A stretch of DNA of 64,000 bases, taken from a virus. The position numbers were made by a program, and so were the translations under genes. Positions 1 to 64,000 of this stretch are shown one piece after another. The DNA lies in the IMG/VR virus record IMGVR_UViG_3300045135_000745, positions 1 through 64,000 of that record; one strand, 5' to 3'. The notes under the pieces are model-generated. The model had not been told where the DNA came from, made no database searches, and was given only the letters and a program-made list of their open reading frames with translations. Each line of letters begins with the position of its first letter. Position 1 is the first letter of the stretch.

Positions 1-3
1 ACA

Positions 4-32
4 ATTTTAACGTATAACCGTCGTCTTGTAAA
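4..32 (-). promoter_or_regulatory. sigma70/T4-early-like promoter (TTTACA-N17-TAAAAT) for a gene left of the window
   Basis: Reverse complement reads GTTTACA, 17 nt, TAAAAT; the same architecture recurs before several replication genes. Confidence 0.55.
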
Positions 33-116
33 CACATTTTTACATTATTACAAAAATATTTTACGTATGACCGACCATTCTCGTCGATCACTTCTACACG
101 GTTTACGTCGGGAAAG

Positions 117-1049
117 TTATATGTTTTGGTAGGCATATTCAAGCGCTCGGTCAGCTTCAAGGTTCAATGGACGATTCTCATACCAATTACCATGTTCAGC
201 ATCAAATTGTTTACATAGTTCAGCGATCTGTGTTGCGGTGATCGGATATTCTTTCTCAAGTGCACGTGCTGCGATGGCTACCATCATGGAATACATTTTT
301 GAATACCAACCAGTTTCTGTAATGGATACATATTCAGCGGCAAGTTTCTTAGGCCAGAATGGACAGTCATGATAACCAGACCAATAGATGTTGGTATTCT
401 GCATCATCGACTTACGGTGGTTAACGACTTGCTCTGCTAGCTCAGGAGGTAGTCGATCGAGAAACGTGTTACCACTCTTAGCCCTATCTACGTAGGGGTA
501 ACGGGCAAGAAGATTGTCAACGTCAATAGGATTGCCATCCCCACTGAATATAAAATTATCAGCCTCATCATATGTTGCAGGGATGTAATACATTCGGCTG
601 AGGTCTTTACATTGTTTATCTCCTGACTCGTCAAGGGAAGATTGGAGTGCGAACCAGAAGTGTTTGATTTCTGCCACTGGTATATGGCGATCAAGTTCGA
701 ATACGAGTCGGAACTTTTTCTTAGTAGGGCGACTGCTTGCAGTGCTGTAGCAAACAAAGCGCCAATCACCAACAAGTTTACGTACAAAATCATTTAGTTC
801 TCCATCAACCTCAATGTCATCAACATCAACAGCACACCAGCCTGCCCAAGCAGTAACGTTCTTGTTGGCCCGAGTAGTACCAGCTTCATATACAGCTGGT
901 GATATAAGTTCCGCATCTTTCTTACCTTTCTTTTGTTGCTGTGACAGACCGTAGAGCAACTTTTCCACCTCATCAAAGGTGGAAAAGTTCATGCGCTTGT
1001 CTGTTTTATTATCGAACTGGCTCTTAAAGAGCGTGAGAGATACTGCCAT
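117..1049 (-). CDS. AEP-superfamily primase/primase-polymerase-like protein
   Basis: hhhDhD motif (CAVDVDD), YSTASS..KFRLVF, and KDLSRMYYIP, resembling VirE-N/PrimPol AEP domains; start trimmed to MAVSL. Confidence 0.55.
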   Translation of the reverse strand: MAVSLTLFKSQFDNKTDKRMNFSTFDEVEKLLYGLSQQQKKGKKDAELISPAVYEAGTTRANKNVTAWAGWCAVDVDDIEVDGELNDFVRKLVGDWRFVCYSTASSRPTKKKFRLVFELDRHIPVAEIKHFWFALQSSLDESGDKQCKDLSRMYYIPATYDEADNFIFSGDGNPIDVDNLLARYPYVDRAKSGNTFLDRLPPELAEQVVNHRKSMMQNTNIYWSGYHDCPFWPKKLAAEYVSITETGWYSKMYSMMVAIAARALEKEYPITATQIAELCKQFDAEHGNWYENRPLNLEADRALEYAYQNI

Positions 1050-1437
1050 GGTTGCCCTCATGTGATGGTGCTGTCCAGCCCGAAGGCTTGATAAGATCCG
1101 GTAGTCCAAATGGGTTAGGACGACCAGGTTTTACCCCAGGTGACTTAGCCATATTTGCTTCATAAACTTTGTCCCATGCGGCGTTAGCATCTACACCAAA
1201 CACGTCCAAAGTACCAATAGCAAATACACATAGATCGATAAGACCATCTACGACTTCTTCTGCATCTTTATCAAAGAGTGCAGCGTCAATGGTTTCATTC
1301 ATTTCTTCCATACACATCTTGAGACGGAAGCGAAGATACTTAGACATAACCTCTTTATCATTTTTGTTCTTTTGGAACCATTCGTGTACACCAAACTTGT
1401 GATGCATCATATTAATATCGTGTGCCCAATCAGACAT
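1024..1437 (-). CDS. MazG-like all-alpha NTP pyrophosphohydrolase
   Basis: EEMNE...EVVDGLIDL acidic metal motif, VYEANMAK and DLIKPSGW..P C-terminus. Confidence 0.75.
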   Translation of the reverse strand: MSDWAHDINMMHHKFGVHEWFQKNKNDKEVMSKYLRFRLKMCMEEMNETIDAALFDKDAEEVVDGLIDLCVFAIGTLDVFGVDANAAWDKVYEANMAKSPGVKPGRPNPFGLPDLIKPSGWTAPSHEGNHGSISHAL

Positions 1438-1462
1438 AATTTACTCCATTGTTAATAATCAT

Positions 1463-1491
1463 ATTATACTTCATTCGAAGCCGTTTGTAAT
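1463..1491 (-). promoter_or_regulatory. sigma70-like promoter (ATTACA-N17-TATAAT) for the MazG-like/primase genes
   Basis: Motif lies directly upstream of the GGAG RBS and the ATG at 1437. Confidence 0.6.
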
Positions 1492-1496
1492 CCCTG

Positions 1497-3992
1497 TTAT
1501 CCAAAGATATCTTCCATGGTTACTTGTTCTTCAGAACTCCAACCGATAGCAGCAAGAATAGGTTCAAGTGGCTCTAAGAACGTTTTGTTGAACTGCTTAT
1601 CGTAATCCATATATTTGTGTAAGTTTAGCTCTGGTGGCAAGTAATCCGGAAAGGCGATTACATTCTCTTTAATAGGATTAGGCATCTTAAGATAGGCGAA
1701 CTTGATCTTTTCACCGTCCTTAATAAGTTCGTACTTATTAGCCAACTTCTTTTCTTTTACGTAATGGTTGTAGAGCAGCGATGCCCGCACGTGGATCGGG
1801 GTGCCTTTACCGTAGATCATACGTTGATCTGCCCACTTGCCAACATCACTAACGCCACGAGGGAATGCAGCGGTATGCGGATCTAGTCCACGGAACTCTT
1901 TCTTAAAGTCCTGAATGAACCGCTGCGTGCCTTGTTTGTCACCGGCGATCATAAGCTTGAATGCGTCTTTGAACTTACCACGTACAACTTCGGGGGTACT
2001 AGACTTAACAGCTTCAATGCCCATGATCTTCATCTTGGGTTCTGCGTACTGGACACCCTCAGAGTTGTGCACGTTTAGGATGTACCGCTTCTTCGCCTGC
2101 CAGATGCCACGGTCAGCAATAACCTCCCGCTCCATTACCATACGCTTCTGATAAGCACCCATGTGGTCGAATAGCTCGTCCATAGAATTCTCGAACATCT
2201 TATTAAAGTGATCGTCACACACTTCGGCCAGAAACTTGGTGGGATCTTTCGGCTGAAACTTATCGACCATAGCAGAGAAGTTAACATATACAGAGTCGGT
2301 ATCAATAGCAATCACATAGTCTTTATCAGTGCCAAGGATCTTATTCAGCTCACGGTTGACTACACGCTCGCACCATTTAATAACAAACTGACCGGTTAGG
2401 GTAATACCTTCGGCAATACGTAGGTCGAAGTAGCGGTAATACTGATTACCAAGAGCACCGAACAGTGAGTTCAGCATAATCTTAATAGCCATCTGCCGGT
2501 TCTCAAGCTGGTTAATCTCACGTTCTAGTGCTTTAGTCGGCGTCTTCTGGTACTCAGACTGCTTAGCAAGCATTTCCTTTTTAGCTACCTTACGCTCTGC
2601 ATAGTAGTCCACAATGATACGTGGCATAACACCTTCCACGTCTTTGCGGTAGGAAGAGCCGTTGGCTGCAACACTTACGTCCTTACGCGCTGAAGGGTTG
2701 TTAAGATAGTGGTCTACGCCGCTAGTTAGCTGATCACCAGGCTGCGTCATAAGAGTTTCGGGTGACATGTTCCACTGTGCAATAATGTTTGGATAAAGTG
2801 AGTTAAGGTCAAAGCTAACCACCCAGTTGTGCATACCAATCTGTGGCTCTTTCACGTACCCGCCCGCGAACTTAACATCGATGCGTTCACTCTTGGCTTT
2901 ATGTGGGATCGCAACCTTTTTAGAGTTTAGCTCACGATATACAATAGAATCCCAGATAGAAGTAGTACCGAACGCATCAGAGTAGTTCACCCCAGCTCTG
3001 TACGAGATAGTAAGACAGAGCGTAATAAGATCCATCTTTTCGTCGATACGATCCACCAACTCAACGTCCTTGATGTTATAGTCAATGTACAGCTGATGGT
3101 TTTCTTTGTAGAGATTCTGAAGGCTGCCGTACTCTTCATACGATAGCTTCTTTTCACCGAGTACAACATAGCCAATGTGATCCAGCTTATAGCTTTCCTG
3201 AGCACCATAGCTGTAGCCGAACTTCTGGAACAGATCGTAGTAGTCTAGCTGGGCGATACCTTTAATGTCGTACATATCCATGTTTTTATTCTTAAACTGA
3301 ACCGCACGATGTTCAACCAAACCCCAAGGCGACAGTGACTTAGCTGCTTTTTCATCACCCAGACGAGCAATGCGATTGGTGATGTACGGCATATCGAAGA
3401 AGCGTACGTTCCAGCCAGTAATAGCATCGGGATAGTCTTTCTTCCACCAGGTGATAAACTTGACAAGTAGTTCTACTTCAGATGCACACTTATGATATTG
3501 GACAATCAGATGTTTATGAGGGGATTTCTCATGGTCCCAGTCGCCGCATGCCCATACATGGTATACATTTGACTTACTGGACTTAGCAGTGATAGCCGTA
3601 ATCGGATGTGCAGCTTCGTCTGGGGTAGGGAAACCATCCTCGGAGTGAACCTCGATATCGAGATTGACCACGTTCACCATAGACCGGTTGAACTTAATCT
3701 CACCAGGAAACTTGGATGTAATAAACTGGTGAATGTAGTTGGTATTACCCCAGAACTTAAAGCCAATCACATCTTCATACTGTTTCATGAAGTCGCGGGC
3801 ATCACCCATGCTATCAAACTGTACAGGTCCAACAGGCGTACCCTCCATGGTCTTCCAGTCAGTAGGTTGATCGGTCTTTACATAAAGGGTAGGTTTAAAT
3901 TTATATTTCTGAGTAATGGCACTGCCATTGTCGGTGTATCCGCGGTAAAGGATTTGATTACCGTATCGGGTTACGTTAGTGTAAAAAGTCAT
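1497..3992 (-). CDS. gp43: family B DNA polymerase (T4 gp43 homolog)
   Basis: Exonuclease DIE motif, [38 protein letters not shown]; GGAGG RBS before MTFYTNV. Confidence 0.97.
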
Positions 3993-4013
3993 AGCGCCTC
4001 CATAATTAAGTAT

Positions 4014-4042
4014 ATTATACCATACGTAGAAGCTACTGTATA
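4014..4042 (-). promoter_or_regulatory. sigma70-like promoter for gp43 (TATACA-N17-TATAAT, extended TG)
   Basis: Position and spacing match the other early-type promoters. Confidence 0.55.
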
Positions 4043-4668
4043 CCCCCATCATAAGAACCGAATGCCCAATATCTTTCTTTACACCACCAACATTCTCTAC
4101 ACGGCTTTTTTGTGCTAATAATGCAGCTATTAGTAATATCAGACAATTGTTTTAATCCTAATTTATTGTACTGGGCCGCTATAAACTTTTTATCCACACT
4201 CTTCCATGGCACTAATATATCGTCCCAAGTAATATTAGATAGCGCTTCACCCGCCATGGATCCAACATGATCAATTGGCCTAGGATCTTTATCCATGCCT
4301 TGACTAGTACCAAATATTATATGATGTACATCATGTCTTTGTTCGAAGTATTTTCTTGCAGGCTTTAAATAATAATATTTAGTTTGATCCCCTTGCTGCA
4401 TGGGGTAAATGAAGGGATTATGTATGATAGCATCCGGACTTGCAGATCGAACCCAGTCAACCACATTTTGAACAGCTGTAATGGAATCAAGCTCGGGTTG
4501 AGTTACTTCATATCCATGTAGCGGAAATATCTCTACATCCAATTTTGACATTAGATATAATATAAGGGCAGAGTCTGCTCCACCAGAAAGATAGAGTAGA
4601 ACTTTTCGAATATCTTTTGGAAATTTATCAAAAAAGTCTACTGTCGTTTCATTGTGTTCTAAAATCAT
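4033..4668 (-). CDS. QueC-like PP-loop ATPase (7-cyano-7-deazaguanine synthase-like fold)
   Basis: LSGGADS PP-loop and C-terminal [13 protein letters not shown] Zn motif. Confidence 0.65.
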
Positions 4669-5336
4669 TTTAATATATTAGCTACAATGTGTATACGATG
4701 TTCTCTTGAAGCATTAACTGCTGTATGATAATGTGTGGTGTCTACCATATAGCTAACCCCCCGTTGTAGGTGTCTCATTTCATCATTTACTATCATAAAG
4801 CAGCCTTTTTGGGTTTTAATCGGATAGTGTAGTCTTGGTTGTGCATCCAAATGCCACGAGAGACAGTGGGATCTGGGCTGTATCATTACTCGTAGTCTTC
4901 CAATCTTATATCGGGACTGTAGTTCTGTTGCAATATCCATGAAGACTGTACCCCGAAAAATATCAGAATATGAAGTAAACGACTCTTCAGCTATAGGCTT
5001 ATCATAGAAATGTGGGATCCATTTTTTAAATCCATCTGGCATAACTTGCTCTTTAGTTCGGGAAAGATCCGCAACTAAACTGCCATACGAATAATACGGA
5101 TCAGCCTCGTGACCTGGCACATTCGTGATATGGAGTTGATCTTTTTTGGGGTTATTAATATCAACAATTTTTTTTAGAGAATTTAGAATATCATCGGGAT
5201 CATATCTCGATAAGTCGTCTGTGATGGTGTACAGCTTAGAATCGGGGTCACCTGACATATGTTCGATAAAGCCAGACATATTTTCATCTACTACGTTTTT
5301 CTGTAACCATCCAGCTTTTTCATTATTTTCTTTCAT
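4665..5336 (-). CDS. 2OG-Fe(II) oxygenase, aspartyl/asparaginyl beta-hydroxylase-like domain
   Basis: GRLRVM..LSWHLD..RLHYPI..DTTHYHTAVNAS..RIHIV (HxD...H...R). Confidence 0.7.
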   Translation of the reverse strand: MKENNEKAGWLQKNVVDENMSGFIEHMSGDPDSKLYTITDDLSRYDPDDILNSLKKIVDINNPKKDQLHITNVPGHEADPYYSYGSLVADLSRTKEQVMPDGFKKWIPHFYDKPIAEESFTSYSDIFRGTVFMDIATELQSRYKIGRLRVMIQPRSHCLSWHLDAQPRLHYPIKTQKGCFMIVNDEMRHLQRGVSYMVDTTHYHTAVNASREHRIHIVANILK

Positions 5337-5544
5337 TATGATACTTTCTCATTACGTTACGGTTTTCTACAAGTTCCATTAAATGGCCTTGGGCCTCAAT
5401 AGCTGTTAAAAATTCATATCCATCTTCAACATGGTTAATAATGTTCCAGAACATTTCTTTATCAAGATTACGATCCATAGTATAGTCAGCTACTGCCGCC
5501 ATAATATAATCGAATTCGCTTAAGTTTAAGTTATCGTCAGACAT
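5323..5544 (-). CDS. hypothetical protein
   Basis: Small ORF overlapping the next gene, downstream of a late promoter. Confidence 0.55.
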   Translation of the reverse strand: MSDDNLNLSEFDYIMAAVADYTMDRNLDKEMFWNIINHVEDGYEFLTAIEAQGHLMELVENRNVMRKYHNERK

Positions 5545-5578
5545 ACAAAAAACCCCCATGCTTGGTATGGCACAGGGG

Positions 5579-5586
5579 TATTTATA
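5579..5586 (-). promoter_or_regulatory. T4-type late promoter TATAAATA
   Basis: Exact gp55 consensus in an intergenic gap. Confidence 0.65.
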
Positions 5587-5587
5587 A

Positions 5588-5821
5588 TTAGTCTTTTGTA
5601 GAAACGAAAGAATACATCTCTTTGGCTTTTGTCATCAACTCTTCAGTTGAATACATCTTATAAGCATCTTTGAGTTGTTCTTCAACGTCTTCACGGACTT
5701 TCTTGCCTTCGACCACCATGTTCTCATAGAACTGGATATTCATATGGTACTGCTGGTCCATGTAATCCTTTGCAAGCTGTAGCATATCTGCACGGATTTC
5801 AAATGGGTTCTTATTTGCCAT
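5588..5821 (-). CDS. conserved hypothetical protein of T4-like phages (NPFEIR..MLQLAKDY)
   Basis: Helical small ORF with RBS; motif familiar from T4-like phage genomes. Confidence 0.65.
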   Translation of the reverse strand: MANKNPFEIRADMLQLAKDYMDQQYHMNIQFYENMVVEGKKVREDVEEQLKDAYKMYSTEELMTKAKEMYSFVSTKD

Positions 5822-6014
5822 CGGTTTCACCTTTCATAACAAGTGCAAGTTTCTCAACTGCCTCATCCATAGTATTAAGTTGATCTTTATAAAAATTCAT
5901 AGTGTAGGCATTGAGTGCTTTAGAATAAGTTTTCCAGCCCACTACTTTAAGACCGACGAATTCATCATAGAATGTTTTATTGTGGTCCATTAGTTGTTTG
6001 TAGTTTAAAATCAT
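5811..6014 (-). CDS. hypothetical protein
   Basis: AGGAG RBS; overlaps the downstream ORF. Confidence 0.6.
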   Translation of the reverse strand: MILNYKQLMDHNKTFYDEFVGLKVVGWKTYSKALNAYTMNFYKDQLNTMDEAVEKLALVMKGETDGK

Positions 6015-6043
6015 TTTAGTTCTCCTGTGTGTGATGTTGTAAA

Positions 6044-6061
6044 GTAGGCCCGAAGGCCTAC
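6044..6061 (-). terminator. GTAGGCC-TTCG-GGCCTAC hairpin (cUUCGg tetraloop); weak terminator or RNA-stabilising stem
   Basis: Perfect 7-bp stem with a T4-type UUCG loop followed by TTT. Confidence 0.6.
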
Positions 6062-6066
6062 CGTTG

Positions 6067-6243
6067 TTATTTTGCCTTTAAAGCATCTCTTAGCTTTGCG
6101 CAGCGCGCTGCTTCTTCAAGGTAACCAAGTCGCTGAAGTTCTCCGGCTGCTCTGGCATATCCGATAATTTCAAAAGTTCTGAACAGAGACTTCCGAAGAT
6201 TACCGAATGGATTCACAACATAATTCATTGCTAATGCAGTCAT
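6067..6243 (-). CDS. small hypothetical protein
   Basis: ORF starts immediately after the DUF1127 stop codon. Confidence 0.55.
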   Translation of the reverse strand: MTALAMNYVVNPFGNLRKSLFRTFEIIGYARAAGELQRLGYLEEAARCAKLRDALKAK

Positions 6244-6244
6244 A

Positions 6245-6478
6245 TTACACCCAACCTTTAAGATTTCGGTTGACGTTGTTATGAACAACATCATGGATTT
6301 CACCTCTGGTGAGACCTATATCGTTTAGCTCGCGGTCAGTAAGAGCACGAAGCTCTTTTATAGCTTGGACCGCTTCACGGTGTTGTTGATACTTAGTTCT
6401 TAAATCCACCAGAGTATTTAGAATTCCTCTCACTGGATTCTGTAAGTAGTTCTGGATTGTTAGTATGTGATGTGTCAT
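6245..6478 (-). CDS. DUF1127 (YjiS-like) small protein
   Basis: ELRALTDRELNDIGLTRGEI signature; GAGGT RBS. Confidence 0.85.
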   Translation of the reverse strand: MTHHILTIQNYLQNPVRGILNTLVDLRTKYQQHREAVQAIKELRALTDRELNDIGLTRGEIHDVVHNNVNRNLKGWV

Positions 6479-6908
6479 TATCGACCTCGTTGTTTCCAAT
6501 TGAAATTTTACGAGGACGCTGATCTTCTGGGATTACATACTTCAACTGAATTGCTAGAATGCCATCCTGAATATCTGCTCCGTGCACCTGCACGTGTTCA
6601 GACAATCGAAAGGTGCGTTTGAATTTCTTAGTGGAAATACCACGGTGAATATACTCGCGACCCTTTGATACATGATCACCTGTTACGGTAAGAGTTCTAT
6701 CATGTAGCTCAATATCAATACCATCTTTACTGAAACCAGCAACAGCAAGTTCAATCAGATAATCTGATTCGCCATTCTTCAGAATATTGTGAGGAGGATA
6801 GTTATCGTATGCATGTTTTGTAACGTGATCAAGTTCTTTAAAAAGATGATCAAATCCTACAAAGGCTGCAGGTGGAAATGCGGTTGTGTTGATTCGTCTG
6901 CTTGTCAT
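6393..6908 (-). CDS. hsp20: small heat-shock protein Hsp20 (IbpA-like)
   Basis: GFDHLF, YPPHNI, IELAVAGF, YIHRGIS..FKRTFRL, DGIL. Confidence 0.93.
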   Translation of the reverse strand: MTSRRINTTAFPPAAFVGFDHLFKELDHVTKHAYDNYPPHNILKNGESDYLIELAVAGFSKDGIDIELHDRTLTVTGDHVSKGREYIHRGISTKKFKRTFRLSEHVQVHGADIQDGILAIQLKYVIPEDQRPRKISIGNNEVDNDTSHTNNPELLTESSERNSKYSGGFKN

Positions 6909-6964
6909 TTCATTCTCCTTTTCAAGCAAGAATATTTCGAGCCAGGTTATCCTGCGCTCAATCG

Positions 6965-6972
6965 TATTTATA
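6965..6972 (-). promoter_or_regulatory. T4-type late promoter TATAAATA upstream of hsp20
   Basis: Exact consensus, intergenic. Confidence 0.65.
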
Positions 6973-7002
6973 AAAAGTTACTCGTTACGTACTGTAATAA
7001 AT

Positions 7003-7413
7003 TTATTTATTGCCGATGTTATATTTCGGACACAGTTCCCATTCATTTTTTTCTTTAAATGGAATAATCTTAATTTGGCGTAATGGAGCACAGTCTAATC
7101 CTCCGCCAGCGGCTAACTTAATCAAGCCCCAGTCAGAAAGCAATGTAGCAATCGTATTTCGGCGCTGTACATCGTTGAGCTCTAGATTAGATTTCTTACC
7201 ATCAAGGAGGAATAGTTCCTTGAAGTGTACGATAAAATATCTGCCTTGTTTGTGCAGGATGTGACAAGACTGGAATAGCTTCTTGTCTTTACGAGATGCC
7301 ACACCGATGCGTGTTAATGTCTCGCGAACCTTTAGAAAGTCATCTGGCTCATCCAGAATGATTTCTAACATATCTTGTGGTGTCCAATGGACGTTATTAT
7401 TTTTTTCTACCAC
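7003..7413 (-). CDS. regA: translational repressor RegA
   Basis: PDDFLKVRETLTRIGVAS..LFQSCHILHKQGRYFIVHFKELF; probable GTG start. Confidence 0.95.
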   Translation of the reverse strand: MVEKNNNVHWTPQDMLEIILDEPDDFLKVRETLTRIGVASRKDKKLFQSCHILHKQGRYFIVHFKELFLLDGKKSNLELNDVQRRNTIATLLSDWGLIKLAAGGGLDCAPLRQIKIIPFKEKNEWELCPKYNIGNK

Positions 7414-7468
7414 GTCAATCACCTTTTATTAATTATGAGGAATTTCGAATAAATTCTCTAAGCTTTTC

Positions 7469-7476
7469 TATTTATA
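7469..7476 (-). promoter_or_regulatory. T4-type late promoter TATAAATA upstream of regA
   Basis: Exact consensus, intergenic. Confidence 0.55.
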
Positions 7477-7480
7477 AAAT

Positions 7481-7954
7481 TTATTTTTTATAAGCTGCTA
7501 GAAACTTATCCTCATAAACCATTTCAAATCCATCAATAGGTTTAAAACCTTGTTTACCGGACTCGATATAATAACCACCTTCAACTATATTTCTTATAGC
7601 ATGATTTTTTGCATGGGTTTTGGATTTGGGTGCAATATCATAATCGCTAAGATCATTAAGTGCTAGTGCAATATTCATATCACTATTTAAGTCGCGAACA
7701 TCCATTTCAAATACGTTTGGATGATTTCCCACCAGATTATACTCAATGCCCACAATAAATCTATCATCGAATAGGCCTCGTAAAAAATCTATGGTTTTAC
7801 CGTCATAAGATCCGTATTCTAAAATTACCCCAGAAGGTAACAAAATATTAGATAAAATTTTAGATAATTGGTCTATATAATATTCGTGCCATATATTAGT
7901 ATATTCTTTACCACGATCGACCCAATACGTAGGATCAGTTTCAATTACCTCCAC
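7481..7954 (-). CDS. putative class I SAM-dependent methyltransferase-like protein
   Basis: ILEYGSYDG motif I-like, IVGIE, MDV, EGGYYI; AT-rich. Confidence 0.45.
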   Translation of the reverse strand: MEVIETDPTYWVDRGKEYTNIWHEYYIDQLSKILSNILLPSGVILEYGSYDGKTIDFLRGLFDDRFIVGIEYNLVGNHPNVFEMDVRDLNSDMNIALALNDLSDYDIAPKSKTHAKNHAIRNIVEGGYYIESGKQGFKPIDGFEMVYEDKFLAAYKK

Positions 7955-8327
7955 GTCTTCCGCCTTTACTTATTTTTTGTTTTAAGATTTTCATTTGTTC
8001 GGTAGAAAGAAGTGTTAACACCTGTCTAGCTTTTTCATTGCTATAACCATAATATTCTTTTACTACTTCAACATCAGATACTACATCAGCTTTATCCCAT
8101 TTAGAAAAGCGTTTTCGTTTTCTAATGATATTGAGTAGAAAATGAAATTGTAGCTTTTTGTCGACGTGGTGATGCTTGTTCATCTCATTGGCTGCCAGTA
8201 CGGAATCATTAAAGTATGACAGCGACCGGTTAATAGTGTAAGGGACATAGCCTTTCTCAGCCAAGTCATCGATCATAATATCTTTTTTGCTAGTGTTAAT
8301 AGCATTCACATATTCAAAAGGATTCAT
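7941..8327 (-). CDS. gp62: clamp loader small subunit
   Basis: YVPYTINRSLS..ANEMN..RKRKRFSKW..EYYGYSNEKA. Confidence 0.92.
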   Translation of the reverse strand: MNPFEYVNAINTSKKDIMIDDLAEKGYVPYTINRSLSYFNDSVLAANEMNKHHHVDKKLQFHFLLNIIRKRKRFSKWDKADVVSDVEVVKEYYGYSNEKARQVLTLLSTEQMKILKQKISKGGRRGGN

Positions 8328-8596
8328 TCTATTCCACTATCAATAGAAGGCCACATAATACGCTCAATACGATCTTCGATAACAGACTTTGTAAGAGCAG
8401 AGGAGTCGCCTCGTTGGATGTTCGTAGTGCCGAAGTACAACTGCGGTACGGTGGTGTAACCACGTGACTCGAAGTACTCTCTGGCTTTATCATTGTATTG
8501 TATATTAATTTCCTGATAAGAGAAACCCCATTTTTCCAGGTTTTTCTTAAGATTTTTACAATAAAAGCATTTATCTTTCGTGTAAATTGTTAGCAT
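8324..8596 (-). CDS. glutaredoxin (NrdH/NrdC-like)
   Basis: IYTK..CFYC active site and TVPQ cis-Pro motif. Confidence 0.85.
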   Translation of the reverse strand: MLTIYTKDKCFYCKNLKKNLEKWGFSYQEINIQYNDKAREYFESRGYTTVPQLYFGTTNIQRGDSSALTKSVIEDRIERIMWPSIDSGIE

Positions 8597-8604
8597 AATA
8601 CCTC

Positions 8605-9219
8605 CTAAAAAGCTGTCACAGCCTGAATTACAGTTTGCATCCGCATAACATCCATTGCAATATCGTGACGCGGATCGTGAACAACAAAGTGTTCATCAAG
8701 GCCTTCGGGAATAAAATTATTCTTAAGACCAGAATCAAAACTAAGACCCTCGATAAAACTAATAGTATCACGAACAAGCCACCAGTCATATGGGTCAGGA
8801 TTACCGGTAGCCTTCATCAGTGAAGACATAAACACTGGATCAAATGTATTTCGACGTGTAAAAACCTTTTCAAGGTTCGTAGGTCTATTTACAATCATCC
8901 AAGAATTCAAATCAGCAATAGAAACATCCTCTTTAGGATTTGGCTTCAAGGCTTTTTGAGCTTCAGCGTTTTGTTCTGACCACCATTGTAGTGTGCTCTT
9001 ACAGATCTTACGGCGATATGTTTTCACCTGATCAGCAACATCAAACTTAAGATATTTAGTATTACTAAGCAATTCATCATATGTATATGGCATATGTGTA
9101 AATCGTTTTTCACTATAGTTCAAGGTGGCAATTGAAACGACGACCCCATCAACTGGGTCTTGTGACATAGTTTCAAAGTCATAAATTAGACAGTTATCTA
9201 GTCCAGAATAAGCAGTCAT
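8605..9219 (-). CDS. dexA: DEDDh 3'-5' exonuclease, T4 DexA-like
   Basis: IYDFETM, TLQWW..Q, R.TFD, VRD, HDPRHDIAMD. Confidence 0.85.
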   Translation of the reverse strand: MTAYSGLDNCLIYDFETMSQDPVDGVVVSIATLNYSEKRFTHMPYTYDELLSNTKYLKFDVADQVKTYRRKICKSTLQWWSEQNAEAQKALKPNPKEDVSIADLNSWMIVNRPTNLEKVFTRRNTFDPVFMSSLMKATGNPDPYDWWLVRDTISFIEGLSFDSGLKNNFIPEGLDEHFVVHDPRHDIAMDVMRMQTVIQAVTAF

Positions 9220-9317
9220 TGTAATACTCCTACGATTGCGCTGTGCAGTAATCTGAACAGCTGTGCATCATTATAAATTAATAGCCAGAGTAGTACTAGT
9301 CCAATAACTGTTTTCAT
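9216..9317 (-). CDS. 33-aa hydrophobic peptide (MKTVIGLVLLWLLIYNDAQLFRLLHSAIVGVLQ), not in the ORF track
   Basis: Fills the gp44-dexA gap exactly, with ATGA overlaps at both ends. Confidence 0.65.
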   Translation of the reverse strand: MKTVIGLVLLWLLIYNDAQLFRLLHSAIVGVLQ

Positions 9318-10252
9318 TGGATCTGTACCTCACTCATAATTTCTGTCATACAAGCCACTAGGTTAAGTTCATGGTCTGCGACGAATGCTGATTTGTACTG
9401 ATAGTCAGCAAGAATAAGGACGAGCTGTGGAATAGACTGTGGCTGTACTTTCTCGTACATCTGATCGTAGATACCACGGATAATAGCTGTGGTATCAATG
9501 TCCATATGATTAACTACCCACTTACGCATGCTCTTAAAGTCTTTGGAGCGAAGAGCGGTAAAAAGATCATCAAAGCCAGTTACAGTAGCATAGGTAACAG
9601 TACCAGTAATACCACCACTGCTGCTACCCCAGCGCTGTCCTTCGTTTAGTACACGACGCCAATCCGGTGCGTGCTTCATAATAAGATCTGCAACAGCTTT
9701 CTTCTCATACGTTACACCTTCATCCTCAAGGATAGTGGTAAAGCGGTCAAAGAAAGATCCTGCAAGACCCGCGATTTCTGTCTTAGTAGCATTGAACTCG
9801 TACACGCCACACCGGCTGTGTAGTGGTTCGATGATACGGTTCTTAAAGTTACAGGTAAGAATAAATCGGCAGTTGTCTGAAAACTGTTCGATAAAACCAC
9901 GGAGCGCTGGCTGTGTAGACTGTGGATTTAGATAATCTGCTTCGTCCAAGATGATTACTTTGTAACCACCTGAAAAGGAAACCGTGGAGGCAAACTGTTT
10001 AATCTTACCACGAAGCGTATCGATGTTGCCTTCTTCGGATCCATTGATAATGATGTAGTCTAAGCCCAGTTCATTACACAGTGCCTTTGCTACCGTGGTT
10101 TTACCGAGACCGGCAGTGCCGGTGAACAACATATTCTGTAGCTCACCGCCATCTACCATACTCTGAAACACATCCTTTAGTCGGGTCGGCAGGATAGTTT
10201 CAGCGATTGTTTTAGGACGATATTTTTCTACCCATAAAAAGTCTTTAGACAT
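9314..10252 (-). CDS. gp44: clamp loader large subunit (AAA+)
   Basis: LWVEKYRP, GTAGLGKTT, IILDEAD, PLHSRC. Confidence 0.96.
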   Translation of the reverse strand: MSKDFLWVEKYRPKTIAETILPTRLKDVFQSMVDGGELQNMLFTGTAGLGKTTVAKALCNELGLDYIIINGSEEGNIDTLRGKIKQFASTVSFSGGYKVIILDEADYLNPQSTQPALRGFIEQFSDNCRFILTCNFKNRIIEPLHSRCGVYEFNATKTEIAGLAGSFFDRFTTILEDEGVTYEKKAVADLIMKHAPDWRRVLNEGQRWGSSSGGITGTVTYATVTGFDDLFTALRSKDFKSMRKWVVNHMDIDTTAIIRGIYDQMYEKVQPQSIPQLVLILADYQYKSAFVADHELNLVACMTEIMSEVQIQ

Positions 10253-10278
10253 AGTAACTCCAGTTCAATTGATTGTTC

Positions 10279-10307
10279 ATTATATAATAGGTTGGAGTGA
10301 TTGTAAA
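10279..10307 (-). promoter_or_regulatory. sigma70-like promoter TTTACA-N17-TATAAT for gp44
   Basis: Near-consensus motif upstream of the RBS. Confidence 0.7.
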
Positions 10308-10311
10308 TAGC

Positions 10312-10497
10312 CTATTCGTCTTTATCTAGTTCAGCTTGTTCACAGAGTGCCATAAGTTGTGCGCACTGATCACGAAGTTGACCGATGGTAGTAAGCTCTT
10401 CGCCACGGAATCCCCCACGTTGTACAATAGTATCAATGACTGCAATTGTACTGCGAGCAATACGGTTAGAAAGATCTGTAATTGGTTGAGTGCTCAT
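10312..10497 (-). CDS. conserved small hypothetical protein
   Basis: RSTIAVIDT..QRGGF.GEEL..IGQLRDQ helical ORF with GGAG RBS. Confidence 0.65.
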   Translation of the reverse strand: MSTQPITDLSNRIARSTIAVIDTIVQRGGFRGEELTTIGQLRDQCAQLMALCEQAELDKDE

Positions 10498-10551
10498 ATT
10501 AAGCTCCGTAAGTTGATGTTTTTTCCAAGGCAATCCAAAAATTTGGATTAT

Positions 10552-10559
10552 TATAAATA
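10552..10559 (+). promoter_or_regulatory. T4-type late promoter TATAAATA driving the HNH gene
   Basis: Exact consensus about 55 nt upstream of the ATG at 10615. Confidence 0.65.
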
Positions 10560-10614
10560 GTTGTGTATCGCGGAACTGCCATTCCCATACACTCTAAACA
10601 TAAAGGAAATAACT

Positions 10615-11085
10615 ATGTCCAGCAAAAGTAAATATCATTGGCATCATATTGTCCCTAAACATGTTGGAGGAAGTGATGATCCCTCTAACCTTATATATCT
10701 TTCTATAGAAGATCACGCCGAAGCTCATAAAGTTCTTTATGAAAAATATGGTAGATGGCAAGATCTAGTGGCTTGGAAATCATTATCTAAACAAATTACC
10801 CATGCAGAAGCTATAAAAATGTCCCAAAAGTTAAGAGATACTTCTTATATGCAAACAAAAGAATATAAAGAAAAAATCTCTAAAGCAAATAAAGGTAAAA
10901 CTCCTTGGAATAAAAATAAAAAAAATGCCCAATGTTTCGAATCTATATCCGGATCAAATCATTATAGTGCTATAGGATGTACATTTAAAGGTAAAACCTA
11001 TAAAACTATAAAAGATGCAATGAAAGATACTGGCCTAAGCAAATACAAATTAGACCAGCACCCAGATTTTATACGCCATAAGTAG
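10615..11085 (+). mobile_element. free-standing HNH homing endonuclease with NUMOD3-like DNA-binding motif
   Basis: HHIVPKHVGGSDDPSNLI.L..EDHAEAH; KEKISKANKGKTPWNK; opposite strand, AT-rich, overlaps the gp45 3' end. Confidence 0.85.
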
Positions 11086-11758
11086 ACGACTTCTCTAAAG
11101 CTATCCAATAATTTACATTCTTTTCTGTGTGTGTAAATCTGGACATAAGTTTCGAAGATAGACCGACACTGTAGTCACCGGGCAAGATCTTCATGTTCTG
11201 AATATTAATAATGAAGTTAAAGTCTTCACTCTCGTATGTACCCGCCAATTCAATGGTGAATGTATTAGACGTGGCATTCTCTGGATCGAACACAGTAAGT
11301 GCAATGGATCCATCAGCTGCTGTAACAGACACAGATGTATGTCCAAGAGCAGATGCTGCACGTTTGATCTTATTGAGCGTGTCCTGATCAAGGGTAAAGC
11401 TTACCTCGAAATCATTCATCGCAGATGCTTTTTCAAGCATAGATGGATTCGGTGCGGTAAGCATATCGGTGTCTGTGAAGAAATACTTGATCTTGGATCG
11501 ACCAGTAGCATCACCAACAACCGCGTATTTTTCTTCGATCTTGATCTGTGGTTCGTCCACAAGAGATAGTACACCAAGGAACTCATTGAGATCATAGATG
11601 CCAAAGTCCGAGGGAAGATCCATATCAATGGTAGCGCTGGACAAGATGTTGCGTGCCTCAGAGATCGTAGATACAACATTACCTGTCTGGAATACGATGT
11701 TACTGTTGATCCCAGAGAAGTTTTTAAGCACTTGTGTAGTGTATTCTGTAAGTTTCAT
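11069..11758 (-). CDS. gp45: sliding clamp
   Basis: MKL...LKNFSGIN, FGIYDLNEFL, YWIALE. Confidence 0.95.
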   Translation of the reverse strand: MKLTEYTTQVLKNFSGINSNIVFQTGNVVSTISEARNILSSATIDMDLPSDFGIYDLNEFLGVLSLVDEPQIKIEEKYAVVGDATGRSKIKYFFTDTDMLTAPNPSMLEKASAMNDFEVSFTLDQDTLNKIKRAASALGHTSVSVTAADGSIALTVFDPENATSNTFTIELAGTYESEDFNFIINIQNMKILPGDYSVGLSSKLMSRFTHTEKNVNYWIALEKSSTYGV

Positions 11759-11783
11759 AGTTCATCCTCTTCATGATGTAGAT

Positions 11784-11812
11784 ATTATAACACAGTTTAA
11801 GCTGCTTGTAAA
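11784..11812 (-). promoter_or_regulatory. sigma70-like promoter TTTACA-N17-TATAAT for gp45
   Basis: Near-consensus motif. Confidence 0.7.
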
Positions 11813-13533
11813 CCGTAGTTTTTCATTTGGCTGAAATTTTTCTCTTTAAAGAATTCTAGCTTGTTTTTAAACTTATTCTCTAGGATCTCGCCCTTATGAG
11901 AAATAACAAACACATTGCTGTCATCGTCAAGTGAGTACAGAATCTTCATAAGATTTTCTACACCGTCGTGGTCCAGTGACGAATCAAATGTCTCGTCCAG
12001 CACCAGTAAGTTAGTAGCAACCGAATTTTTCATCTTAGCGATCTGGCGCCATGTAAACAGTAATGCTAGGTCGATACGTTGCTTTTCACCCTCAGAGAAT
12101 GAATCATAGGAGAATGCATCACGGTGGCGTGACTTAATAGTTTCTTGAAAGCTTTCGTCTAAATTGAAATGCACAAAGAAATCCAGGATCTGTAGGTACT
12201 TGTTTACAAGGTTGTTAATAACAGGCACGTATTGTTTGATCACCTTGGTCTTGATGCCTGTGTCCTTCAGCATCTCGCTCATTACAGTGTTGTAAGACTG
12301 TTCTTCATTTAACTTAAGGCGTTCTTCCATAAACCGATCTTTATCAGTAGTCATCTCGCCAAGCTCTTCGTTCGCTCGCGCGAGGTCACCCGTGCGCGAA
12401 GAAAGTCTAGTAATATCATCATTAAGACTCTTAATGGTGTTTTGAAGTCGTGCCACGGTTTGGCTGTTAGACTGGATAAGACTTTGCTTTTTACGAATAG
12501 CTTCAGCTGACTCGTTGAACTGTGTAATCGTATCCTCTACAACGTGTGCTTCTTCATCTACTTTTTGGATACCATCTCGTAAAGCAGCGGCTCTTTCCTT
12601 CGCGGCTTGTAACTTGGTTTGACGTAATTCTTCGGCAATTTCTTGTTCACACGTCGGGCATGATTGAGTATCTTCATAGAACTTTGCATCCTTAACCACT
12701 GATTTAATGGAAGATGAAAAATCGGCTTTAAATTGTAGGAGAGAGTGGCGACGGTCATGGGCCTTTTTAAGGGCTTCTTCTGTTTTACCACTTTCTTGTT
12801 CGATGAAAGTGGATGCCTCTGCAGACGCGTTGATAAGTTCCGCGATCTCTTTTTCGGTTTGAATGATCTGATCTTTTTTCGCATTAATCTCCTCCTCATT
12901 CATAGCAGTAATATCACGGATGTACTTACGCTGCGAATCAATCTGATTCTTCTTAAGATCTAGCTGATACGAAATATCTTTTTGCTTCTCTTTTACGATA
13001 GCATTCTTTTCCTTAATAAGGGTGTTCATTTTAGAAAAGACATTAATGTCCAGAAGATCCTCGATCACCTCACGTCGATGTTGTGCACTCAACTGCATGA
13101 AAGGAATAAAGGAAGAACTACCAAGAACAACGATCTGGTGAAAGCTTTTATGGTTAAGCTTCAGGATGTTTTGTTCGAGAATCTTCTGGTACTCGAGAGC
13201 TTTGGAATCTTGGTTGATGAGATTACCATTTTTCCAAATCTCGAAGATCTGTGGCTTAAGGCCACGTACAATCTTAAACTCAGCACTGCCAACTTGAAAT
13301 ACAATCTCTACAAGACAATTCTTATTGTTGATTGTATTAACGAGCTGGGGCTTATTAATATTACGGTGTGCCTTACCAAACAGTGCATACGACATAGCAT
13401 CCAGTAAGGTAGACTTACCAGCACCGTTGTGACCAACGATGAGTGTGGACTTATGGCTAGTAAGATTGATCTCAGTCCAGTTGTCACCGGTGCTCATGAA
13501 GTTGCGCCAGCGTAATGTTTTAAATATAATCAT
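11797..13533 (-). CDS. gp46: recombination nuclease ATPase subunit (Rad50/SbcC-like)
   Basis: GHNGAGKS Walker A, CPTC hook, FSEGEKQR signature, LDE. Confidence 0.96.
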   Translation of the reverse strand: MIIFKTLRWRNFMSTGDNWTEINLTSHKSTLIVGHNGAGKSTLLDAMSYALFGKAHRNINKPQLVNTINNKNCLVEIVFQVGSAEFKIVRGLKPQIFEIWKNGNLINQDSKALEYQKILEQNILKLNHKSFHQIVVLGSSSFIPFMQLSAQHRREVIEDLLDINVFSKMNTLIKEKNAIVKEKQKDISYQLDLKKNQIDSQRKYIRDITAMNEEEINAKKDQIIQTEKEIAELINASAEASTFIEQESGKTEEALKKAHDRRHSLLQFKADFSSSIKSVVKDAKFYEDTQSCPTCEQEIAEELRQTKLQAAKERAAALRDGIQKVDEEAHVVEDTITQFNESAEAIRKKQSLIQSNSQTVARLQNTIKSLNDDITRLSSRTGDLARANEELGEMTTDKDRFMEERLKLNEEQSYNTVMSEMLKDTGIKTKVIKQYVPVINNLVNKYLQILDFFVHFNLDESFQETIKSRHRDAFSYDSFSEGEKQRIDLALLFTWRQIAKMKNSVATNLLVLDETFDSSLDHDGVENLMKILYSLDDDSNVFVISHKGEILENKFKNKLEFFKEKNFSQMKNYGLQAA

Positions 13534-14591
13534 GCTATTTCCAGCGCCTGTGCTTCAGTCAATAGGTTACGCATATTCAATTTTAGCTTATCCTTATCCA
13601 AATCCGTATCCACTGCATCCACATAATCGTCGAGCATCTCTGCAGTGTCTTCCACAGATACGGCTTCATCCTCTACATTTTCGCCCATGAACTCGTTAAA
13701 GTTCTCGGCGATTTTAAGATCGTGAATCTTTTCATGCTGTATTCTATCGATAAATCGGTCGAATGTAAATAGGTCAGACTTATTAATAACAACAACTTTT
13801 ACAAATTTACCCTCGAGATAGCTAGTATCGTGCATGCTATAATCATATTTGCTATCATCATAATTGATGCGTTCAAAAAGTGTGTAAGGGTTTACAATCT
13901 TTTCTAGCTCACGGGTTGCCGTGTCAAGTACATGAAATCCCTTTTCATCACCACAGTCATTCCAGGTAAACTCCATCTGGGTGCCAAGATAATGAATGTT
14001 ATCCTGTTGTGAGCCAACATGGAAGTGGCCCGAAAGCACTTTTTCAAAGCGGGAGAATATTTTATGATTAAGCCCATGATGGGATTGTACGCCACGTAGA
14101 ACATCGAAGCCCTGTAGTTCTAGGTGTCCGCCGAGCCAATCTGCTTTACATGTATTAATAAACTCCATAGAATGTTCTTCATTCTCTTGACAAATCCAAG
14201 GGAGCAACGCCAGTTTGAATCCATTTAGATCCAGAACTGTTGGTTCCATATGAATAGTAATCTCACCCATATAGTGACCAAGCAACTCTTTGAGTGCATT
14301 GAGTTCGTTAGTGTTCTTATAGAATGTATCATGGTTGCCAGGAATTACATCCATATGGATATGGTGTTTTCTTAGATTAGCAAGGAAAGACTTTCTAAAA
14401 CGATATAGAGCTTTAAAATTAATAAACTTTCGATTATCGAAAACATCACCAAGATGTACGATACGTTTAATACCATGTTCGACCAAATAAGGAAAGAAAA
14501 CATCGTTATAAAATTTCTCTGCATTATCTAGAAATATATCAGAGCTGTTGCGAATTCCCGCGTGGGTATCCGAAATAATTGCTACCTTCAT
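13530..14591 (-). CDS. gp47: recombination nuclease subunit (Mre11/SbcD-like)
   Basis: SDTH, HLGDVFD, GNHD, SGHFH. Confidence 0.96.
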   Translation of the reverse strand: MKVAIISDTHAGIRNSSDIFLDNAEKFYNDVFFPYLVEHGIKRIVHLGDVFDNRKFINFKALYRFRKSFLANLRKHHIHMDVIPGNHDTFYKNTNELNALKELLGHYMGEITIHMEPTVLDLNGFKLALLPWICQENEEHSMEFINTCKADWLGGHLELQGFDVLRGVQSHHGLNHKIFSRFEKVLSGHFHVGSQQDNIHYLGTQMEFTWNDCGDEKGFHVLDTATRELEKIVNPYTLFERINYDDSKYDYSMHDTSYLEGKFVKVVVINKSDLFTFDRFIDRIQHEKIHDLKIAENFNEFMGENVEDEAVSVEDTAEMLDDYVDAVDTDLDKDKLKLNMRNLLTEAQALEIA

Positions 14592-15190
14592 TTAAAGATT
14601 TCTCCAAGGTCGGAGTCAGAACTATTGGCTGCCATATCACGTTTTTTACGTTCTTTCTTTTTTTCTTCTTTTGCAATAGAATCAAAGTACGTATCTTTTT
14701 CTTTCAGCTGGTCGATCTTACCCTTAAGCTGATCAACAAACATATGTGCAGCTGCAATAGAAGCTTCATCTGCGTCTGCTAGAGCAAAGTCATCAAATGG
14801 ACTTTGGGAAATATACTTCATCTTAATATCTTGCTGCTTTTTTTCTTTCGCAATACGACGAAGGAAAGCATACCAGCAGATCTGAGTAAAGTATGCAAAG
14901 GCGTTAGGATTACCTGAGCGGGTAGCTGCTTCAATGTTGTAATTGTGAATGGCTTTTAAGCAGTTCTCAATGGCATCCATAACCATTTCTTCCCGGTAGG
15001 TGTACCGGATAAAGTTAGATTTATGAGAAAGGCCTTCAGCAATCTTCATAAAAGATGTGGCAACGTAGTCAGTGACTTTAGGAATCTCTGTACCATTCGC
15101 TTCGGCCTGTTTCACCGAACGAACATACTCTACAACTGCATTACTGAAGCCACGGTTGTTGACATAATGTGGTTTATCTTTAGGCTTCAT
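14588..15190 (-). CDS. gp55: late transcription sigma factor
   Basis: HYVNN, NFIRYTYREEMVMD, NAFAYFTQI..AFLRRI.KEKKQ. Confidence 0.95.
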   Translation of the reverse strand: MKPKDKPHYVNNRGFSNAVVEYVRSVKQAEANGTEIPKVTDYVATSFMKIAEGLSHKSNFIRYTYREEMVMDAIENCLKAIHNYNIEAATRSGNPNAFAYFTQICWYAFLRRIAKEKKQQDIKMKYISQSPFDDFALADADEASIAAAHMFVDQLKGKIDQLKEKDTYFDSIAKEEKKKERKKRDMAANSSDSDLGEIFK

Positions 15191-15215
15191 AATATACTCC
15201 TAGCATATATTTCCT

Positions 15216-15244
15216 ATTCTAACATAGGATCAGAGGATTGTAAA
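15216..15244 (-). promoter_or_regulatory. sigma70-like promoter TTTACA-N17-TAGAAT for gp55-47-46
   Basis: Motif upstream of the AGGAG RBS. Confidence 0.65.
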
Positions 15245-15271
15245 TAAAAATTATTTTGCTTTTTTATCATT

Positions 15272-15306
15272 TAGGGGGTTTACATATCTGTAAATTCCGG
15301 TATAAT
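15272..15306 (+). promoter_or_regulatory. TAGGGGG-TTTACA-N16-TATAAT promoter-like element with no cognate gene (antisense)
   Basis: Same element as at 18703 and 37271. Confidence 0.5.
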
Positions 15307-15336
15307 ATAAAAGACTTTTATGGGAGGGTCGATATA

Positions 15337-15744
15337 TTAGTGTAATTTCGGTTTGAACTTGATAATCCGTTCGTCTTTTTTTTTATCCTCGTCTTCCATT
15401 TTATCGAGGAAGTCTTCTGTCGTTTGAGGTTGATCTTCCCGATCTTCTTTCTGAAAGATCTCGATATGTTTTACATATTGATCTATTACTTTCTGATGTG
15501 GATTCGTAATGCATATTACAGAATCTGTATTAAGTAATAGGATATGAGAAGTATCGTAAACATGCATCATAAAAGGTCTAAAGGTATAATACCTAAATCC
15601 ATTCTCAAAATCTTCCTGAGAGATTAAACTATAAGCTGCCCGTATAACAAACACTTCGCCTTCTTCTTCTGTGTACTGCACATCAACAAGATCGCAAAGA
15701 ATTTCTTCTCCACCAAATAACTTCATCTGTTTCACGTTAGTCAT
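15337..15744 (-). CDS. conserved hypothetical protein downstream of uvsW
   Basis: KL..GEEI N-terminus typical of the ORF following uvsW in T4-like phages; ATGA coupling. Confidence 0.7.
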   Translation of the reverse strand: MTNVKQMKLFGGEEILCDLVDVQYTEEEGEVFVIRAAYSLISQEDFENGFRYYTFRPFMMHVYDTSHILLLNTDSVICITNPHQKVIDQYVKHIEIFQKEDREDQPQTTEDFLDKMEDEDKKKDERIIKFKPKLH

Positions 15745-17243
15745 TTAAGATCCACTTCATAGATTTTATAATCGAATTCCTGTTTAACGTACATTTTTAC
15801 TCGTTCTGCTGAGTGCTCTAGTGTGTAGTTCTTACGACCTTTCCAATGTAAATCATCAGCAATGTCGTATAGTTTAGCTATTGATCCGTCATCTGATTTT
15901 CTGAGTCCTCGTCCGATAGATTGTAGAACTCTGATTTGAGACTTGGACGGGGATGCAAATACGATATTATGCAGATTACGAATATTAATCCCAGTGGAGA
16001 AAGTGCCAAGACTAGCAACAATAATTGCATTCTTTTGTCCTTCTACAATCTTACGAATTGCTTCACGATCACTCGTATCAGTATCTCCAGAGACAAAAAA
16101 TACCTTTCTGTTTTCATGTGCTTTATCACGGATTAAATCGAATAGTGGTTTACCGTGCTTTTCTACAAAGTTAAATAGTACAAGAGTATTACCATCAAGA
16201 TCCAAAGCGAGATTAGAAATGAGCTTATTACGAGACTCGTTTCGAACAATGTAATCCAGTTCAGCTTGGTAATCTTGCTTACCCCAGTTTTGACGTACTT
16301 CAAGAGGGTGTTTAAGTAGTAGTACGTTGATCTTAAGCTTAGCAAGGGTATCTTCATCCTGTAGCTTCTTTGTGGTTGTCACATTATATATCTTCCCAAA
16401 AAGCCCCTGTAATACGAGTTCGTGAGTTTGAGAACCGTCGAGTGTACCTGTTGTTCCCCAACGATATTCGGCTTCTTTGCACTTATCCATAATAGTGGTG
16501 AGCGACTTAGATTTGAATCCATGACATTCATCACCAACGACAGCACCAAATTGTTCAAACCATTGCGGCGGAAGTTTATAGATGGATTGCCATGTTGAAA
16601 TGACAATGTCCTTGTCGGTCTGCTTATCTCGTCCAGAATAAATCCTGTGGACGCAGTCTTCGACTGGCATGCCGTAGTCTGCGAAGTCGTTATACATTTG
16701 CTCAACGAGCGAAGTTGTTGGTACAATAACGAGGACTTTCCGTTCTGCCTTCCTGAGAGAAAGCAAATATCTTTGTACGAGTGTGTAGATGATAAGCGAT
16801 TTACCAGATCCCGTCGGTGAGATAAGCACGGCTCTTTTTCTATGTAGTCCTTCACAGACCGCATCAAACTGATAGTCTCGGATTCCAATTGGTTTACCTC
16901 TTGCATGTAGTTCTAATCCATCAATAAAGCTTTTAATTTCATCAGGGTTAATGTCAACAGTAGCATCGGGTCTACCGTAGTAGTTATTATGTTCCACCTC
17001 GATTGTATAATTACGAGGTTTGGCAAACTCTGCAAGGAACGGATATAGACCAACAGGTAGTTCCATTTTTTGGATATTGAATAGGCGGATTTTACCGTCC
17101 CACACCCGGTTCTTATATGCAGGCATGAATTTATAACCGGGTACATAGAAAGAGAAGAATTCACTTAATTCATTCGCTATACCGTAGTCACACGCCACGT
17201 GCATTACAGAATGATTTTTATTTTTTATTTTTAAATTGTTCAT
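15741..17243 (-). CDS. uvsW: SF2 helicase UvsW
   Basis: RDYQ, SPTGSGKS, DECH, TGT, QSIGRGLR. Confidence 0.96.
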   Translation of the reverse strand: MNNLKIKNKNHSVMHVACDYGIANELSEFFSFYVPGYKFMPAYKNRVWDGKIRLFNIQKMELPVGLYPFLAEFAKPRNYTIEVEHNNYYGRPDATVDINPDEIKSFIDGLELHARGKPIGIRDYQFDAVCEGLHRKRAVLISPTGSGKSLIIYTLVQRYLLSLRKAERKVLVIVPTTSLVEQMYNDFADYGMPVEDCVHRIYSGRDKQTDKDIVISTWQSIYKLPPQWFEQFGAVVGDECHGFKSKSLTTIMDKCKEAEYRWGTTGTLDGSQTHELVLQGLFGKIYNVTTTKKLQDEDTLAKLKINVLLLKHPLEVRQNWGKQDYQAELDYIVRNESRNKLISNLALDLDGNTLVLFNFVEKHGKPLFDLIRDKAHENRKVFFVSGDTDTSDREAIRKIVEGQKNAIIVASLGTFSTGINIRNLHNIVFASPSKSQIRVLQSIGRGLRKSDDGSIAKLYDIADDLHWKGRKNYTLEHSAERVKMYVKQEFDYKIYEVDLK

Positions 17244-17260
17244 AATGGTATATATGGTTA

Positions 17261-17268
17261 TATAAATA
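17261..17268 (+). promoter_or_regulatory. T4-type late promoter TATAAATA
   Basis: Exact consensus about 30 nt before the ATG at 17298. Confidence 0.65.
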
Positions 17269-17297
17269 CTACTGCTGTTACATACGGAGGATACAGT

Positions 17298-17651
17298 ATG
17301 CCTATATTAGTTCAAGATGAGTATAAAAATGAAAGCGGAACTACCTATAACACTTTAGAAGAATTTACTGATTTTTTTAATGCCAAGCGCGATTCATTTT
17401 TTACTATTGCTAATTCCTTAAATATTGAAGGATGGGATGGTGAGACTTATTCAGCTTCAGTTGCTAATATAACTACTGAGTCCTTTGATGATGAAGCACA
17501 AGTATATATTAGAGTTACAGAGTGGCCAGATCTGGATACATATAATGCCTATCGAAATGCTGTAACAGAAATGGATTTTGATACAGGCGATCTTGCTAGC
17601 TTAAAAAACGGAACACTAGGTTTAGAAAAAGTAACCACAATTTTGGATTAA
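17298..17651 (+). CDS. acidic hypothetical protein (late-expressed, opposite strand)
   Basis: GGAGG RBS, own late promoter, fills the uvsW-uvsY gap. Confidence 0.75.
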   Translation: MPILVQDEYKNESGTTYNTLEEFTDFFNAKRDSFFTIANSLNIEGWDGETYSASVANITTESFDDEAQVYIRVTEWPDLDTYNAYRNAVTEMDFDTGDLASLKNGTLGLEKVTTILD

Positions 17652-18094
17652 CCACCTGCTTCAAACATACGCCACTTGATCATATTACCTATGGTCTGAT
17701 GCCGCCATTTGATATTATCGACTATTTCTATTAAAGTCTCTACTACGATCTTCCATTGCTGAATCTTAAGTTCCGATCTCTGAATATCAGTATCCGAATC
17801 GTAGTAGTAATCCATCTCCCCTTTCAGTACACGCAGACCTTCGAACGGATCGAACTCCCATCCCCGGGATTCGATCTGTTCTTTTGTCATCTTCCCGTTA
17901 TAGTAGAGCCACTTGTCTTTGAGTAGGGTCTTCTGTTCCATCTCTGCGCGCTTTAGTTGTAGCTTAGCCTCAGATAGCAGCGGTAGGTACTTTGCGTGCA
18001 ACATAGGGGATTGACGAGATGCTTCGTCAAGTGAACTGTTATCGATCTTAGAATCTTTTTCCCACATCTGTAGGATGGTGTCGAGGTACTTCAT
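17648..18094 (-). CDS. uvsY: recombination mediator UvsY
   Basis: W.KDS.ID, LHAKYL, KWLYYNGK, I.WRHQTI.N.IKWR.FEAG. Confidence 0.9.
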   Translation of the reverse strand: MKYLDTILQMWEKDSKIDNSSLDEASRQSPMLHAKYLPLLSEAKLQLKRAEMEQKTLLKDKWLYYNGKMTKEQIESRGWEFDPFEGLRVLKGEMDYYYDSDTDIQRSELKIQQWKIVVETLIEIVDNIKWRHQTIGNMIKWRMFEAGG

Positions 18095-18120
18095 ACTATA
18101 CTCCAAATTGCTTTACTGCA

Positions 18121-18149
18121 ATTATATCACATTAATCGGTAATTGTAAA
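18121..18149 (-). promoter_or_regulatory. sigma70-like promoter TTTACA-N17-TATAAT for uvsY
   Basis: Near-consensus motif with TG extension. Confidence 0.7.
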
Positions 18150-18644
18150 TCCTGTGTAAGCGAACGTGATAGGAAAGGTCACGTACTGTACAGCATCTGC
18201 TGTTGACTGGAAGTTTACTGTACCGATACTAATAGGGAAAGTGTCTTTATATCTGATAGTATCTATCGTGTTATTATGACTACTCAGTACCATAAGACTG
18301 ATATCGTAAGTGGTTACGTCTTCATCGTTAGGATTTAGTGCACTGGGTGTTTTGTATTTGGCCTCTACAGTGCTCTTTAACCATGTGTGCATCTCTTTGT
18401 ACACGTTCATGTTCTCGTCCATGATTGCGTCAATCGTAAGTGTGCCGTACTCTAACTTATCACCAGGAAGCTGTGCGTTGGTACCACGGAAAGGTGCAAC
18501 TGCTGGTGCTACAGAGAGATCGGGATGCTGTACCGATTGTGCAAAGAATTCTAAGTTCTTAAATCTTTTTCGAAGAACTACCACCTTAAAGCCAGTGGGC
18601 TGTAAGAAGTTCTGGGATTCTAATGTAGATTCTGTAGTAGCCAT
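18132..18644 (-). CDS. gp3: tail tube terminator / tail completion protein
   Basis: NFLQPTGFK, EFFAQSV..P, PGDKLEY..L, DENM.VY.E.H.W. Confidence 0.88.
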   Translation of the reverse strand: MATTESTLESQNFLQPTGFKVVVLRKRFKNLEFFAQSVQHPDLSVAPAVAPFRGTNAQLPGDKLEYGTLTIDAIMDENMNVYKEMHTWLKSTVEAKYKTPSALNPNDEDVTTYDISLMVLSSHNNTIDTIRYKDTFPISIGTVNFQSTADAVQYVTFPITFAYTGFTITD

Positions 18645-18668
18645 GATTCATCCTCTGTTGCTTACGTG

Positions 18669-18676
18669 TATTTATA
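18669..18676 (-). promoter_or_regulatory. late promoter TATAAATA for gp3
   Basis: Exact consensus. Confidence 0.7.
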
Positions 18677-18702
18677 TGAAAAAAATCTGAAAAAAATGCA
18701 TT

Positions 18703-18738
18703 TAGGGGGTTTACATTTCAAATGAAAAACCTTATATT
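18703..18738 (+). promoter_or_regulatory. TAGGGGG-TTTACA-N17-TATATT promoter for ORF 18763
   Basis: Upstream of an AAGGAG RBS. Confidence 0.65.
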
Positions 18739-18762
18739 AGTACTATCAAAAGGAGATACAAC

Positions 18763-18984
18763 ATGATGCAGTTCGAAACAACCGGCAACACCTTTACCGC
18801 TACCAACTCTATTAAACCGGTAACCATTCGTATGATGGAAGAAACAGATTTTCTTTTAGACATGCCACAAGGTGATCTCTACAACGATTTCAAAATTGTT
18901 GATCAGTGGTTTGAAACATTCGAAGAAGCCAAACGCTGGGCAGAGACATACGTAGGCATGAAGATAAACACTAAGGACTTTTAA
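18763..18984 (+). CDS. small hypothetical protein (early-type promoter, own terminator)
   Basis: Strong RBS, promoter and terminator form a self-contained unit. Confidence 0.75.
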   Translation: MMQFETTGNTFTATNSIKPVTIRMMEETDFLLDMPQGDLYNDFKIVDQWFETFEEAKRWAETYVGMKINTKDF

Positions 18985-19009
18985 ATAGAATAAGAACCGT
19001 GCACTGATT

Positions 19010-19036
19010 AAAAAAAAGAGACGCCGAAGCGTCTCT
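19010..19036 (-). terminator. Rho-independent terminator of gp23 (AGAGACGC-TTCG-GCGTCTCT + U-tract)
   Basis: 8-bp stem, UUCG loop, poly-T on the minus strand. Confidence 0.85.
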
Positions 19037-19054
19037 AGTTATACTCGTTAAAGT

Positions 19055-19084
19055 GGGAGAGGTTTCATCCTCTCCCTTTTTTTT
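19055..19084 (+). terminator. Rho-independent terminator for ORF 18763 (GGGAGAGG..CCTCTCCC + T8)
   Basis: 8-bp stem followed by a T-run. Confidence 0.8.
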
Positions 19085-19091
19085 ATCTGAC

Positions 19092-20405
19092 TTACGCGAG
19101 GATATTGTCCACCCGAAAGATGCGATAATACTGGTTAGTCTTAGCTGTTGCAAGACCGTCCGCAGGAGTTGAACCAACGAATGGGTTAGAAGCCATGCCG
19201 TAGCGTGTCTTGAAACCAATTTTAGGCTGGAACGTTTCCTCAGCAACGGCGCGAACCATTGTAAGCGGTACGTATGGGCAGTAGAACACACCGGCGTCAT
19301 ATGGGTTTGTACCCTTATAGCCAACGTTGATGTAATCTGTAGCAGCATATGGATCGATATAGATCTTCATGCGACCGTTCAGCGTACCTGCGAAGGTGTT
19401 GCCTGTATCGTCTACGTTAAGTGCTGTTGACATTGCAGGAGCATAGTCAAGCATACCTGAAGCTGCAAGTGCAGATGCTACATCTGAAGACACGATAGCA
19501 AAGTTACCTTTACCACGACGTGTTTCTTTTGCGATTACGTTAGCTTCACGCTCGAGCTGAAGGATAAGACCTTTGATCTTCTCTACGCTCCAACGACCAT
19601 CAGCGTCTGTCGAAAGATCGAAGATACCGTTGATAGCTGTGTTTGCAGTAGAAGCACCAGTCTTAGCTTGGCTGTTGATTGTGCGAATAACTTCACGGTT
19701 GATTTCCGCAAGGATCTCGGTTGAAAGAATGTTCGCAAGCTCTGTTTCAGCGTCAAGACCGTGAATCGCTTTAAGATCCTGTGCAAGCTCGAGGCTGTAC
19801 TCTGCTTTCAATGCACGTGATTTCGCTGTCACAGTCGCTTTTTCGATTGTGAAGCCCATCTCGTTGAAAGTAGAAGCTGATGCGCCAAGCGCTTCTGCGT
19901 CTGCAGTTGGCATACCCGAAGCAACAGTTGGACCTGTACGGTCGTTGTCGATTGAGCTATCTGAGTTAGAGTCTGTAAGACCTGAAAGACCTGATGGACC
20001 GCCAGTTTGTGTTACAGATGAGTCACCTGAGAATGCTGTGTTTGCTTCGTTGAAGAGTGCTTCAGTCGAACCAGTTGCACCAGCACCGTAACGTGACTTC
20101 ATTGCAAAGATCAAGCCTGTTGGGCCAGTCATTGGCTGAACACCAGCAACGTCATATGCCATCATGTTCGGCATCGCGCGGCGAACAAGTGAGATAAGAA
20201 CTGGGTTCCAGTTAGCTGCTGAAGAGGTGTTGTTACCTGGAGCAGCTTCGTTAAGCATTGCTGCTTGACCGGACTGCTGAGCAAACTCTTTTTCTTGGTT
20301 TTCAAGAACAACAGCTGTAACCGCACGCTTGTGTGCGTCTTTAATTTCAGTACCTTCGTTGAGTACTGGGGCCCATTTCTGGGTTAAACGATCATAAGTT
20401 TCCAT
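19092..20405 (-). CDS. gp23: major capsid protein
   Basis: KWAPVL, LVRRAMP, GVQPMTGPTGLIFAM, ELAQDLKAIHGLDAE, FQPKIGFKTRYG. Confidence 0.98.
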   Translation of the reverse strand: METYDRLTQKWAPVLNEGTEIKDAHKRAVTAVVLENQEKEFAQQSGQAAMLNEAAPGNNTSSAANWNPVLISLVRRAMPNMMAYDVAGVQPMTGPTGLIFAMKSRYGAGATGSTEALFNEANTAFSGDSSVTQTGGPSGLSGLTDSNSDSSIDNDRTGPTVASGMPTADAEALGASASTFNEMGFTIEKATVTAKSRALKAEYSLELAQDLKAIHGLDAETELANILSTEILAEINREVIRTINSQAKTGASTANTAINGIFDLSTDADGRWSVEKIKGLILQLEREANVIAKETRRGKGNFAIVSSDVASALAASGMLDYAPAMSTALNVDDTGNTFAGTLNGRMKIYIDPYAATDYINVGYKGTNPYDAGVFYCPYVPLTMVRAVAEETFQPKIGFKTRYGMASNPFVGSTPADGLATAKTNQYYRIFRVDNILA

Positions 20406-20428
20406 CTCTGGATCTCCTAAGTTAGTTA

Positions 20429-21370
20429 TTAGTATTGGGTTTTTCTAAGGGCTTTGAGATAGTGCTCCATTGACTCTGAAATTTCTTCTTGAACTTCGTC
20501 GCCAGTTTCTACAGTATCTTCAATGAGTGAATCAGTAGTTGCTTTTGCTCTTTTGAAATAAGCTTCTTTGATTGTAGCAACTTTGTTTGCGAATGTTTCT
20601 TCGTCAACAAAATCTACATCTTCAGAAAGCTTAACAAGCTTTTCAACTTCTGTTTCTGCAAGACCGTTTGCTGCCTCACGAATTACTTCGTAACGCTTGA
20701 AAGATTCTAGTTCTTCTTTCATTTCGATCATTGCTTCAGTCTGAGTGTTCAGTTTTTCTTCAAGCGAAGAATTCTGTTCAGCCAGATCATCAACTAGGTC
20801 TACTTTGGAATCAGGAACTGCAATGTATGACTCGGTGAAGAGTGTTTGCAGTTTATCCATGAACTCTTCTGCGATCTCGGTACGGATACCGTTCTGGATT
20901 GCAAGTTCATTTTCTTTCATCCAATTTTCAACTACATAGTTCAGGTAACCGTCGACCTTCTCAACCATATCGGCTTTGAATGTGTCTACTTCTTCCTGAA
21001 GTGCGGTAGCATAATTTTCTTCGAGACGCTCGACCTCTTCTGACAGCTTTGATTTCATCGCTGCTTCGAAGATGATTGCGGCTTTGCCTTTAAAGCCTTC
21101 GGATAAAGTTGCTTCTTCATCCATAAGAGCTTCTAAGTCTTCTGAGAAATCCATGTCTTCAGCTTGTAAGCCAGAAGCTTTACCACCTGTTTTAAGATCA
21201 GATTTATCAGAGTTAGACTTGTCACCCTTACGCTTTGCTGCAGTTTTACCTGCACCTTCAGCTGCTTTAGTAGCAGCTACAGATTGCTCTTCAGCATTCT
21301 TTGGATCGTGAGCCTCAACAACATTCTCGTCATCATTGAGTTCAATATCCTGATTGGTTTGATCAGTCAT
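20429..21370 (-). CDS. gp22: prohead core scaffolding protein
   Basis: Acidic coiled coil, IFEAA, VDGYLNYVVE.W; located between gp21 and gp23. Confidence 0.92.
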   Translation of the reverse strand: MTDQTNQDIELNDDENVVEAHDPKNAEEQSVAATKAAEGAGKTAAKRKGDKSNSDKSDLKTGGKASGLQAEDMDFSEDLEALMDEEATLSEGFKGKAAIIFEAAMKSKLSEEVERLEENYATALQEEVDTFKADMVEKVDGYLNYVVENWMKENELAIQNGIRTEIAEEFMDKLQTLFTESYIAVPDSKVDLVDDLAEQNSSLEEKLNTQTEAMIEMKEELESFKRYEVIREAANGLAETEVEKLVKLSEDVDFVDEETFANKVATIKEAYFKRAKATTDSLIEDTVETGDEVQEEISESMEHYLKALRKTQY

Positions 21371-21379
21371 ATGACTCTC

Positions 21380-22036
21380 CTATTTGTTTTTCAGTAACGA
21401 GAGGAAATTCTTGAACTCGCGAACTTGTGCCTCGTAAAGGTCCGCTCTCGGAGTCGTTTTAATTTCTGTCTCTATTCTTTCAATTTCTTGAGCTTCGATA
21501 ACGCCGTTATTCCAGATCCATTCTACACCTTCCATAATCCCATTAACGAAAGCTTGAGGTGCTGATGGATCTTGAACGATATCTACGGTGTTTAACATGA
21601 AGTCATCCTTGACATACATAACGCCGTTTCTCTGTTCAAGACTTCCCATACCACGAGTTGATACACCTAGTTGGACACCGCCCTCAAGTAAGCCCTTAAC
21701 GATCTTACCCATTGGAGTTTCCAAAATACGTGCCTTACCCATCACATTATTACCTTCCATTCTTAGGTCGGTAATGAGATGGGATACCTTATCCAAGTTA
21801 ATTGTAGGTCCGTCTGGGTGGTTCAGTTCACCTACCGCACGACCGGACTTAACTTGGTCTGTTACGTACTTATCTACCGCTTGTTCCATAATAGCTTTTG
21901 GGTAGATACGTCCGTTTCTATTCTTACCTTCGGCTTGAGCAAAGACGCCTTCAATGACATGAGTCTTTGTACCGTCTTCTTTCTTCTCGACGATACATTG
22001 AACATCCGCCTCTGTAAATTCTGTGATCAGCTTCAT
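21380..22036 (-). CDS. gp21: prohead protease
   Basis: NRNGRIYP, GELNHP, GVSTRGMGS, DIVQDPSAP. Confidence 0.96.
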   Translation of the reverse strand: MKLITEFTEADVQCIVEKKEDGTKTHVIEGVFAQAEGKNRNGRIYPKAIMEQAVDKYVTDQVKSGRAVGELNHPDGPTINLDKVSHLITDLRMEGNNVMGKARILETPMGKIVKGLLEGGVQLGVSTRGMGSLEQRNGVMYVKDDFMLNTVDIVQDPSAPQAFVNGIMEGVEWIWNNGVIEAQEIERIETEIKTTPRADLYEAQVREFKNFLSLLKNK

Positions 22037-22254
22037 CGTTTGCCTCCGGCCATTTTTACGAAATCAGTTGCAGCTTTCTTTGCATCATTAAGAGAATTGT
22101 AAGTGTCCAATTTCTCCATGTCGATGTAAGCCACAAATTTATTCTTTTCTTTATGTACCATTACATTATGCTTGCCGACTTTTGCATCATAGACATGCTC
22201 ACCGGGTGGCATACCTTTTTTCATAGCTTCACGAATTTGAGCAAAAGTTTTCAT
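22033..22254 (-). CDS. small prohead core protein (gp68 position)
   Basis: MKTF..IRE start; synteny upstream of gp21. Confidence 0.55.
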   Translation of the reverse strand: MKTFAQIREAMKKGMPPGEHVYDAKVGKHNVMVHKEKNKFVAYIDMEKLDTYNSLNDAKKAATDFVKMAGGKR

Positions 22255-22282
22255 ATGTTACACTTTTATTTGTATATTCACG

Positions 22283-22300
22283 TTTATTTATATAAATAAA
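22283..22300. promoter_or_regulatory. palindromic double late promoter TTTATTTATATAAATAAA
   Basis: TATAAATA on both strands, overlapping. Confidence 0.6.
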
Positions 22301-22320
22301 TTTTTTTAAATCAATTAAAT

Positions 22321-22635
22321 TTAAACTTCTTCTAGGTCTTCATCGGATTCTAGATCCGCCATTGCGGTCTCTAGCTCTTCATCTGATACTTCTAGATCAA
22401 CGTCATCCTCGTCAACTTCCATAGTTTCGTCACCAAGATCTTCGTCATCGACGGTATCTTCTTCTGGTGAGTACATCGCTTGAGCTACTGCAATCTTCTC
22501 TTGTTCAATAGCATCGCCAACACGTTGACCAATAGCATCGTTCCAAATAACATTAGCTTTTTCGAATTCGGATTGTGTAATATAGTCAATCATATCAGAG
22601 AGTGGATTTTGTTCTGTTTGTACTTCTTCAGTCAT
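22321..22635 (-). CDS. acidic prohead core protein (gp67-like)
   Basis: Highly acidic ORF directly after the portal gene. Confidence 0.6.
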   Translation of the reverse strand: MTEEVQTEQNPLSDMIDYITQSEFEKANVIWNDAIGQRVGDAIEQEKIAVAQAMYSPEEDTVDDEDLGDETMEVDEDDVDLEVSDEELETAMADLESDEDLEEV

Positions 22636-22644
22636 AATAACCCC

Positions 22645-24231
22645 TTATTTGGCCACTTTTAAGTTAATAGTATGTGATGATTTTGCCGGATTTTCTTCTT
22701 TAGAAGATTGTGCTGTTTGGGCAGCTTGATCGTTTTCGTAATCGTTAATTTCTTCTTCTGCTGGAGCTTCTTTATCTACTTGCGCAGTCATTTGTTTAAT
22801 TTCATCGTCATCGAAACGAAGAATATTTTTCATAACCCATTCTTTAGAGAAGTACTCACCAACGTAGTTCTGTACTTGATCGAGCGACTGTAGCTTCTCT
22901 CTTAGCAGTTCTGCTTCTTTTAACTCGGTAAAATGATTGTCCCGAGTGAATTCAAATTTTAAATCGTTTGAAAAAGTTTCCCAATCTTCTTCAGTAATAA
23001 TGTTTTTAAGAATAAGCTGACGCTTTAGCATTTCTCTGAACATCATAGAAAAACGTAAACGAAGACGATCAATAAACTTCTGGAACTTAAGCTCGTCACG
23101 TGTGATCTCACTCGATCTTCCCAGTGAGAACTGCGACTCTTGCTCAAGACGATTCACTGGAACGTTTAACGATCTATATAGTCTTTTTTGAAAGTAAAGA
23201 ATATCGTCGATCTGACCTAAGTTCTCACCGCCGGGTAGCGTACTGATCTCTGTACCACGACCACCTTCGCGGCGGGGCAGCCAGAAGTCTTCGAGCATAG
23301 ACATATGCTTGCGGTCATCTTTTACTTCACCAGTAGCAGCATCGTAGACCAGCTTGTTACGATAGCGTGCCATAATACCTTTCATGTACTCTTCAGACTT
23401 ACCCTTCGGTAAGTTACCAACATCAATGTAAAAGATACGACGCTCGGGCGCACGGGCGAGGCGGTAGATCACAAGAGAATCTTCCATCATACGCAATTGG
23501 TTAATAGGCTTAAGTGCTTTATGAAGATATGAAACTACATTCTTTTGTGTAGAATCTAAAAGACCTGATGTGGTGTAGATCACAGAATCTTTTGTAAGTT
23601 TAATACCAGAGTTCTGTTGACCCGGTTTTTCTTGATAGATGTAATACTCGTTTTGACCCTCGATAACAGTAGCACCGGTGATCGGGTCTTTCTTACGAAT
23701 AACTTCTTTTACTTTACGAACCTTAGCAGCATCGACGGGACGAATATCCTGGATGCCTTTCTTAGGATTCTTTTCATCAACTACAAGATGGTATACTCTT
23801 CTACCATCAATGTACCATGATCTAAAAATATCATGACCCATATTCCCAAATTTAAGCATATAAAGGATATCGTCAAATTCTTCTACAATTTTATTCTTGA
23901 TGGACTTAGATAACTCAGTGTCATCCAAGTTTACTTTAACTGACATTTCATCGCCGCCAGAAACTGCTTCATTAGTAATATCTTCAATTGCGGCATCAAC
24001 TTCTGGATGTTGTGCAACACCACGATATTTTTGAATAAGAGAAGAATTATCTTTGGACTTATCACCATGAATATCTACGTATTGACCATAGTGGGATCCT
24101 GATGCGGTTACATAACCTGCACCATCCTCATCCACTTTAGGAACGATAGATTTTAAGTTCTTTTCTTTTGTTTCTTGACTTTTAGATCTGCTGATTTCAA
24201 ATCCAAAAAGCTTCAAAGTGTTATCGGCCAT
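22645..24231 (-). CDS. gp20: portal protein
   Basis: WYIDGR, NQLRMMEDSLVIYRLARAPERRIFYIDVGNLP, EDFWLPRREGGRGTEI. Confidence 0.98.
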   Translation of the reverse strand: MADNTLKLFGFEISRSKSQETKEKNLKSIVPKVDEDGAGYVTASGSHYGQYVDIHGDKSKDNSSLIQKYRGVAQHPEVDAAIEDITNEAVSGGDEMSVKVNLDDTELSKSIKNKIVEEFDDILYMLKFGNMGHDIFRSWYIDGRRVYHLVVDEKNPKKGIQDIRPVDAAKVRKVKEVIRKKDPITGATVIEGQNEYYIYQEKPGQQNSGIKLTKDSVIYTTSGLLDSTQKNVVSYLHKALKPINQLRMMEDSLVIYRLARAPERRIFYIDVGNLPKGKSEEYMKGIMARYRNKLVYDAATGEVKDDRKHMSMLEDFWLPRREGGRGTEISTLPGGENLGQIDDILYFQKRLYRSLNVPVNRLEQESQFSLGRSSEITRDELKFQKFIDRLRLRFSMMFREMLKRQLILKNIITEEDWETFSNDLKFEFTRDNHFTELKEAELLREKLQSLDQVQNYVGEYFSKEWVMKNILRFDDDEIKQMTAQVDKEAPAEEEINDYENDQAAQTAQSSKEENPAKSSHTINLKVAK

Positions 24232-24251
24232 GCTTTATCCTATCGTTTGGT

Positions 24252-24276
24252 AGGACTGGGCGTTTCCGCCCAGCCT
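24252..24276 (-). terminator. GC hairpin (CTGGGCG-GAAA-CGCCCAG) after gp19
   Basis: Stem with GNRA loop; no clear U-tract. Confidence 0.45.
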
Positions 24277-24295
24277 GATCTTATATATCCACTTA

Positions 24296-24820
24296 TTAAG
24301 AAGTGGTTCCTGACTCCCAGTACTGAACTTGGAACTCAACTTGGAATCTTTCGATATCGTCGTTTGCACCATAACTCAGATCAATTGGGGAAACGTTAGT
24401 TGGGAAGCATCCACGGAATGTGTATGTCTTTAGGACTGATTCGTCTCTATCCAATTGTTCAACCAGAAGGTCTGCCTGATAATCAACCGGGTTAGTTAGA
24501 CCAGTGTTAGCTGCGTGAGCATTAACACCATTCATCCAACGTTCCATTGAATTGCGTACTGCAAAGTCAGTGTCGTTGATAATTGTAGGTGTCCACGTAT
24601 CAAATGTACGATCGCCTGCAATCTTTAACTGACGCCCACGGAATGGAACAGTAATTACACCCATAATTGACCCAGGAAGCTGTGCTGCTTCACAAAGGAA
24701 TGACGTAACTTCTACGTCACCCCCTGCATATGCTGGGAAGTTAATAGTGGCTTTAAACAGATTAGGTCTAGCGCCACCGCCTCTTAGTTTGGCTTTAAAA
24801 TCGTCTACTGCGAGAACCAT
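24296..24820 (-). CDS. gp19: tail tube protein
   Basis: GGARPNLF, FRGRQLKIAGDRTF..W, INDTDF. Confidence 0.96.
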   Translation of the reverse strand: MVLAVDDFKAKLRGGGARPNLFKATINFPAYAGGDVEVTSFLCEAAQLPGSIMGVITVPFRGRQLKIAGDRTFDTWTPTIINDTDFAVRNSMERWMNGVNAHAANTGLTNPVDYQADLLVEQLDRDESVLKTYTFRGCFPTNVSPIDLSYGANDDIERFQVEFQVQYWESGTTS

Positions 24821-24840
24821 TTTTTATCTCCTGCGCTTTC

Positions 24841-26580
24841 TTATACCGAACCCACGACTTCTTCGAAGTCCACACCCGTTCTAACTGCGACAAAGTTAAG
24901 TGTCACGAAGTTAATTGAACGTGCGGGCTTGATGAAGATCGAGCATACGAATTCGTTTCTGTCTATAACTGCCGGGGTGTTGTTTGTTTCATCTGCAACA
25001 ACACGGAAGTCGGTGATACCACGTCTACCTTGGATCTCTCTGAGGAAAGGTTCGACAATGTTCGTAAACTCTGCACGAGTGAATTCATCGTTGAATTCGA
25101 AGAGTACGTTACGAGCCGCAATGGCAATTGCTCTTTCAAGAACCAGGAACAGACGGCGTACGTTAATACGATCGAATGCTGAAGGTCTTGCCATGTGAGT
25201 TTTATCACCGTAGAGCAAGATACCTTGTCCAGGAATATTTGCGATTGGGTTTACGCCATTCCTATAGAGAAGATCTCTTTCTGTTTTATTTGGGGAATAA
25301 AGTGTTTTAGTTACACCCAAATATACACCACGTCTTTGACCCGCTGGGGAATACCAAGCTGCAGTGTTATTGTCTGACGCTGCCATAATACCTGCAGTTG
25401 AAGATGCTGCTGGGATGCTAATGTACTGGTCGTTGTACTTATCATATACTCTCAGGTAGTTGTTATCCACGAAGAGATAAGAAGAGTAAGTGAAAGTTTT
25501 AGCAGTAGTAATAACATCATTATTAACATCATTCGATGTTACGACGTCTGAACGTGCAGGTGAAGCTACAACAACACAGTCTTTACGAGTACCTTGAGCA
25601 ATAGAAACTAGGTCGTTAACGACTGTGGTTTGAGCTGCTCTAGAACCCATACCTGGAGCGATTAAGAAATCGACTTGGATATTATCCTTGTCTTCGAATC
25701 TATCGAAACCAGTTGCGTATTCACCTTCATCAAATGCTGCGGAGTTAGCACCGCCTGCTAATGATAAGGTCTTAACTGCTGGTGTTGCAAGTTGATAATC
25801 TTTAGCATCTTCTACATCAGTACCAACGTTTGTATTCCAGTCAGAGTCTGTAAGATCACCAAAACCGGCAAGCCAAACGTAACGTGATCTGTTATTGATA
25901 ACGTCCACGATATAGTTAGATGTGCCATCTGCGGATTTAGCATCTGATGCTACCGAAACGAATGGGAATGATTCAAGAATCGTCCCCTTTGTCCCGGTAA
26001 ACGCGCCATCTTGGTCAATAACCACAACGTGAGCTTCATCGTTTGATGCGCCTCGGTCTGATGCGTACGTAGATGTAGTAGGCGCGCCGTCGAAGTTATC
26101 TTCGTATGTCCAACCTGTAAATGCTGGATCGTCTGCGCTGTCAACGGCTGTAAGCCATTGTACTTGTAGCGAGTTACCCAGTGTACCTGGATATTTAGCG
26201 ATGAATGTGTGTTCATCGGAATCCAATGCAGCTTGCTGGAAATCAAAAGATTCTTGCTTTTTGACTCTTGCTGCTGAAGCCGCTCTAGCGTCGTACCCGT
26301 TAAGACTTTCGCCCACGCCTTGGGTAGCTTCTCTAACCACGTAGAGTGAATTTGCATATCTTAAGAAATATGCTGCTGAGTGGAAGTCGATAGAATTTGT
26401 TTTGCTTGGGCTACCGAAAGTAGATACAAGACCCGCTTCGTCAGATACTAAAATTGGTTCATCGACTGGACCCCAATTAAAGTTACCTACGAAAGCGCCG
26501 GTTGTTGAACCAACATTAGGAACAACACCAGTAAGGTCAATCTCTTTGACGGTAATTGCCGGAGATTCTGATACTGCCAT
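24841..26580 (-). CDS. gp18: tail sheath protein
   Basis: SP...VKEIDLT, F.WGP, FDRINVRRLF, FEFNDEFTR, IKPARSINF. Confidence 0.97.
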   Translation of the reverse strand: MAVSESPAITVKEIDLTGVVPNVGSTTGAFVGNFNWGPVDEPILVSDEAGLVSTFGSPSKTNSIDFHSAAYFLRYANSLYVVREATQGVGESLNGYDARAASAARVKKQESFDFQQAALDSDEHTFIAKYPGTLGNSLQVQWLTAVDSADDPAFTGWTYEDNFDGAPTTSTYASDRGASNDEAHVVVIDQDGAFTGTKGTILESFPFVSVASDAKSADGTSNYIVDVINNRSRYVWLAGFGDLTDSDWNTNVGTDVEDAKDYQLATPAVKTLSLAGGANSAAFDEGEYATGFDRFEDKDNIQVDFLIAPGMGSRAAQTTVVNDLVSIAQGTRKDCVVVASPARSDVVTSNDVNNDVITTAKTFTYSSYLFVDNNYLRVYDKYNDQYISIPAASSTAGIMAASDNNTAAWYSPAGQRRGVYLGVTKTLYSPNKTERDLLYRNGVNPIANIPGQGILLYGDKTHMARPSAFDRINVRRLFLVLERAIAIAARNVLFEFNDEFTRAEFTNIVEPFLREIQGRRGITDFRVVADETNNTPAVIDRNEFVCSIFIKPARSINFVTLNFVAVRTGVDFEEVVGSV

Positions 26581-26641
26581 GACTCTTTCCCTTTGAGTTT
26601 GAATGATATGTTTTTCATGATACGATTATATTCATTACTTC

Positions 26642-26649
26642 TATTTATA
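26642..26649 (-). promoter_or_regulatory. late promoter TATAAATA for gp18
   Basis: Exact consensus. Confidence 0.7.
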
Positions 26650-26661
26650 AGAAATTATATT

Positions 26662-28278
26662 TTAGAAATGCTGATGGTCGTAGTCGATAGCCCAAGGCTT
26701 ACCTCGGTCTTCTTCTTTCTGTAATTCATTAATTGCATCAGATCCATCATCAATGAATCCGAATGGTACCATATCATTTTCAATCTGTGCCATCTTATCC
26801 TTGAACATCATTTCTTTTAAATTAATATCTGTCATATCACCAAACATTTCAGTAGTAGCAAAGTAACCAAACATAACTAAATTCATTATCAAGTCGTCAT
26901 GGTTACCATCTGACGCTTCATAGGATTGTCCTTTGGCAATAAAAGTAGAACACTCTAAGATGGTATTAGTATCGTGTATTTGAAGTTTTTCATTCTCAAT
27001 AATATCTTTAATGCCAGAACACCCCAGACGCTTTACCTTACGGGTCATTTCAATACCTATACCGTCCGATTTAAGTGCAGATGATACATGCATATTTTCA
27101 TATTCTAATTCGTGATATAAGCCCCGGGTAACTAGCACACCCTGATCATTAGATTCAACAATCACATACGCTTGATTGTAAGAAGTTGCATACTTATAAA
27201 TAATATCAGGGAAGAGTATTGGAGAGATAGAATTACATCGATAAACCGCGACTTGTTCAAACGGTCTACACGTTACATCGATCACGTTAAAAGTAGAATA
27301 ATCCTGTCCTCTTCCCTTACTTACATCTACACATACAATATATTCGTGGTCTTTCTGGGTCTCTTTATAGACTAGTAAGTGTCCGCCTTCAAGGATCTTA
27401 ATAGGCTCGATTGATTTCATTCTCATAAGAGCTTCTGCGCCAATTAAGGTATCCCCAGTACCGAAAAACGTATTGCCAAATTCCTGGTCGAATTGAAGCT
27501 GTGATGTGTTGTTAATCGTTTCTATTTTCCAAGCTTCATCGCGACCGGGAACATCCCACCAATCCACTCTGAATGGTTTATAAGCATTGGTCCCCTGTAA
27601 AGCACCTTGCCAGATAGTATAGAATTGGTTACCGATACCATTGGCTGTTGAAGTAATAATAACCTTTGTATCTTTACCAGACGAAACAACGGGATAGGTT
27701 GATGTATAGAACTCTGTAGCATTTTCAACGAATGCAAATTCGTCGAGATATAGCAGGTTAACCGATTGGCCACGAATAGAGCTACCAGATGTAGCAGCAG
27801 CAAAAATCTTAGAGTTATTACTAAACTCAATCGAACCTTTGTTGAGTGCCTTTGTTCCTGGCTGTAAGAAAAACGGTAAGTTTTCTAGCATCAAGGTAAT
27901 ACGTGAAAGCATTTCCCTCGCAGTTGCGCCTTTGTTTGCTAGAATAGCAATATTCTTTTCCGAATGGAAAATTGCATACCAAAGCAGATAAGCGACAGAG
28001 GAAATAGATTTACCGGACTGGCGACAAGCGAGAACGATAGAGAATCGATTATCATTGAAGTGCTGGAACATCTTCTCTTGATAAGGATATAGCTTAAAGT
28101 TAACTAGACCTTTATCAAGCGAGATAATCTTACAGTAAGTAACTGCAAAATATGCAGGATCGTTCATACACTTTTGGTATTCAAGGATAGTTTCTTGACT
28201 CCATCCTTGAACGATGCCATCACGTTTCACATTCGGATTACCTAAGTAACCCTCATTACCATTTACAATATTATTCAT
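26662..28278 (-). CDS. gp17: terminase large subunit
   Basis: YLGNPN, RQSGKS, LYLDEFAF, DVSKGRGQDYS, HDDL. Confidence 0.97.
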   Translation of the reverse strand: MNNIVNGNEGYLGNPNVKRDGIVQGWSQETILEYQKCMNDPAYFAVTYCKIISLDKGLVNFKLYPYQEKMFQHFNDNRFSIVLACRQSGKSISSVAYLLWYAIFHSEKNIAILANKGATAREMLSRITLMLENLPFFLQPGTKALNKGSIEFSNNSKIFAAATSGSSIRGQSVNLLYLDEFAFVENATEFYTSTYPVVSSGKDTKVIITSTANGIGNQFYTIWQGALQGTNAYKPFRVDWWDVPGRDEAWKIETINNTSQLQFDQEFGNTFFGTGDTLIGAEALMRMKSIEPIKILEGGHLLVYKETQKDHEYIVCVDVSKGRGQDYSTFNVIDVTCRPFEQVAVYRCNSISPILFPDIIYKYATSYNQAYVIVESNDQGVLVTRGLYHELEYENMHVSSALKSDGIGIEMTRKVKRLGCSGIKDIIENEKLQIHDTNTILECSTFIAKGQSYEASDGNHDDLIMNLVMFGYFATTEMFGDMTDINLKEMMFKDKMAQIENDMVPFGFIDDGSDAINELQKEEDRGKPWAIDYDHQHF

Positions 28279-28642
28279 CTTTTAATCGTGGTGTAATATC
28301 CACCACGTTATTCTCCACCTGTTTAGCATTTGCATCTTGAAGCATACGCTGTAAATCTGTTGTTGAGCCAATATAAACATTATTAGTAGTTTGCCCGGCG
28401 GGTAACTGGGGTTGTTCCTTAACGTTAATATCTTTATGCTTCTTATTCAGATCCATAAGCTTATCGTTAACATCGGCGACGTTTTTAATAAGCCCAGACA
28501 ATACTTCGAATGCACGCGGGTGCTCGCTTTCGCGTGCGACCTCAATCATATCTTCTAGAGCATTTCGACCTTTGTTAATTAGATCGAATAAAGTGTCTCT
28601 CGAGTATTCATAGTCATTTTTAATTCTATCAGAATCAGACAT
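28271..28642 (-). CDS. gp16: terminase small subunit
   Basis: DYEYSR..L, ESEHPRAFEV, TTNNVYIGSTTDLQ; start trimmed to MSDSDR. Confidence 0.93.
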   Translation of the reverse strand: MSDSDRIKNDYEYSRDTLFDLINKGRNALEDMIEVARESEHPRAFEVLSGLIKNVADVNDKLMDLNKKHKDINVKEQPQLPAGQTTNNVYIGSTTDLQRMLQDANAKQVENNVVDITPRLKDE

Positions 28643-29489
28643 AATTTGGCCATCCAGATTTATCACTATCACCATCCTCCATACTATATATTGACGTGGT
28701 AAATCCATAGTCGCTATCGGGTGATGCATCTAATGGATTAGGTTCTACCACAATTCTAGATGAAGGGCTATAAAGGGCAAAGGCCCCATCAGAGTCAATC
28801 GTATCGTGCAGTAAAGTACCATCCGAATCCCGGGCAGCATTCGACGTATAAAGATCCACAATAGATTTTCTAATAATCGCCGTTTCAGTAATCGGACCGT
28901 AGAAGTTAGCCGTCATGGAAAAATCTAAAACGTATTGTATAATACGCCTTTGATCCAAAGACCCCTCATATGCATCCGAGTAACTAATGCCATTAAGTGT
29001 AATGGGAACATCTTCTTTAATATCACTATAATCGGCAAAAGGCTTAATAGTCAAAGTATATTGTGGTGCAAAGTTCGGAAGGATCTGTTCTATAATCTGC
29101 AGAGCATCGTCCTGGGTCTTTGCATATACGTTTAACTGGAACCCAATAATATATGGTGTAAATGTGTAAATTTTATTACGAGTATTACCACTACCTTTGT
29201 TAAGGTTGTTAACTTTTTGCAACTGTCGTTGCGAGTCATACTGATAGGAAGTAATTTCAAAAGACATACGAGGTAACTTAATAGCTACTTTTGTGTCATT
29301 CTGTAGATCTGGATTCTCACGAATACGATCTAAGAAGCTAGTGCTTGGTGCATACGACAGCGGTACACGAGCTTGACTAATAACTTTGTTTGTATTATCT
29401 GTGCGAACTACGTAGATGTTATTAAAGAGTGAGCCAAACATAGCCACGCTTTTGCGGATTCTTTCGTGATAAAAATGGCTGCCTAACAT
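28635..29489 (-). CDS. gp15: tail sheath stabiliser/terminator
   Basis: HFYH..IRK....FG.LFNNI, VPLSYAP, LPRMSFE, QIIEQILP.F. Confidence 0.93.
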   Translation of the reverse strand: MLGSHFYHERIRKSVAMFGSLFNNIYVVRTDNTNKVISQARVPLSYAPSTSFLDRIRENPDLQNDTKVAIKLPRMSFEITSYQYDSQRQLQKVNNLNKGSGNTRNKIYTFTPYIIGFQLNVYAKTQDDALQIIEQILPNFAPQYTLTIKPFADYSDIKEDVPITLNGISYSDAYEGSLDQRRIIQYVLDFSMTANFYGPITETAIIRKSIVDLYTSNAARDSDGTLLHDTIDSDGAFALYSPSSRIVVEPNPLDASPDSDYGFTTSIYSMEDGDSDKSGWPNYV

Positions 29490-30406
29490 TACTGTGGATC
29501 TCCAAACGGATTGCTTTCACTGAAGTCTAAGAAACCCATGTCTGTGTCAGTGGTATCAAAGAAGTCATTCTTTTCGTTTTCTGCTAATTGATTCACTTCA
29601 GACACCGCCGTGGCAGAAGCGATAGAAAGAAGAGGGTCTACAATAGATCCTGATGAATCTTTATCTTCAGTACCGATGATCTGTCTACCGGTTACAAACG
29701 TATGATAGTTACCGTCATCTGCACCCACATGAATAAGGTGCAAGATATTATCTGAATCAGAGAACGCTGCAACTTCGCCTGATACGATTGTTCCAGTTGA
29801 CAGTGTCTGATTGACAGTCTCACCGATCGACCATCCAAACGAAGCGCTATCAAGTGTGACGAGATACTTGTAAGCATAGTCACGTTCAACCGTATCAATA
29901 GCATCTACACCGGTATCAAGATTTTCACCGCTGTACTCAAAGAGTTCACAACGTAACTTATAAGTAGGTAGGTTACTGAGCTGATAGAAAGGTTGTTCGT
30001 GCTCTACAGCCATAATCTGGAACATAGAATTTGATAGTGGCAGATAAATTACGTCGCCCTCAAGCGGTCTAATTGCCTGAATCTCGTTGTCGTACCTTGC
30101 CACAGTTTGTGACCAGCGCTTGCGAGCTACAATGAAAGTAGCTTGGTCACGAATCTCTACCCCAAACTTAGTGAAAAGATCTCCTTCACCGTCAAAACCT
30201 TCCGTGTTCTCTATGTACATCTCTACTTTATAAGAAGAGTTGAAGCTTGATTGGATATCTTCACCGAGGATTTTATCTTCAGTTACTAAATCTCTTGGCA
30301 GATAATAAACGTCTTGACCATAGATCTTAAGAGATTCTATGATAATATCTTCGTATAGATTTTGTTCTGATTTAACCTTTTGGCTAAAGTAGTGGTTAGT
30401 TGCCAT
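29489..30406 (-). CDS. gp14: neck protein
   Basis: EQNLYEDIIIES...G.DVYYLPR, KFGVEIRD, PFYQL, DFSESNPFG. Confidence 0.93.
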   Translation of the reverse strand: MATNHYFSQKVKSEQNLYEDIIIESLKIYGQDVYYLPRDLVTEDKILGEDIQSSFNSSYKVEMYIENTEGFDGEGDLFTKFGVEIRDQATFIVARKRWSQTVARYDNEIQAIRPLEGDVIYLPLSNSMFQIMAVEHEQPFYQLSNLPTYKLRCELFEYSGENLDTGVDAIDTVERDYAYKYLVTLDSASFGWSIGETVNQTLSTGTIVSGEVAAFSDSDNILHLIHVGADDGNYHTFVTGRQIIGTEDKDSSGSIVDPLLSIASATAVSEVNQLAENEKNDFFDTTDTDMGFLDFSESNPFGDPQ

Positions 30407-30410
30407 TTTC

Positions 30411-31166
30411 TTATCCTACGAAGAAGTCTGCGGGCATCTCAAAGTCCATGCGAATCTTTTCTCTTAGACGCTCAATCTCTTGTAGTGCGTCTTCGAAGAT
30501 CTGTCTACCGTTAAGTGTCACACCACCAGGCATCTGCATTCCTTCAAACTTAATTAGGTTTGCACCCCATTGGTGTTTAATTAAGGCGGTGGTATATTCT
30601 TTTAACCACATATCATTCCATACTTTAGAGTGTGCACTAGAATCTACAGTCTTAAATGCTTCATATACAATATAATCTCCCGCCTCTACGTCTTTATCAT
30701 TAAAGTCGCCATGAAGATATAATCGGTTCATTTTACGGGAATAGGTAGTCTGTGGTTCTCCATTAAGCTTCATATCCAGAAGTGAAAGGTATTGGTTAAG
30801 CTGCTCATAGTACGCCAAGTCACCCGAAAAGTTTTGCATATCTGCAATATCATTTAACATCATCTGATATTTAATATCAAAGAAGTTAAATGAAGTATTA
30901 AAACTCGATGAAATACGGAACATCCTACTTACGTAGATCACATCATTTGGAACAGTGACATATTCATTCGATACGTCACTGTCACCTACAAGCTGTGATA
31001 CATATGTTCTATATGTTGCATCACTATGAAACTCTTGCCAGTACTGTAGGGCTTCATCGACACGGTCCTCTAGTTGATCAATATCCACATTGATCTCGAT
31101 AACCGGATCACCAAGTCTTCTTAAACAGTAATCAATGAGACCTTGTCTGCTAGATGGATTCGCCAT
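30411..31166 (-). CDS. gp13: neck protein
   Basis: YCLRRLG.PVIEINV, WLKEY.TALIK.QWG.NL.KF, PGGVTLNG. Confidence 0.94.
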   Translation of the reverse strand: MANPSSRQGLIDYCLRRLGDPVIEINVDIDQLEDRVDEALQYWQEFHSDATYRTYVSQLVGDSDVSNEYVTVPNDVIYVSRMFRISSSFNTSFNFFDIKYQMMLNDIADMQNFSGDLAYYEQLNQYLSLLDMKLNGEPQTTYSRKMNRLYLHGDFNDKDVEAGDYIVYEAFKTVDSSAHSKVWNDMWLKEYTTALIKHQWGANLIKFEGMQMPGGVTLNGRQIFEDALQEIERLREKIRMDFEMPADFFVG

Positions 31167-31187
31167 GGTTTGTTTCCTATTTTATAC

Positions 31188-31201
31188 TATTTATATTTAT
31201 A
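31188..31201 (-). promoter_or_regulatory. two overlapping late promoters TATAAATA for gp13
   Basis: TATTTATA at 31188-31195 and 31194-31201. Confidence 0.65.
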
Positions 31202-31652
31202 CCGGTTTAGTTGGCCAGTTAACAGTAGTGGGAAATCCTTCTTGCTGCGGTACATCTCGAAGCGCTTGACAATAATCAATCCATTCTTGGGATGGATTCA
31301 TATCACTTCTAAATCTCCAATCAGTTTCAGCTAAAAAAGCATCCCGCTGACCTCTGACAGCTTCCCCGGCAGCTTCGTTTCTTATAACTAATTCTTCTGC
31401 TGAAAGATCTGTTACGGTCCAACCTAGTTCCCATACCTCATCATTTAATGTAGGTAAATCATTTTCTTTTATTTTTTGAGTATTAGGATTATAAGAAGGT
31501 TGGTTTAATATTGTAACCGGAAATACGTTAAATTCAGCTAATGCTTCATTAGTAGGTTCCGGGGGAAATGAGGTATTAGGATAATCTGCTTTAAGATCTT
31601 TCAATGTATAAGGATATACAGTTTCTTCAGCAGTATGTTTTACATAAGTCAT
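31197..31652 (-). CDS. tail fibre assembly chaperone-like protein
   Basis: C-terminal R.QRD..L.ETDW..W..Y.QALRDVPQQEGFP..V.WP.KP. Confidence 0.8.
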   Translation of the reverse strand: MTYVKHTAEETVYPYTLKDLKADYPNTSFPPEPTNEALAEFNVFPVTILNQPSYNPNTQKIKENDLPTLNDEVWELGWTVTDLSAEELVIRNEAAGEAVRGQRDAFLAETDWRFRSDMNPSQEWIDYCQALRDVPQQEGFPTTVNWPTKPV

Positions 31653-31667
31653 TTGTGTCCCTATCGA

Positions 31668-32315
31668 TTAAAAGGATAAAGTTATAATATTCCATGCGTT
31701 TGCTTCATTAAATAATACACTTGCAGATGTAACTGTATAGTTACCCGTATAACCAGTATTCTCTGTATTTAATGTTGCAGCGCAATGTATATAATTTAAA
31801 TCTAAATTAAAATCTTGATAGCTTAAATTCATATTTGAAGTTCGTGCCTGATAAGCGCCTTGTCCAGCCATTACTATATGAGGTAATGTGGAATTTACTG
31901 GGATAGTAGTAGAAAATGTTTGAGTGCTATTTCCGGTATAAACATTTGTAACCCCAGTAACTTTTTTATTAAATCTATACAATGCATTACATTGTCTTCG
32001 GTCAAAATTACCTGAGCCTATAGCATTAAAAGCTTGTGCTTCTGTACCATTACAAATTCTATATCCAAGTTTAATGGTTTCTATATAAGAACCGCTCCAA
32101 GGACTACCTGTACGAGCATTTATCTGTGTGATACCAGATGCAAATGTGCAGTTAAACGCATAACCACCTATAAAAGAGATTAATAAATCCCCATCTTGTG
32201 GGGCTTCAGATAATGTGGGTGCAGTAGAAGTTCCTATAACTGCACTTACAAGACTACCAGTTATAGCGCCACCACCAACACCCCCGGCGCCTGCAGCTTT
32301 TTTATATAAAAACAT
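31668..32315 (-). CDS. putative fibre tip / receptor-binding protein
   Basis: N-terminal AAGAGG linker, beta-rich, next to the chaperone; AT-rich. Confidence 0.5.
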   Translation of the reverse strand: MFLYKKAAGAGGVGGGAITGSLVSAVIGTSTAPTLSEAPQDGDLLISFIGGYAFNCTFASGITQINARTGSPWSGSYIETIKLGYRICNGTEAQAFNAIGSGNFDRRQCNALYRFNKKVTGVTNVYTGNSTQTFSTTIPVNSTLPHIVMAGQGAYQARTSNMNLSYQDFNLDLNYIHCAATLNTENTGYTGNYTVTSASVLFNEANAWNIITLSF

Positions 32316-32788
32316 TATCCATTTCCTACTAATACACCATAATAGGTATTATCCATTTTCCACATCGATATAGCAGTATATCCAGTCGCAGCCATATCAG
32401 GAGCTGTTCCACCATTATTTAACCAAGTCATAGTTGGCCAAGTTACGGTATATGCACCCGCATTTAGTAGCAATAATATCGACTGCCCATTATCCCATAA
32501 TAAAGGCGAAATCGTAGTGTTAGCATTCAAGGTATATCGGTGTATCCCTCCTTGATCGGGGTTAACTGAGAGTGTTCCTCCCCATGTGAATCCAAATACT
32601 GTTTCAGTTAAATAAGTAACAGTATCACCGCTGCTGAGGATTCCTGCGGGTAAATGATCGGCGATGTTTGCAGTCGTTACAGCACTAGTAGGTAAGCTAT
32701 TCGCAATATTTTCAGTGGTAATAATTGATTGAGGCAAAATTGCCGTAGAAAAAGTTTGACTAAATCTATCTGATAATCTTCGTGGCAT
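32315..32788 (-). CDS. putative fibre-associated structural protein
   Basis: GQSILL...AYTVTWP...W..GG.AP motif common in phage fibre modules. Confidence 0.55.
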   Translation of the reverse strand: MPRRLSDRFSQTFSTAILPQSIITTENIANSLPTSAVTTANIADHLPAGILSSGDTVTYLTETVFGFTWGGTLSVNPDQGGIHRYTLNANTTISPLLWDNGQSILLLLNAGAYTVTWPTMTWLNNGGTAPDMAATGYTAISMWKMDNTYYGVLVGNG

Positions 32789-32798
32789 ATTCTACCCC

Positions 32799-34256
32799 TT
32801 ATGCGCTATAGATCGTTTTTAGTGCGGTACCGCTTGAATTGTAAATTATTAAACTGTCGTTGCTATGTACAATACCAGGATTTGAGTATACTTGCCATGT
32901 AGTACCATCGTATATGAATTGAACTTGTGCACCAGAAATGTCTAAAAGATAATCATCAGCAACCGATTCGATAGTTTGTCCATTTCTTGCTACTGTCAAA
33001 TTATTTGATGCCCAACTTCCGCCATCTCCCACAATAACCTGATCACCAGTACTTGGTGTGGCTGGAAGAGTTAATGTCCATGCACCACCAGTAGTATCTG
33101 CAATAATACCTTCACCGGCAGCAGCAGTATATGTTGTAGTTTTTTTGGTAAAAGTAATACCGCCACCACCACCACCACCAGAGCCCCAACTAAATGAACC
33201 ATCACCGTCAGAAAGAAGTGCTTGACCTGCTGTACCATTACCCGAAACATTTAGTTCATTAGCACCAACTACATTAGCCGCAATCTGAGCATTAATAGAG
33301 GTAGTACCAGAACCAGTTAAATCACCAGATAATGTAATTGTCTGGTTTCCGGTCAAATATGATCCTGCTGGTTGAATTCCTGCTTCAGCTAATGTATTAT
33401 TAACCCAAGCGCTTCCATTCCATTTTAAAATTTCACCAGACGTATTGCTTGTAATAGTAGTATTCGATAAACCGTCTAATGTGTGGTTATGAGATGTTTG
33501 AGAGAAAGAGCTTGCCTGAATACCATCCAATGTATCGGCATCAAGACCTGAACCTGAACCATCTACCGTTTTTATAAGTGTTAGGATTTCAGAAGCTGTT
33601 TGATCGCCAGTTGCCCCGGCTTCGATACCTGCAAGCTTAGAAGCTTCAGTCGATGTATATCCCTGATAGCCGGTAGCATAGGTAATTGCTAATGTGCCGC
33701 TAGTTGTAACAGGACTTCCTGATATTGCAAACCCGGTTGGAACAGTTGCCGAGACGGAGGTAACCGTGCCTGTATTTGTTGTATAACCACTAGGATTTGT
33801 TGCAAGATAAAAAGCGGTTGCATGATTTCCATCAAGCAAGTCAGCATCAAGACCAGAAGCAGCACCATCAACAGTTTTGATCGCAGTAAGGATTTCTGAG
33901 GCAGTCTGATCGGCAGTAGCACCTGCTTCAATACCCGCTAATTTAGAAGCTTCAGTGGATGTATATCCCTGATAGCCTGCTGAATATGTAATAGAAAAAG
34001 TACCGCTTGTAGTAATCGGGCTTCCTGATATTGCAAAGCCAGTCGGAACAGTAGTTGCTACTGATGTAACTGTACCGGTATTTGTTGTATAACCCGCGCC
34101 GTTTGTTAATTGATTATTGTTTGTCGGAATTGTAGGGGTATTAGTAAAGTTATTATAATCTAAGTAGTATGAAGAAGCTTGCCCATTAAGCTTCACGGCA
34201 CCAGTAGAATCTATGTAATTATTAATTTGGGATAAGTCAAAAGATCTTGAACTCAT
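32799..34256 (-). CDS. tail fibre-like protein with a 102-aa internal duplication
   Basis: GLDADLLDG and KLAGIEAGAT fibre repeats, TLPATPSTGD..V module. Confidence 0.8.
   Translation of the reverse strand: MSSRSFDLSQINNYIDSTGAVKLNGQASSYYLDYNNFTNTPTIPTNNNQLTNGAGYTTNTGTVTSVATTVPTGFAISGSPITTSGTFSITYSAGYQGYTSTEASKLAGIEAGATADQTASEILTAIKTVDGAASGLDADLLDGNHATAFYLATNPSGYTTNTGTVTSVSATVPTGFAISGSPVTTSGTLAITYATGYQGYTSTEASKLAGIEAGATGDQTASEILTLIKTVDGSGSGLDADTLDGIQASSFSQTSHNHTLDGLSNTTITSNTSGEILKWNGSAWVNNTLAEAGIQPAGSYLTGNQTITLSGDLTGSGTTSINAQIAANVVGANELNVSGNGTAGQALLSDGDGSFSWGSGGGGGGGITFTKKTTTYTAAAGEGIIADTTGGAWTLTLPATPSTGDQVIVGDGGSWASNNLTVARNGQTIESVADDYLLDISGAQVQFIYDGTTWQVYSNPGIVHSNDSLIIYNSSGTALKTIYSA
33520..34094 (-). 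repeat. diverged tandem duplication (306-nt period) within the fibre gene
   Basis: GYTTNTGTVTSV...GLDAD.LDG occurs twice. Confidence 0.85.
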
Positions 34257-34266
34257 TTTCTATACC

Positions 34267-34920
34267 TTATGTTGTCGGGCTGTACATAGTTTTTAAAGCT
34301 GTACCACTAGAATTATAAATCGTTAAAGTTTGAACCCCAGCAAAATTAGAACTAGTAATATCATTATAAGTTGCAACATTAAATGTTGTAAATGCTATAA
34401 CTTGTAAGTCATCTCCAGCAGTTGCGCCACTATTTAAAACAATACTAGTTCCGTTTGATGCTGTATAATCATCCCCAGGTCTTAAAACAATACCGTTTAA
34501 AGAAACTATAATACTACCAACGGTATAACTTAACGTAGCGGCATTATCATCAGCCCCGGTAAAAGTAGTTTGTCCCCCGGTAGCAGTATATTCATATATT
34601 GTTAATGTCTGACTTGCTGCGTCAGCAAATGATAAATTACCAGCACCGTCAGTTTTTATAACTTGACCGTTAGAACCATCTGAGGTGGGTAATGTAAATG
34701 TATTAACGAATGAGGTAAGATTTGCATCATATGCTTGAATAGTAGACCCAATCTTATTATCAATAAGATCTGAATCTACAAAATTCTTAATTATGTTTGA
34801 GGAATTTTTATAGTAAAGTCTACCATCAGCATAGTTGAGGGCAACTTCGCCATATTCTAGATCACCAGTTCCTGGTGCATTACTAGATACAGATGATTTT
34901 TTAAGTAGGACTTTTGCCAT
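34267..34920 (-). CDS. fibre/virion structural protein
   Basis: LKKSSV...P...DL.YGEVALNYADG.LYYK N-terminus, YTATGGQTTF module. Confidence 0.75.
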   Translation of the reverse strand: MAKVLLKKSSVSSNAPGTGDLEYGEVALNYADGRLYYKNSSNIIKNFVDSDLIDNKIGSTIQAYDANLTSFVNTFTLPTSDGSNGQVIKTDGAGNLSFADAASQTLTIYEYTATGGQTTFTGADDNAATLSYTVGSIIVSLNGIVLRPGDDYTASNGTSIVLNSGATAGDDLQVIAFTTFNVATYNDITSSNFAGVQTLTIYNSSGTALKTMYSPTT

Positions 34921-34984
34921 AGTAATTCCTTAAAAAAGGGTTTAGTTTAGAGTCTGGAATATAAAAATATCCCAGACTTTCAGT

Positions 34985-34992
34985 TATTTATA
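34985..34992 (-). promoter_or_regulatory. late promoter TATAAATA
   Basis: Exact consensus, intergenic. Confidence 0.65.
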
Positions 34993-34993
34993 A

Positions 34994-36577
34994 TTAGAAT
35001 GTGCCGCCATCAATAGTGGCAAGAGCAACTGCACCAGCGGTAACTGTAAACTCATTTGCATCAAAACTTGCAACACCCTTGTTAGAAGAGCTAGCAAGCT
35101 CTGCTGCAAAAGTGATTGTACCAGCGCCATCGTCATATGTAATGTCGAGACCTTCGCCTTCGGCAAAAGTGCTGCTAACAAGGTGATCTTCAAGAACTTC
35201 TTTCCAATCAACCCCAGCAAACTCAAGTGATGTAGAACCTGTCATATTCAGGGTCTTGTTCATCTCCCATTCATCGTTTGCACCGTTGAATGTAAAGGTA
35301 GCTTTCGTGCCTGAGTAAAGCGCTCCACCGATTGTAATACCAGCACCATCCGCTGCGGCAGCGTTACCAGCTGAATCGGCAAGAACCATATTTAAATCAT
35401 TGATGGAAACTGTAGTTGAGTTAACTGTTGTCGTAGTACCTTGTACTGTAAGACTACCACGAATAATAACGTCACCGCCATCAGAATCAATTGGGTTTGG
35501 ATCGAGGTAAAGAACGCCAGTTGTAGATGCGACAGTATTATCAAGGATCCTAATATTATCAACATCAATCTGGGTTAAGCCAGCAATAGTTGTTGATGTT
35601 GCACCTAAAGCAATATTAGTAGAACCAATAGTTAAACTGGAGTTAGCGAGTTCAGCGTTAGCAACACCGCCATTTTTAATCGTAACTAAACCAGATGAAA
35701 CCGCAAAGTTATCTGAGCTAAATTGTGCAATACCTTTTGCCGAGGTAGAAGCATTATCACCAGCAACTGTAACAGTATTATCAGTTACCGTTGTAGTAAT
35801 ACCAGAGCCACCTGTGAAGGTCAGAGTATCCGAAGAGGTAACAGTGTCTGTACCAGTATCACCAGCAATAGCTAAATCCGTGGAGATCGAAGCTGTGCCC
35901 GCTGCTGTTAAACGACCTTGCTGATCAACCGTAAATGTCGGAATAGCAGTTGAAGAACCATAAGACCCAGCAGTTACTGCTGTATTATCCAGGTCAATAG
36001 TAATAGTGTTATTAGTAACTGTAGTTGTAATACCAGTATCACCGGAGAATGTGACAGTCTCTTGACCGGCAACTGCATCAGGTGTACCACCATCTGCTGC
36101 TAAAGTAAAGATGGTTGAGCCACCAGCAAACTGGTCGTCAACATATTTTTTAGTAGCAGCATCCTGATTTGATGTAGGATCAACCACGTTAGTAATTTTA
36201 GAAGTAGCAACGTCTACTGCCCCGGAACCATTAGGGCTAAGTACGATATTACCATTCGTATCTGTTGAGCTGATCGTATTACCATTCAGATCAAGGTTAT
36301 CGACTTTTAAGTTATCGATCTTACTTGATGCATCGACGATAATTGCACTGGAGGCTGTAAGCGTACCAGCGACATGATCAAGCATATTAGTAAAATATTC
36401 ACCGCCGACTACGACGATTGATGTTGCGTTACCTGAGCCATCGTCACCCTTACCAAAAAACAGGCGGTCGCCTGAATTGGCCTGAGTGCCTGTTCCCATT
36501 GCATAGGCTATCTCGGCCGTTTTCAGGGAGCCTGGTGCCGAGGTGCCCGTAGATCTTTTGATTCTAATTACGGCCAT
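34994..36577 (-). CDS. fibre-like virion structural protein
   Basis: IRIKRS.G..AP N-terminus, DAATKKYVD, TVDQQGRLT, C-terminal DGGTF. Confidence 0.8.
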   Translation of the reverse strand: MAVIRIKRSTGTSAPGSLKTAEIAYAMGTGTQANSGDRLFFGKGDDGSGNATSIVVVGGEYFTNMLDHVAGTLTASSAIIVDASSKIDNLKVDNLDLNGNTISSTDTNGNIVLSPNGSGAVDVATSKITNVVDPTSNQDAATKKYVDDQFAGGSTIFTLAADGGTPDAVAGQETVTFSGDTGITTTVTNNTITIDLDNTAVTAGSYGSSTAIPTFTVDQQGRLTAAGTASISTDLAIAGDTGTDTVTSSDTLTFTGGSGITTTVTDNTVTVAGDNASTSAKGIAQFSSDNFAVSSGLVTIKNGGVANAELANSSLTIGSTNIALGATSTTIAGLTQIDVDNIRILDNTVASTTGVLYLDPNPIDSDGGDVIIRGSLTVQGTTTTVNSTTVSINDLNMVLADSAGNAAAADGAGITIGGALYSGTKATFTFNGANDEWEMNKTLNMTGSTSLEFAGVDWKEVLEDHLVSSTFAEGEGLDITYDDGAGTITFAAELASSSNKGVASFDANEFTVTAGAVALATIDGGTF

Positions 36578-36849
36578 TAGAAGTTGCCTCCGTTAAATGT
36601 AGTATTCGTATTTGTTAATTCAACTTTGGATTCAAAGTTTTGTGTTCCATCATTATATACTAGTAACGCGCCATCGGTAACGCCTGTGATATCGATACCA
36701 GCAAGAGAACCGAGTTCAATATCTCCAGAGGTGACTCTTCGCACAATTCTAACCGGCGTACCCACGGTAACTTTTTTAATGGTAGTTTGACTACCGGTAA
36801 CAGCTGTACGACTAACACTGCTTTGACCTGTAGTAATTCTAATTGCCAT
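36577..36849 (-). CDS. small virion structural protein
   Basis: DGALLVYN module, C-terminal GGNF. Confidence 0.6.
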   Translation of the reverse strand: MAIRITTGQSSVSRTAVTGSQTTIKKVTVGTPVRIVRRVTSGDIELGSLAGIDITGVTDGALLVYNDGTQNFESKVELTNTNTTFNGGNF

Positions 36850-36851
36850 TC

Positions 36852-37208
36852 TTACCTCGTGACCGACGGTGTTACTTCAAGATTTCCTTCCAATACTCTT
36901 TCAATGATAGTGTTTCCGGCACTATCATTATAAGAGATTTCCACATCATAAACCCAACGTCCAGGCTTCATAGCATCCGTCTGGGCGTTGGTTAATTCTA
37001 AAACTAATTTTCCGAGGGGTCTATTAACTTCTGTAAGGGTAGCAGTGAAATTTACCGTATTATCGCTATCTGCGTTATACGATCTTTTCGCCTTAGCTGC
37101 TGCACTAAAGCCATTCAAATTTTTTACAGATCCATCTTTATCGAGTAGTTCTAACTCGATTGCTACATCGGCGCCTTGGTCGATAGTGAATTCTTCGAAT
37201 TGAGCCAT
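36852..37208 (-). CDS. virion structural protein (IDQG..YDVE..RVLEG..V.P.VTR family)
   Basis: Motif widespread in marine T4-like phage fibre regions. Confidence 0.75.
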   Translation of the reverse strand: MAQFEEFTIDQGADVAIELELLDKDGSVKNLNGFSAAAKAKRSYNADSDNTVNFTATLTEVNRPLGKLVLELTNAQTDAMKPGRWVYDVEISYNDSAGNTIIERVLEGNLEVTPSVTR

Positions 37209-37233
37209 AGTATCCTCTTGAATATCTTACCAT

Positions 37234-37241
37234 TATTTATA
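37234..37241 (-). promoter_or_regulatory. late promoter TATAAATA
   Basis: Exact consensus upstream of the fibre operon. Confidence 0.7.
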
Positions 37242-37270
37242 ATAGTTTTCATTTGAAGATTTAGATATAT

Positions 37271-37306
37271 TAGGGGGATTTACAAACTAATGTTTATTGG
37301 TATAAT
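37271..37306 (+). promoter_or_regulatory. TAGGGGG-ATTTACA-N16-TATAAT promoter-like element, antisense to the radical SAM cluster
   Basis: Consensus -10 with TGn extension; no + strand gene follows. Confidence 0.5.
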
Positions 37307-37315
37307 AGAATAGGC

Positions 37316-38329
37316 TTATTCGGAGGGGGTTATATAACTATCAAGTAACCAAGTAGAAATCTGATTGTTAATCAGATGATCAATCTTATCATAATTGTAG
37401 TTTGACCGAGGTAATCTATCTAATTCTTCTTTTAGCGTATTGTAGATCTTTTTCAACTTTTCTAATGATAGATTCCAAATAGCACAGTGCTCCGGATATC
37501 GAATAGTATTGTACCAAAGCTTGACGTGGTGCTTGTGAGTCCATCTCGCAAACTCTACCATCTCATCCCAATTTTGTCGCATTGGATTAACCATAATGGA
37601 AAGATCCCGGTTACCCTCTTTACAGTACTTATTAAAGATCTCGAAGTTTTTAAATAACATCTGTAGATCGCCGTTAATACGGATCTCAGCATAACGTTCA
37701 GGAATAAGACTATCAATGGAGATGTTGATATGGATGTTGCACATATCTAGGATTTTCTGAACACGCTTATTATACACTGTGCCATTTGTAGCGATATTAA
37801 CTTTTAATCCTGGATTTAGTTCAGCAACATCTTCACAGATATCAAGAACAATCTTCTGTGCAAATGGTTCACCACCATTGAATCGTAATTCTTCCAGGTG
37901 TGGTATAAACTCTCTTAGCTGCTCACGGAATGATTCATCATAGATCTGTGGTAAAGGCGGTAGCTTATCACGATTCTTACGAATGCCAGAAGATAGTACA
38001 CCAGAACACATAACACATTCTAGGTTACATTGGTTACTCAGTTCCAGTTCCATGAGACTGGGATATTCTTTTACAGTAAACTGATCGTAAGCCTTTGCAA
38101 GCGGCCAAACGCCATTGTCAATATCTTTCTTACACTCTGCACACTTACCGAGAAACACGTCATTAGCAATATTATCTCTGATTCGTTGATAGTGCTCGCC
38201 AAACCAAATATCACGAATAGATCTTTCTGGTGACCAACGATCAATAGCACCAACAGTAAGCCAGCAAGGTGCAACTGTACCAAATACAGTAAAGTACATG
38301 TTATTGACTGGTGCTTTACATATAGGCAT
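37316..38329 (-). CDS. radical SAM protein with N-terminal SPASM/twitch domain
   Basis: CNLECVMC, GGEPF, TNGT, SIDS; N-terminal C..P...PCW...CAEC. Confidence 0.9.
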   Translation of the reverse strand: MPICKAPVNNMYFTVFGTVAPCWLTVGAIDRWSPERSIRDIWFGEHYQRIRDNIANDVFLGKCAECKKDIDNGVWPLAKAYDQFTVKEYPSLMELELSNQCNLECVMCSGVLSSGIRKNRDKLPPLPQIYDESFREQLREFIPHLEELRFNGGEPFAQKIVLDICEDVAELNPGLKVNIATNGTVYNKRVQKILDMCNIHINISIDSLIPERYAEIRINGDLQMLFKNFEIFNKYCKEGNRDLSIMVNPMRQNWDEMVEFARWTHKHHVKLWYNTIRYPEHCAIWNLSLEKLKKIYNTLKEELDRLPRSNYNYDKIDHLINNQISTWLLDSYITPSE

Positions 38330-39449
38330 AAATTAATTCACTCCATGCAGGATAAACTTCTTTAAAATCCTCTTGTCTGATTTTATCTAAGAATTCGGTT
38401 TCTTTTATAAAATTTTGATCCCATGATATATCACTCATCATGAAAAGAATGATTGCTTTGAATCTAGGATCTGACCCGTGTTTATTTAAGATTTCAATTT
38501 TAATCTTGGAATGTAGATTCTTAATACAAAGCCATCCAGGACCATGGAGTATATTGTTTACTGTCAGAATATCATTATCATCTGCCCAATCGAATAATTC
38601 GTGAAGATCCCATATATTATAATTGTTAATTGTTGGATGTAGTTTCAAATCAATATCATCATACGATCTAAGTTTTAAAATATTTTTTTCAATAGTTTTC
38701 CAATTAGCCGCGTGACGTTGATATTCTAATCTTTCTCCTATATCGTCAATACTGACTAATACCTTTACCTCTTTAAACTTTAGTAAACCATTAATCATGG
38801 ATTGATTTAAAATGCTACCGTTCGTAGTAATAAGAACTGTAATATTTTTTGCATATTCTGATTGAGAAATTATCTCTATCATTCTTTTTGATTCAGGACT
38901 TACGAATGGTTCACCGCCAGTGAATTCAATCTGTTCTAAATGTGGTAATACTTTATCGAAGAAATACTTTTCGTTTTTAGTACCAAGAATCTTATTTGAC
39001 AAATAATAATCTTCATCTTCTCTAACAAATCCGCGGAAAACTTTATCCTCTTTTAGTATTAAACTACTGTAAGAGTAATCACACATTCTACATTTAAAAT
39101 TACAGACATTACTCAATTTCAAATCAAAAAATTTGGGCGTATCTGCTTCTAATGTATATTTTTTTTCTTCCAAATAAACATCATTATAGATTTGTCTTAA
39201 ACTTCTAAATCCGGCTTTCTCTTCTTCCCAGCAAGATGAACATTCTGCGATCTTTTTATTATCTAAAAATGCTTGCCTGATCTTCTTGAAATCGTTACCG
39301 TTCCAGATCCCTTCATAAGTGTCGTCTTTCAAAGATCCGGTGGGGTAATTGAATTGACTACGCTTTTCTGCAAACTTACAGCATGGACGCACCAATCCTT
39401 CATTATCAGATGTGATACCAATCCATGGCATTACACAAAAATTATTCAT
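38316..39449 (-). CDS. radical SAM protein with N-terminal twitch domain
   Basis: CVMPW..RPCC..CSSCW, CNFKCRMC, GGEPF, TTNGS, SIDD. Confidence 0.9.
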   Translation of the reverse strand: MNNFCVMPWIGITSDNEGLVRPCCKFAEKRSQFNYPTGSLKDDTYEGIWNGNDFKKIRQAFLDNKKIAECSSCWEEEKAGFRSLRQIYNDVYLEEKKYTLEADTPKFFDLKLSNVCNFKCRMCDYSYSSLILKEDKVFRGFVREDEDYYLSNKILGTKNEKYFFDKVLPHLEQIEFTGGEPFVSPESKRMIEIISQSEYAKNITVLITTNGSILNQSMINGLLKFKEVKVLVSIDDIGERLEYQRHAANWKTIEKNILKLRSYDDIDLKLHPTINNYNIWDLHELFDWADDNDILTVNNILHGPGWLCIKNLHSKIKIEILNKHGSDPRFKAIILFMMSDISWDQNFIKETEFLDKIRQEDFKEVYPAWSELIYAYM

Positions 39450-39840
39450 CGTTTTTCTTTGTACAGTATTTCTCACATTGTCTTATAATCCGGTTAGGAC
39501 TATCCCAAGATTCTGGCAACGTTTTTGTAAACCATTCACTTCCTATAATTTCCTCTAACCCCACGTTATGGATATTATATTTTTCTTTATTGGTATAATA
39601 TTGCATTAGTGTATTATCTGCAAAAGTTTCATGCTGGATGATATTACGATCCCCGATTTGATTGCTGATATTATTTTCTCTTACCGGTCTATCTTCTGGC
39701 ACATCAAGTTTATCGAACATATAAATCACGTTTGCTAAATAACAGCATGGTAATACTTGTCCATCGGGATTAATTAGCAATCTTTTCGATTCCATCCACT
39801 GGCATCTGACGTTCATCTTATTTTCATTCAGTTGCTTCAT
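39442..39840 (-). CDS. stand-alone SPASM (Fe-S) domain protein
   Basis: C.W...INPDGQVLPCCYLAN...CEKYC. Confidence 0.75.
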   Translation of the reverse strand: MKQLNENKMNVRCQWMESKRLLINPDGQVLPCCYLANVIYMFDKLDVPEDRPVRENNISNQIGDRNIIQHETFADNTLMQYYTNKEKYNIHNVGLEEIIGSEWFTKTLPESWDSPNRIIRQCEKYCTKKNDE

Positions 39841-40261
39841 TTTTTCTCGGCCTGGATTTGTTAGGATGGTAATGTTCCGCATTAACCGAACAATATTTTT
39901 TACAAAGTCTATGTGTTAGATTTTCATCGTCCCAAGATTCTGGCAATGTCTTAGTAAACCATTCGTGATTTAAAATATCTTCTAATGAATTATTGTGAAG
40001 ATTTAATTTATCTTTATCCTTAAAATATTCTATAGCCAGATATGGATTTCTACTTTTATCGTTTCTAACAGCATCTTTTTTAAATTTCCCGCCACCATAT
40101 ACCATTTCATCTGGAAAATCTTTTTCAAGATCCGGACCGAAAAAATTCACCATTGAAAAAGAATTAGCAAGATAGCAACATGGATACACTTGACCATCGA
40201 TGTTTACTAATGCATTATTCTTTGCCATCCATTCACAGCGTATTTTTTGTCGATTCTTCAT
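39824..40261 (-). CDS. stand-alone SPASM (Fe-S) domain protein, paralog of the preceding ORF
   Basis: C.W...VNIDGQVYPCCYLAN...CKKYC; GAGGA RBS. Confidence 0.75.
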   Translation of the reverse strand: MKNRQKIRCEWMAKNNALVNIDGQVYPCCYLANSFSMVNFFGPDLEKDFPDEMVYGGGKFKKDAVRNDKSRNPYLAIEYFKDKDKLNLHNNSLEDILNHEWFTKTLPESWDDENLTHRLCKKYCSVNAEHYHPNKSRPRKNEATE

Positions 40262-41018
40262 ATATAATCCTCATATGTTCATCGTCATATAGATGCCAAG
40301 TCTTCCAATAGAAATCGCTGTTTTTTAGACTCGTCTTTTCTAAGACCTTTTCCATTCCAGTTTTATCGATGAATTTAAACTGTTGATTTTTATAGAATCT
40401 ATTCGATTGAACATAGAAGATATCTTCAGCCCCATAGTCTTTAACCATCTGAGCAATATTGTAAAGATCTTTTTCGTTGTGTTTAAAAGTTACTGTAAAC
40501 ACCTGACTTAAACCACCTGCTGCTGAGAAGGTTTCCATATTCTCTAATATCAAATCCAAATTAGTATCTTGACGATATAAAGAATGCTGGTCCTGTGTAA
40601 TACCTTCGACTGCCCACATAACGGTAATTCTTTTTTTACCTAATAAACCAAACTCCCACCACCAATCCGGATTTCTAAAACTTCCGTTTGTATTAACCAA
40701 TACGTTGGCTGATGAATAATCCATGATATATTTAACAATTTCAAATATATCTTTATTCATAATGGGATCACCCCAAGTACCACATATGTCAAAATGGTTA
40801 ATGTGCTGGAGAGTCTTTCTAGGAAACATCTTCTTAAATTCTTCAAAAGACCATTGCACTAAAGGTAACCAATCTGCTTTAACTAATCCGTTTGCATTTG
40901 TTCTATGACACTGCGGACATTTCGCATTACAATATGTAGAAAGATCCAACCACATCCCCAATTTCTTTTTTTCGTACTGGGTATTATAATTTTCAATCTG
41001 TGGTAATAAATCTTCCAT
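40233..41018 (-). CDS. radical SAM protein lacking its own SPASM domain
   Basis: CNAKCPQC, CGTWGDP, NTNGS. Confidence 0.88.
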   Translation of the reverse strand: MEDLLPQIENYNTQYEKKKLGMWLDLSTYCNAKCPQCHRTNANGLVKADWLPLVQWSFEEFKKMFPRKTLQHINHFDICGTWGDPIMNKDIFEIVKYIMDYSSANVLVNTNGSFRNPDWWWEFGLLGKKRITVMWAVEGITQDQHSLYRQDTNLDLILENMETFSAAGGLSQVFTVTFKHNEKDLYNIAQMVKDYGAEDIFYVQSNRFYKNQQFKFIDKTGMEKVLEKTSLKNSDFYWKTWHLYDDEHMRIIYEESTKNTL

Positions 41019-41679
41019 AATCTTTCCATTCATGTGGCTTATTCGTACTTCGAGTAAAGTGAACCATCTTTATATCTTGATGAAAGTCATTACCGTCGTA
41101 AAGTTTGTTCCCGGTAATTTCGAAATATTTATCCTCGATTTTTTGAGTGCTAATATCTGGATCACTTATCCATCGGGTAAACCAAGCATCTGGCATAAGT
41201 GTTACGTCCATTCCGTATAGACTATCCTGGACAAACATGAATTCACCATTCACTGGGCCAATGGTTAAACCAGCTTTAATATAGTAGTTTGTATAGTATG
41301 GAATATCGCTCATAAACTTTTCATAAATGTGTCGAGTTCTACTTGGCCAAAACTTATAAAATCCACCAGCCATTTTAAATGGTGTTCCATTAAAGTTCCA
41401 CCAATATGGAATAGAAACAAATTCATTCTTTGCACATGGATAATTAATCACTTCATGGTAGTCGTGAATCAGTAGCTTATCGATATCCATTACAATTACA
41501 GGTTCGTCGATATCCATACCGAAGACTTGTAACTTATTCCATTGCAGCGGAACCCACTTATGAAAAGGTTCACGAATCCAATGGACGTCGTGACCTTCTA
41601 ATTTACTGTTAATATAATCTTCATATTCAGGACCGTACTTTGTTCCGATCCTCACACAGAATACTTTCAAAGGAACCAT
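40993..41679 (-). CDS. GT-A fold glycosyltransferase-like protein
   Basis: VFCVRIGTKYGPEY, WNKL, MDID (DxD), VHF; paralog of 43134. Confidence 0.7.
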   Translation of the reverse strand: MVPLKVFCVRIGTKYGPEYEDYINSKLEGHDVHWIREPFHKWVPLQWNKLQVFGMDIDEPVIVMDIDKLLIHDYHEVINYPCAKNEFVSIPYWWNFNGTPFKMAGGFYKFWPSRTRHIYEKFMSDIPYYTNYYIKAGLTIGPVNGEFMFVQDSLYGMDVTLMPDAWFTRWISDPDISTQKIEDKYFEITGNKLYDGNDFHQDIKMVHFTRSTNKPHEWKDYGRFITTD

Positions 41680-42539
41680 TCCATTTTTTTATTAATGCAG
41701 TGATATAGCTTTGCGTGCGGATCACAAGCATTTACATTCTTTTTCTTTTCGTCTACAATATAATGCCATGGACCATTTAGATATTCAATTGGGATATCTT
41801 TCGAATGAACAAGATAAGAGAACAAAGTTTCATTATCATAACCGAATACGCGCCGAATGTTGTATGGGTACATGGAATCTTCGTCGGTCTTTAGCTCTGT
41901 CATAAGATCCAAATTCTCACGGAAGTTCTCGAAGTAACCTAGCTTCTTGATAGTCTCGGATGATGCAACCATAATACCCGTATTAAACACATCGTTATCT
42001 GGTTCATATCCTTCTTCCAATAGCATTGCATGAGCATTCCAATACTTAGTGGAAGGATTACGAATACACGTATTATAGTTTTTAGGATCTACAGTCTTAC
42101 CCCAGTGCGCAAGCGCATTCGAGTTCGCGCACCCGAACTTATTCTCAATATCATGAGCTGCAAAGATACAATCAGTGGTATTCGGTACAACGTCAAAATC
42201 CAAATAACATACAGCATCGTACTCGGCTGCCATATTACGCATTGTCCAATGCTTATAAAAGTTCACGATATCGTAATGTGAAACCTCTGGATAGTCAGTC
42301 TCAAACATTTCTATAAAGTCTTGATATTCTTTATCCCATTCGTATAAACGATAATCAGCACCAATAGCTTTAGCATACTGTTTATGACGTTCTATGATCT
42401 TATCATAGTTATTTAATAAAGCCAACTTTGTCTGCAGGCTTTTATCTGTCTGAACCTGTACATCGTTTTCAAACCAACCGGGATTATCTAACTTATCTTC
42501 GGGAATGTCTATGAATACGCTATAAACTATTTTCTTCAT
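41667..42539 (-). CDS. GT-A fold glycosyltransferase (GT8/GT34-like)
   Basis: YA..IGADY, YLDFDV (DxD), FNTGIMV, H.INK. Confidence 0.72.
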   Translation of the reverse strand: MKKIVYSVFIDIPEDKLDNPGWFENDVQVQTDKSLQTKLALLNNYDKIIERHKQYAKAIGADYRLYEWDKEYQDFIEMFETDYPEVSHYDIVNFYKHWTMRNMAAEYDAVCYLDFDVVPNTTDCIFAAHDIENKFGCANSNALAHWGKTVDPKNYNTCIRNPSTKYWNAHAMLLEEGYEPDNDVFNTGIMVASSETIKKLGYFENFRENLDLMTELKTDEDSMYPYNIRRVFGYDNETLFSYLVHSKDIPIEYLNGPWHYIVDEKKKNVNACDPHAKLYHCINKKMEWFL

Positions 42540-43159
42540 TTGCCGATTACCATATGTCTATTAAAGTCGCCTAAATTTAATGTGCCAGTATAAGCAACAT
42601 AATCTAGATTTAAATCAACAGCAAACAATTCTGCATCTGGCCAACAATTAATATGTGCATCTAAAGCAGTATAGTCATTTGTCTGAAAACAAATCCACGT
42701 GTCTTTCGGCTTATTCTTGATAATGCTTATAAGATCTTCCTGCTCCATATGCTCACAACTTGTATTAATAATAGCCGTGTATGGAGAGTAATCAGGCTTT
42801 TCATTTACATCTAATGTTTCGAATGCAATATCCTGATCATGGAATAGTTCCCAGCCGTAGAAGTCACACATTGGGTCCATATCGCTAGATGTAATATTCA
42901 TACTGGCATTCGGCCATAGCTTTCGCAGCTGATAAGCCATCATACCGTACCAACCACCTACTACAAGAAGATTACCATTTGGGTTGTTATAATGCTTATA
43001 GAATTCTTTCGCTAGCCACTCTTTACCTTCCCAGTGATTCTTATCCACTGAGTGCACAAGATCTTTAATACGAAATAGATCGTCGACCCCGTACATAGAT
43101 TCATCATAAACTTTTTCGCAGAGCTTAAGAACTCTATTTAAGATCGTCGAGTCCAACAT
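42536..43159 (-). CDS. class I SAM-dependent methyltransferase-like protein
   Basis: LVVGGWYG motif I, SSDMDP acidic motif II, INTSCEHM. Confidence 0.65.
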   Translation of the reverse strand: MLDSTILNRVLKLCEKVYDESMYGVDDLFRIKDLVHSVDKNHWEGKEWLAKEFYKHYNNPNGNLLVVGGWYGMMAYQLRKLWPNASMNITSSDMDPMCDFYGWELFHDQDIAFETLDVNEKPDYSPYTAIINTSCEHMEQEDLISIIKNKPKDTWICFQTNDYTALDAHINCWPDAELFAVDLNLDYVAYTGTLNLGDFNRHMVIGK

Positions 43160-43781
43160 TAATCTCCTCGAATGTCAATACACATGGGTCATAATCTACT
43201 TCAGGCTGATACTTCTTGGATTGAATGTATTTTTTATCGAAGACAAAATTATTTACACTAAAATCTTCATGTACCAGATATCGGTCGATCCCCACATATT
43301 TACGCATGAAATAATCACGGAAACCTGACTCGTTAAAGTGTGTCCAGTATTCTTGCATAGCTTCATTTGAAGCGTCCCAAGTCATTACTGAGCTGTTAAT
43401 ACGTACATCGTAGTTAGCTAGTCGATCGTATAACTTACCTTGCTTCCAGTGTGAATGCACAAGGGTAAGTTTTTCCCAATCACGTGGATCATCGTGAATG
43501 AGCGGATCCTTTAAAATCTTCACATCTAAGTCAAAGAAATATGTTTTACCTTTAAACGGCATCTCCAGATCAAATAAACGTAGTTTGTTCCACACGCCTT
43601 TTAAAGTTGGCCGCCCCAGAGGCGGTATAATGTTTACCTCAGGGTCAATATCTGTTGGATCGTCGGTATAACAGAAGAATTGGAATTCTGCTTTTGTTAA
43701 TCTTTTAATATCATGATAAAGCTTGTTTACGAAGTCTGCACTATACTTCGGGCCAAACTTCACACAGATCACATTATACAT
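43134..43781 (-). CDS. GT-A fold glycosyltransferase-like protein
   Basis: VICVKFGPKY, F.CYTDD, WNKLRLF, FFDLDV (DxD), NSSVM.W. Confidence 0.75.
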   Translation of the reverse strand: MYNVICVKFGPKYSADFVNKLYHDIKRLTKAEFQFFCYTDDPTDIDPEVNIIPPLGRPTLKGVWNKLRLFDLEMPFKGKTYFFDLDVKILKDPLIHDDPRDWEKLTLVHSHWKQGKLYDRLANYDVRINSSVMTWDASNEAMQEYWTHFNESGFRDYFMRKYVGIDRYLVHEDFSVNNFVFDKKYIQSKKYQPEVDYDPCVLTFEEINVGLDDLK

Positions 43782-43783
43782 TA

Positions 43784-44422
43784 TTATTCCCTTGCAGAGA
43801 TATAGATCTTAAATAATTCCCATAAAGATTTTGATTTTCTAACTGATAACTTAAGCTGTTTATCTTTAGATTTACCGATAATAGGATCTTCAAGAATAGC
43901 AATCTTAGCATTAAATACAAAATCATCATCTCGATCTTTGGAATCTATAATTGATAAAAGATCTTTAGCATTAATCTCAGAGGATTTTGGACCGGCTGTA
44001 ACGAATTTATCCTGAAGCTTTTTTCTAAGTTCAGAAAATTCTTCTTGAACTTCTTCAAACTTTTTCAGTTTTTCTTGCTCTGCATATTGGTCTAAGTCAC
44101 GATATCTTTTTTCTGCATAAGAATCGATATCTTCGTAGGCTTTTTGAATTTTAGATTGTTCAGCGGCCCAACGACGATCGATTTCATCATTAATCATTTT
44201 TTCAAATACATCAGACTCAACCTTTAAAGCTGCTTGAGTATTTTTCTCAATCTCTTCTAAGGTTAATTCCTGTAATAGATCGTTAAAATCGTTTGATGTG
44301 AAATCGACTTCTAAAATATAAGGAATTACTTTATCTTCTTCCTGATAAAGTAATTCAATAATCATATTATTCGGTAGATCTATAAATTTTGCGGAAATAA
44401 TTCTTTCGCTAAAAATAGCCAT
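43784..44422 (-). CDS. hypothetical coiled-coil protein
   Basis: Charged helical ORF coupled to the glycosyltransferase cluster. Confidence 0.7.
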   Translation of the reverse strand: MAIFSERIISAKFIDLPNNMIIELLYQEEDKVIPYILEVDFTSNDFNDLLQELTLEEIEKNTQAALKVESDVFEKMINDEIDRRWAAEQSKIQKAYEDIDSYAEKRYRDLDQYAEQEKLKKFEEVQEEFSELRKKLQDKFVTAGPKSSEINAKDLLSIIDSKDRDDDFVFNAKIAILEDPIIGKSKDKQLKLSVRKSKSLWELFKIYISARE

Positions 44423-44442
44423 AATAAATTCACGTCCTTATA

Positions 44443-45372
44443 TTAAACTTGTGTAACTCTCAAATAGTATGTAGAGATTGTAGTTGCAGTACCGCTGGGA
44501 ACTTCTTGCGTGCGGTAATCATCCGTATTTACAAATCTAGTAAGATAGGTAGAACTATTTAGTTTAGTATCGGTCATAGCTGTACCGCGGTTATTACCTG
44601 TACCATTTATATTATATGAAATTTTAGTACCAGTAATTTCTGCAGCATAATAACGCATCATACTTTGTAATGCTGTTTCAAACGTTGCCGAAGGGGTTTG
44701 ATAAAGATTTGTACCAGATTTGGTATAACAAATAGGAAGCTGATGTCCTGCAGCGGCGGCAGAATTAACTCTATGTAAATAATAGTTTGTAATAGTAGTT
44801 GGCTGATCTTGAGTTTCCGGAATACCGGAAGCTGTATATGCCGCAGCATTTGCTCGAGTATCGGTAAACACCGGCGTTGCTGATACTAATGTAGCTCCAG
44901 CAACTGAAGAGGATGTTGAAATAAAATATGTGCCGGCTTGCGCTGTTCCTGTTGACCCTGTTGTAAGACTATCGATTGCTGGATAAATGAATGTGTCTGC
45001 AAAATCTGTTGCAGTCATTTCCCTTAAATCACCAGCATCATAGTATAATGGGTAGGAATAAGATGCGTCAGTCCACGATACTTCAGATGTATCATATGTT
45101 TGATTCATTTTAGAATAATTAACGGTTACAGTAGATACATCAGGGGTTTCAGCTGGTGTATCATAATCAACTGGATCAGTCGTGCCTGCCCCAGCTTGTA
45201 AACGAGTATCGGATATTGTCCCTAAAGAACCACCAGAAGCTACAACCGATAATGTTACAGATGGATTTAAACCGTAAAGTCTGATTGCCTCGGTTTGGAT
45301 TGCAGTGATTTCTCCAGCTGACATTTCTTTTAAATTGCTGCCGTCAAGTTTTAAAGGAGTTCTAACCGCCAT
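44443..45372 (-). CDS. virion structural protein (MAVRTPL.. family)
   Basis: T/S/G-rich with internal repeated L.EM and YL modules; inside the structural operon. Confidence 0.7.
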   Translation of the reverse strand: MAVRTPLKLDGSNLKEMSAGEITAIQTEAIRLYGLNPSVTLSVVASGGSLGTISDTRLQAGAGTTDPVDYDTPAETPDVSTVTVNYSKMNQTYDTSEVSWTDASYSYPLYYDAGDLREMTATDFADTFIYPAIDSLTTGSTGTAQAGTYFISTSSSVAGATLVSATPVFTDTRANAAAYTASGIPETQDQPTTITNYYLHRVNSAAAAGHQLPICYTKSGTNLYQTPSATFETALQSMMRYYAAEITGTKISYNINGTGNNRGTAMTDTKLNSSTYLTRFVNTDDYRTQEVPSGTATTISTYYLRVTQV

Positions 45373-45374
45373 AA

Positions 45375-45992
45375 TTAACTTCCTGCACCGTACAATGTTT
45401 TAAGAGCTGTTCCGCTACTGTTATATATTACTAGCGCTACCTCGTCTTTTAAGTTTGCGCGTGCAACGCCATCATTAGCAATTGATACCGCACCACCTGA
45501 AACTGTAAAATTAGTAGAGCTAAAGCTAGCAATACCTTTATTCGCAGTTGTTGCATCTTCTCCAGATATTACACCCGATGTAATATCTATACCTTCACCG
45601 GCACTAAAGTGTGCTCTTACCTCAGAAGCGCTTGGACCAGTATATGTAATTATCCCAGTTGCTGAACTATATGATAATGATCCATCACCTCCAGCATCTG
45701 TTACACTGATATGTGCTCTTACCTCAGAAGCGCTTGGACCAGTATATGTAATTATCCCAGTTGCTGAACTATATGATAATGATCCATCACCTCCAGCATC
45801 TGTTACTGAGATTTTACTTCTAACATCCAAATCGGAATCGATTAATGCATATACAGAATTAATAGCGCCCACAATATCAGAATCTACTGTGGTATTTAAT
45901 GCTGTTAAATCTCCAACCTCTAATGATAGTTGATTAAACTTATTAACCATTTCATTAAAGTTATCGGAGATATTAAGATGTTGTTTCGCCAT
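45375..45992 (-). CDS. short fibre/fibritin-like structural protein
   Basis: N-terminal helical segment (VGDL..LNT...IVGAIN), 34-aa tandem repeat. Confidence 0.65.
   Translation of the reverse strand: MAKQHLNISDNFNEMVNKFNQLSLEVGDLTALNTTVDSDIVGAINSVYALIDSDLDVRSKISVTDAGGDGSLSYSSATGIITYTGPSASEVRAHISVTDAGGDGSLSYSSATGIITYTGPSASEVRAHFSAGEGIDITSGVISGEDATTANKGIASFSSTNFTVSGGAVSIANDGVARANLKDEVALVIYNSSGTALKTLYGAGS
45610..45806. repeat. tandem duplication: two identical 95-bp copies, period 102 bp
   Basis: 45610-45704 is identical to 45712-45806. Confidence 0.92.
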
Positions 45993-46195
45993 TATAGTTT
46001 CTCTATGATCTGGGTTAGCATGGATTTGATATCATTAACATCTTGTTTCAACTGTTCAATTTCCTGCTTCTGCCTGTTACGATTCTCTTTTGCTTTCCTA
46101 GCCATATTAATTTCAGAGGTATTTATATTAATAATTGCACCGGTTTTCGGATCTCTTCCAAATCCCGGCGCGTTATCAGCTTTTAGTATTTTCAT
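45992..46195 (-). CDS. small conserved protein following VrlC-like genes
   Basis: RDPKTGAIIN + coiled coil ..DVNDIKSML. Confidence 0.75.
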   Translation of the reverse strand: MKILKADNAPGFGRDPKTGAIININTSEINMARKAKENRNRQKQEIEQLKQDVNDIKSMLTQIIEKL

Positions 46196-49100
46196 TATAC
46201 TGCCAATGCGATTGTTCTAATATCCTTAAACACTGGCACCTTCGCTTGATTTTCTGAAACCATAACAATTTTTATTTGTAATTGATTGAAAGCATCCAGT
46301 GTACCAGTATTACCTCCAATCAGATATTCATATTCTCTGAATACTTCCGGATTTTCATCACTGATTAGTCCTGACGTAGAAGTAATTGCTGTCCATGAAA
46401 GGTCGGAGATATTATCATCACCGGAAGCTACTCTATAATACACGTCGAATGAAGCTGCATTAGGCTTATTAGCAGTAATGAATAACTTCATACCAACAGC
46501 ATCTTGCGCTAGAGTAATAACTTTACTTATATGCTTAGCAACTGATGAACCACCCTTCGGATCTGTTTCTGCTACGTAGTTAATTGGTACGTTAAATCCT
46601 GCAGCAGGTGAAGCTGCCGGCTTATCAATAATATTATTAATAGCAAGAACCGAAGCTCTTTGCATATCAATAACTGGTGAAACTTTTTTATCTGTTGTCT
46701 GAAGACCTATTTTCAGATTAAAGCTTTTTGCGCCGCTGAGATATGTAGTTTCATTATTACCATTTGCGATCATCTGAGGAGCATCGAATGCAATATTTTT
46801 ACCAATAGTCATAGGCGTATAAGTTGAAGCTTGCTGATAAGCAGTTTCTGTACCAGCAATCGATTGTGCCGTAGTGGTTTTAATCGATGCAGTAATAGAT
46901 GTTTCAGTAGGTCTTAAAGTTGCAAGACTGATATTAGCAATATCCATCAAAATGTTTTGGTCTGCTAAGATAGCTGATCCGCCACCAATTTCTGCAGAAG
47001 TAGCATCAGAATCTGCTTCAAATTGATAACCAGTTGCATCTACTACTGTAATAGTTCTAGCGCCATTAATGGAAGAAGCACTAATGCCAGCCATGTCTGT
47101 TGCGCCTGAGATATTAACCGTATCGCCAACTGCAAATCCATGATTAGGTTGATACACCGAGATTGTTGCATCAGCAGAATCAACTGATAATGGATCTTCA
47201 GTTAATAGTTTCTGTGGAACAGAAGCGTTGTTAAGAACAACCTCACCGTAACTGGTATTGAATGCTGCAGTGTAGATATGTATTTTCATATCTTCCCACT
47301 GAGTAGCTGTCCAAGTTGAGTTATTCTGAGATTTAAACAAGGAGCCTAAGAATGGCTGCTTAACAACTTTCTTATCTGTTGTACCTAATACATAATCACC
47401 AACTTTAGAAATAAAGACTCTATACGTCGGAACAGAAGAAATAAGAACGAAGCAGTATTCCTTATTAGGATTCAAATAAACCGGTTCTTCGAATTCGAAT
47501 GTAGTTGCTACGCTCGCATCATCCGATACTGTAATTTCAGATGGGAATTTAAATACTGTTGAACCTCCGATAACCTCAGAAGTCGGATACCCGTTTTCAA
47601 TAGCACGAATTTGACCCCAAACTGGAGCAGTGCCAGTATCTTTTTCTGCAAAATACACATCAACTTTTGTAGCAAATACGCCATTAGTATTAGAAATAAA
47701 GAATGATTGTGCTAATGGATCCGATCTATTGTGGGCCAGTAATCCATTCGCAAAATATGTATTGTTACCATCTAAGATAAAGTTATAGACTGTCTGTTCT
47801 GGCTCATCAGAGAATACCTCTAATGATTCAACCAGCATCCAAGAACCGTCTTCCATAAGGATTTCATCACCAACCTGAAGATCTTTAACATCTAAGAAAC
47901 CCATTTCAGGGAACTGATACGCAAAAGTTTCAGCAGAGTATGATCTCCAGCCATTCTTGGTAAAGAGCGGGTGTTCGGGGGTCATGAATGGACCATTACC
48001 ATTAATACCAATGAAATCTCTTCCATCTAATGCTGGATGGTCAAATTCAAGAACAGTATTGATAGCGCCATCTTGACCCAGAAGTTTTTCACCGATCTCA
48101 ACATCTTCAATCTTTTTCTTAGTGCCATCAGCCATAGTGATAAGAGTCCCGGCAATAAAGCAAGAACGTTCAATAGGAGGCGCTGGCGGTCTTGGTGGTG
48201 GCGGGGGCGGAGTAACCACTGGCGGCGGTGGCGGATTAGTTGTAGTTCCAATAACCCTACTAGACGAACTACTAGTAGTTCTTTGGCTACTAACAACCTC
48301 CAATACTCTAGTGCTTAAAACATCTCTTTGTCTTGTCTGTAGCGTACCAGCAGCAGTAAAAACTTGTCTTCCATAGGAGGTAGAAAATTCGATATTATTA
48401 AGATCAGTTATGTCAATTAGTTCAAAGTCTCTGCTACCAGTTCTAAATCTAAAGTTAGCTGTCGACGGAATAAAGAATGAACCTTCTATATTGCCATTAG
48501 CATCAGCAATTAAAGATGAAGAACCTTCTGGATGGCCAAGTGCAGTATTTTCAGTATTACCGAATGTAGTCGTATCATCAGAAGCACGAGTAAAGGTTTC
48601 TGCCCTACACCAATCTGATACATCAATACCGTCAAAGAATGGGAATACTTCAGTATCAGGTCTAAACCCTTGGCCTCTGAAATATACTTTTCTCGATCTC
48701 ATGAATGGGATAGAAACTCCTTGGACTAATCTATCACCGACGATCTCTGTGATAGTAGTTTCACCTACAATTCTATTATTACCGGTGGTGGTAGAAGACC
48801 ATGAGTTTCGAATAGTTTCTGTACCACCAGTACCGAAATCTCCAGCAGTATTATTAACAGAAGTGCTAGAACCACCGCTAGAACTTAATGTGATGGTGTT
48901 TGTAACCGACCCAACTTGCAATTGATCTAGCGGAGTACCTCCCCAATTCCACTGATGGGCATTCCAAAGGTTTGCCCCGGAAGTATCTAATTGAGTTTGA
49001 TTTACAATCGCATCTGGTTGATACTCTTGTTCAATCCAGTTATCGCTCGCTGGTGAAAGTGCAATATTACCGTCGAATCTAATAGTCCAATATGGAAGAA

Positions 49101-51840
49101 CATTTTCTGTGCCACTGGCCTGCGATTGATTGATATATGACTCGTGGGCATATTTAAGGTAAATATTATCACCCTTTTTAATCACGCCAGAGTTCTCGCT
49201 ATTATCAGAATCATAAAGAAGATCTATAGCATCTGTATTACCACGCGGACGCATAGCTTTATTTTCTGGATCGATTGCAGCAGCGTAATCTAGATCATCT
49301 GTTGCAGAAAAGAAGTGATTAGAAAAGTTATCTACGAAAAATCCAGATTTGGTTCGATTATTACCATCAGAATCCAATACCGCTAAATTAGCCGTATCAA
49401 GCTCGAGCAAACTTAATGAGGTGACTTCTTCTAAAGAATTAAGTCTTTTTTCTAACAAACCGATATCAGCCATAGTATAATGCTTATGTTCGATTTGTTT
49501 CGAAACTAGATCTTTATTATCTAGTACATAAGGATTAAACTGAATTCTATATAATTCAAGCGAGTTATCTGGATGCGGAACGAATTCAGGCGTTAAAGAT
49601 TCATCGCCATTTATAACAAAAAGATTTGCTTTAGTATCAATTACTAGCTTAGAATACACCTTATTATAATAAGAAATATCAGCCTGAATAGCATCATTTG
49701 GCTGAGGAAGCTCGTGAACGATAGCTCCTGATCCGAAAGTACCAGAAGAATTTACTACCGGTCTAAAGTCAAGTACGTTTCTAAGAGGGATTGTAGATCC
49801 TACGGCATTAATATGGGATGGGATATCAGTATAATCTACTTGACCGGTATATGAGTTAACTGAGAAGAAATCACCAGAAACCCCATGTGAGAAATAATCG
49901 TATTTAACAACAACATCGTAGGTTGGAACAGATTGGCCTGACTTAAGAACAAGACGACCTAAACCATAATAGTTATCTCTCTGTCCATTATCGAGAATAA
50001 ATCTAGATCTCACACTATTACCGCTGACGCTATCTCTTGTTACCGATGTAAATGAATATACGTCTGGCTTAGATAAATTAGCGAAGATTGTGCCATTACC
50101 ATCAGAATCCCAATCACCTGTACCGATAGTGTCTGTCTGGTCTTCATTTAAGGTTTTAGAACGGATTGAACCATTAGCTTTATTGACGTATGCCATAACT
50201 TCAATACTAGAAGCACCGCCAAGTCCTGAAATAGTAGCGTTTGTAGTACCAACGCCAGTAATAGTAGCACCAGTTACTACCGCACCACTATCGGCAGAAA
50301 TAACCCAGTCGTTTGTATTTGCAAACGTTTCGCCGGATGCTGAAAGGGTTAATGTTGCACTACCTGCAGTAACTGACGCCGTGAATCGTCTTTGCGTTGA
50401 AAGAGAGATATCAGTCATATTAGACGGACGAATTCTAGGAAGTGCGAATAATAACGAATTAGTTTTAGGATCCTTTAGAACCGCTTGACCTAATTCTAAA
50501 ACCAAGTTCATAAAGTCTGTACCGCTTGTGCCGATACTTCTTACGCTTCTAAAGTTCTGCCCAGAGTTCATAGAAATTTGAAACAGGTGAAGTCTATGGT
50601 AACCTGAGTTATCTTCATCAACTGCTCTAACACGAGCCGTACCAATAGTACTTCCCCCATAATCTACAGCATTACGAAGATTGACGGTTGAGAAGTCATT
50701 AATATTCGGAAGGCCTTCACTGGTTGAACCATCTACAAGAACATAGTTACCTAAAGTAAATGCAGCTACTTCGTTATTAACTGTTGTGGTGGTTCTAGGT
50801 TTATCAACAGTAATAGTTCTAGAACTATGGGTTTCTACTCTATAACCATCAATATAAGCTAAACCTGGTTGTACGGAAATATCAATTTTGCTAGTATCAT
50901 CGGTATTGTCAGAGAAGTTTAATTTAAAGGGTTTTACAATATAATCACCAGACTCTTCAGAAGTTCTGGTTGCCAGCATTTCTGCGATTATATTATAGTT
51001 TTCTTCTTGGGCCGGTTTTTTAACCTCTAAAATATCATCACCATTAAGTACCCCAACGAAAACAAAATTATCCGCTGAGTCTATCGTGGAATCTAAAGTC
51101 AATGTTAAATTGATTTTAAATCTATCAGCGCCGGGAGAAGAGGTGTTAGGTAATGGACCTGAGTTATCGTATAATGTGTTATCGTCGTTTGCGGTAACAA
51201 TAGATTCGGTTACTTTAAATCCAAAATTATCTGTATTAGTATCTGAGTTTTCGTATTTCTTAGCAAGGATAGTTTGTTTTGGGGAAAATACGAATCTACC
51301 ATCTACGTAGTATACCCCTTCATTATTGGTAAGGAATACGCCTTCCCCTAAAGCTGGGTTTGCTGTAGTATTGGTAGTCTGTACTGTTAAAGTAACAGCA
51401 CCATTTGTAATATTTTCACCTGGAGTAAATCTTAAATTAGATCCATTTGCGTTAATATATCTTACGTAAATTGTTCCAGGGTCAGATGCTGTGGCTTCCT
51501 CAACGTGAGTAACAACAGCGGTCACGCCACTTGTAGAACCGGTAAACGTGGTATTTAAAATAGTAGATGTATCAGCCGGGAGAGCATTAATTGTCTGATT
51601 TAATTTTGCAAATTGGGAACCTGATGCAATAAATCCACCAGACTGAACAATAGCACCTTCTTTAAAGATGTTATCCCCGAACCGAGTAATCTCTTTTTGA
51701 ATAATAGTTTGTAGCTGTGTAAGCTCTCGTGCTTGAACCGCTCTACCATTATTAAATAAGATTCTATGAAACCCAGCACTGTCAGAGAAATCATCTCTGT
51801 ATGTTTCTAGGAAAGTATTCTGAATTACTTGATCTACCAT
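46195..51840 (-). CDS. large virion structural protein, VrlC/DUF4815-like, carrying an internal Hint domain
   Basis: Y.DDF...FHRILF...AVQARELTQLQT, YTMADIG.LEKR, KSGFFVDNF, DPLAQSF. Confidence 0.88.
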   Translation of the reverse strand: MVDQVIQNTFLETYRDDFSDSAGFHRILFNNGRAVQARELTQLQTIIQKEITRFGDNIFKEGAIVQSGGFIASGSQFAKLNQTINALPADTSTILNTTFTGSTSGVTAVVTHVEEATASDPGTIYVRYINANGSNLRFTPGENITNGAVTLTVQTTNTTANPALGEGVFLTNNEGVYYVDGRFVFSPKQTILAKKYENSDTNTDNFGFKVTESIVTANDDNTLYDNSGPLPNTSSPGADRFKINLTLTLDSTIDSADNFVFVGVLNGDDILEVKKPAQEENYNIIAEMLATRTSEESGDYIVKPFKLNFSDNTDDTSKIDISVQPGLAYIDGYRVETHSSRTITVDKPRTTTTVNNEVAAFTLGNYVLVDGSTSEGLPNINDFSTVNLRNAVDYGGSTIGTARVRAVDEDNSGYHRLHLFQISMNSGQNFRSVRSIGTSGTDFMNLVLELGQAVLKDPKTNSLLFALPRIRPSNMTDISLSTQRRFTASVTAGSATLTLSASGETFANTNDWVISADSGAVVTGATITGVGTTNATISGLGGASSIEVMAYVNKANGSIRSKTLNEDQTDTIGTGDWDSDGNGTIFANLSKPDVYSFTSVTRDSVSGNSVRSRFILDNGQRDNYYGLGRLVLKSGQSVPTYDVVVKYDYFSHGVSGDFFSVNSYTGQVDYTDIPSHINAVGSTIPLRNVLDFRPVVNSSGTFGSGAIVHELPQPNDAIQADISYYNKVYSKLVIDTKANLFVINGDESLTPEFVPHPDNSLELYRIQFNPYVLDNKDLVSKQIEHKHYTMADIGLLEKRLNSLEEVTSLSLLELDTANLAVLDSDGNNRTKSGFFVDNFSNHFFSATDDLDYAAAIDPENKAMRPRGNTDAIDLLYDSDNSENSGVIKKGDNIYLKYAHESYINQSQASGTENVLPYWTIRFDGNIALSPASDNWIEQEYQPDAIVNQTQLDTSGANLWNAHQWNWGGTPLDQLQVGSVTNTITLSSSGGSSTSVNNTAGDFGTGGTETIRNSWSSTTTGNNRIVGETTITEIVGDRLVQGVSIPFMRSRKVYFRGQGFRPDTEVFPFFDGIDVSDWCRAETFTRASDDTTTFGNTENTALGHPEGSSSLIADANGNIEGSFFIPSTANFRFRTGSRDFELIDITDLNNIEFSTSYGRQVFTAAGTLQTRQRDVLSTRVLEVVSSQRTTSSSSSRVIGTTTNPPPPPVVTPPPPPPRPPAPPIERSCFIAGTLITMADGTKKKIEDVEIGEKLLGQDGAINTVLEFDHPALDGRDFIGINGNGPFMTPEHPLFTKNGWRSYSAETFAYQFPEMGFLDVKDLQVGDEILMEDGSWMLVESLEVFSDEPEQTVYNFILDGNNTYFANGLLAHNRSDPLAQSFFISNTNGVFATKVDVYFAEKDTGTAPVWGQIRAIENGYPTSEVIGGSTVFKFPSEITVSDDASVATTFEFEEPVYLNPNKEYCFVLISSVPTYRVFISKVGDYVLGTTDKKVVKQPFLGSLFKSQNNSTWTATQWEDMKIHIYTAAFNTSYGEVVLNNASVPQKLLTEDPLSVDSADATISVYQPNHGFAVGDTVNISGATDMAGISASSINGARTITVVDATGYQFEADSDATSAEIGGGSAILADQNILMDIANISLATLRPTETSITASIKTTTAQSIAGTETAYQQASTYTPMTIGKNIAFDAPQMIANGNNETTYLSGAKSFNLKIGLQTTDKKVSPVIDMQRASVLAINNIIDKPAASPAAGFNVPINYVAETDPKGGSSVAKHISKVITLAQDAVGMKLFITANKPNAASFDVYYRVASGDDNISDLSWTAITSTSGLISDENPEVFREYEYLIGGNTGTLDAFNQLQIKIVMVSENQAKVPVFKDIRTIALAV
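47728..48162 (-). other. Hint (intein-like/BIL-type) autoprocessing domain, 145 aa (C1227-N1371)
   Basis: CFIAGTLITMADG..KKIED, TPEHP (block B), VYNF..DGNNTYFANGLLAHN; +1 residue is Arg. Confidence 0.88.
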
Positions 51841-51856
51841 TCGTTAATCCGTTTTC

Positions 51857-53200
51857 TTATAATTGTATGATAACTTTCAGATCTTCAGTTTGTGCTGATG
51901 ATCTTTCAATTGCGGCTCTGTTATCGATGTAAAATATTTCACCTTTGAACTTATTTATATCACCAGAATTGGCTGTAGTTCCGATAACACCCGAACCAGA
52001 GCCATTAGTTTCTGAAACTGCTTCACCAGCTTGGAACGCTGTGAATCCGGTATCAACTGTTTGGTGATAATAAATGGTATCCGAATCAAATTTATCCACA
52101 TAAGCTAATGCACCGGATGTACCACCTTCAATAATTTTATCAGCGGTAAATCCAGTAGCTACAGAAGAAAGAACCATATAATTTAGAGCTGAACCGGTTT
52201 CGGTTGTAAGCTTGGCATCAGCTGAGTCCAGAGGATTACGAATAATACCAACTTGTCTAAAGTCTTGACCGATAATAAAGTCTTCATTTTCTGCACCGGA
52301 TGGCTTAGAGTTAAACATAATTGCTGTTGACTTAAGATCTAAAATAGGATTAGCGCCAAAGCCGGAAGGAGTAGAAAGATTTACTCTTGCCGCCGCGCCT
52401 GTGCCACCACCGCCAGTGAATACCACATTTGCTTGATTGTAATCATGACCTGGTCGATATAGTAAACTAGCAGCAGAATCTTTCATTTCTACCTTAACAA
52501 CTGCACCGCCGCTAATAGTGGCAATTGCTTGAGCGCTGTCGCCGTCACCGACAATAGAAACAGATGGGGTAGAAGTATAACCTGTACCACCAGAAGTTAC
52601 TGTAATATTTGCGATTGTTCCAAATACTGCTGCATTCTGGATACCGTATTGTTCTTGATCAACAGCAGGATCAGTTGGTCCAGCCGAATCAACTAAACGT
52701 ACCGGCATATAGTTTGCTGAAAGGTAATTATTTGCAAGTGAAGCACCGACTGTATAAAGAAATTTCCAAACATAACCATCGGCAGTTTTAAATGGAGTGG
52801 TAAGAACACCAGATGGCTTAACTGTAGACTGTACGGCTGCACCGGTAGAATTCTTACCTTGTTCCAGACAAATATAAACTTGGTTTTCATCCGTAATAAC
52901 ATAATAGGCATTAGTAGGATAAGCCACTTGATTGTTATTCCATCCACTATAAATTGTACCAGAAGTCCAGTTATATCTTGGTACCACGTATGAAACATCT
53001 TCAGCTCTTTTTACAGATTGTAAATTTAATCTAAAGTTTCTTTCTTCAAGAGCACTATTAACAGGATTTGGCGCGGCATCCGCTGAATCCCATTGTTGAG
53101 ATCTACCGATACCAATATAATAATGTTGAGCAGAATCTGCAACATCATTTAGGATTTCTTGAATAAATCTTCTTTTGAAGCTATCTGTGATAATTGCCAT
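51857..53200 (-). CDS. gp8: baseplate wedge subunit
   Basis: VVPRYNW.SG, YYVIT....VY.CL, DGYVWKFLY, YIDNR..I.RS..Q.ED.K. Confidence 0.88.
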   Translation of the reverse strand: MAIITDSFKRRFIQEILNDVADSAQHYYIGIGRSQQWDSADAAPNPVNSALEERNFRLNLQSVKRAEDVSYVVPRYNWTSGTIYSGWNNNQVAYPTNAYYVITDENQVYICLEQGKNSTGAAVQSTVKPSGVLTTPFKTADGYVWKFLYTVGASLANNYLSANYMPVRLVDSAGPTDPAVDQEQYGIQNAAVFGTIANITVTSGGTGYTSTPSVSIVGDGDSAQAIATISGGAVVKVEMKDSAASLLYRPGHDYNQANVVFTGGGGTGAAARVNLSTPSGFGANPILDLKSTAIMFNSKPSGAENEDFIIGQDFRQVGIIRNPLDSADAKLTTETGSALNYMVLSSVATGFTADKIIEGGTSGALAYVDKFDSDTIYYHQTVDTGFTAFQAGEAVSETNGSGSGVIGTTANSGDINKFKGEIFYIDNRAAIERSSAQTEDLKVIIQL

Positions 53201-53212
53201 ATTTTTATCCTA

Positions 53213-54214
53213 TTATGCTACTGTTACTTCGCCTTGGTTACCAATCAGATACCAGTTAGTGCCGTCCCAAACGACCTGACATCCATCATATTGTGCTAAG
53301 GCAAACGTAGTACCCTGAGCGAAATTTGCGGGAGTAACAGTTGCCGTACCCGCTCCTTTATTTGTAAAAATCTTGTATTCGCCAACTACCGTACCATTAG
53401 CAAGAGAAACTGCTAAAGCTGATCCGCTGTTACAGATTATATATGTTGCTGAAGTTGATGCTGCACCCGATGTAGTAATAGTTGAAGAAGTGTAAGCTGC
53501 TTTTGCAATCTCAACTGAACCAGTACCTTTACCAGCTAATTTCATTGTTACATTAGTATCAGTACCAGATGCAGTAATAGTTGGTTTACCGGATGCCGCC
53601 GCATTTGCTAAACTAATTTCATTAGCGGCGGAAGCTGTTGCAGTAACTTTAATTAATTCAGCACCATTTGTATCATTAATTGATGTTGTAATACGTGGGG
53701 CTGTAATAGCAGGAGTAGTAAGGGTTTTATTCGTTAATGTCGCAGCATGGTCAGCAAATACAATAGTATCACTATCTAAAAGATCTGGGAAGTTAATAAT
53801 TAAATCTGTACCAGAATCAACTACACCTTCATAATGGAAGTGATAATAACCAGTTCCTTCAACGCCGTGTAATCTTAAATCACCATCAATTTTTGTATCA
53901 TGTAAATGCTTTTTATAAAGACTCTGTTCTGCAGTCGTCGTGACGACCTCACCGGATGAATCTGGGAAATTAATGGTATTATCTTTTGTAGGATTAGTAA
54001 CGGTAATCACTGTTTCGAAGTCATCAGCTGATGTGCCTTCAAATACAATATTATTATTTGTAAGGGTAATACCAGTAGAAAGAACATCGCTGTCGCCACC
54101 AAGCTTGCGATAGATCTCTACGAAATTTTCATTGATCTTCTGTCCAGCACTACGTAGTGTATCGCCAGTTCCATCGTTAGCTGTCGTACCAGTACTAATG
54201 TTCTGTCTTGTCAT
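53213..54214 (-). CDS. baseplate/fibre connector protein with gp9/gp10-type N-terminus
   Basis: G..ANDGTGDTLR.AG.KINENF.EIY. Confidence 0.75.
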   Translation of the reverse strand: MTRQNISTGTTANDGTGDTLRSAGQKINENFVEIYRKLGGDSDVLSTGITLTNNNIVFEGTSADDFETVITVTNPTKDNTINFPDSSGEVVTTTAEQSLYKKHLHDTKIDGDLRLHGVEGTGYYHFHYEGVVDSGTDLIINFPDLLDSDTIVFADHAATLTNKTLTTPAITAPRITTSINDTNGAELIKVTATASAANEISLANAAASGKPTITASGTDTNVTMKLAGKGTGSVEIAKAAYTSSTITTSGAASTSATYIICNSGSALAVSLANGTVVGEYKIFTNKGAGTATVTPANFAQGTTFALAQYDGCQVVWDGTNWYLIGNQGEVTVA

Positions 54215-54238
54215 GATTAATTCCTGTTGAGTTTAATC

Positions 54239-54246
54239 TATTTATA
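54239..54246 (-). promoter_or_regulatory. late promoter TATAAATA
   Basis: Exact consensus; nearest intergenic late promoter recognised upstream of VrlC and the modification cluster. Confidence 0.7.
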
Positions 54247-54253
54247 TAAAAAG

Positions 54254-55237
54254 TTAGGGCAAATCTAAATACTGAAAGGTATTATTAGTAGAATCCAAGT
54301 AGTCGAAATTGGACTGATCCATCGTTTCGACTGAGTTAGAGAAGTCGACTGATACGATAATACCATCAGAATCCTGATCGAATCTTGAGGAGTTTTCATC
54401 TTGGAATTCAATGAAGCTATTATACTGATCATCAAACTGTGCCAGTGTGACAGATCCACCAAGATCTGATATAGATTTATATGGATCAATTCTTTCAGAA
54501 TAAAGATCTGAATCGGCATCATCGGCAATAATAAGTGATAGAGGTTCGAATGTCAACGAAGCAATGGATGCGGTATTTTCGAACGAAACCACGCCAGCAT
54601 TTGAATCCAAAATTGAAATCGGCATATCACCGATACCAAGATTAACTGTACCTTCTACAACAATATCGCCAGCAAGATAAAAACCTGACGGATGAACGAA
54701 TCTTTTAAATAGGGTTTCCCATTTAGCTAAAGAAACCCCGGATCGAATCAAAATAGAATGAATCTGATATCTTTTATCATCCTGAATATATTTCAATGAG
54801 TCTGGGCCAAGTCTAGATTCATTAACAATAAACATATTGTTTTTAGGATATACAATATCTACTTCTTCGTCGAAAAATCCTCGGAAGAATAGTTTTGCAG
54901 AATTAGCGCTGCCTTTTTCTCTATAAAAATTGGCAAATAGTTTGGCAATCAATCTTGGGTTAATATTAAAGTCAGTTGAGTTTAATCCGAGGCCGATCTC
55001 ATCAAAGATCTTATCTAACTGGGAAAGTAAAGTAGTATTTAGATCTCTGGCTTGATATAATGAATTTAGTAAGTATGTAAACCCTTGGTCATCTTTTTCC
55101 ATATAGTCATAATATGATTCCAGAAATTCTACAAGATTTGGATACTCCGTAGGAAAGTGTTCGGGTAAAACTTCTCTTACCTTACTCGTATGGAAATTAA
55201 CTGGAACGCGATTTAAATGACTTATATTATGAGACAT
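54254..55237 (-). CDS. gp7: baseplate wedge initiator (short gp7-like)
   Basis: LP..F..EYP..V.FL..YY.Y, FYR.KGS, FVHPSGF. Confidence 0.72.
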   Translation of the reverse strand: MSHNISHLNRVPVNFHTSKVREVLPEHFPTEYPNLVEFLESYYDYMEKDDQGFTYLLNSLYQARDLNTTLLSQLDKIFDEIGLGLNSTDFNINPRLIAKLFANFYREKGSANSAKLFFRGFFDEEVDIVYPKNNMFIVNESRLGPDSLKYIQDDKRYQIHSILIRSGVSLAKWETLFKRFVHPSGFYLAGDIVVEGTVNLGIGDMPISILDSNAGVVSFENTASIASLTFEPLSLIIADDADSDLYSERIDPYKSISDLGGSVTLAQFDDQYNSFIEFQDENSSRFDQDSDGIIVSVDFSNSVETMDQSNFDYLDSTNNTFQYLDLP

Positions 55238-57072
55238 TAGAGAGAAACCTCGATACGTTCATAATCGATCTGTGCTGAAGAGAATGAATTCACTGTATCT
55301 AAACTTAATTTAAAATTTCTCAGAGGACGAACAGTACTTTGGTTTGCAGGGATTGCTGAAATCTTAATAAATGTATCTGAACCGACAATAGCTACTGGTG
55401 CAAATCCAATAATACTAACTTTACCAGCAGTAGCATTGTAAGATCCTGCATTCGTAACCAATACCAGACCTTCGCCTTGGGTAACAACCTGTAATGTATT
55501 TGTTCCTAATTTATTGCGAAGAATACAAGTTCTACCTTGATAGGTAAATGCATTCGAAGTAATAACATATTGTGTCGTAGAAGGAGCAGATAGTGCAACT
55601 GGGAAATTCACAGTATATGGATTTGATTGTGCTAAAATTGGAGTAAATCTTCTTTGTACTTTTACATCCATTCTTGAGTTTAGAATAGCTTCAGATAAGT
55701 CATCGATATCAGCAATAATAGCAGATCTTCTAAAGATCTTATTAAATTCATTAAGATTAGTAGTAAAGTAATTTGATACTAATGTGTTTACTTGATTTTC
55801 AATAGAAGCTACGGTAGTGCTGGTCTTTGACGGGTTAAAGTTAAAGAACGTAGATGTTTCGATATAACATGTTTGGGCTTCTTCGAAAACTGGATCGATT
55901 GACATAATGCCACGGTTAGCAGATAGATCATTTGTAATATCATCCTGAACCGCAGTCTTAACTGCTGCAGTTGTACCAGTCTTATAATCGAGAGCAACGT
56001 AAACTTTACCATAGTTTGGTGGTTCATTATCTTCGCCACCCCATGCGGTAACGTCATTCAAATAGTTACCATAGTTTGCTGTGATAAGAGCAATGTAATC
56101 TTCTGCAGTAACTAATCTGTTTTGTGCAGCAAATTTAATAGGTGCATTTTGTTTGATCGAAGAAATTGATTCTTTATCAGCACCGCCAGCTGATCTAGTA
56201 ACTGTAAGAGATGTAAGAGGATAAGACGAAGAACCTACCGTTACATCTGACTGAGGAACAAACAATCTTGCGTTGTTAGCTGCAGTAGAATTAGTTGAAA
56301 GATAGGTAACTACGATATATTGTCCTGCTGAAGGTTTTTCACCAATAATACTTCCATCACCAAAGTATAATTCGTAATATCCATTTGGCGCTTCTCTTAA
56401 ACCATAAAACTTAGAAGTAGCATCAATTGACAAAGCCGAAGAATATGGTAGATATGTATTGTATACGCTAGAATTTCTATTAGCATATACCCTAACTACT
56501 GCAGTAGAAGTATCCATGTTTTCATCAGGAATAACATAAATTGGATTGTCTACCGAACTAACAGCAAATGATTTTGTTTTTAATGTGCCTTCATAGATTG
56601 GAATATCTGTACTACCTGAAGCAGTTTCAAATCTGTAAATGCCATTACCATCGTCTGTAGCAATATAAGAATTAGTTGTGTAAAAAGTATAAGCAACGTC
56701 ATCTACAGTAGTATTAAATCTTGTATTCGAAGGCAGTGTAACGGAAACTGGACGGACCGCATCACTAATGTTTAAAGATAAGTTAACAACCGCTGATGCA
56801 GCAGTTTTAGATCTCGGTGTATAACCAAGACTTTCTGCAATTGCTAGTACAGAACCTCTTAACTGAGCAGTGTTTAAAAATGATTCGTTTAAAGCAAAGT
56901 TAGCAAGTAAACCATTATAGTGAGTGTTGTAAGCTAACACATCTAAGATAGTATCAAGAGCAGAAGCATCGAAGTCGTAGTCGGCAAAAGCATCAGTCGA
57001 TACAAAGTGCGTTCTTAAAGCTTCTTTGATTCTAGCAAAATCGAGTTGAGTGGATTCTATACTAGTTGCCAT
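55237..57072 (-). CDS. gp6: baseplate wedge subunit
   Basis: LDF..IK, DYDF..S.L..LD.LAYNTHY, ESFL.TAQLR, QNRLVTAEDY, WGGEDN.PP.YGKV. Confidence 0.94.
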   Translation of the reverse strand: MATSIESTQLDFARIKEALRTHFVSTDAFADYDFDASALDTILDVLAYNTHYNGLLANFALNESFLNTAQLRGSVLAIAESLGYTPRSKTAASAVVNLSLNISDAVRPVSVTLPSNTRFNTTVDDVAYTFYTTNSYIATDDGNGIYRFETASGSTDIPIYEGTLKTKSFAVSSVDNPIYVIPDENMDTSTAVVRVYANRNSSVYNTYLPYSSALSIDATSKFYGLREAPNGYYELYFGDGSIIGEKPSAGQYIVVTYLSTNSTAANNARLFVPQSDVTVGSSSYPLTSLTVTRSAGGADKESISSIKQNAPIKFAAQNRLVTAEDYIALITANYGNYLNDVTAWGGEDNEPPNYGKVYVALDYKTGTTAAVKTAVQDDITNDLSANRGIMSIDPVFEEAQTCYIETSTFFNFNPSKTSTTVASIENQVNTLVSNYFTTNLNEFNKIFRRSAIIADIDDLSEAILNSRMDVKVQRRFTPILAQSNPYTVNFPVALSAPSTTQYVITSNAFTYQGRTCILRNKLGTNTLQVVTQGEGLVLVTNAGSYNATAGKVSIIGFAPVAIVGSDTFIKISAIPANQSTVRPLRNFKLSLDTVNSFSSAQIDYERIEVSL

Positions 57073-57073
57073 A

Positions 57074-57517
57074 TTATCTTAGCCTTACTACTGTTGTTTC
57101 GAATGTAACGATCTCTGAGGTGTTAACTATTTGGAACTCGACTTTTACACGAGCCGTATTATTATCTGGTTGTACATCCGGTTTAATTGATATGAGCTTT
57201 GCTCTTGGTTCAAAGTTTTCGATAGCAGCAGTGATATATTCTGTTAATACAAAATTCGTTTCATCATTTGCTAGTTCAAACAAAAGATCATTTAGGCCAC
57301 CACCGAAATAAGGATTAAATGGTTTCTCGCCTGGAGTAGTTAACAAAAGATTCTTCACTGCTTGTTTAACAGCTGCTGCATCGGTTTTCTTATATACGTC
57401 ACCATTTGGCTTTTTCGTAAATGTAAGATCGAGATCTGAATAGACTTTATTTCTAGAAGTCGTAAGACTCCTAGTTTGTAGATCTCCGTCTTCTGCAGCG
57501 AAATACTTTCTAACCAT
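57074..57517 (-). CDS. gp25: baseplate wedge subunit
   Basis: YSDLDL.F, AVKQAVKNL.LT..GEKPF.P.FG, FEPR. Confidence 0.93.
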   Translation of the reverse strand: MVRKYFAAEDGDLQTRSLTTSRNKVYSDLDLTFTKKPNGDVYKKTDAAAVKQAVKNLLLTTPGEKPFNPYFGGGLNDLLFELANDETNFVLTEYITAAIENFEPRAKLISIKPDVQPDNNTARVKVEFQIVNTSEIVTFETTVVRLR

Positions 57518-57538
57518 TTTCTTTCCTAGAGTTTAGTA

Positions 57539-57546
57539 TATTTATA
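57539..57546 (-). promoter_or_regulatory. late promoter TATAAATA for gp25-gp6-gp7
   Basis: Exact consensus. Confidence 0.7.
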
Positions 57547-57554
57547 CTAGTTTC

Positions 57555-60284
57555 TTACCATAATCCATCTGCATATGCTTGTTTACCTAATTCACTACGA
57601 CCACCCACTGGACCATATAGATCTTGGTCTTCTTTAAACAATGCATATGATTTAGAAATATACATAGCCTCTTCTTTATTTGCAAGAGTCTTTAATTCCA
57701 CTGGATTGACTGTTACCCAGAACTGTTTGCCGTTAAATACGAAACTATATCCATTTGATTCCGCGTTCAGTTTATTATTACGTAAGAAGCTTTCTACTTC
57801 TGCATCGCTCTTGAACTTACCATCAAGGATTTCTGGATTACCTGTATATTTTGCAACAGGTGCTTCTTCTGCCGGTGGTACTTCTGGTTCAGGTCGTACT
57901 TCCGCCGGCGGTTCACCACCAGTTGCCGCAGATGGTTGCGTAGGGGTTCCTGGTGATGGTTCCACCGGATCTACGCCACCAGTTGCCGGATCACGCGGTG
58001 CTGGTATGGTTCTTAATTCGTCTTCACCATCTGTCACTTCCAGATCAGTTGGATCAACACCATCAAGTTTAACTGGAGATTTCTTATCACCAAACTTAAT
58101 AAACTCTTTACCTTGATTCGTATTGTTAAACTGTGTACTAGTTTTCATTTTAAAGTCTGCAGTAAAGTCTTCTTTTACTACTGGCATAATAACAATAATT
58201 TGGACATTGTGATCTTCGCCTTGTCCACGAGGATCTAATTCATCGTAGTCTAAAATAATTTCATCATAACGAATATTTGCTGATAACCATACTGCTAAAT
58301 CGAATGTTTTATCTTTATCGATAAGACCATTTGGTCCAATTACTTCATACACAACTGCACGACCTTGTGTTCGAAGATCGAGAATACCATCTGGGGTAAT
58401 CTTTTCTGTCGGTTCTTTTACATAAACGCCTTCGATGATTTCAATATTGTAACCTTTGAACATATCTTGGTTATCACGAATCCTTTGAACCATGTTAGCA
58501 TGAGGAATAAGGTTACGAACAAGTTGTTTCTTTTCTTCGAGTCTTAGATTCGGATCTAACTTACCAGGATCACCTTTACCGTAAACAAATTGTGATAGTG
58601 TGATACTACGAGTAAGTTTCGTAGTAGTTAGAATCTGGTCTGCACCGGCTGGATTAAATCTTGGATCAACTGAGATTGGGGCTTTTAGGTTTTGTTCGGG
58701 TTTAACTCTTGCCTTAGTATCCTTCGCACCAACCGCTGGGTTTCTACCTGTTACGGTTACCTTTTTAGGGTCTACCACCATTTTCACAGATGCTGGAACA
58801 GGATTATTATACTTTGGATTGATTGTACCGGCTGAAGCTTGATATTGCGCAAACTTGCCATTTTCCCTGTGCCCGACGTCACGCATCCGCGCACGAACTT
58901 CATTTGTATTTAAGATGCGTTTAGTGACGCTGCCTGTATCACGAGTTTTATCGTATGCACCTTTTAAATGGTCTCCTTTATCAACAAAGATCTTTTGGAT
59001 ACCATATCCACCCTTATAAAGATATTCTGCCATAACATCAGTAGTTGCTCTATTGGTTTGACCTTTGGTGTCAAAAGTTGCATCAGTTGAAGAAGTCTGA
59101 GATGCGCCACCGCCGCCAGAAGCTGCGGCAACGTTAGCTGCCAATGCCGAAGACGCTGTACCAAATAGGTCACCATGGAATGAAATGGCGTTCATTGTTT
59201 TAGTTGCCGTAACAGTTTTCGTATTAACAGTTTCTTCTGCCCAGATACTATGACCGGTAAACATATTATAGTTGTGCATAATCACACCGTCACCACCAAT
59301 ATTACCTGTAGCACCGAATACCGAAATATCTTCGGCGGCAATGTTAATATCAGGAGCTGATTGCGTGATTTGAACTTCAGACGACATAGCAATGCCACCT
59401 TTCATTGCCATAGTACCGCCACCTTCTGCAACGGTCTTATGATCACCTTTTGTGTATACATCTCTAAATCCTAGAGCAGCACTTGAATAGTTTTCTGTCA
59501 TAAAGTCTTGACGACTGCCAACAATAGAAGTATATTTGTTACCAAAGTAAAGATCTCTTGACGGACCGTTAATAGTTTTAGTTTCATCTTTTGCTTGAAC
59601 GTTAAATGAACCGCCAACGTTTACGTTAAAATCTCCACCAACGTTTAATGTAAGATCCCCACTAAAATGTAATTGACCGTCACCAGTAACTACCAGTTTA
59701 TGTCCACCGTGGTTAACTTCTACTTTACCGTCACCATGAGAAGATACGACAATTGTCCCATCAGGTCTCATATCAATGCCAGATCCGGTATTGTGTTTAA
59801 TTAGGATTCGAGAAGATTCTGGCGTATCGTTATATTCGATAACGTGACCGGATACAGTTTCGATAACTTGATTTAATGGATACTTAGCTGAAATGCCAGT
59901 TGTATATTGTGCAACATCAATACCACCAACTGTACCAGCAATATCGAGATAATGACTTGTATAATTTTGTTTGGCACTAAAGTTAATAGAAGTAGAATTT
60001 TCATATTCTGCCCTTGGCATCTGACCAGATAAGTCACCGAATGTCAAAGGCTTTTTCGGATAAGTTGTTTTACTTTCTTCCTCTTCTTCGCGAGCAGCTT
60101 CTTTTTTAGCTTCTCTTAAGATAGCGTCATCATATACTTCGATGTAACCTTTTTCAATAGAGTAAGCTCTTTCAGCATCAGTAAGTTTTGCACTTGCAGA
60201 TGTACCTTCAGCTAAATCACGAAGATCCTCGACTGCCTTTTCATCGGCGTCCGTCCAAGATCCGTATATATTCTTTCCTGCCAT
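57555..60284 (-). CDS. gp5 C-terminal-like baseplate hub/spike protein (beta-helix) with extra C-terminal domains
   Basis: YP.NQV.ET.SGHVIEY.DTP...RI...H..G; VGGDFNVNVGG beta-helix repeats; Pro/Glu-rich linker. Confidence 0.72.
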   Translation of the reverse strand: MAGKNIYGSWTDADEKAVEDLRDLAEGTSASAKLTDAERAYSIEKGYIEVYDDAILREAKKEAAREEEEESKTTYPKKPLTFGDLSGQMPRAEYENSTSINFSAKQNYTSHYLDIAGTVGGIDVAQYTTGISAKYPLNQVIETVSGHVIEYNDTPESSRILIKHNTGSGIDMRPDGTIVVSSHGDGKVEVNHGGHKLVVTGDGQLHFSGDLTLNVGGDFNVNVGGSFNVQAKDETKTINGPSRDLYFGNKYTSIVGSRQDFMTENYSSAALGFRDVYTKGDHKTVAEGGGTMAMKGGIAMSSEVQITQSAPDINIAAEDISVFGATGNIGGDGVIMHNYNMFTGHSIWAEETVNTKTVTATKTMNAISFHGDLFGTASSALAANVAAASGGGGASQTSSTDATFDTKGQTNRATTDVMAEYLYKGGYGIQKIFVDKGDHLKGAYDKTRDTGSVTKRILNTNEVRARMRDVGHRENGKFAQYQASAGTINPKYNNPVPASVKMVVDPKKVTVTGRNPAVGAKDTKARVKPEQNLKAPISVDPRFNPAGADQILTTTKLTRSITLSQFVYGKGDPGKLDPNLRLEEKKQLVRNLIPHANMVQRIRDNQDMFKGYNIEIIEGVYVKEPTEKITPDGILDLRTQGRAVVYEVIGPNGLIDKDKTFDLAVWLSANIRYDEIILDYDELDPRGQGEDHNVQIIVIMPVVKEDFTADFKMKTSTQFNNTNQGKEFIKFGDKKSPVKLDGVDPTDLEVTDGEDELRTIPAPRDPATGGVDPVEPSPGTPTQPSAATGGEPPAEVRPEPEVPPAEEAPVAKYTGNPEILDGKFKSDAEVESFLRNNKLNAESNGYSFVFNGKQFWVTVNPVELKTLANKEEAMYISKSYALFKEDQDLYGPVGGRSELGKQAYADGLW

Positions 60285-60304
60285 TTTTTACTCCGTTACC
60301 TCTA

Positions 60305-62701
60305 TCAAACTGCTGCTAACCAACTAGGAATGGCTGCACCTTTTTTAGCCCATTTACCACCTTGAGGTGTAATATCGATATGAATACCACTGCCATTCAT
60401 ATAGTTTGGACCGACTCCAATACCTGTTGCACCAAGAGCCTTACATGCTCTTATATATTGTAGTGCTTTAGCTGGTGGATTCTTACTAACGCCGGGAACG
60501 AGTCTGTCCTTACGATCCGCATCAGTATAAAGCCAAATATCTGCAGCGTATCCGTTATCATGTCTTACTGATCCAGTTCTTACCGCTTTTACAACATTTG
60601 GTAAAAACCAATCATCGCCTTCTTGGATACCGCCTTTAGCAATAGCTTCTGCTTTTGACATTTGACCGCCAGAATGAATGGTAACATATAGACCAGTTTC
60701 TTTTGCAGCTTGGTCTAGAATTTTCATCAGCGATTGTTGGATAAGCTGATTACGAATTTTATTTGCTGTAAACCAATCCATACCACCCTGATAAACTACC
60801 CGATCACTAATTGGTTTACCTAACTCATCACCTCTTGGCGTAGTTTGTGGAATAATATTTTCCACTTCGGATCTACCGTTAAGACTCTTAACTAGCTTTT
60901 CGACGTCAATACCTGGTTCTTCGGGATTACCGCCTGCACCTCTTTCTTGTTGTGCAGTTAATTGACCTTTACCGTAAATGTTAATACCAGGAAGGATTTC
61001 GATAAATTGCTTACAAAGCTTTCTTAATCCTTTGGCTTGTTCGACCGTAATTGAATCGGCAGTCAAAACCCCCGGCTCATTTCTAAAGACATTATATCCC
61101 CCAACGATAGCAACCTTTAAAGTAGTGTCTGTGCCAACTGGTTTGGATCTTTGGATTGTACCCATTGGCAAAATAATATAATGATAATAGTTTTGTGGAA
61201 TAATTGTATCTTTGTTTACTAAATCATCTTTGTAAGTTTCAGTCCAGCTAACTTCAATTTGTATAGGTTGTACTAGGGCACTAGATACTTCTGCACTGGC
61301 TTCTTCCAAATTATTCAGGATAGGGAATTTTTCTGATAGCTCTGCAATACCTGCTACGACATTAGTTGAAACAATCTGATTACCAGCAACTGCTAAACTA
61401 CTTCCTAAAGCAGTGCTAATATTTAATGCACCGATATCGGGAAGACCTGGTAAACTCGGTAATCCTGGTAAACCGGAAGTCAAATCACTAAGAGCCCCAC
61501 TAACTGCTCCACCAATTGCACCACTAACTGCAGAAGATAACCCACCGCTTAGCATAGAACTTACGCTACCAAAGCGCCCTTGTAAATCTGTAAGTTTACT
61601 TTCAAATCCACCAATATTGATGCCAATATCAAGACCCAAATTCGGTGTGGATTGTAAAAGATCCAAGGCGTCACCAACTGGCCCGTCAGTAAATTTTTTA
61701 ACAAGTCCCCCCGCAATGTTATCGATACCAGGAATAGAAGGAAGACCTAAACTTCCTTTTACTACATCAAGAGTTCCGTTTGCTTTATGTAAAATATCTG
61801 ATATTGGACCACCTGTAATTGACGGGATCATATCACTAAAGTTTCCTGTTAAATTATCAGCAAGACCGCCTAATTTGTCACCAACAATATCACCAAGGTT
61901 CGGGATCTTAAGATCTGGAATTTTCATTCCAGCTAAAACACCTCCAAGATTTGCGGTAGCCCCGCCGAGATCGCCTTTAATACCGTTTAGAGCAGCTACC
62001 ATTGTACCTTGAACTTCTTTCGAGGTTACTACTTCAACAGTTGGGATTACCTTTTTAGTTGCCTCTGAAATAGCTGAAACTGTTTCTGCCATAGCTGCTG
62101 GCGTAGGTAATGTTAATGCAATATTATTAAAATTAGCTTGTACATTAGAACCTACAATTGCATTTGCAATATCATTTGATGCACTTTCCAGCGCTGGCTT
62201 AACCTTTGCAGCAGCAATAGGAAGACCGTCTCCAACTTCAGATAAAGATTTTTGTAATCCTGGCATTGCCGCTTGGAGGTTTGTCTGAACAGTAGTAGCA
62301 GCTTTTAAAGAACTACGAACAGTTGGTTCAATATCTTTTGGAAAGTCGTTTAATGCAGATGCCATTCCCTTCAAGCCATTATTTAATTCTTCACCTGCTC
62401 TAGGGAGTGACGACTTTAAAGTGTCTAACTTTAATTCTAAGTCCGGTAGACTCGGTAGCTCGATATCACCCAAAGAAGGAACTCTAGGTAAAGCAAGCGC
62501 ACCTAAATCTGGAATACGTGGCTTTTGTTTTTCAAGAATCTTTGATACATCATTTAAAGCCGGAGCTGCTCGACCGACAAGATCCATATTCAAAGCTTTA
62601 AATTCATCTGCAGCTTTTGATATATTTAGTTCAATATCTGGTGTAGAGATCTTGGAGGCTAAACCTTCTAATTCTCTCGTTAATCCCGCTGTATCGATCA
62701 T
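60305..62701 (-). CDS. tail-associated protein: long low-complexity N-terminus, degenerate amidase-like domain and C-terminal peptidase M15-like domain
   Basis: YHYII...G.IQ..P (T7-lysozyme-like), SVRHDNGYAADI..GIG...YM....HIDI (H-x6-D...H Zn motif). Confidence 0.6.
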   Translation of the reverse strand: MIDTAGLTRELEGLASKISTPDIELNISKAADEFKALNMDLVGRAAPALNDVSKILEKQKPRIPDLGALALPRVPSLGDIELPSLPDLELKLDTLKSSLPRAGEELNNGLKGMASALNDFPKDIEPTVRSSLKAATTVQTNLQAAMPGLQKSLSEVGDGLPIAAAKVKPALESASNDIANAIVGSNVQANFNNIALTLPTPAAMAETVSAISEATKKVIPTVEVVTSKEVQGTMVAALNGIKGDLGGATANLGGVLAGMKIPDLKIPNLGDIVGDKLGGLADNLTGNFSDMIPSITGGPISDILHKANGTLDVVKGSLGLPSIPGIDNIAGGLVKKFTDGPVGDALDLLQSTPNLGLDIGINIGGFESKLTDLQGRFGSVSSMLSGGLSSAVSGAIGGAVSGALSDLTSGLPGLPSLPGLPDIGALNISTALGSSLAVAGNQIVSTNVVAGIAELSEKFPILNNLEEASAEVSSALVQPIQIEVSWTETYKDDLVNKDTIIPQNYYHYIILPMGTIQRSKPVGTDTTLKVAIVGGYNVFRNEPGVLTADSITVEQAKGLRKLCKQFIEILPGINIYGKGQLTAQQERGAGGNPEEPGIDVEKLVKSLNGRSEVENIIPQTTPRGDELGKPISDRVVYQGGMDWFTANKIRNQLIQQSLMKILDQAAKETGLYVTIHSGGQMSKAEAIAKGGIQEGDDWFLPNVVKAVRTGSVRHDNGYAADIWLYTDADRKDRLVPGVSKNPPAKALQYIRACKALGATGIGVGPNYMNGSGIHIDITPQGGKWAKKGAAIPSWLAAV

Positions 62702-63828
62702 ACTGTTACCCCAGTTGTTGCAAGCTGATTGTAAACATCTTCAGCATAAAATAATCTTTTCCCGTAAGCGCCAACACTATCTCTGCCACTTTGTCTTCTT
62801 GTTTCGTATGGTGCAAATTTCCATAATACTTTTTTACCAGTTTGGTCCTTTTTCCATTCTGCTACTGAGAATTCTGAAATCTCATAGTAAGCTTCGATCC
62901 GGTCTGCTGCCATAGCTGCAGTTGAAGCTTTCGGCCCCCAATCATCAAATTTAAGCCAACCTAATGTTTGTAATTCATGTACCACAAACGAAAGCTGACC
63001 CTTTAAATCTGGAACGTAATGTCCACCTTTGCTTGTCAAGAATAATTGCATACCGTTATTTTCTGCATACTTTCTTAAGGCGGTTCTTCTTTCGCCTAAC
63101 CATTGGGCAATACCAACAGCACCAATAGAATTCTCAACATCATATTGTAGCTTTGTACCAGACTCGGTCATGAAGTTACCAACAAATCCTGCGGCTAATT
63201 CCTTTGAGTTCGGTAAACCCATATCAGATCTAAAAACGTTTTCTAAGAAGTTGTATGCTTTTTCTGCATTACTACCACCCTCAAGTACATATGAATCATA
63301 TGACTTACCACCGTGTGATGTAGTACCGCCCGTATCTCTTGGCGGGATACCAGGGTCTGGGGTTGGATTAGTACGTGCTGCTTCAGCTCTAGGATCAGCT
63401 GCATCCGGGTCCACCATTCTCGCACCAGCTGATTCCAAGTTTACTTCACCAGCCACGGCAAGTCTTGTCTCCCCACCAGCACCTGTCACCAAATCAGGTT
63501 TCTTACCATCGACTCTTGGAATAGATCCAAGGACGAGAGGGAGCTGTGAGTGTTTGCCGTCTAAGAAAATACCAAATACTTGAGCATATGGTTGAATACC
63601 AACTGGCGTACCATTAATGCCGGATGTGCCACCCTGCGTTACGGGCGCGACCACCTGCGCCCACGGGAGAGCGCTCGGGGGAATGTCACTAGGGCTTGCA
63701 GAGTGAATACCATAGATTCGAACTCTAACTCGACCTTGTTTAATTGGATCATTTATCGATTCTACGACACCAACCCACCAACGGGTTTCATCGCCATAGA
63801 AATCGTTATAAAGTGTTTTTATGCTCAT
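62698..63828 (-). CDS. gp5: gp5 N-terminal OB-fold fused to a phage tail lysozyme domain
   Basis: WWVGVVE..NDP...GRVRVRIYG.H..LPWA..VFG.FLDG...QLP.VLGS; AGFVGNF.TES..GIAQW...R. Confidence 0.8.
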   Translation of the reverse strand: MSIKTLYNDFYGDETRWWVGVVESINDPIKQGRVRVRIYGIHSASPSDIPPSALPWAQVVAPVTQGGTSGINGTPVGIQPYAQVFGIFLDGKHSQLPLVLGSIPRVDGKKPDLVTGAGGETRLAVAGEVNLESAGARMVDPDAADPRAEAARTNPTPDPGIPPRDTGGTTSHGGKSYDSYVLEGGSNAEKAYNFLENVFRSDMGLPNSKELAAGFVGNFMTESGTKLQYDVENSIGAVGIAQWLGERRTALRKYAENNGMQLFLTSKGGHYVPDLKGQLSFVVHELQTLGWLKFDDWGPKASTAAMAADRIEAYYEISEFSVAEWKKDQTGKKVLWKFAPYETRRQSGRDSVGAYGKRLFYAEDVYNQLATTGVTV

Positions 63829-64000
63829 TCGAGATTCTCTAATTTAACACAAGTTAAAGTAACATCATATCTTTCAATTCTGATATTATGTCTTACCGCA
63901 TAGATCATATGTTTGCCTGATTTAACTTTATCTGTAATATCATCTATTGAAGCGGACGGGGTAGGCGTTACGTTATTCAAAAATCTTAATTTAATTGTAT
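63825..64000 (-). CDS. 3' end of a putative baseplate hub protein (gp27-like), partial
   Basis: Open frame ending DKVKSGKHMIYAVRH..CVKLENLE, with an ATGA overlap onto gp5. Confidence 0.5.
   Translation of the reverse strand, partial: TIKLRFLNNVTPTPSASIDDITDKVKSGKHMIYAVRHNIRIERYDVTLTCVKLENLE

What the first reader, a model, noticed from the sequence alone, without database searches (positions are those of the whole stretch)
24841..55237. D-S-[D/A] tripeptide stamped across virion proteins: candidate sequon for a phage-encoded virion modification system
Seen (hand count from the translations): DSD occurs about 22 times and DSA about 13 times in 12 tail, neck, fibre and baseplate proteins (~5,500 aa). 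Per-protein DSD+DSA counts are gp18 3, gp15 4, gp14 2, gp13 1, ORF34267 1, ORF34994 2, ORF36852 2, ORF45375 2, VrlC-like 7, gp8 7, gp9-like 2 and gp7 2. The replication block (1-18 kb) has only about 3: gp55 tail, UvsY and the QueC PP-loop. The enzyme cluster at 37.3-44.4 kb has none. A rough composition estimate predicts only about 3 of each in those 12 proteins. The codons and flanks differ, so this is not DNA duplication. Knowledge: D-(S/T)-X is a known bacterial O-glycosylation sequon (Bacteroidetes), and some phages glycosylate their virions with their own glycosyltransferases. Inference: unrelated surface proteins have convergently acquired a short acceptor motif recognised by the glycosyltransferase/radical-SAM/methyltransferase cassette in the same late block. 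Possible roles are shielding, stability or host recognition.
Basis: partly seen in the sequence, partly recalled or inferred. Interest (0 to 1): 0.92.

Follow-up and report, generated by a model that had tools for sequence, protein, structure and literature searches.

The report
Asp-Ser-Asp/Ala tag on phage tail exterior
The outward-facing tail, neck, baseplate and fibre proteins of this uncultured marine T4-like phage and its whole clade carry the tripeptide Asp-Ser-(Asp/Ala) five to ten times more often than chance, while buried tail proteins purge it; this looks like an undescribed attachment tag for a phage-made modification, probably a sugar, though none has been shown.

Summary
DSD is the most over-represented of all 8000 tripeptides (p≈1e-9). 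Serine codons are mixed, so the signal is at the protein level.

The tag occurs in about 170 related viral loci but not in Syn9, pelagiphage Mosig or contig G019. It is strict: D only, S only, then D or A. Sites lie in loops and turn over while their density is kept. DSD and DSA swap at the same positions. Inner baseplate gp6 avoids the tag (1 site vs 26 expected).

This fits a modification sequon better than a structural turn. G019 carries the same glycosyltransferase/methyltransferase cassette without the tag, and the radical SAM genes do not track it.

The only enzyme family tested that tracks the tag is a small, tentatively Maf-like protein. It was not found in this 48%-complete contig.

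No modification has been demonstrated. This scan had already noted the same tag in at least ten other genomes of the clade. I found no published description.

The parts
24841..26580 (-). Tail sheath (gp18-like, 579 aa) with sites DSD120, DSA147 and DSD245. All lie N-terminal to the segment 321-561 that matches other sheath families.
   Evidence: phrog_23 4.6e-116; sites; 2 of 3 shared with the 151-kb relative
28635..29489 (-). gp15-like tail sheath stabilizer (284 aa) with four DSD at residues 221, 232, 258 and 274. All lie in the C-terminal extension beyond the family core (1-221).
   Evidence: phrog_227 1.9e-76 covering 1-221; alignment A7; family pooled 10 vs 0.9 expected
29489..30406 (-). 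gp14-like head closure/neck protein (305 aa): DSA186, DSD217
   Evidence: phrog_460 1.1e-78
30411..31166 (-). gp13-like head-tail adaptor (251 aa): DSD62
   Evidence: phrog_211 5.2e-41
34267..34920 (-). Fibre/baseplate-like protein (217 aa): DSD49
   Evidence: phrog_32294/38058
34994..36577 (-). Virion protein p527: DSD364, DSA401
   Evidence: phrog_15769 9e-51; family pooled 82 vs 15 expected
36852..37208 (-). p118, a small fibre-associated protein: DSD47, DSA95 (DSA95 is DSD in a relative)
   Evidence: phrog_1084/3304; family pooled 36 vs 3.4
45375..45992 (-). p205, a Ser-rich fibre-like protein: DSD37, DSD52
   Evidence: family pooled 85 vs 14.4
46195..51840 (-). VrlC-like giant virion protein (1881 aa): DSA20, DSA254, DSD578, DSD823, DSD877, DSA1554, DSD1610. 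DSD and DSA swap at residues 254, 823, 877 and 1610 in relatives.
   Evidence: phrog_358; family pooled 533 vs 114
51857..53200 (-). gp8 baseplate wedge (447 aa): DSA at 22, 38, 171, 221, 241 and 325, and DSD372. All seven serines lie in coil or turn in the model.
   Evidence: phrog_438 5.5e-79; AF2 pLDDT 86; T4 gp8 1n7z E 4e-10; family pooled 422 vs 54
53213..54214 (-). gp9/gp10-like baseplate-fibre connector (333 aa): DSD41, DSD147, conserved in all 4 orthologs aligned
   Evidence: phrog_677; pooled 119 vs 17.6
54254..55237 (-). gp7-like baseplate wedge protein (327 aa): DSD242, DSD289, conserved in all 9 orthologs aligned
   Evidence: phrog_17744; pooled 251 vs 27.7
55237..57072 (-). gp6 inner baseplate wedge (611 aa), a tag-avoiding counterpart. 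It has 0 sites here and 1 vs 25.9 expected in 55 orthologs. Only 1 of 89 DS dipeptides is followed by D or A.
   Evidence: phrog_219 1.1e-138
43134..43781 (-). Small GT-A fold, retaining-type glycosyltransferase (215 aa, DxD 'FFDLDV'). It has no Pfam match.
   Evidence: AF2 pLDDT 87; Foldseek BoGT6a 4cjb E 4e-10, UGGT, LARGE1, GlyE 5gvw
42536..43159 (-). Methyltransferase-like protein (207 aa)
   Evidence: 29% identity to the Mosig ORF annotated 'putative methyltransferase'. No Pfam or PDB sequence hit, so the label is weak.
41667..42539 (-). GT8-like glycosyltransferase (290 aa, 'YLDFDVIP')
   Evidence: Homologs at 54-69% identity carry PF01501. The window protein itself has no Pfam hit.
40993..41679 (-). 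p228; its N-terminal half is a paralog of the small GT, including the DxD region
   Evidence: hhalign 88%, E 2.9e-6 over 67 columns
37316..41033 (-). Radical SAM block. It holds an rSAM without an auxiliary domain (40233-41033), two small SPASM-like ORFs (39824-40261, 39442-39882), a full N-terminal-twitch rSAM (38316-39476) and a second, partial one (37316-38329).
   Evidence: Pfam; NF033640 308.6 bits vs cut-off 170, and 138 bits. It does not track the tag.
46120..46127 (-). T4-type late promoter consensus TATAAATA. The next one on this strand is at 37234-37241, so p205, p309 and the whole cassette appear to form one late transcription unit.
   Evidence: consensus match only; 18 found vs 7.8 expected in the window

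Best explanation
D-S-[D/A] is a clade-specific, protein-level surface tag. Selection keeps it at high density in the exposed loops of outward-facing tail, neck, outer-baseplate and fibre proteins, and purges it from buried tail proteins. Most likely it is the acceptor sequon for a phage-encoded enzyme, made late in infection in the host cytoplasm, that modifies the serine. O-glycosylation is the most plausible chemistry.

It is a small (about 200 aa), tentatively Maf/MptE-like protein family, the only enzyme family tested that sorts with the tag. The GT-A, GT8-like, methyltransferase-like and radical SAM genes of the window's late cassette would at most extend or tailor the glycan, or serve another purpose.

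Shown: the enrichment, its specificity, its loop location, its turnover, the avoidance and the phyletic pattern. Inferred: that anything is attached, what it is, and which enzyme attaches it.
For: - Statistics: DSD is first of 8000 tripeptides (p 1.25e-9) with mixed Ser codons.
- Clade-wide: all gp8-anchored loci (gp8 46-78% identity) are enriched. The 692 pooled proteins show DSD 808 vs 143 expected and DSA 536 vs 155.
- Specificity: ESD 0.45x, NSD 0.34x, DTD 0.71x, DTA 0.94x, and other DSx 0.3-0.9x. There is no extended consensus.
- DSD and DSA interchange at aligned sites.
- Density is kept while positions change: 30 vs 28 sites in 11 orthologs, only 13 shared. gp8 averages 4.4 vs 0.56 expected over about 12 regions, none universal.
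- All 7 gp8 serines lie in coil or turn.
- The tag is absent from orthologs of Syn9, Mosig and G019, and from C48C1 gp8 and VrlC.
- Avoidance: gp6 has 1 vs 25.9 expected and the gp5-like hub 3 vs 11. In gp6 only 1 of 89 DS dipeptides is followed by D or A.
- An independent 151-kb relative shows the same split between outer and inner proteins.
- The Maf-like family A9 is present in tag-bearing G001, G002, G006, G016 (100% complete), G017, G018 and G020. It is absent from Mosig, Syn9 and G019.
- Among 50,697 phage records only C48C1 has it, and C48C1 fibres carry DS[DA] clusters.
- Precedent: SdgB O-GlcNAcylates a minimal DSD peptide (PMC8561734).
Against: - No modification has been observed.
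- The Maf-like label is sub-threshold: PF01973 scores 15 bits against a cut-off of 34.6, and the Atlas finds that family on only 13% of one neighbouring cluster.
- The gene was not found in this window's contig, which is 48% complete.
- The phyletic match amounts to one or two evolutionary events, so other clade-specific genes would match equally well. None were screened.
- About 20% of sites read DSDG or DSAG, and some look like DxDxDG calcium loops.
- In C48C1 fibres the tripeptide is part of an 88-aa structural repeat.
- In this window the exposed major capsid protein and one fibre (32799-34256) have no sites.
Confidence: 0.5

Rival explanations
1. Structural or metal-binding turn. D-S-D(-G) is a near-ideal type I beta-turn or strand-end cap. 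This clade has adopted it in outer loops, perhaps to bind Ca2+/Mg2+ from seawater and stiffen the tail surface. Nothing is attached.
For: Sites sit at strand or helix ends and in hairpin turns. G follows in about 20% of sites. 'DWDSDGNG' in VrlC looks like a DxDxDG calcium loop. In C48C1 and in the fibre-like proteins here the tripeptide recurs in a periodic h-DSD-h...NS context. An earlier scan note (e1-5880070) reached the same alternative.
Against: Ala replaces the third Asp freely at the same positions, which does not fit a carboxylate metal ligand. Equally good turn formers are not enriched (NSD 0.34x, DSN 0.95x, DPD 1.28x, DTD 0.71x). Orthologous loops of the same folds in Syn9, Mosig, G019 and C48C1 do without it. 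A merely favoured turn does not predict 26-fold purging from gp6.
Confidence: 0.2
2. One reading: the GT / methyltransferase / radical SAM cassette at 37.3-44.4 kb is itself the system that recognises DS[DA] and glycosylates it.
For: The cassette holds two or three GT-A-type transferases. It lies between tag-bearing virion genes in what appears to be one late transcription unit. The four non-rSAM genes stay inside the fibre module in the 151-kb relative. A homolog of the small GT is present in every tag-bearing contig with adequate coverage.
Against: G019 has the small GT (45% identity), GT8-like (53%), MT-like (52%) and p228 (49%) but no enrichment. Lineages with 32-38% GT homologs are also not enriched. 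GT8-like is missing from tag-bearing G006, which is 41% complete. N-twitch rSAMs are present in non-enriched G019 and absent from tag-bearing G018 (77% complete) and C48C1. The pelagimyophage authors read such cassettes as host O-antigen modification (PMC7029224).
Confidence: 0.12
3. A non-glycan modification or a docking site. The tag could be read by a kinase, by the late-expressed Asp/Asn beta-hydroxylase-like oxygenase (4665-5336) acting on the Asp, or by a radical SAM maturase as in the His-Xaa-Ser system. Alternatively it could be bound by a decoration protein or a host-surface ligand.
For: A TATAAATA at 5579-5586 precedes an Asp_Arg_Hydrox-like ORF (PF05118, 2.5e-9) and a QueC-like ATPase. 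Radical SAM enzymes do mature tripeptide repeats in the HXS defence system (PMC13128918). Enrichment with avoidance only shows that something reads the tag, not what it is.
Against: Asp/Asn hydroxylases are core to all pelagimyophages, including tag-free Mosig (PMC7029224). The rSAMs do not track the tag. No kinase or decoration candidate was found.
Confidence: 0.13

Closest known systems
SdgB/SdgA O-GlcNAcylation of staphylococcal Ser-Asp repeat adhesins (PMC8561734)
   Same: A cytoplasmic glycosyltransferase modifies the serine of a minimal Asp-Ser-Asp tripeptide, as shown by mass spectrometry. This is the only demonstrated case I found of DSD as an O-glycosylation acceptor.
   Different: In staphylococci the acceptor is a long tandem (SD)n low-complexity region. 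Here the tripeptides are isolated, in loops of folded proteins, and the SD dipeptide is not enriched. SdgB is a GT-B enzyme with a DUF1975 domain, and no such domain exists in this genome or in complete relatives. DSA has no counterpart.
Bacteroidota general O-glycosylation sequon D-(S/T)-(A/I/L/V/M/T) (PMC8550257)
   Same: A three-residue sequon starting with Asp, a hydroxyl acceptor second, and Ala allowed third. It marks many unrelated proteins.
   Different: Thr is not used here. Asp is the preferred third residue, and I/L/V/M/T are depleted (0.44-0.67x). The Bacteroidota system acts on exported proteins, whereas phage virions assemble in the cytoplasm (established knowledge).
Mycobacteriophage virion glycosylation by phage-encoded glycosyltransferases (Freeman et al. 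2023, recalled from memory; cited in papers listed)
   Same: The phage encodes its own glycosyltransferases beside structural genes and coats its virion proteins.
   Different: As I recall it, the acceptors there are Ser/Thr-rich C-terminal tails of the capsid and tail tube, with no defined sequon. Here the capsid and tube have no sites, the sites are internal loops, and a strict tripeptide is used. Glycosylation is unproven here.
Maf (motility accessory factor, PF01973) flagellin O-glycosyltransferases
   Same: These are cytoplasmic enzymes that O-glycosylate Ser/Thr on the exposed surface of a self-assembling filament protein before assembly. The tag-tracking family A9 gives sub-threshold PF01973 matches and has an N-terminal 'IGNGDS' that resembles the Maf/GT42 'GNGPS' (from memory).
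   Different: A9 proteins are about 200 aa, far smaller than Maf, and score below the Pfam cut-off. No fold comparison could be made. Maf enzymes have no strict sequon. Nonulosonate biosynthesis genes were not looked for.
GT8/radical-SAM cassettes in the host-recognition cluster of pelagimyophages (PMC7029224)
   Same: The same genomic feature: glycosyltransferases (mostly GT8) and radical SAM cassettes downstream of VrlC among fibre genes.
   Different: The authors proposed host O-antigen modification and did not report any motif on virion proteins. The cultured pelagimyophage Mosig has no DS[DA] enrichment.

Membership tests
Bacteroidota O-glycosylation sequon D-(S/T)-(A/I/L/V/M/T) | Asp at position 1 | tested here: met
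   ESD 0.45x and NSD 0.34x against DSD 5.6x
Bacteroidota O-glycosylation sequon D-(S/T)-(A/I/L/V/M/T) | Ser or Thr as acceptor | tested here: not met
   DTD 0.71x and DTA 0.94x; only Ser is used
Bacteroidota O-glycosylation sequon D-(S/T)-(A/I/L/V/M/T) | Third residue A/I/L/V/M/T | tested here: not met
   A is 3.5x, but D is 5.6x, and I 0.67, L 0.60, V 0.44, M 0.48 and T 0.62 are depleted
SdgB/SdgA Ser-Asp-repeat glycosylation | Acceptor contains Asp-Ser-Asp | tested here: met
   DSD is the main form of the tag. SdgB modifies a DSD tripeptide.
SdgB/SdgA Ser-Asp-repeat glycosylation | Long tandem (SD)n repeat region | tested here: not met
   The sites are isolated, and SD and DS dipeptides are not enriched in the window
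SdgB/SdgA Ser-Asp-repeat glycosylation | GT-B enzyme with a DUF1975 domain (PF09318) | tested here: not met
   No match at E<=1 in G000, G001 or the 100%-complete G016
Maf / MptE-like (PF01973), for the tag-tracking family A9 | Domain match above Pfam's gathering score | tested here: not met
   15.2 bits against a cut-off of 34.6. Four of 6 members reach E about 0.02. The Atlas shows PF01973 on 13% of one neighbouring cluster.
Maf / MptE-like (PF01973), for the tag-tracking family A9 | Fold like Maf (e.g. PDB 5mu5, named in earlier scan notes) | not tested
The Atlas model has only viral 'hypothetical' neighbours.
Maf / MptE-like (PF01973), for the tag-tracking family A9 | Encoded by this window's own genome | tested here: inconclusive
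   Not found in the 79.9-kb contig, which is 48% complete. Synteny with G020 would place it about 6 kb beyond the contig end.
GT-A fold glycosyltransferase (ORF 43134-43781) | GT-A fold with a DxD motif | tested here: met
   AF2 pLDDT 87. Foldseek prob 1.00 and E 4e-10 to GT6 BoGT6a, plus UGGT, LARGE1 and GlyE. D84-x-D86 is invariant in 28 sequences.
Glycosyltransferase family 8 (ORF 41667-42539) | PF01501 match | tested here: inconclusive
   The window protein has no Pfam hit at E<=1. Many homologs at 54-69% identity carry PF01501. 'YLDFDV' and 'NTGIMVA' are read by eye.
NF033640 N-terminal-twitch radical SAM (ORF 38316-39476) | Full-length match above the curated cut-off | tested here: met
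   308.6 bits against 170, covering profile positions 2-397 of 398
Mycobacteriophage-type virion glycosylation | Phage-encoded GTs beside structural genes | tested here: met
Mycobacteriophage-type virion glycosylation | Glycan demonstrably attached to virion proteins | not testable with these tools
   Needs virion glycoproteomics

The most novel reading that the evidence does not exclude
DS[D/A] is the first defined protein O-glycosylation sequon of a bacteriophage. A miniature Maf-like transferase would read it in the host cytoplasm and start a tailored glycan, built by the phage's GT-A, GT8, GT25, methyltransferase, sulfotransferase and radical SAM islands. That glycan would coat the tail exterior of a very abundant clade of marine T4-like phages. 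Selection would place sequons on every outward surface and purge them from buried interfaces.
Probability: 0.3. Interest if true: 0.9.

Novelty: new variant of a known kind. Interest (0 to 1): 0.75.

Why it matters
If the tag is a sequon, an abundant group of ocean phages decorates its tails by a simple three-letter code that can be read directly from sequence. Glycosylated surfaces could then be predicted from metagenomes. The finding would bear on phage stability, adsorption, grazing and recognition by host defences. It would also offer a compact cytoplasmic tagging system (a tripeptide and a roughly 200-aa enzyme) for protein engineering.

It would change how the glycosyltransferase islands of marine myophages are read, which have been taken as host O-antigen modifiers. 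Even if nothing is attached, 8-fold enrichment in outer proteins beside 26-fold depletion in the neighbouring inner protein is an unusually clean signature of selection on a tripeptide, and it needs an explanation.

Tried and rejected
- DNA-level motif or duplication: rejected, because the Ser and Asp codons are mixed at background frequencies.
- Ancestral structural loops of T4-like proteins: rejected, because Syn9, Mosig, G019 and the C48C1 gp8/VrlC orthologs lack the sites.
- An alternative sequon in the tag-free lineages: none was evident. The top tripeptides there reflect fibre repeats and redundancy.
- Sequence-profile searches of the small GT, GT8-like, MT-like and Maf-like families against PDB sequences gave nothing useful.
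- GT8-like as the tracking enzyme: rejected. It is present in tag-free G019 and not found in tag-bearing G006.
- Small GT as the tracking enzyme: it is present wherever coverage allows, but also in tag-free lineages.
- N-twitch radical SAM as the tracking enzyme: rejected.
- Complex prediction of the small GT with the gp15 C-terminal tail returned no verdict. It counts neither for nor against binding.
- Loci anchored on the Maf-like gene all came from the same clade, and the gene lies far from the virion genes, so they added no independent test.
- Literature searches for a phage sequon or tail glycosylation found no prior description of this motif.

Full report
**Observation.** I called ORFs in the window and counted the motif directly. 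There are 22 DSD and 13 DSA in twelve minus-strand virion ORFs (5,474 aa). The cassette at 37316-44422 has none. The early block has three, one of which is the conserved PP-loop 'SGGADSA' of a QueC-like ATPase.

To avoid the post-hoc choice of proteins, I tested all 30 ORFs of the stated interval. Per-protein shuffles expect 4.2 DSD (z 9.1) and 4.5 DSA (z 4.0), and no shuffle in 500 reaches the observed counts. DSD is the most over-represented of all 8000 tripeptides (Poisson p 1.25e-9). DSA ranks fifth (p 5.6e-4) and would not survive correction alone.

The DS dipeptide is not enriched (58 vs 57), so the signal lies in what follows DS: 35 of 58 are followed by D or A. Both serine codon families and both Asp codons occur at background frequencies. 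Selection therefore acts on the protein and not on a DNA word.

**What the proteins are.** PHROG profiles identify the tag-bearing proteins as:
- the sheath, gp15, gp14 and gp13;
- gp8, a gp9/10-like connector and a gp7-like wedge protein;
- the VrlC-like giant protein and several fibre-associated proteins.

The virion proteins with no site are the major capsid protein, scaffold, portal, tube, terminase, gp6, gp25, gp5-like hub proteins, a 798-aa protein, a 309-aa protein and one fibre. The closest named phage is C48C1 at 35% gp8 identity, and cyanophages and pelagiphages are below 30%. This is an uncultured marine T4-like lineage.

**Comparative evidence.** Relatives at 55-90% identity keep most sites. 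DSD and DSA replace each other at the same aligned positions: VrlC residues 254, 823, 877 and 1610, and p118 residue 95.

A profile search found about 95 loci with gp8 at 46-78% identity, and all of them are enriched. The 692 pooled non-identical proteins show DSD 808 vs 143 expected and DSA 536 vs 155.

The motif is strict:
- position 1 is D only (ESD 0.45x, NSD 0.34x);
- position 2 is S only (DTD 0.71x, DTA 0.94x);
- position 3 is D or A, with weak S (1.6x) and C (2.1x);
- every other DSx is depleted;
- there is no extended consensus beyond about 20% Gly at +3 and a hydrophobic bias at -1.

Syn9 and pelagiphage Mosig show no excess, and C48C1's gp8 and VrlC orthologs have none.

A near-complete 151-kb relative (G001) reproduces the pattern independently. 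Its sites lie in the sheath, gp15, outer baseplate, VrlC and fibres. They are absent from the hub, gp6, tube, tape measure and replication genes.

**Sequon-like behaviour.**
- The window and G001 have 30 and 28 sites in eleven orthologs, but only 13 share a position. The unshared sites lie in poorly conserved segments.
- Thirty-eight gp8 orthologs average 4.4 sites against 0.56 expected. The sites are spread over about a dozen regions, none universal, and often slide by a residue or two.
- An AlphaFold model of gp8 (pLDDT 86; T4 gp8 1n7z at E 4e-10) places all seven serines in coil or turn, typically just after a strand or helix end. Ser and Asp are themselves biased towards coil (about 63%), so this result is supportive rather than strong.
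- Pooled by protein family, gp8, the gp7-like and gp9/10-like proteins, VrlC, p118, p205, p527, gp15 and gp14 are 4.7-11x enriched.
- gp6, encoded next to the gp7-like gene, has 1 site against 25.9 expected in 55 orthologs, and the gp5-like hub has 3 against 11.
- In gp6 only 1 of 89 DS dipeptides is followed by D or A.

These pooled p-values are inflated by shared ancestry, but the direction and size are clear. The tag is placed on outer proteins and removed from buried ones, so something reads it.

**The cassette in the window.** The cassette contains:
- a 215-aa protein with a GT-A retaining-glycosyltransferase fold (Foldseek E 4e-10 to BoGT6a, and also UGGT, LARGE1 and GlyE);
- a partial paralog of that protein;
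- a GT8-like protein whose homologs carry PF01501;
- a weakly supported methyltransferase-like gene;
- three radical SAM genes, one of them a full N-terminal-twitch member (NF033640, 308 bits), with two small SPASM-like ORFs.

TATAAATA consensus sites at 46120 and 37234, with none between them, suggest one late transcription unit. Pelagimyophage genomes are known to hold GT8 and radical SAM cassettes at this place, and the authors read them as host O-antigen modifiers (PMC7029224).

**Does the cassette track the tag? It does not.**
- Loci anchored on the small GT are enriched when the GT is at least about 39% identical. A group at 32-38% identity (VrlC about 33%) is not enriched.
- The decisive case is G019, a 140-kb contig that is 78% complete. 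It has the small GT (45% identity), GT8-like (53%), MT-like (52%) and p228 (49%). Its 50-kb virion region has 14 sites against 13.4 expected.
- GT8-like was not found in tag-bearing G006.
- N-twitch radical SAMs occur in non-enriched G019 and in G024, and are absent from tag-bearing G018 (77% complete) and from C48C1.

**A better candidate.** Earlier notes of this scan on other genomes said that a miniature Maf-like enzyme travels with this tag, and I tested that claim here. PF01973 gives sub-threshold matches in G001 and G002 and none in Mosig, Syn9 or C48C1. The two matching ORFs are 51% identical, so they define a real family of about 200 aa with the conserved motifs 'IGNGDS', 'NCGHMA' and 'MYGFDSIFDFN'.

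A profile of that family (alignment A8) found it in every tag-bearing contig that is at least 53% complete: G016 (100% complete), G017, G018 and G020, besides the two seed contigs G001 and G002. It also found the family in G006 (41% complete). It did not find it in Mosig, Syn9 or G019.

Among 50,697 phage records only C48C1 encodes it, 1.4 kb from that phage's small-GT homolog. C48C1 is the one outgroup whose fibre proteins carry DS[DA] clusters: 15 in tandem 88-aa repeats and 5 in a non-repeated fibre N-terminus.

In G001 the gene closes a second island: GT8-like, sulfotransferase, methyltransferase, two GT25 genes, GT8-like, then the Maf-like gene.

There are four caveats:
- The Maf/MptE assignment is only at lead level.
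- The phyletic match reflects one or two evolutionary events.
- Other clade-specific genes were not screened.
- The gene is not in the 48%-complete contig that holds the window. Synteny with G020 would put it a few kilobases beyond the contig end, which is a weak inference.

**Comparison with known systems.**
- SdgB of Staphylococcus O-GlcNAcylates a minimal DSD tripeptide (PMC8561734), so DSD is a proven cytoplasmic acceptor. But SdgB acts on tandem SD repeats and is a GT-B/DUF1975 enzyme, which is absent here.
- The Bacteroidota sequon D-(S/T)-(A/I/L/V/M/T) (PMC8550257) shares only the Asp and the Ala option.
- Mycobacteriophage virion glycosylation (from memory) uses C-terminal tails of the capsid and tube, not a sequon.

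**Verdict.** It is clade-wide, strictly defined, located in loops, turning over at constant density, and actively avoided in buried proteins. The reading as a modification sequon is the best explanation (about 0.5). A structural or metal-binding turn is the main rival (about 0.2).

A small Maf-like protein encoded outside the window is the better candidate. No modification has been shown. This scan has noted the same tag in at least ten other genomes of the clade, and I found no published description.

Noticed in passing
window 55237-57072 (gp6) and its orthologs in L001-L098: gp6 has DS at half the expected frequency (89 vs 184), and almost never D or A after DS. This is active avoidance of the tag in the inner baseplate protein, whose gene sits next to the 9x-enriched gp7-like gene.
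   Followed up: yes
L100:4545-9224 (G001 24.5-29.2 kb): The 151-kb relative has a second glyco-island far from the virion genes. It runs GT8-like (weak), sulfotransferase (PF03567), methyltransferase (PF13578), two GT25 genes, GT8-like (weak), and then the small Maf-like gene.
   Followed up: partly
L104:10764-11474 (G001 110764-111474): The major capsid protein of the 151-kb relative appears as a 236-aa N-terminal ORF only, which could mean a frameshift, an intron or an assembly error. Unlike the window's capsid protein it carries 3 DS[DA].
   Followed up: no
window 40993-41679: The N-terminal half of p228, including the DxD region, is a diverged paralog of the small GT-A glycosyltransferase at 43134-43781 (hhalign 88%). 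The cassette therefore holds up to three GT-A-type genes.
   Followed up: partly
window 37316-41033: The radical SAM architecture is unusual. Two proteins have the SPASM/twitch domain N-terminal to the radical SAM core (NF033640). A third radical SAM has no auxiliary domain and is followed by two small stand-alone SPASM-like ORFs.
   Followed up: partly
window 4033-5586: A TATAAATA at 5579-5586 precedes a 78-aa ORF, an Asp/Asn beta-hydroxylase-like protein (PF05118, 2.5e-9) and a QueC-like PP-loop ATPase. These enzymes would be expressed late, and their substrate is unknown.
   Followed up: partly
L021:15236-19942 (phage C48C1 gp7-like protein): The protein has about eight tandem 88-aa repeats. 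Each contains '...L[VI]TDSDI...NS...' and '...LIDSA[DE]AT...', so in fibrous segments the tripeptide is part of a periodic structural unit.
   Followed up: partly
G018:C1:100464-101055: The Maf-like gene of this 135-kb relative is split into two 117-aa ORFs, which could be a frameshift or a sequencing error.
   Followed up: no

Follow-up and report, generated by a model that had tools for sequence, protein, structure and literature searches.

The window, the 64,000-nucleotide stretch of DNA analyzed here, derives from a marine T4-like phage that is pelagimyophage-like and close to SAR11-infecting myophages. Positions 37316–44422 are filled by ten minus-strand ORFs, c1–c10, which encode three radical SAM enzymes bearing CxxxCxxC, a pair of free auxiliary-cluster modules, three glycosyltransferases of the GT-A type, a class I methyltransferase, and a coiled-coil protein. 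As the first-pass annotation had stated, these genes overlap or abut one another (inter-ORF gaps of −59 to +2 nt), and only 20 nt separate the cassette from the upstream gene g-1. The same annotation had placed the cassette between baseplate and fibre genes and away from replication; it indeed lies among late genes, between baseplate/VrlC and fibre genes, 20 kb from a replication module that ends at 17243. The cassette is part of what has been published as the “host recognition cluster”, located between VrlC and the neck genes and described as an accessory-gene hot spot (PMC7029224). No 19-residue window with a Kyte-Doolittle mean of 1.6, and hence no membrane segment, was found in c1–c10, and the enzymes are predicted to be soluble and cytoplasmic.

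The two genes upstream of the cassette are fibre-like. The protein g-2 (45375..45992, minus strand; 205 aa) is encoded by the first gene downstream of a late-promoter motif at 46120–46127 and ends in a C-terminal tag, IYNSSGTALKTLY, that is common to three fibre proteins. The NSS of the tag varies (DNS, NNA, NSA), as do its Tyr and Ser positions, with phage Mosig having L in place of Y, and no acceptor motif for a glycan was found. The next protein, g-1 (44443..45372, minus strand; 309 aa), is the counterpart of Mosig_00097 and always separates the tagged fibre protein from the cassette; it is Ser/Thr-rich (S+T 27%, comparable to the fibres), 33–79% identical across 34 diverse relatives, and a candidate partner or acceptor. 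The coiled-coil ORF expected ahead of the enzymes is c1 (43784..44422, minus strand; 212 aa), a helical protein with a central coiled-coil insert. It has no match in Pfam and, among phrogs, a weak tail-assembly-chaperone match alone (E 0.0075), and it joins a conserved family of 160–197 aa proteins placed after g-1 (hhalign 99.4%, E 3.7e-21; 40 related loci).

In terms of glycosyl transfer, the three enzymes previously called DxD GT-A glycosyltransferases are c2 (43134..43781; 215 aa), c4 (41667..42539; 290 aa), and c5 (40993..41679; 228 aa), all on the minus strand, and the call is upheld for each. The AF2 model of c5 (pLDDT 91.4) adopts a GT8/GT24-like fold, and Foldseek, which had been proposed as a check, matched it to GT24/GT8 structures (prob 1.0), including the UGGT catalytic domain, GT8, glycogenin, LgtC, GlyE, WbbM, and PBCV-1 A64R; a viral GT8 aligned to the model with a TM of 0.67. 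The c2 protein is a paralog of c5 (family comparison by hhalign, 99.5%, E 3.4e-22) and matches the glycosyltransferase phrog_1962 (E 8.6e-5). Both have an invariant DxD motif, which reads DID in c5 and DLD in c2 (D84/D86). Through the model for c5, and through homology to c5 for c2, both are predicted GT-A fold glycosyltransferases. No Pfam match was obtained for c4 even at E 5; its relatives (57–69% identical) score 28–30 bits against PF01501 (gathering score 24.3), many of its 576 homologs carry PF01501, and its DFD motif is invariant, consistent with a GT8-like retaining GT-A enzyme. This protein, 37% identical to Mosig_00091, is the most widely kept member of the cassette and is found in most of the 42 loci considered below.

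The single methyltransferase of the first reading is c3 (42536..43159, minus strand; 207 aa), which has no Pfam match. Its AF2 model (pLDDT 94.5) indicates a class I SAM-dependent methyltransferase fold: among the top Foldseek matches listed from the PDB (prob 1.0, TM 0.5–0.68), nearly all are SAM methyltransferases and the rest are other SAM-using enzymes, and its atlas neighbors are methyltransferases. A G-G-W-Y-G loop and D93/D95 are kept.

The CxxxCxxC motif is present in c6 (40233..41033; 266 aa), c9 (38316..39476; 386 aa), and c10 (37316..38329; 337 aa), all on the minus strand, in line with the three radical SAM enzymes counted before. Against Pfam PF04055 (Radical_SAM), c9 and c10 score 43.2 and 47.8 bits, both above gathering; c6 scores 27.9 bits, slightly under the gathering score of 29.5, and is nevertheless placed in the superfamily by its motif together with a match to phrog_21308 (E 6e-26). 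In c9, an N-terminal twitch domain precedes the radical SAM core (Pfam spans: SPASM 14–83, Radical_SAM 121–297), and the protein is a member of NCBIfam NF033640, scoring 308.6 bits over model positions 2–397 (curated cutoff 170). The same domain order recurs in c10 (SPASM 4–67, Radical_SAM 96–263), and each protein has four invariant N-terminal cysteines; because c10 shares this layout but scores 138.2 bits, under the cutoff, we regard it as a divergent NF033640 relative and c9 paralog rather than a scored member. It also matches phrog_14086 (E 1.6e-20) and is the best kept radical SAM protein in close relatives (85%). The twitch part of c9 matches the twitch domain of BtrN in a profile comparison (E 4.5e-8), in line with the analogy to sugar-acting twitch enzymes that had been drawn earlier. 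The radical SAM cores are nearest to viperin, MoaA, and BlsE.

The minus-strand ORFs c7 (39824..40261; 145 aa) and c8 (39442..39882; 146 aa), which are paralogs, had been described as two free SPASM proteins. They are indeed free Fe-S modules, but of a half-SPASM, twitch-like kind: each matches SPASM PF13186 over model positions 1–23 of 67 and nothing further, contains five cysteines, and lacks a CX2CX5CX3C block. A full SPASM domain with two auxiliary clusters was ruled out by this partial match and the missing seven-cysteine pattern, and by their sequences c7, c8, c9, and c10 all fit the one-cluster twitch type. The c6 protein is a radical SAM core without a C-terminal cluster domain. In L108, L151, L130, and L141, fused relatives of 346–377 aa combine a c6-like core with a c7/c8-like tail; c7 aligns to residues about 246–343 of these proteins, and c8 aligns to them as well. 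By this comparison, c6 with c7/c8 is a split radical SAM/C-terminal twitch enzyme. Where a single module is present (L005, L006, L009), it is 51–60% identical to c8 and is nearer to c8 than to c7.

The earlier claim that the cassette has no promoter of its own agrees with the distribution of the late-promoter motif TATAAATA, which is absent from the coding strand between 46120 and 37234. The motif at 37234..37241 (minus strand) lies in the 107-nt gap past c10 and opens the next unit, which starts with d1, a tail-fibre assembly homolog. Within the window, 12 of the 14 TATAAATA motifs fall in gaps upstream of genes, late motifs precede the structural genes, and both gp55 and T4-type late promoters are present. 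In relatives, TATAAATA is found upstream of c3, of the epimerase gene, and of three inverted blocks; most inverted blocks are without it. The presence of gp55, the late promoters of the window, the missing cassette promoter, and the motifs in relatives together make late expression of the cassette plausible.

Neighborhood conservation, another check suggested at the outset, gave a divided answer. In all 42 viral loci with enough DNA, VrlC is followed by the tagged fibre protein, then g-1, and then relatives of the cassette glycosyltransferases; the sample is biased in that every locus was picked through the tag. The GT8 gene, however, is co-directional with g-1 in only 8 of 39 relatives and on the opposite strand in 31, and continuity with the structural operon is specific to the lineage of this phage. 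The relatives’ cassettes add an NAD-dependent sugar epimerase/dehydratase (17 loci) and a carbamoyltransferase (16 loci), and weak PP-loop/QueC-like accessory genes occur in five loci. In Mosig, genes annotated in the record as sugar aminotransferase, epimerase, and carbamoyltransferase lie beside the c3-c4-c5 homologs, and in L173 an N-twitch radical SAM protein is fused to a carbamoyltransferase. In L013, a member of another phage group, nrdA and nrdB flank a c10-like radical SAM gene (56%) and a carbamoyltransferase gene, with ThyX adjacent, and in KVP40 the radical SAM gene KVP40.0272 and a GT1-family gene adjoin nrdA/B. Bacterial NF033640 genes neighbor GT2, GDSL, ABC ATPase, and carbamoyltransferase genes; B12-radical SAM proteins, PhyH and WelO5-type oxygenases, and AMP-binding enzymes mark other bacterial contexts.

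Taken together, these observations make it likely that the cassette builds and tailors a glycan. Glycan building and tailoring is indicated by the glycosyltransferases in 42 of 42 related loci and by the frequent epimerase/dehydratase and carbamoyltransferase genes, and sugar chemistry is further suggested by the BtrN twitch match, the radical SAM cores nearest viperin, MoaA, and BlsE, the L173 fusion, the sugar genes of Mosig, and the bacterial NF033640 neighbors. In the proposed pathway, c4, c5, and c2, as retaining-type GT-A enzymes, would add sugars taken from host nucleotide sugars, and c3 would methylate. Radical tailoring of the sugar would be carried out by c9, c10, and the split enzyme formed by c6 with c7 or c8, each with one twitch cluster; oxidation, epimerization, dehydration, or C-modification are possible chemistries by comparison with BtrN and BlsE. 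The cassette would be transcribed late, in this phage at the end of the message that carries VrlC, g-2, and g-1.

For the acceptor, virion fibre proteins are our best guess, a tentative one: a neighboring fibre-like virion protein, whether g-2, g-1, or a downstream fibre, would receive the glycan, and progeny would then carry decorated fibres. The link to fibres is suggested by the constant g-2/g-1 linkage, the soluble enzymes, the c1 family at the site, and the confinement of both the tag and c4 to Mosig among isolates. Several observations argue against it, namely the antisense GT8 genes in 31 of 39 relatives with few late motifs on inverted blocks, the similar radical SAM modules beside nrdA/nrdB in L013 and KVP40, the variable NSS of the tag with no acceptor motif, and the fact that GT8 enzymes act on LPS too. 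Moreover, because the host recognition cluster is an accessory-gene hot spot, the fibre linkage may be positional. The complete reading, a cytoplasmic glycan module of the host recognition cluster that is transcribed late and acts on a fibre-like acceptor, is accordingly put forward with reserve, at somewhat less than an even chance. The first-pass preference for a virion glycan over DNA hypermodification thus survives in its glycan part, through the relatives’ sugar genes, whereas its operon-continuity argument is specific to one lineage.

The glycan could instead belong to the host envelope, the cassette remodeling the LPS O-chain or capsule and so preventing competing phages from adsorbing, or progeny from adsorbing to debris. 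GT8 is the commonest glycosyltransferase family in pelagimyophages and is typical of LPS synthesis, and a change in the host O-chain is the favored published guess for these glycosyltransferases (PMC7029224); LgtC and WbbM are among the c5 matches, and the bacterial GT2, ABC ATPase, and GDSL neighbors resemble polysaccharide loci. Such a role does not need the 42/42 linkage to g-2/g-1, however, late co-transcription with virion genes would leave scant time for exclusion, and the cassette has no membrane protein, with no flippase, polymerase, ligase, or lipid-carrier/bactoprenol transferase among the profile matches of its proteins. We therefore consider this reading unlikely, if still to be reckoned with.

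A soluble product, whether a converted nucleotide sugar or a small glycoside that resembles an aminoglycoside or serves as a cofactor, with no macromolecular acceptor encoded nearby, is improbable. The nearest solved relatives (BtrN, BlsE, viperin, and MoaA) do use small molecules, the bacterial contexts with B12-radical SAM, PhyH/WelO5-type oxygenase, and AMP-binding enzymes resemble natural-product clusters, and a similar trio is classed as “antibiotic synthesis” in a cyanophage paper (PMC12801897). Three GT8/GT24-type transferases and no scaffold-forming enzyme fit the building of a chain on a macromolecule better, the phage cassette contains no export gene, and its linkage to fibre genes is constant.

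Sugar and radical chemistry on a phage DNA base or nucleotide precursor is suggested by the nrdA/nrdB settings in L013 and KVP40, by cores nearest the nucleotide-acting viperin and MoaA, and by the PP-loop/QueC-like genes. Against it, no ThyA-family hydroxymethylase (PF00303) was found in the 79.9-kb contig (48% complete) or in the complete genome of Mosig, which has ThyX only; the transferases are GT-A, whereas T4 DNA glucosyltransferases have the GT-B fold; and the cassette lies among late genes, distant from the replication module. Hypermodification is hence quite improbable. SPASM/twitch radical SAM enzymes are classic peptide maturases, and weak NCBIfam similarities to cyclophane/sactipeptide maturases, together with the tag common to three fibre proteins, could suggest RiPP-type cross-linking or epimerization of that tag with the glycosyltransferases acting separately, but this is very improbable given that the similarities cover the generic radical SAM core alone, that the Tyr/Ser positions of the tag vary, that the carbamoyltransferase fusion and BtrN-like twitch indicate sugars, and that no conserved short precursor ORF was seen among the cassette ORFs.

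Among known systems, the pelagimyophage cluster of Zaragoza-Solas et al. 2020 (PMC7029224) shares the VrlC-to-neck site and its fibres, GT8, and radical SAM cassettes, and that paper names gene classes only. Mosig EXVC030M (MT647606, genes 82–99) has homologs of g-2 (with the tag), g-1, c3-c4-c5, and c6, at low identities (23–59%), with its enzyme block on the opposite strand and additional genes annotated as aminotransferase, carbamoyltransferase, and nitroreductases. More distant homologs are KVP40.0272 (about 25% versus c10) and the radical SAM protein of Campylobacter phage CP220 (31% versus c6); in KVP40 a glycosyltransferase accompanies the radical SAM gene, but the KVP40 and CP220 genes lie in other genome regions (beside nrdA/B in KVP40) without the GT8/methyltransferase/g-1 module. 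Gtr-type O-antigen modification and LPS loci require membrane components, which were not found in c1–c10, and T-even DNA glucosylation uses a ThyA-family hydroxymethylase, not found in the 48%-complete contig or in Mosig, with a GT-B transferase, where the transferases here are GT-A.

Virion glycosylation in mycobacteriophages, reportedly described by Freeman et al. in 2023, and in chlorovirus PBCV-1 (A064R, PDB 2p72) likewise involves viral GT-A transferases and a methyltransferase adjoining structural genes; those systems lack radical SAM enzymes and their glycans are experimentally shown, whereas for the present cassette a glycan is predicted from the genes. The butirosin synthesis dehydrogenase BtrN (PDB 4m7s) has a sugar-like substrate and, as here, one auxiliary cluster with the pattern C-x17/18-C ... 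C-x2-C. Its twitch domain is C-terminal, whereas that of c9 and c10 is N-terminal to the radical SAM core, and viperin and MoaA are at least as near to the c9/c10 cores as BtrN is. Bacterial NF033640 proteins, for which no established reaction was found in the literature, have an architecture identical to that of c9 and also occur as tandem paralogs; the phage genes of the NF033640 type, by contrast, have GT8-like enzymes and fibre genes as neighbors.

The cassette consists of ten packed open reading frames on the minus strand, transcribed from c1 to c10 (37316–44422), which overlap or abut one another with spacings of −59 to +2 nt; a gap of 20 nt separates c1 from g-1, the adjoining Ser/Thr-rich gene. 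This bears out, and makes more precise, the first-pass annotation of a cassette of radical SAM (rSAM), SPASM-like, glycosyltransferase, and methyltransferase genes. The window covers the first 64 kb of a 79.9-kb IMG/VR viral contig with a completeness estimate of 48%. Its minus strand carries a T4-type replication module (117–17243), within which lies the gene for the gp55 late sigma factor (14588–15190), the head, portal, sheath, terminase, and neck genes (19092–31166), the fibre and fibre-assembly genes (31197–37208), the cassette, three small structural-type genes (g-1, g-2, and g-3), and VrlC (1881 aa, 46195–51840), after which come the baseplate wedge genes. The cassette at 37316–44422 is thus placed between baseplate and fibre genes and away from the replication module at 117–17243, as was originally described. 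The “host recognition cluster” of pelagimyophages lies between VrlC and the neck genes (Zaragoza-Solas et al., PMC7029224), and from its position between these genes the cassette belongs to this cluster. The GC content of the cassette is 0.34–0.37, compared with 0.38–0.40 in the flanks, and the GC skew at 38000–44000 is stronger (−0.13 to −0.17, against about −0.04 in the flanks); the low GC and strong skew suggest that the cassette has a different origin or history.

In terms of radical chemistry, the CxxxCxxC motif is found in all three rSAM proteins, c6, c9, and c10. c9 is a scored member of NF033640, an NCBIfam family of N-terminal-twitch rSAM proteins (308.6 bits; cutoff 170), and c10 has the same layout of an N-terminal twitch followed by an rSAM core, with a score under the cutoff. 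The N-terminal region of both contains four invariant cysteines in the pattern C-x17-C ... C-x2-C, and a profile built on c9/c10-type proteins aligns with the BtrN twitch domain (E 4.5e-8). No characterised N-terminal-twitch rSAM enzyme turned up in a literature search.

c6 is a bare rSAM core, and c7 and c8, described at first as two free SPASM proteins, are indeed free modules, each with five cysteines, whose similarity to the SPASM model is confined to its start. Distant relatives carry a c6-like core and a c7/c8-like tail in a single open reading frame of 346–377 aa, which indicates that the enzyme of the window is split, with its detached cluster module in two copies. In our reading, c6 with c7/c8 forms a genuine two-subunit enzyme. 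A related-locus search of viral contigs with c6 as the query returned none, and c6 relatives came via other anchors. Ribosomal slippage joining c6 to c7 was also considered and rejected: c7 is in the +1 frame of c6, so the A-run in the overlap would require a +1 shift, and slippage is further disfavoured by the many lineages that keep the split.

The identities of c2–c5 rest on folds and relatives; no match to c2–c5 or g-1 came from the sequence profiles of Pfam, NCBIfam, or PDB. For c4, which itself has no Pfam match, relatives at 57–69% identity exceed the Pfam GT8 threshold. Structure models of c3 and c5, built from deep alignments drawn from related loci, predict a class I methyltransferase fold for c3 and a GT-A fold closest to GT24/GT8 enzymes for c5, of which c2 is a paralog. 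Comparison of c2/c5 with c4 by hhalign, with shallow alignments, gave no signal for common descent. Rather than an orphan, c1 is a member of a 160–197-aa family found in 40 related loci, and the coiled coil is an insert in the copy of the window. No membrane segments are present in the cassette proteins. g-1 (44443–45372) contains two DTR motifs and an internally repeated motif, P-L-x-x-x-G-x-L-x-E-M, near residues 6–20 and about 110–125, and its conservation is far above that of the surrounding fibres.

Three fibre-like proteins on the minus strand (45375–45992, which is g-2, 34267–34920, and 32799–34256) share the C-terminal end IYNSSGTALKT-x-Y, a pattern with about 200 occurrences in IMG/VR and, among isolates, present only in Mosig_00098. 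Conservation in this tag falls on I, G, K, T, and Y; as NSS varies, a reading of the tag as an N-glycosylation sequon was rejected. Mosig (Pelagibacter phage EXVC030M, MT647606) is the sole isolate phage with homologs of c4, c6, and g-1 as well as the tag, and the cassette had no megablast match among isolate phages.

A scan for the tag added about 80 viral loci, with VrlC identity down to about 30%. Of the tag-selected loci, 42 include g-1 with 4 kb or more of downstream DNA, and every one of these contains at least one transferase of the c2/c4/c5 type, so that the neighbourhood check proposed at the outset finds glycosyltransferases linked to g-2/g-1 throughout this set; rSAM genes are present in 35 and a methyltransferase in 32. 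In close relatives (L002–L010), the cassette is kept at the same site with a variable rSAM part of three to seven rSAM-related genes. Genes that recur in related loci encode additional N-twitch rSAMs (21 loci), an NAD-dependent sugar epimerase/dehydratase (17), a NodU/CmcH-type carbamoyltransferase (16), and a nitroreductase (11). One locus (L173:6742–9648, minus strand of the locus) encodes a 968-aa fusion of an N-terminal-twitch rSAM and a carbamoyltransferase, and in its relative L163 the two are adjoining genes. Bacterial NF033640 genes are frequently arranged as tandem arrays of paralogs, with as many as nine in 17 kb (L016–L095), in Bdellovibrionales, Chitinophagales, Flavobacteriales, Acidimicrobiales, and Paenibacillus, next to other rSAMs, GT2 transferases, GDSL enzymes, carbamoyltransferases, and ABC ATPases. 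On the combined gene content of the cassette, its relatives, and these bacterial loci, the cassette very probably encodes a pathway for making or tailoring a glycan, and this half of the first-pass proposal is well supported.

The window contains 18 copies of the late motif TATAAATA (7.8 expected), 14 of them on the coding strand and 12 of those 14 in gaps upstream of genes. The copies at 46120, upstream of g-2, and at 37234, upstream of d1 (a tail-fibre assembly homolog), have no other coding-strand copy between them, consistent with the earlier notion that the cassette has no promoter of its own, and the simplest reading for this phage thus makes the cassette the tail end of a late message. 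This layout is not general: in relatives, the GT8 gene runs in the same direction as g-1 in 8 cases and opposite in 31, c3 has its own late motif in seven distinct cases, as does the epimerase in L132–L134, and some inverted blocks carry one (L108, L129/130, L133/134). For most inverted blocks, no late motif is found in the DNA available. Late expression of the cassette is likely in this phage and part of the family. A scan for sigma-70-like sites showed no excess (60 sites; 70.7 in shuffles). One strong site (37279–37306, plus strand; TTTACA, 16 nt, TG-TATAAT; 11/12) sits in the gap after c10 and is aimed antisense into the cassette, with no plus-strand open reading frame behind it.

As to the acceptor, virion proteins, in particular fibre proteins, are the best single guess, which we hold tentatively. 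Such a target would fit the constant linkage to g-2 (fibre-like) and g-1 (Ser/Thr-rich), the soluble enzymes working where virions assemble, the late layout, and the GT8/GT24-type folds, which include the protein-directed enzymes UGGT, glycogenin, GlyE, and PBCV-1 A64R. However, the linkage loci were chosen via the tag, accessory genes are known to concentrate in this region, and the search found no acceptor motif, the NSS of the tag being variable. The original argument from continuity with the structural operon is also weaker than it looked, given the 31 opposite against 8 co-directional arrangements. Modification of the host envelope, a reading taken from the literature, is less probable but possible, although the cassette is without any membrane component.

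Nucleotide chemistry other than T-even-type DNA glucosylation may conceivably be the role of the cassette, and rSAM modules of its kind do occur elsewhere in other phages, which weighs against a virion acceptor. In L013 (4285–13379), a c10-like rSAM (56%), a carbamoyltransferase, and two DUF6071-like genes lie between the ribonucleotide reductase genes nrdA (large subunit) and nrdB (small subunit), and the insert adjoins ThyX and an HNH/NUMOD3 endonuclease; in KVP40, an rSAM and a transferase adjoin nrdA/B. In the window, two minus-strand genes (4033–5336) directly adjoin the DNA polymerase gene, one encoding a 223-aa protein and the other a PP-loop protein with weak QueC-like similarity (phrog_1550, E 4.5e-6); should this phage modify its DNA bases, they are better-placed candidates than the cassette. 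DNA glucosylation of the T-even type is unlikely, as Mosig has ThyX without a ThyA-family hydroxymethylase and the cassette transferases are GT-A.

Pelagimyophage-like phages rank with the most common large marine phages, and the host recognition cluster is the most variable part of their genomes. It is possible, if somewhat doubtful, that these abundant ocean myophages of the SAR11-infecting type bear tail fibres with an rSAM-tailored, methylated (in relatives also carbamoylated) glycan, that NF033640 is a new sugar-tailoring class acting with carbamoyltransferases, and that host recognition or the evasion of defences is tuned through gain, loss, and inversion of such cassettes. That this site holds GT8 and rSAM genes has already been published (PMC7029224); the additions made here are the assignment to the N-terminal-twitch family, the recognition of a split enzyme, the families of c1 and g-1, a linkage to g-2/g-1 that is universal among tag-selected loci, and the rSAM–carbamoyltransferase coupling. 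The question of decoration can be put directly to the test in Mosig, which is cultured on Pelagibacter ubique HTCC1062. Virion decoration by the cassette, if true, would give a first functional context to NF033640, a large bacterial rSAM family often found in tandem arrays beside carbamoyltransferases. If the cassette decorates virions, phage glycosylation would reach past mycobacteriophages and giant algal viruses, with a radical chemistry not seen in either of those systems.
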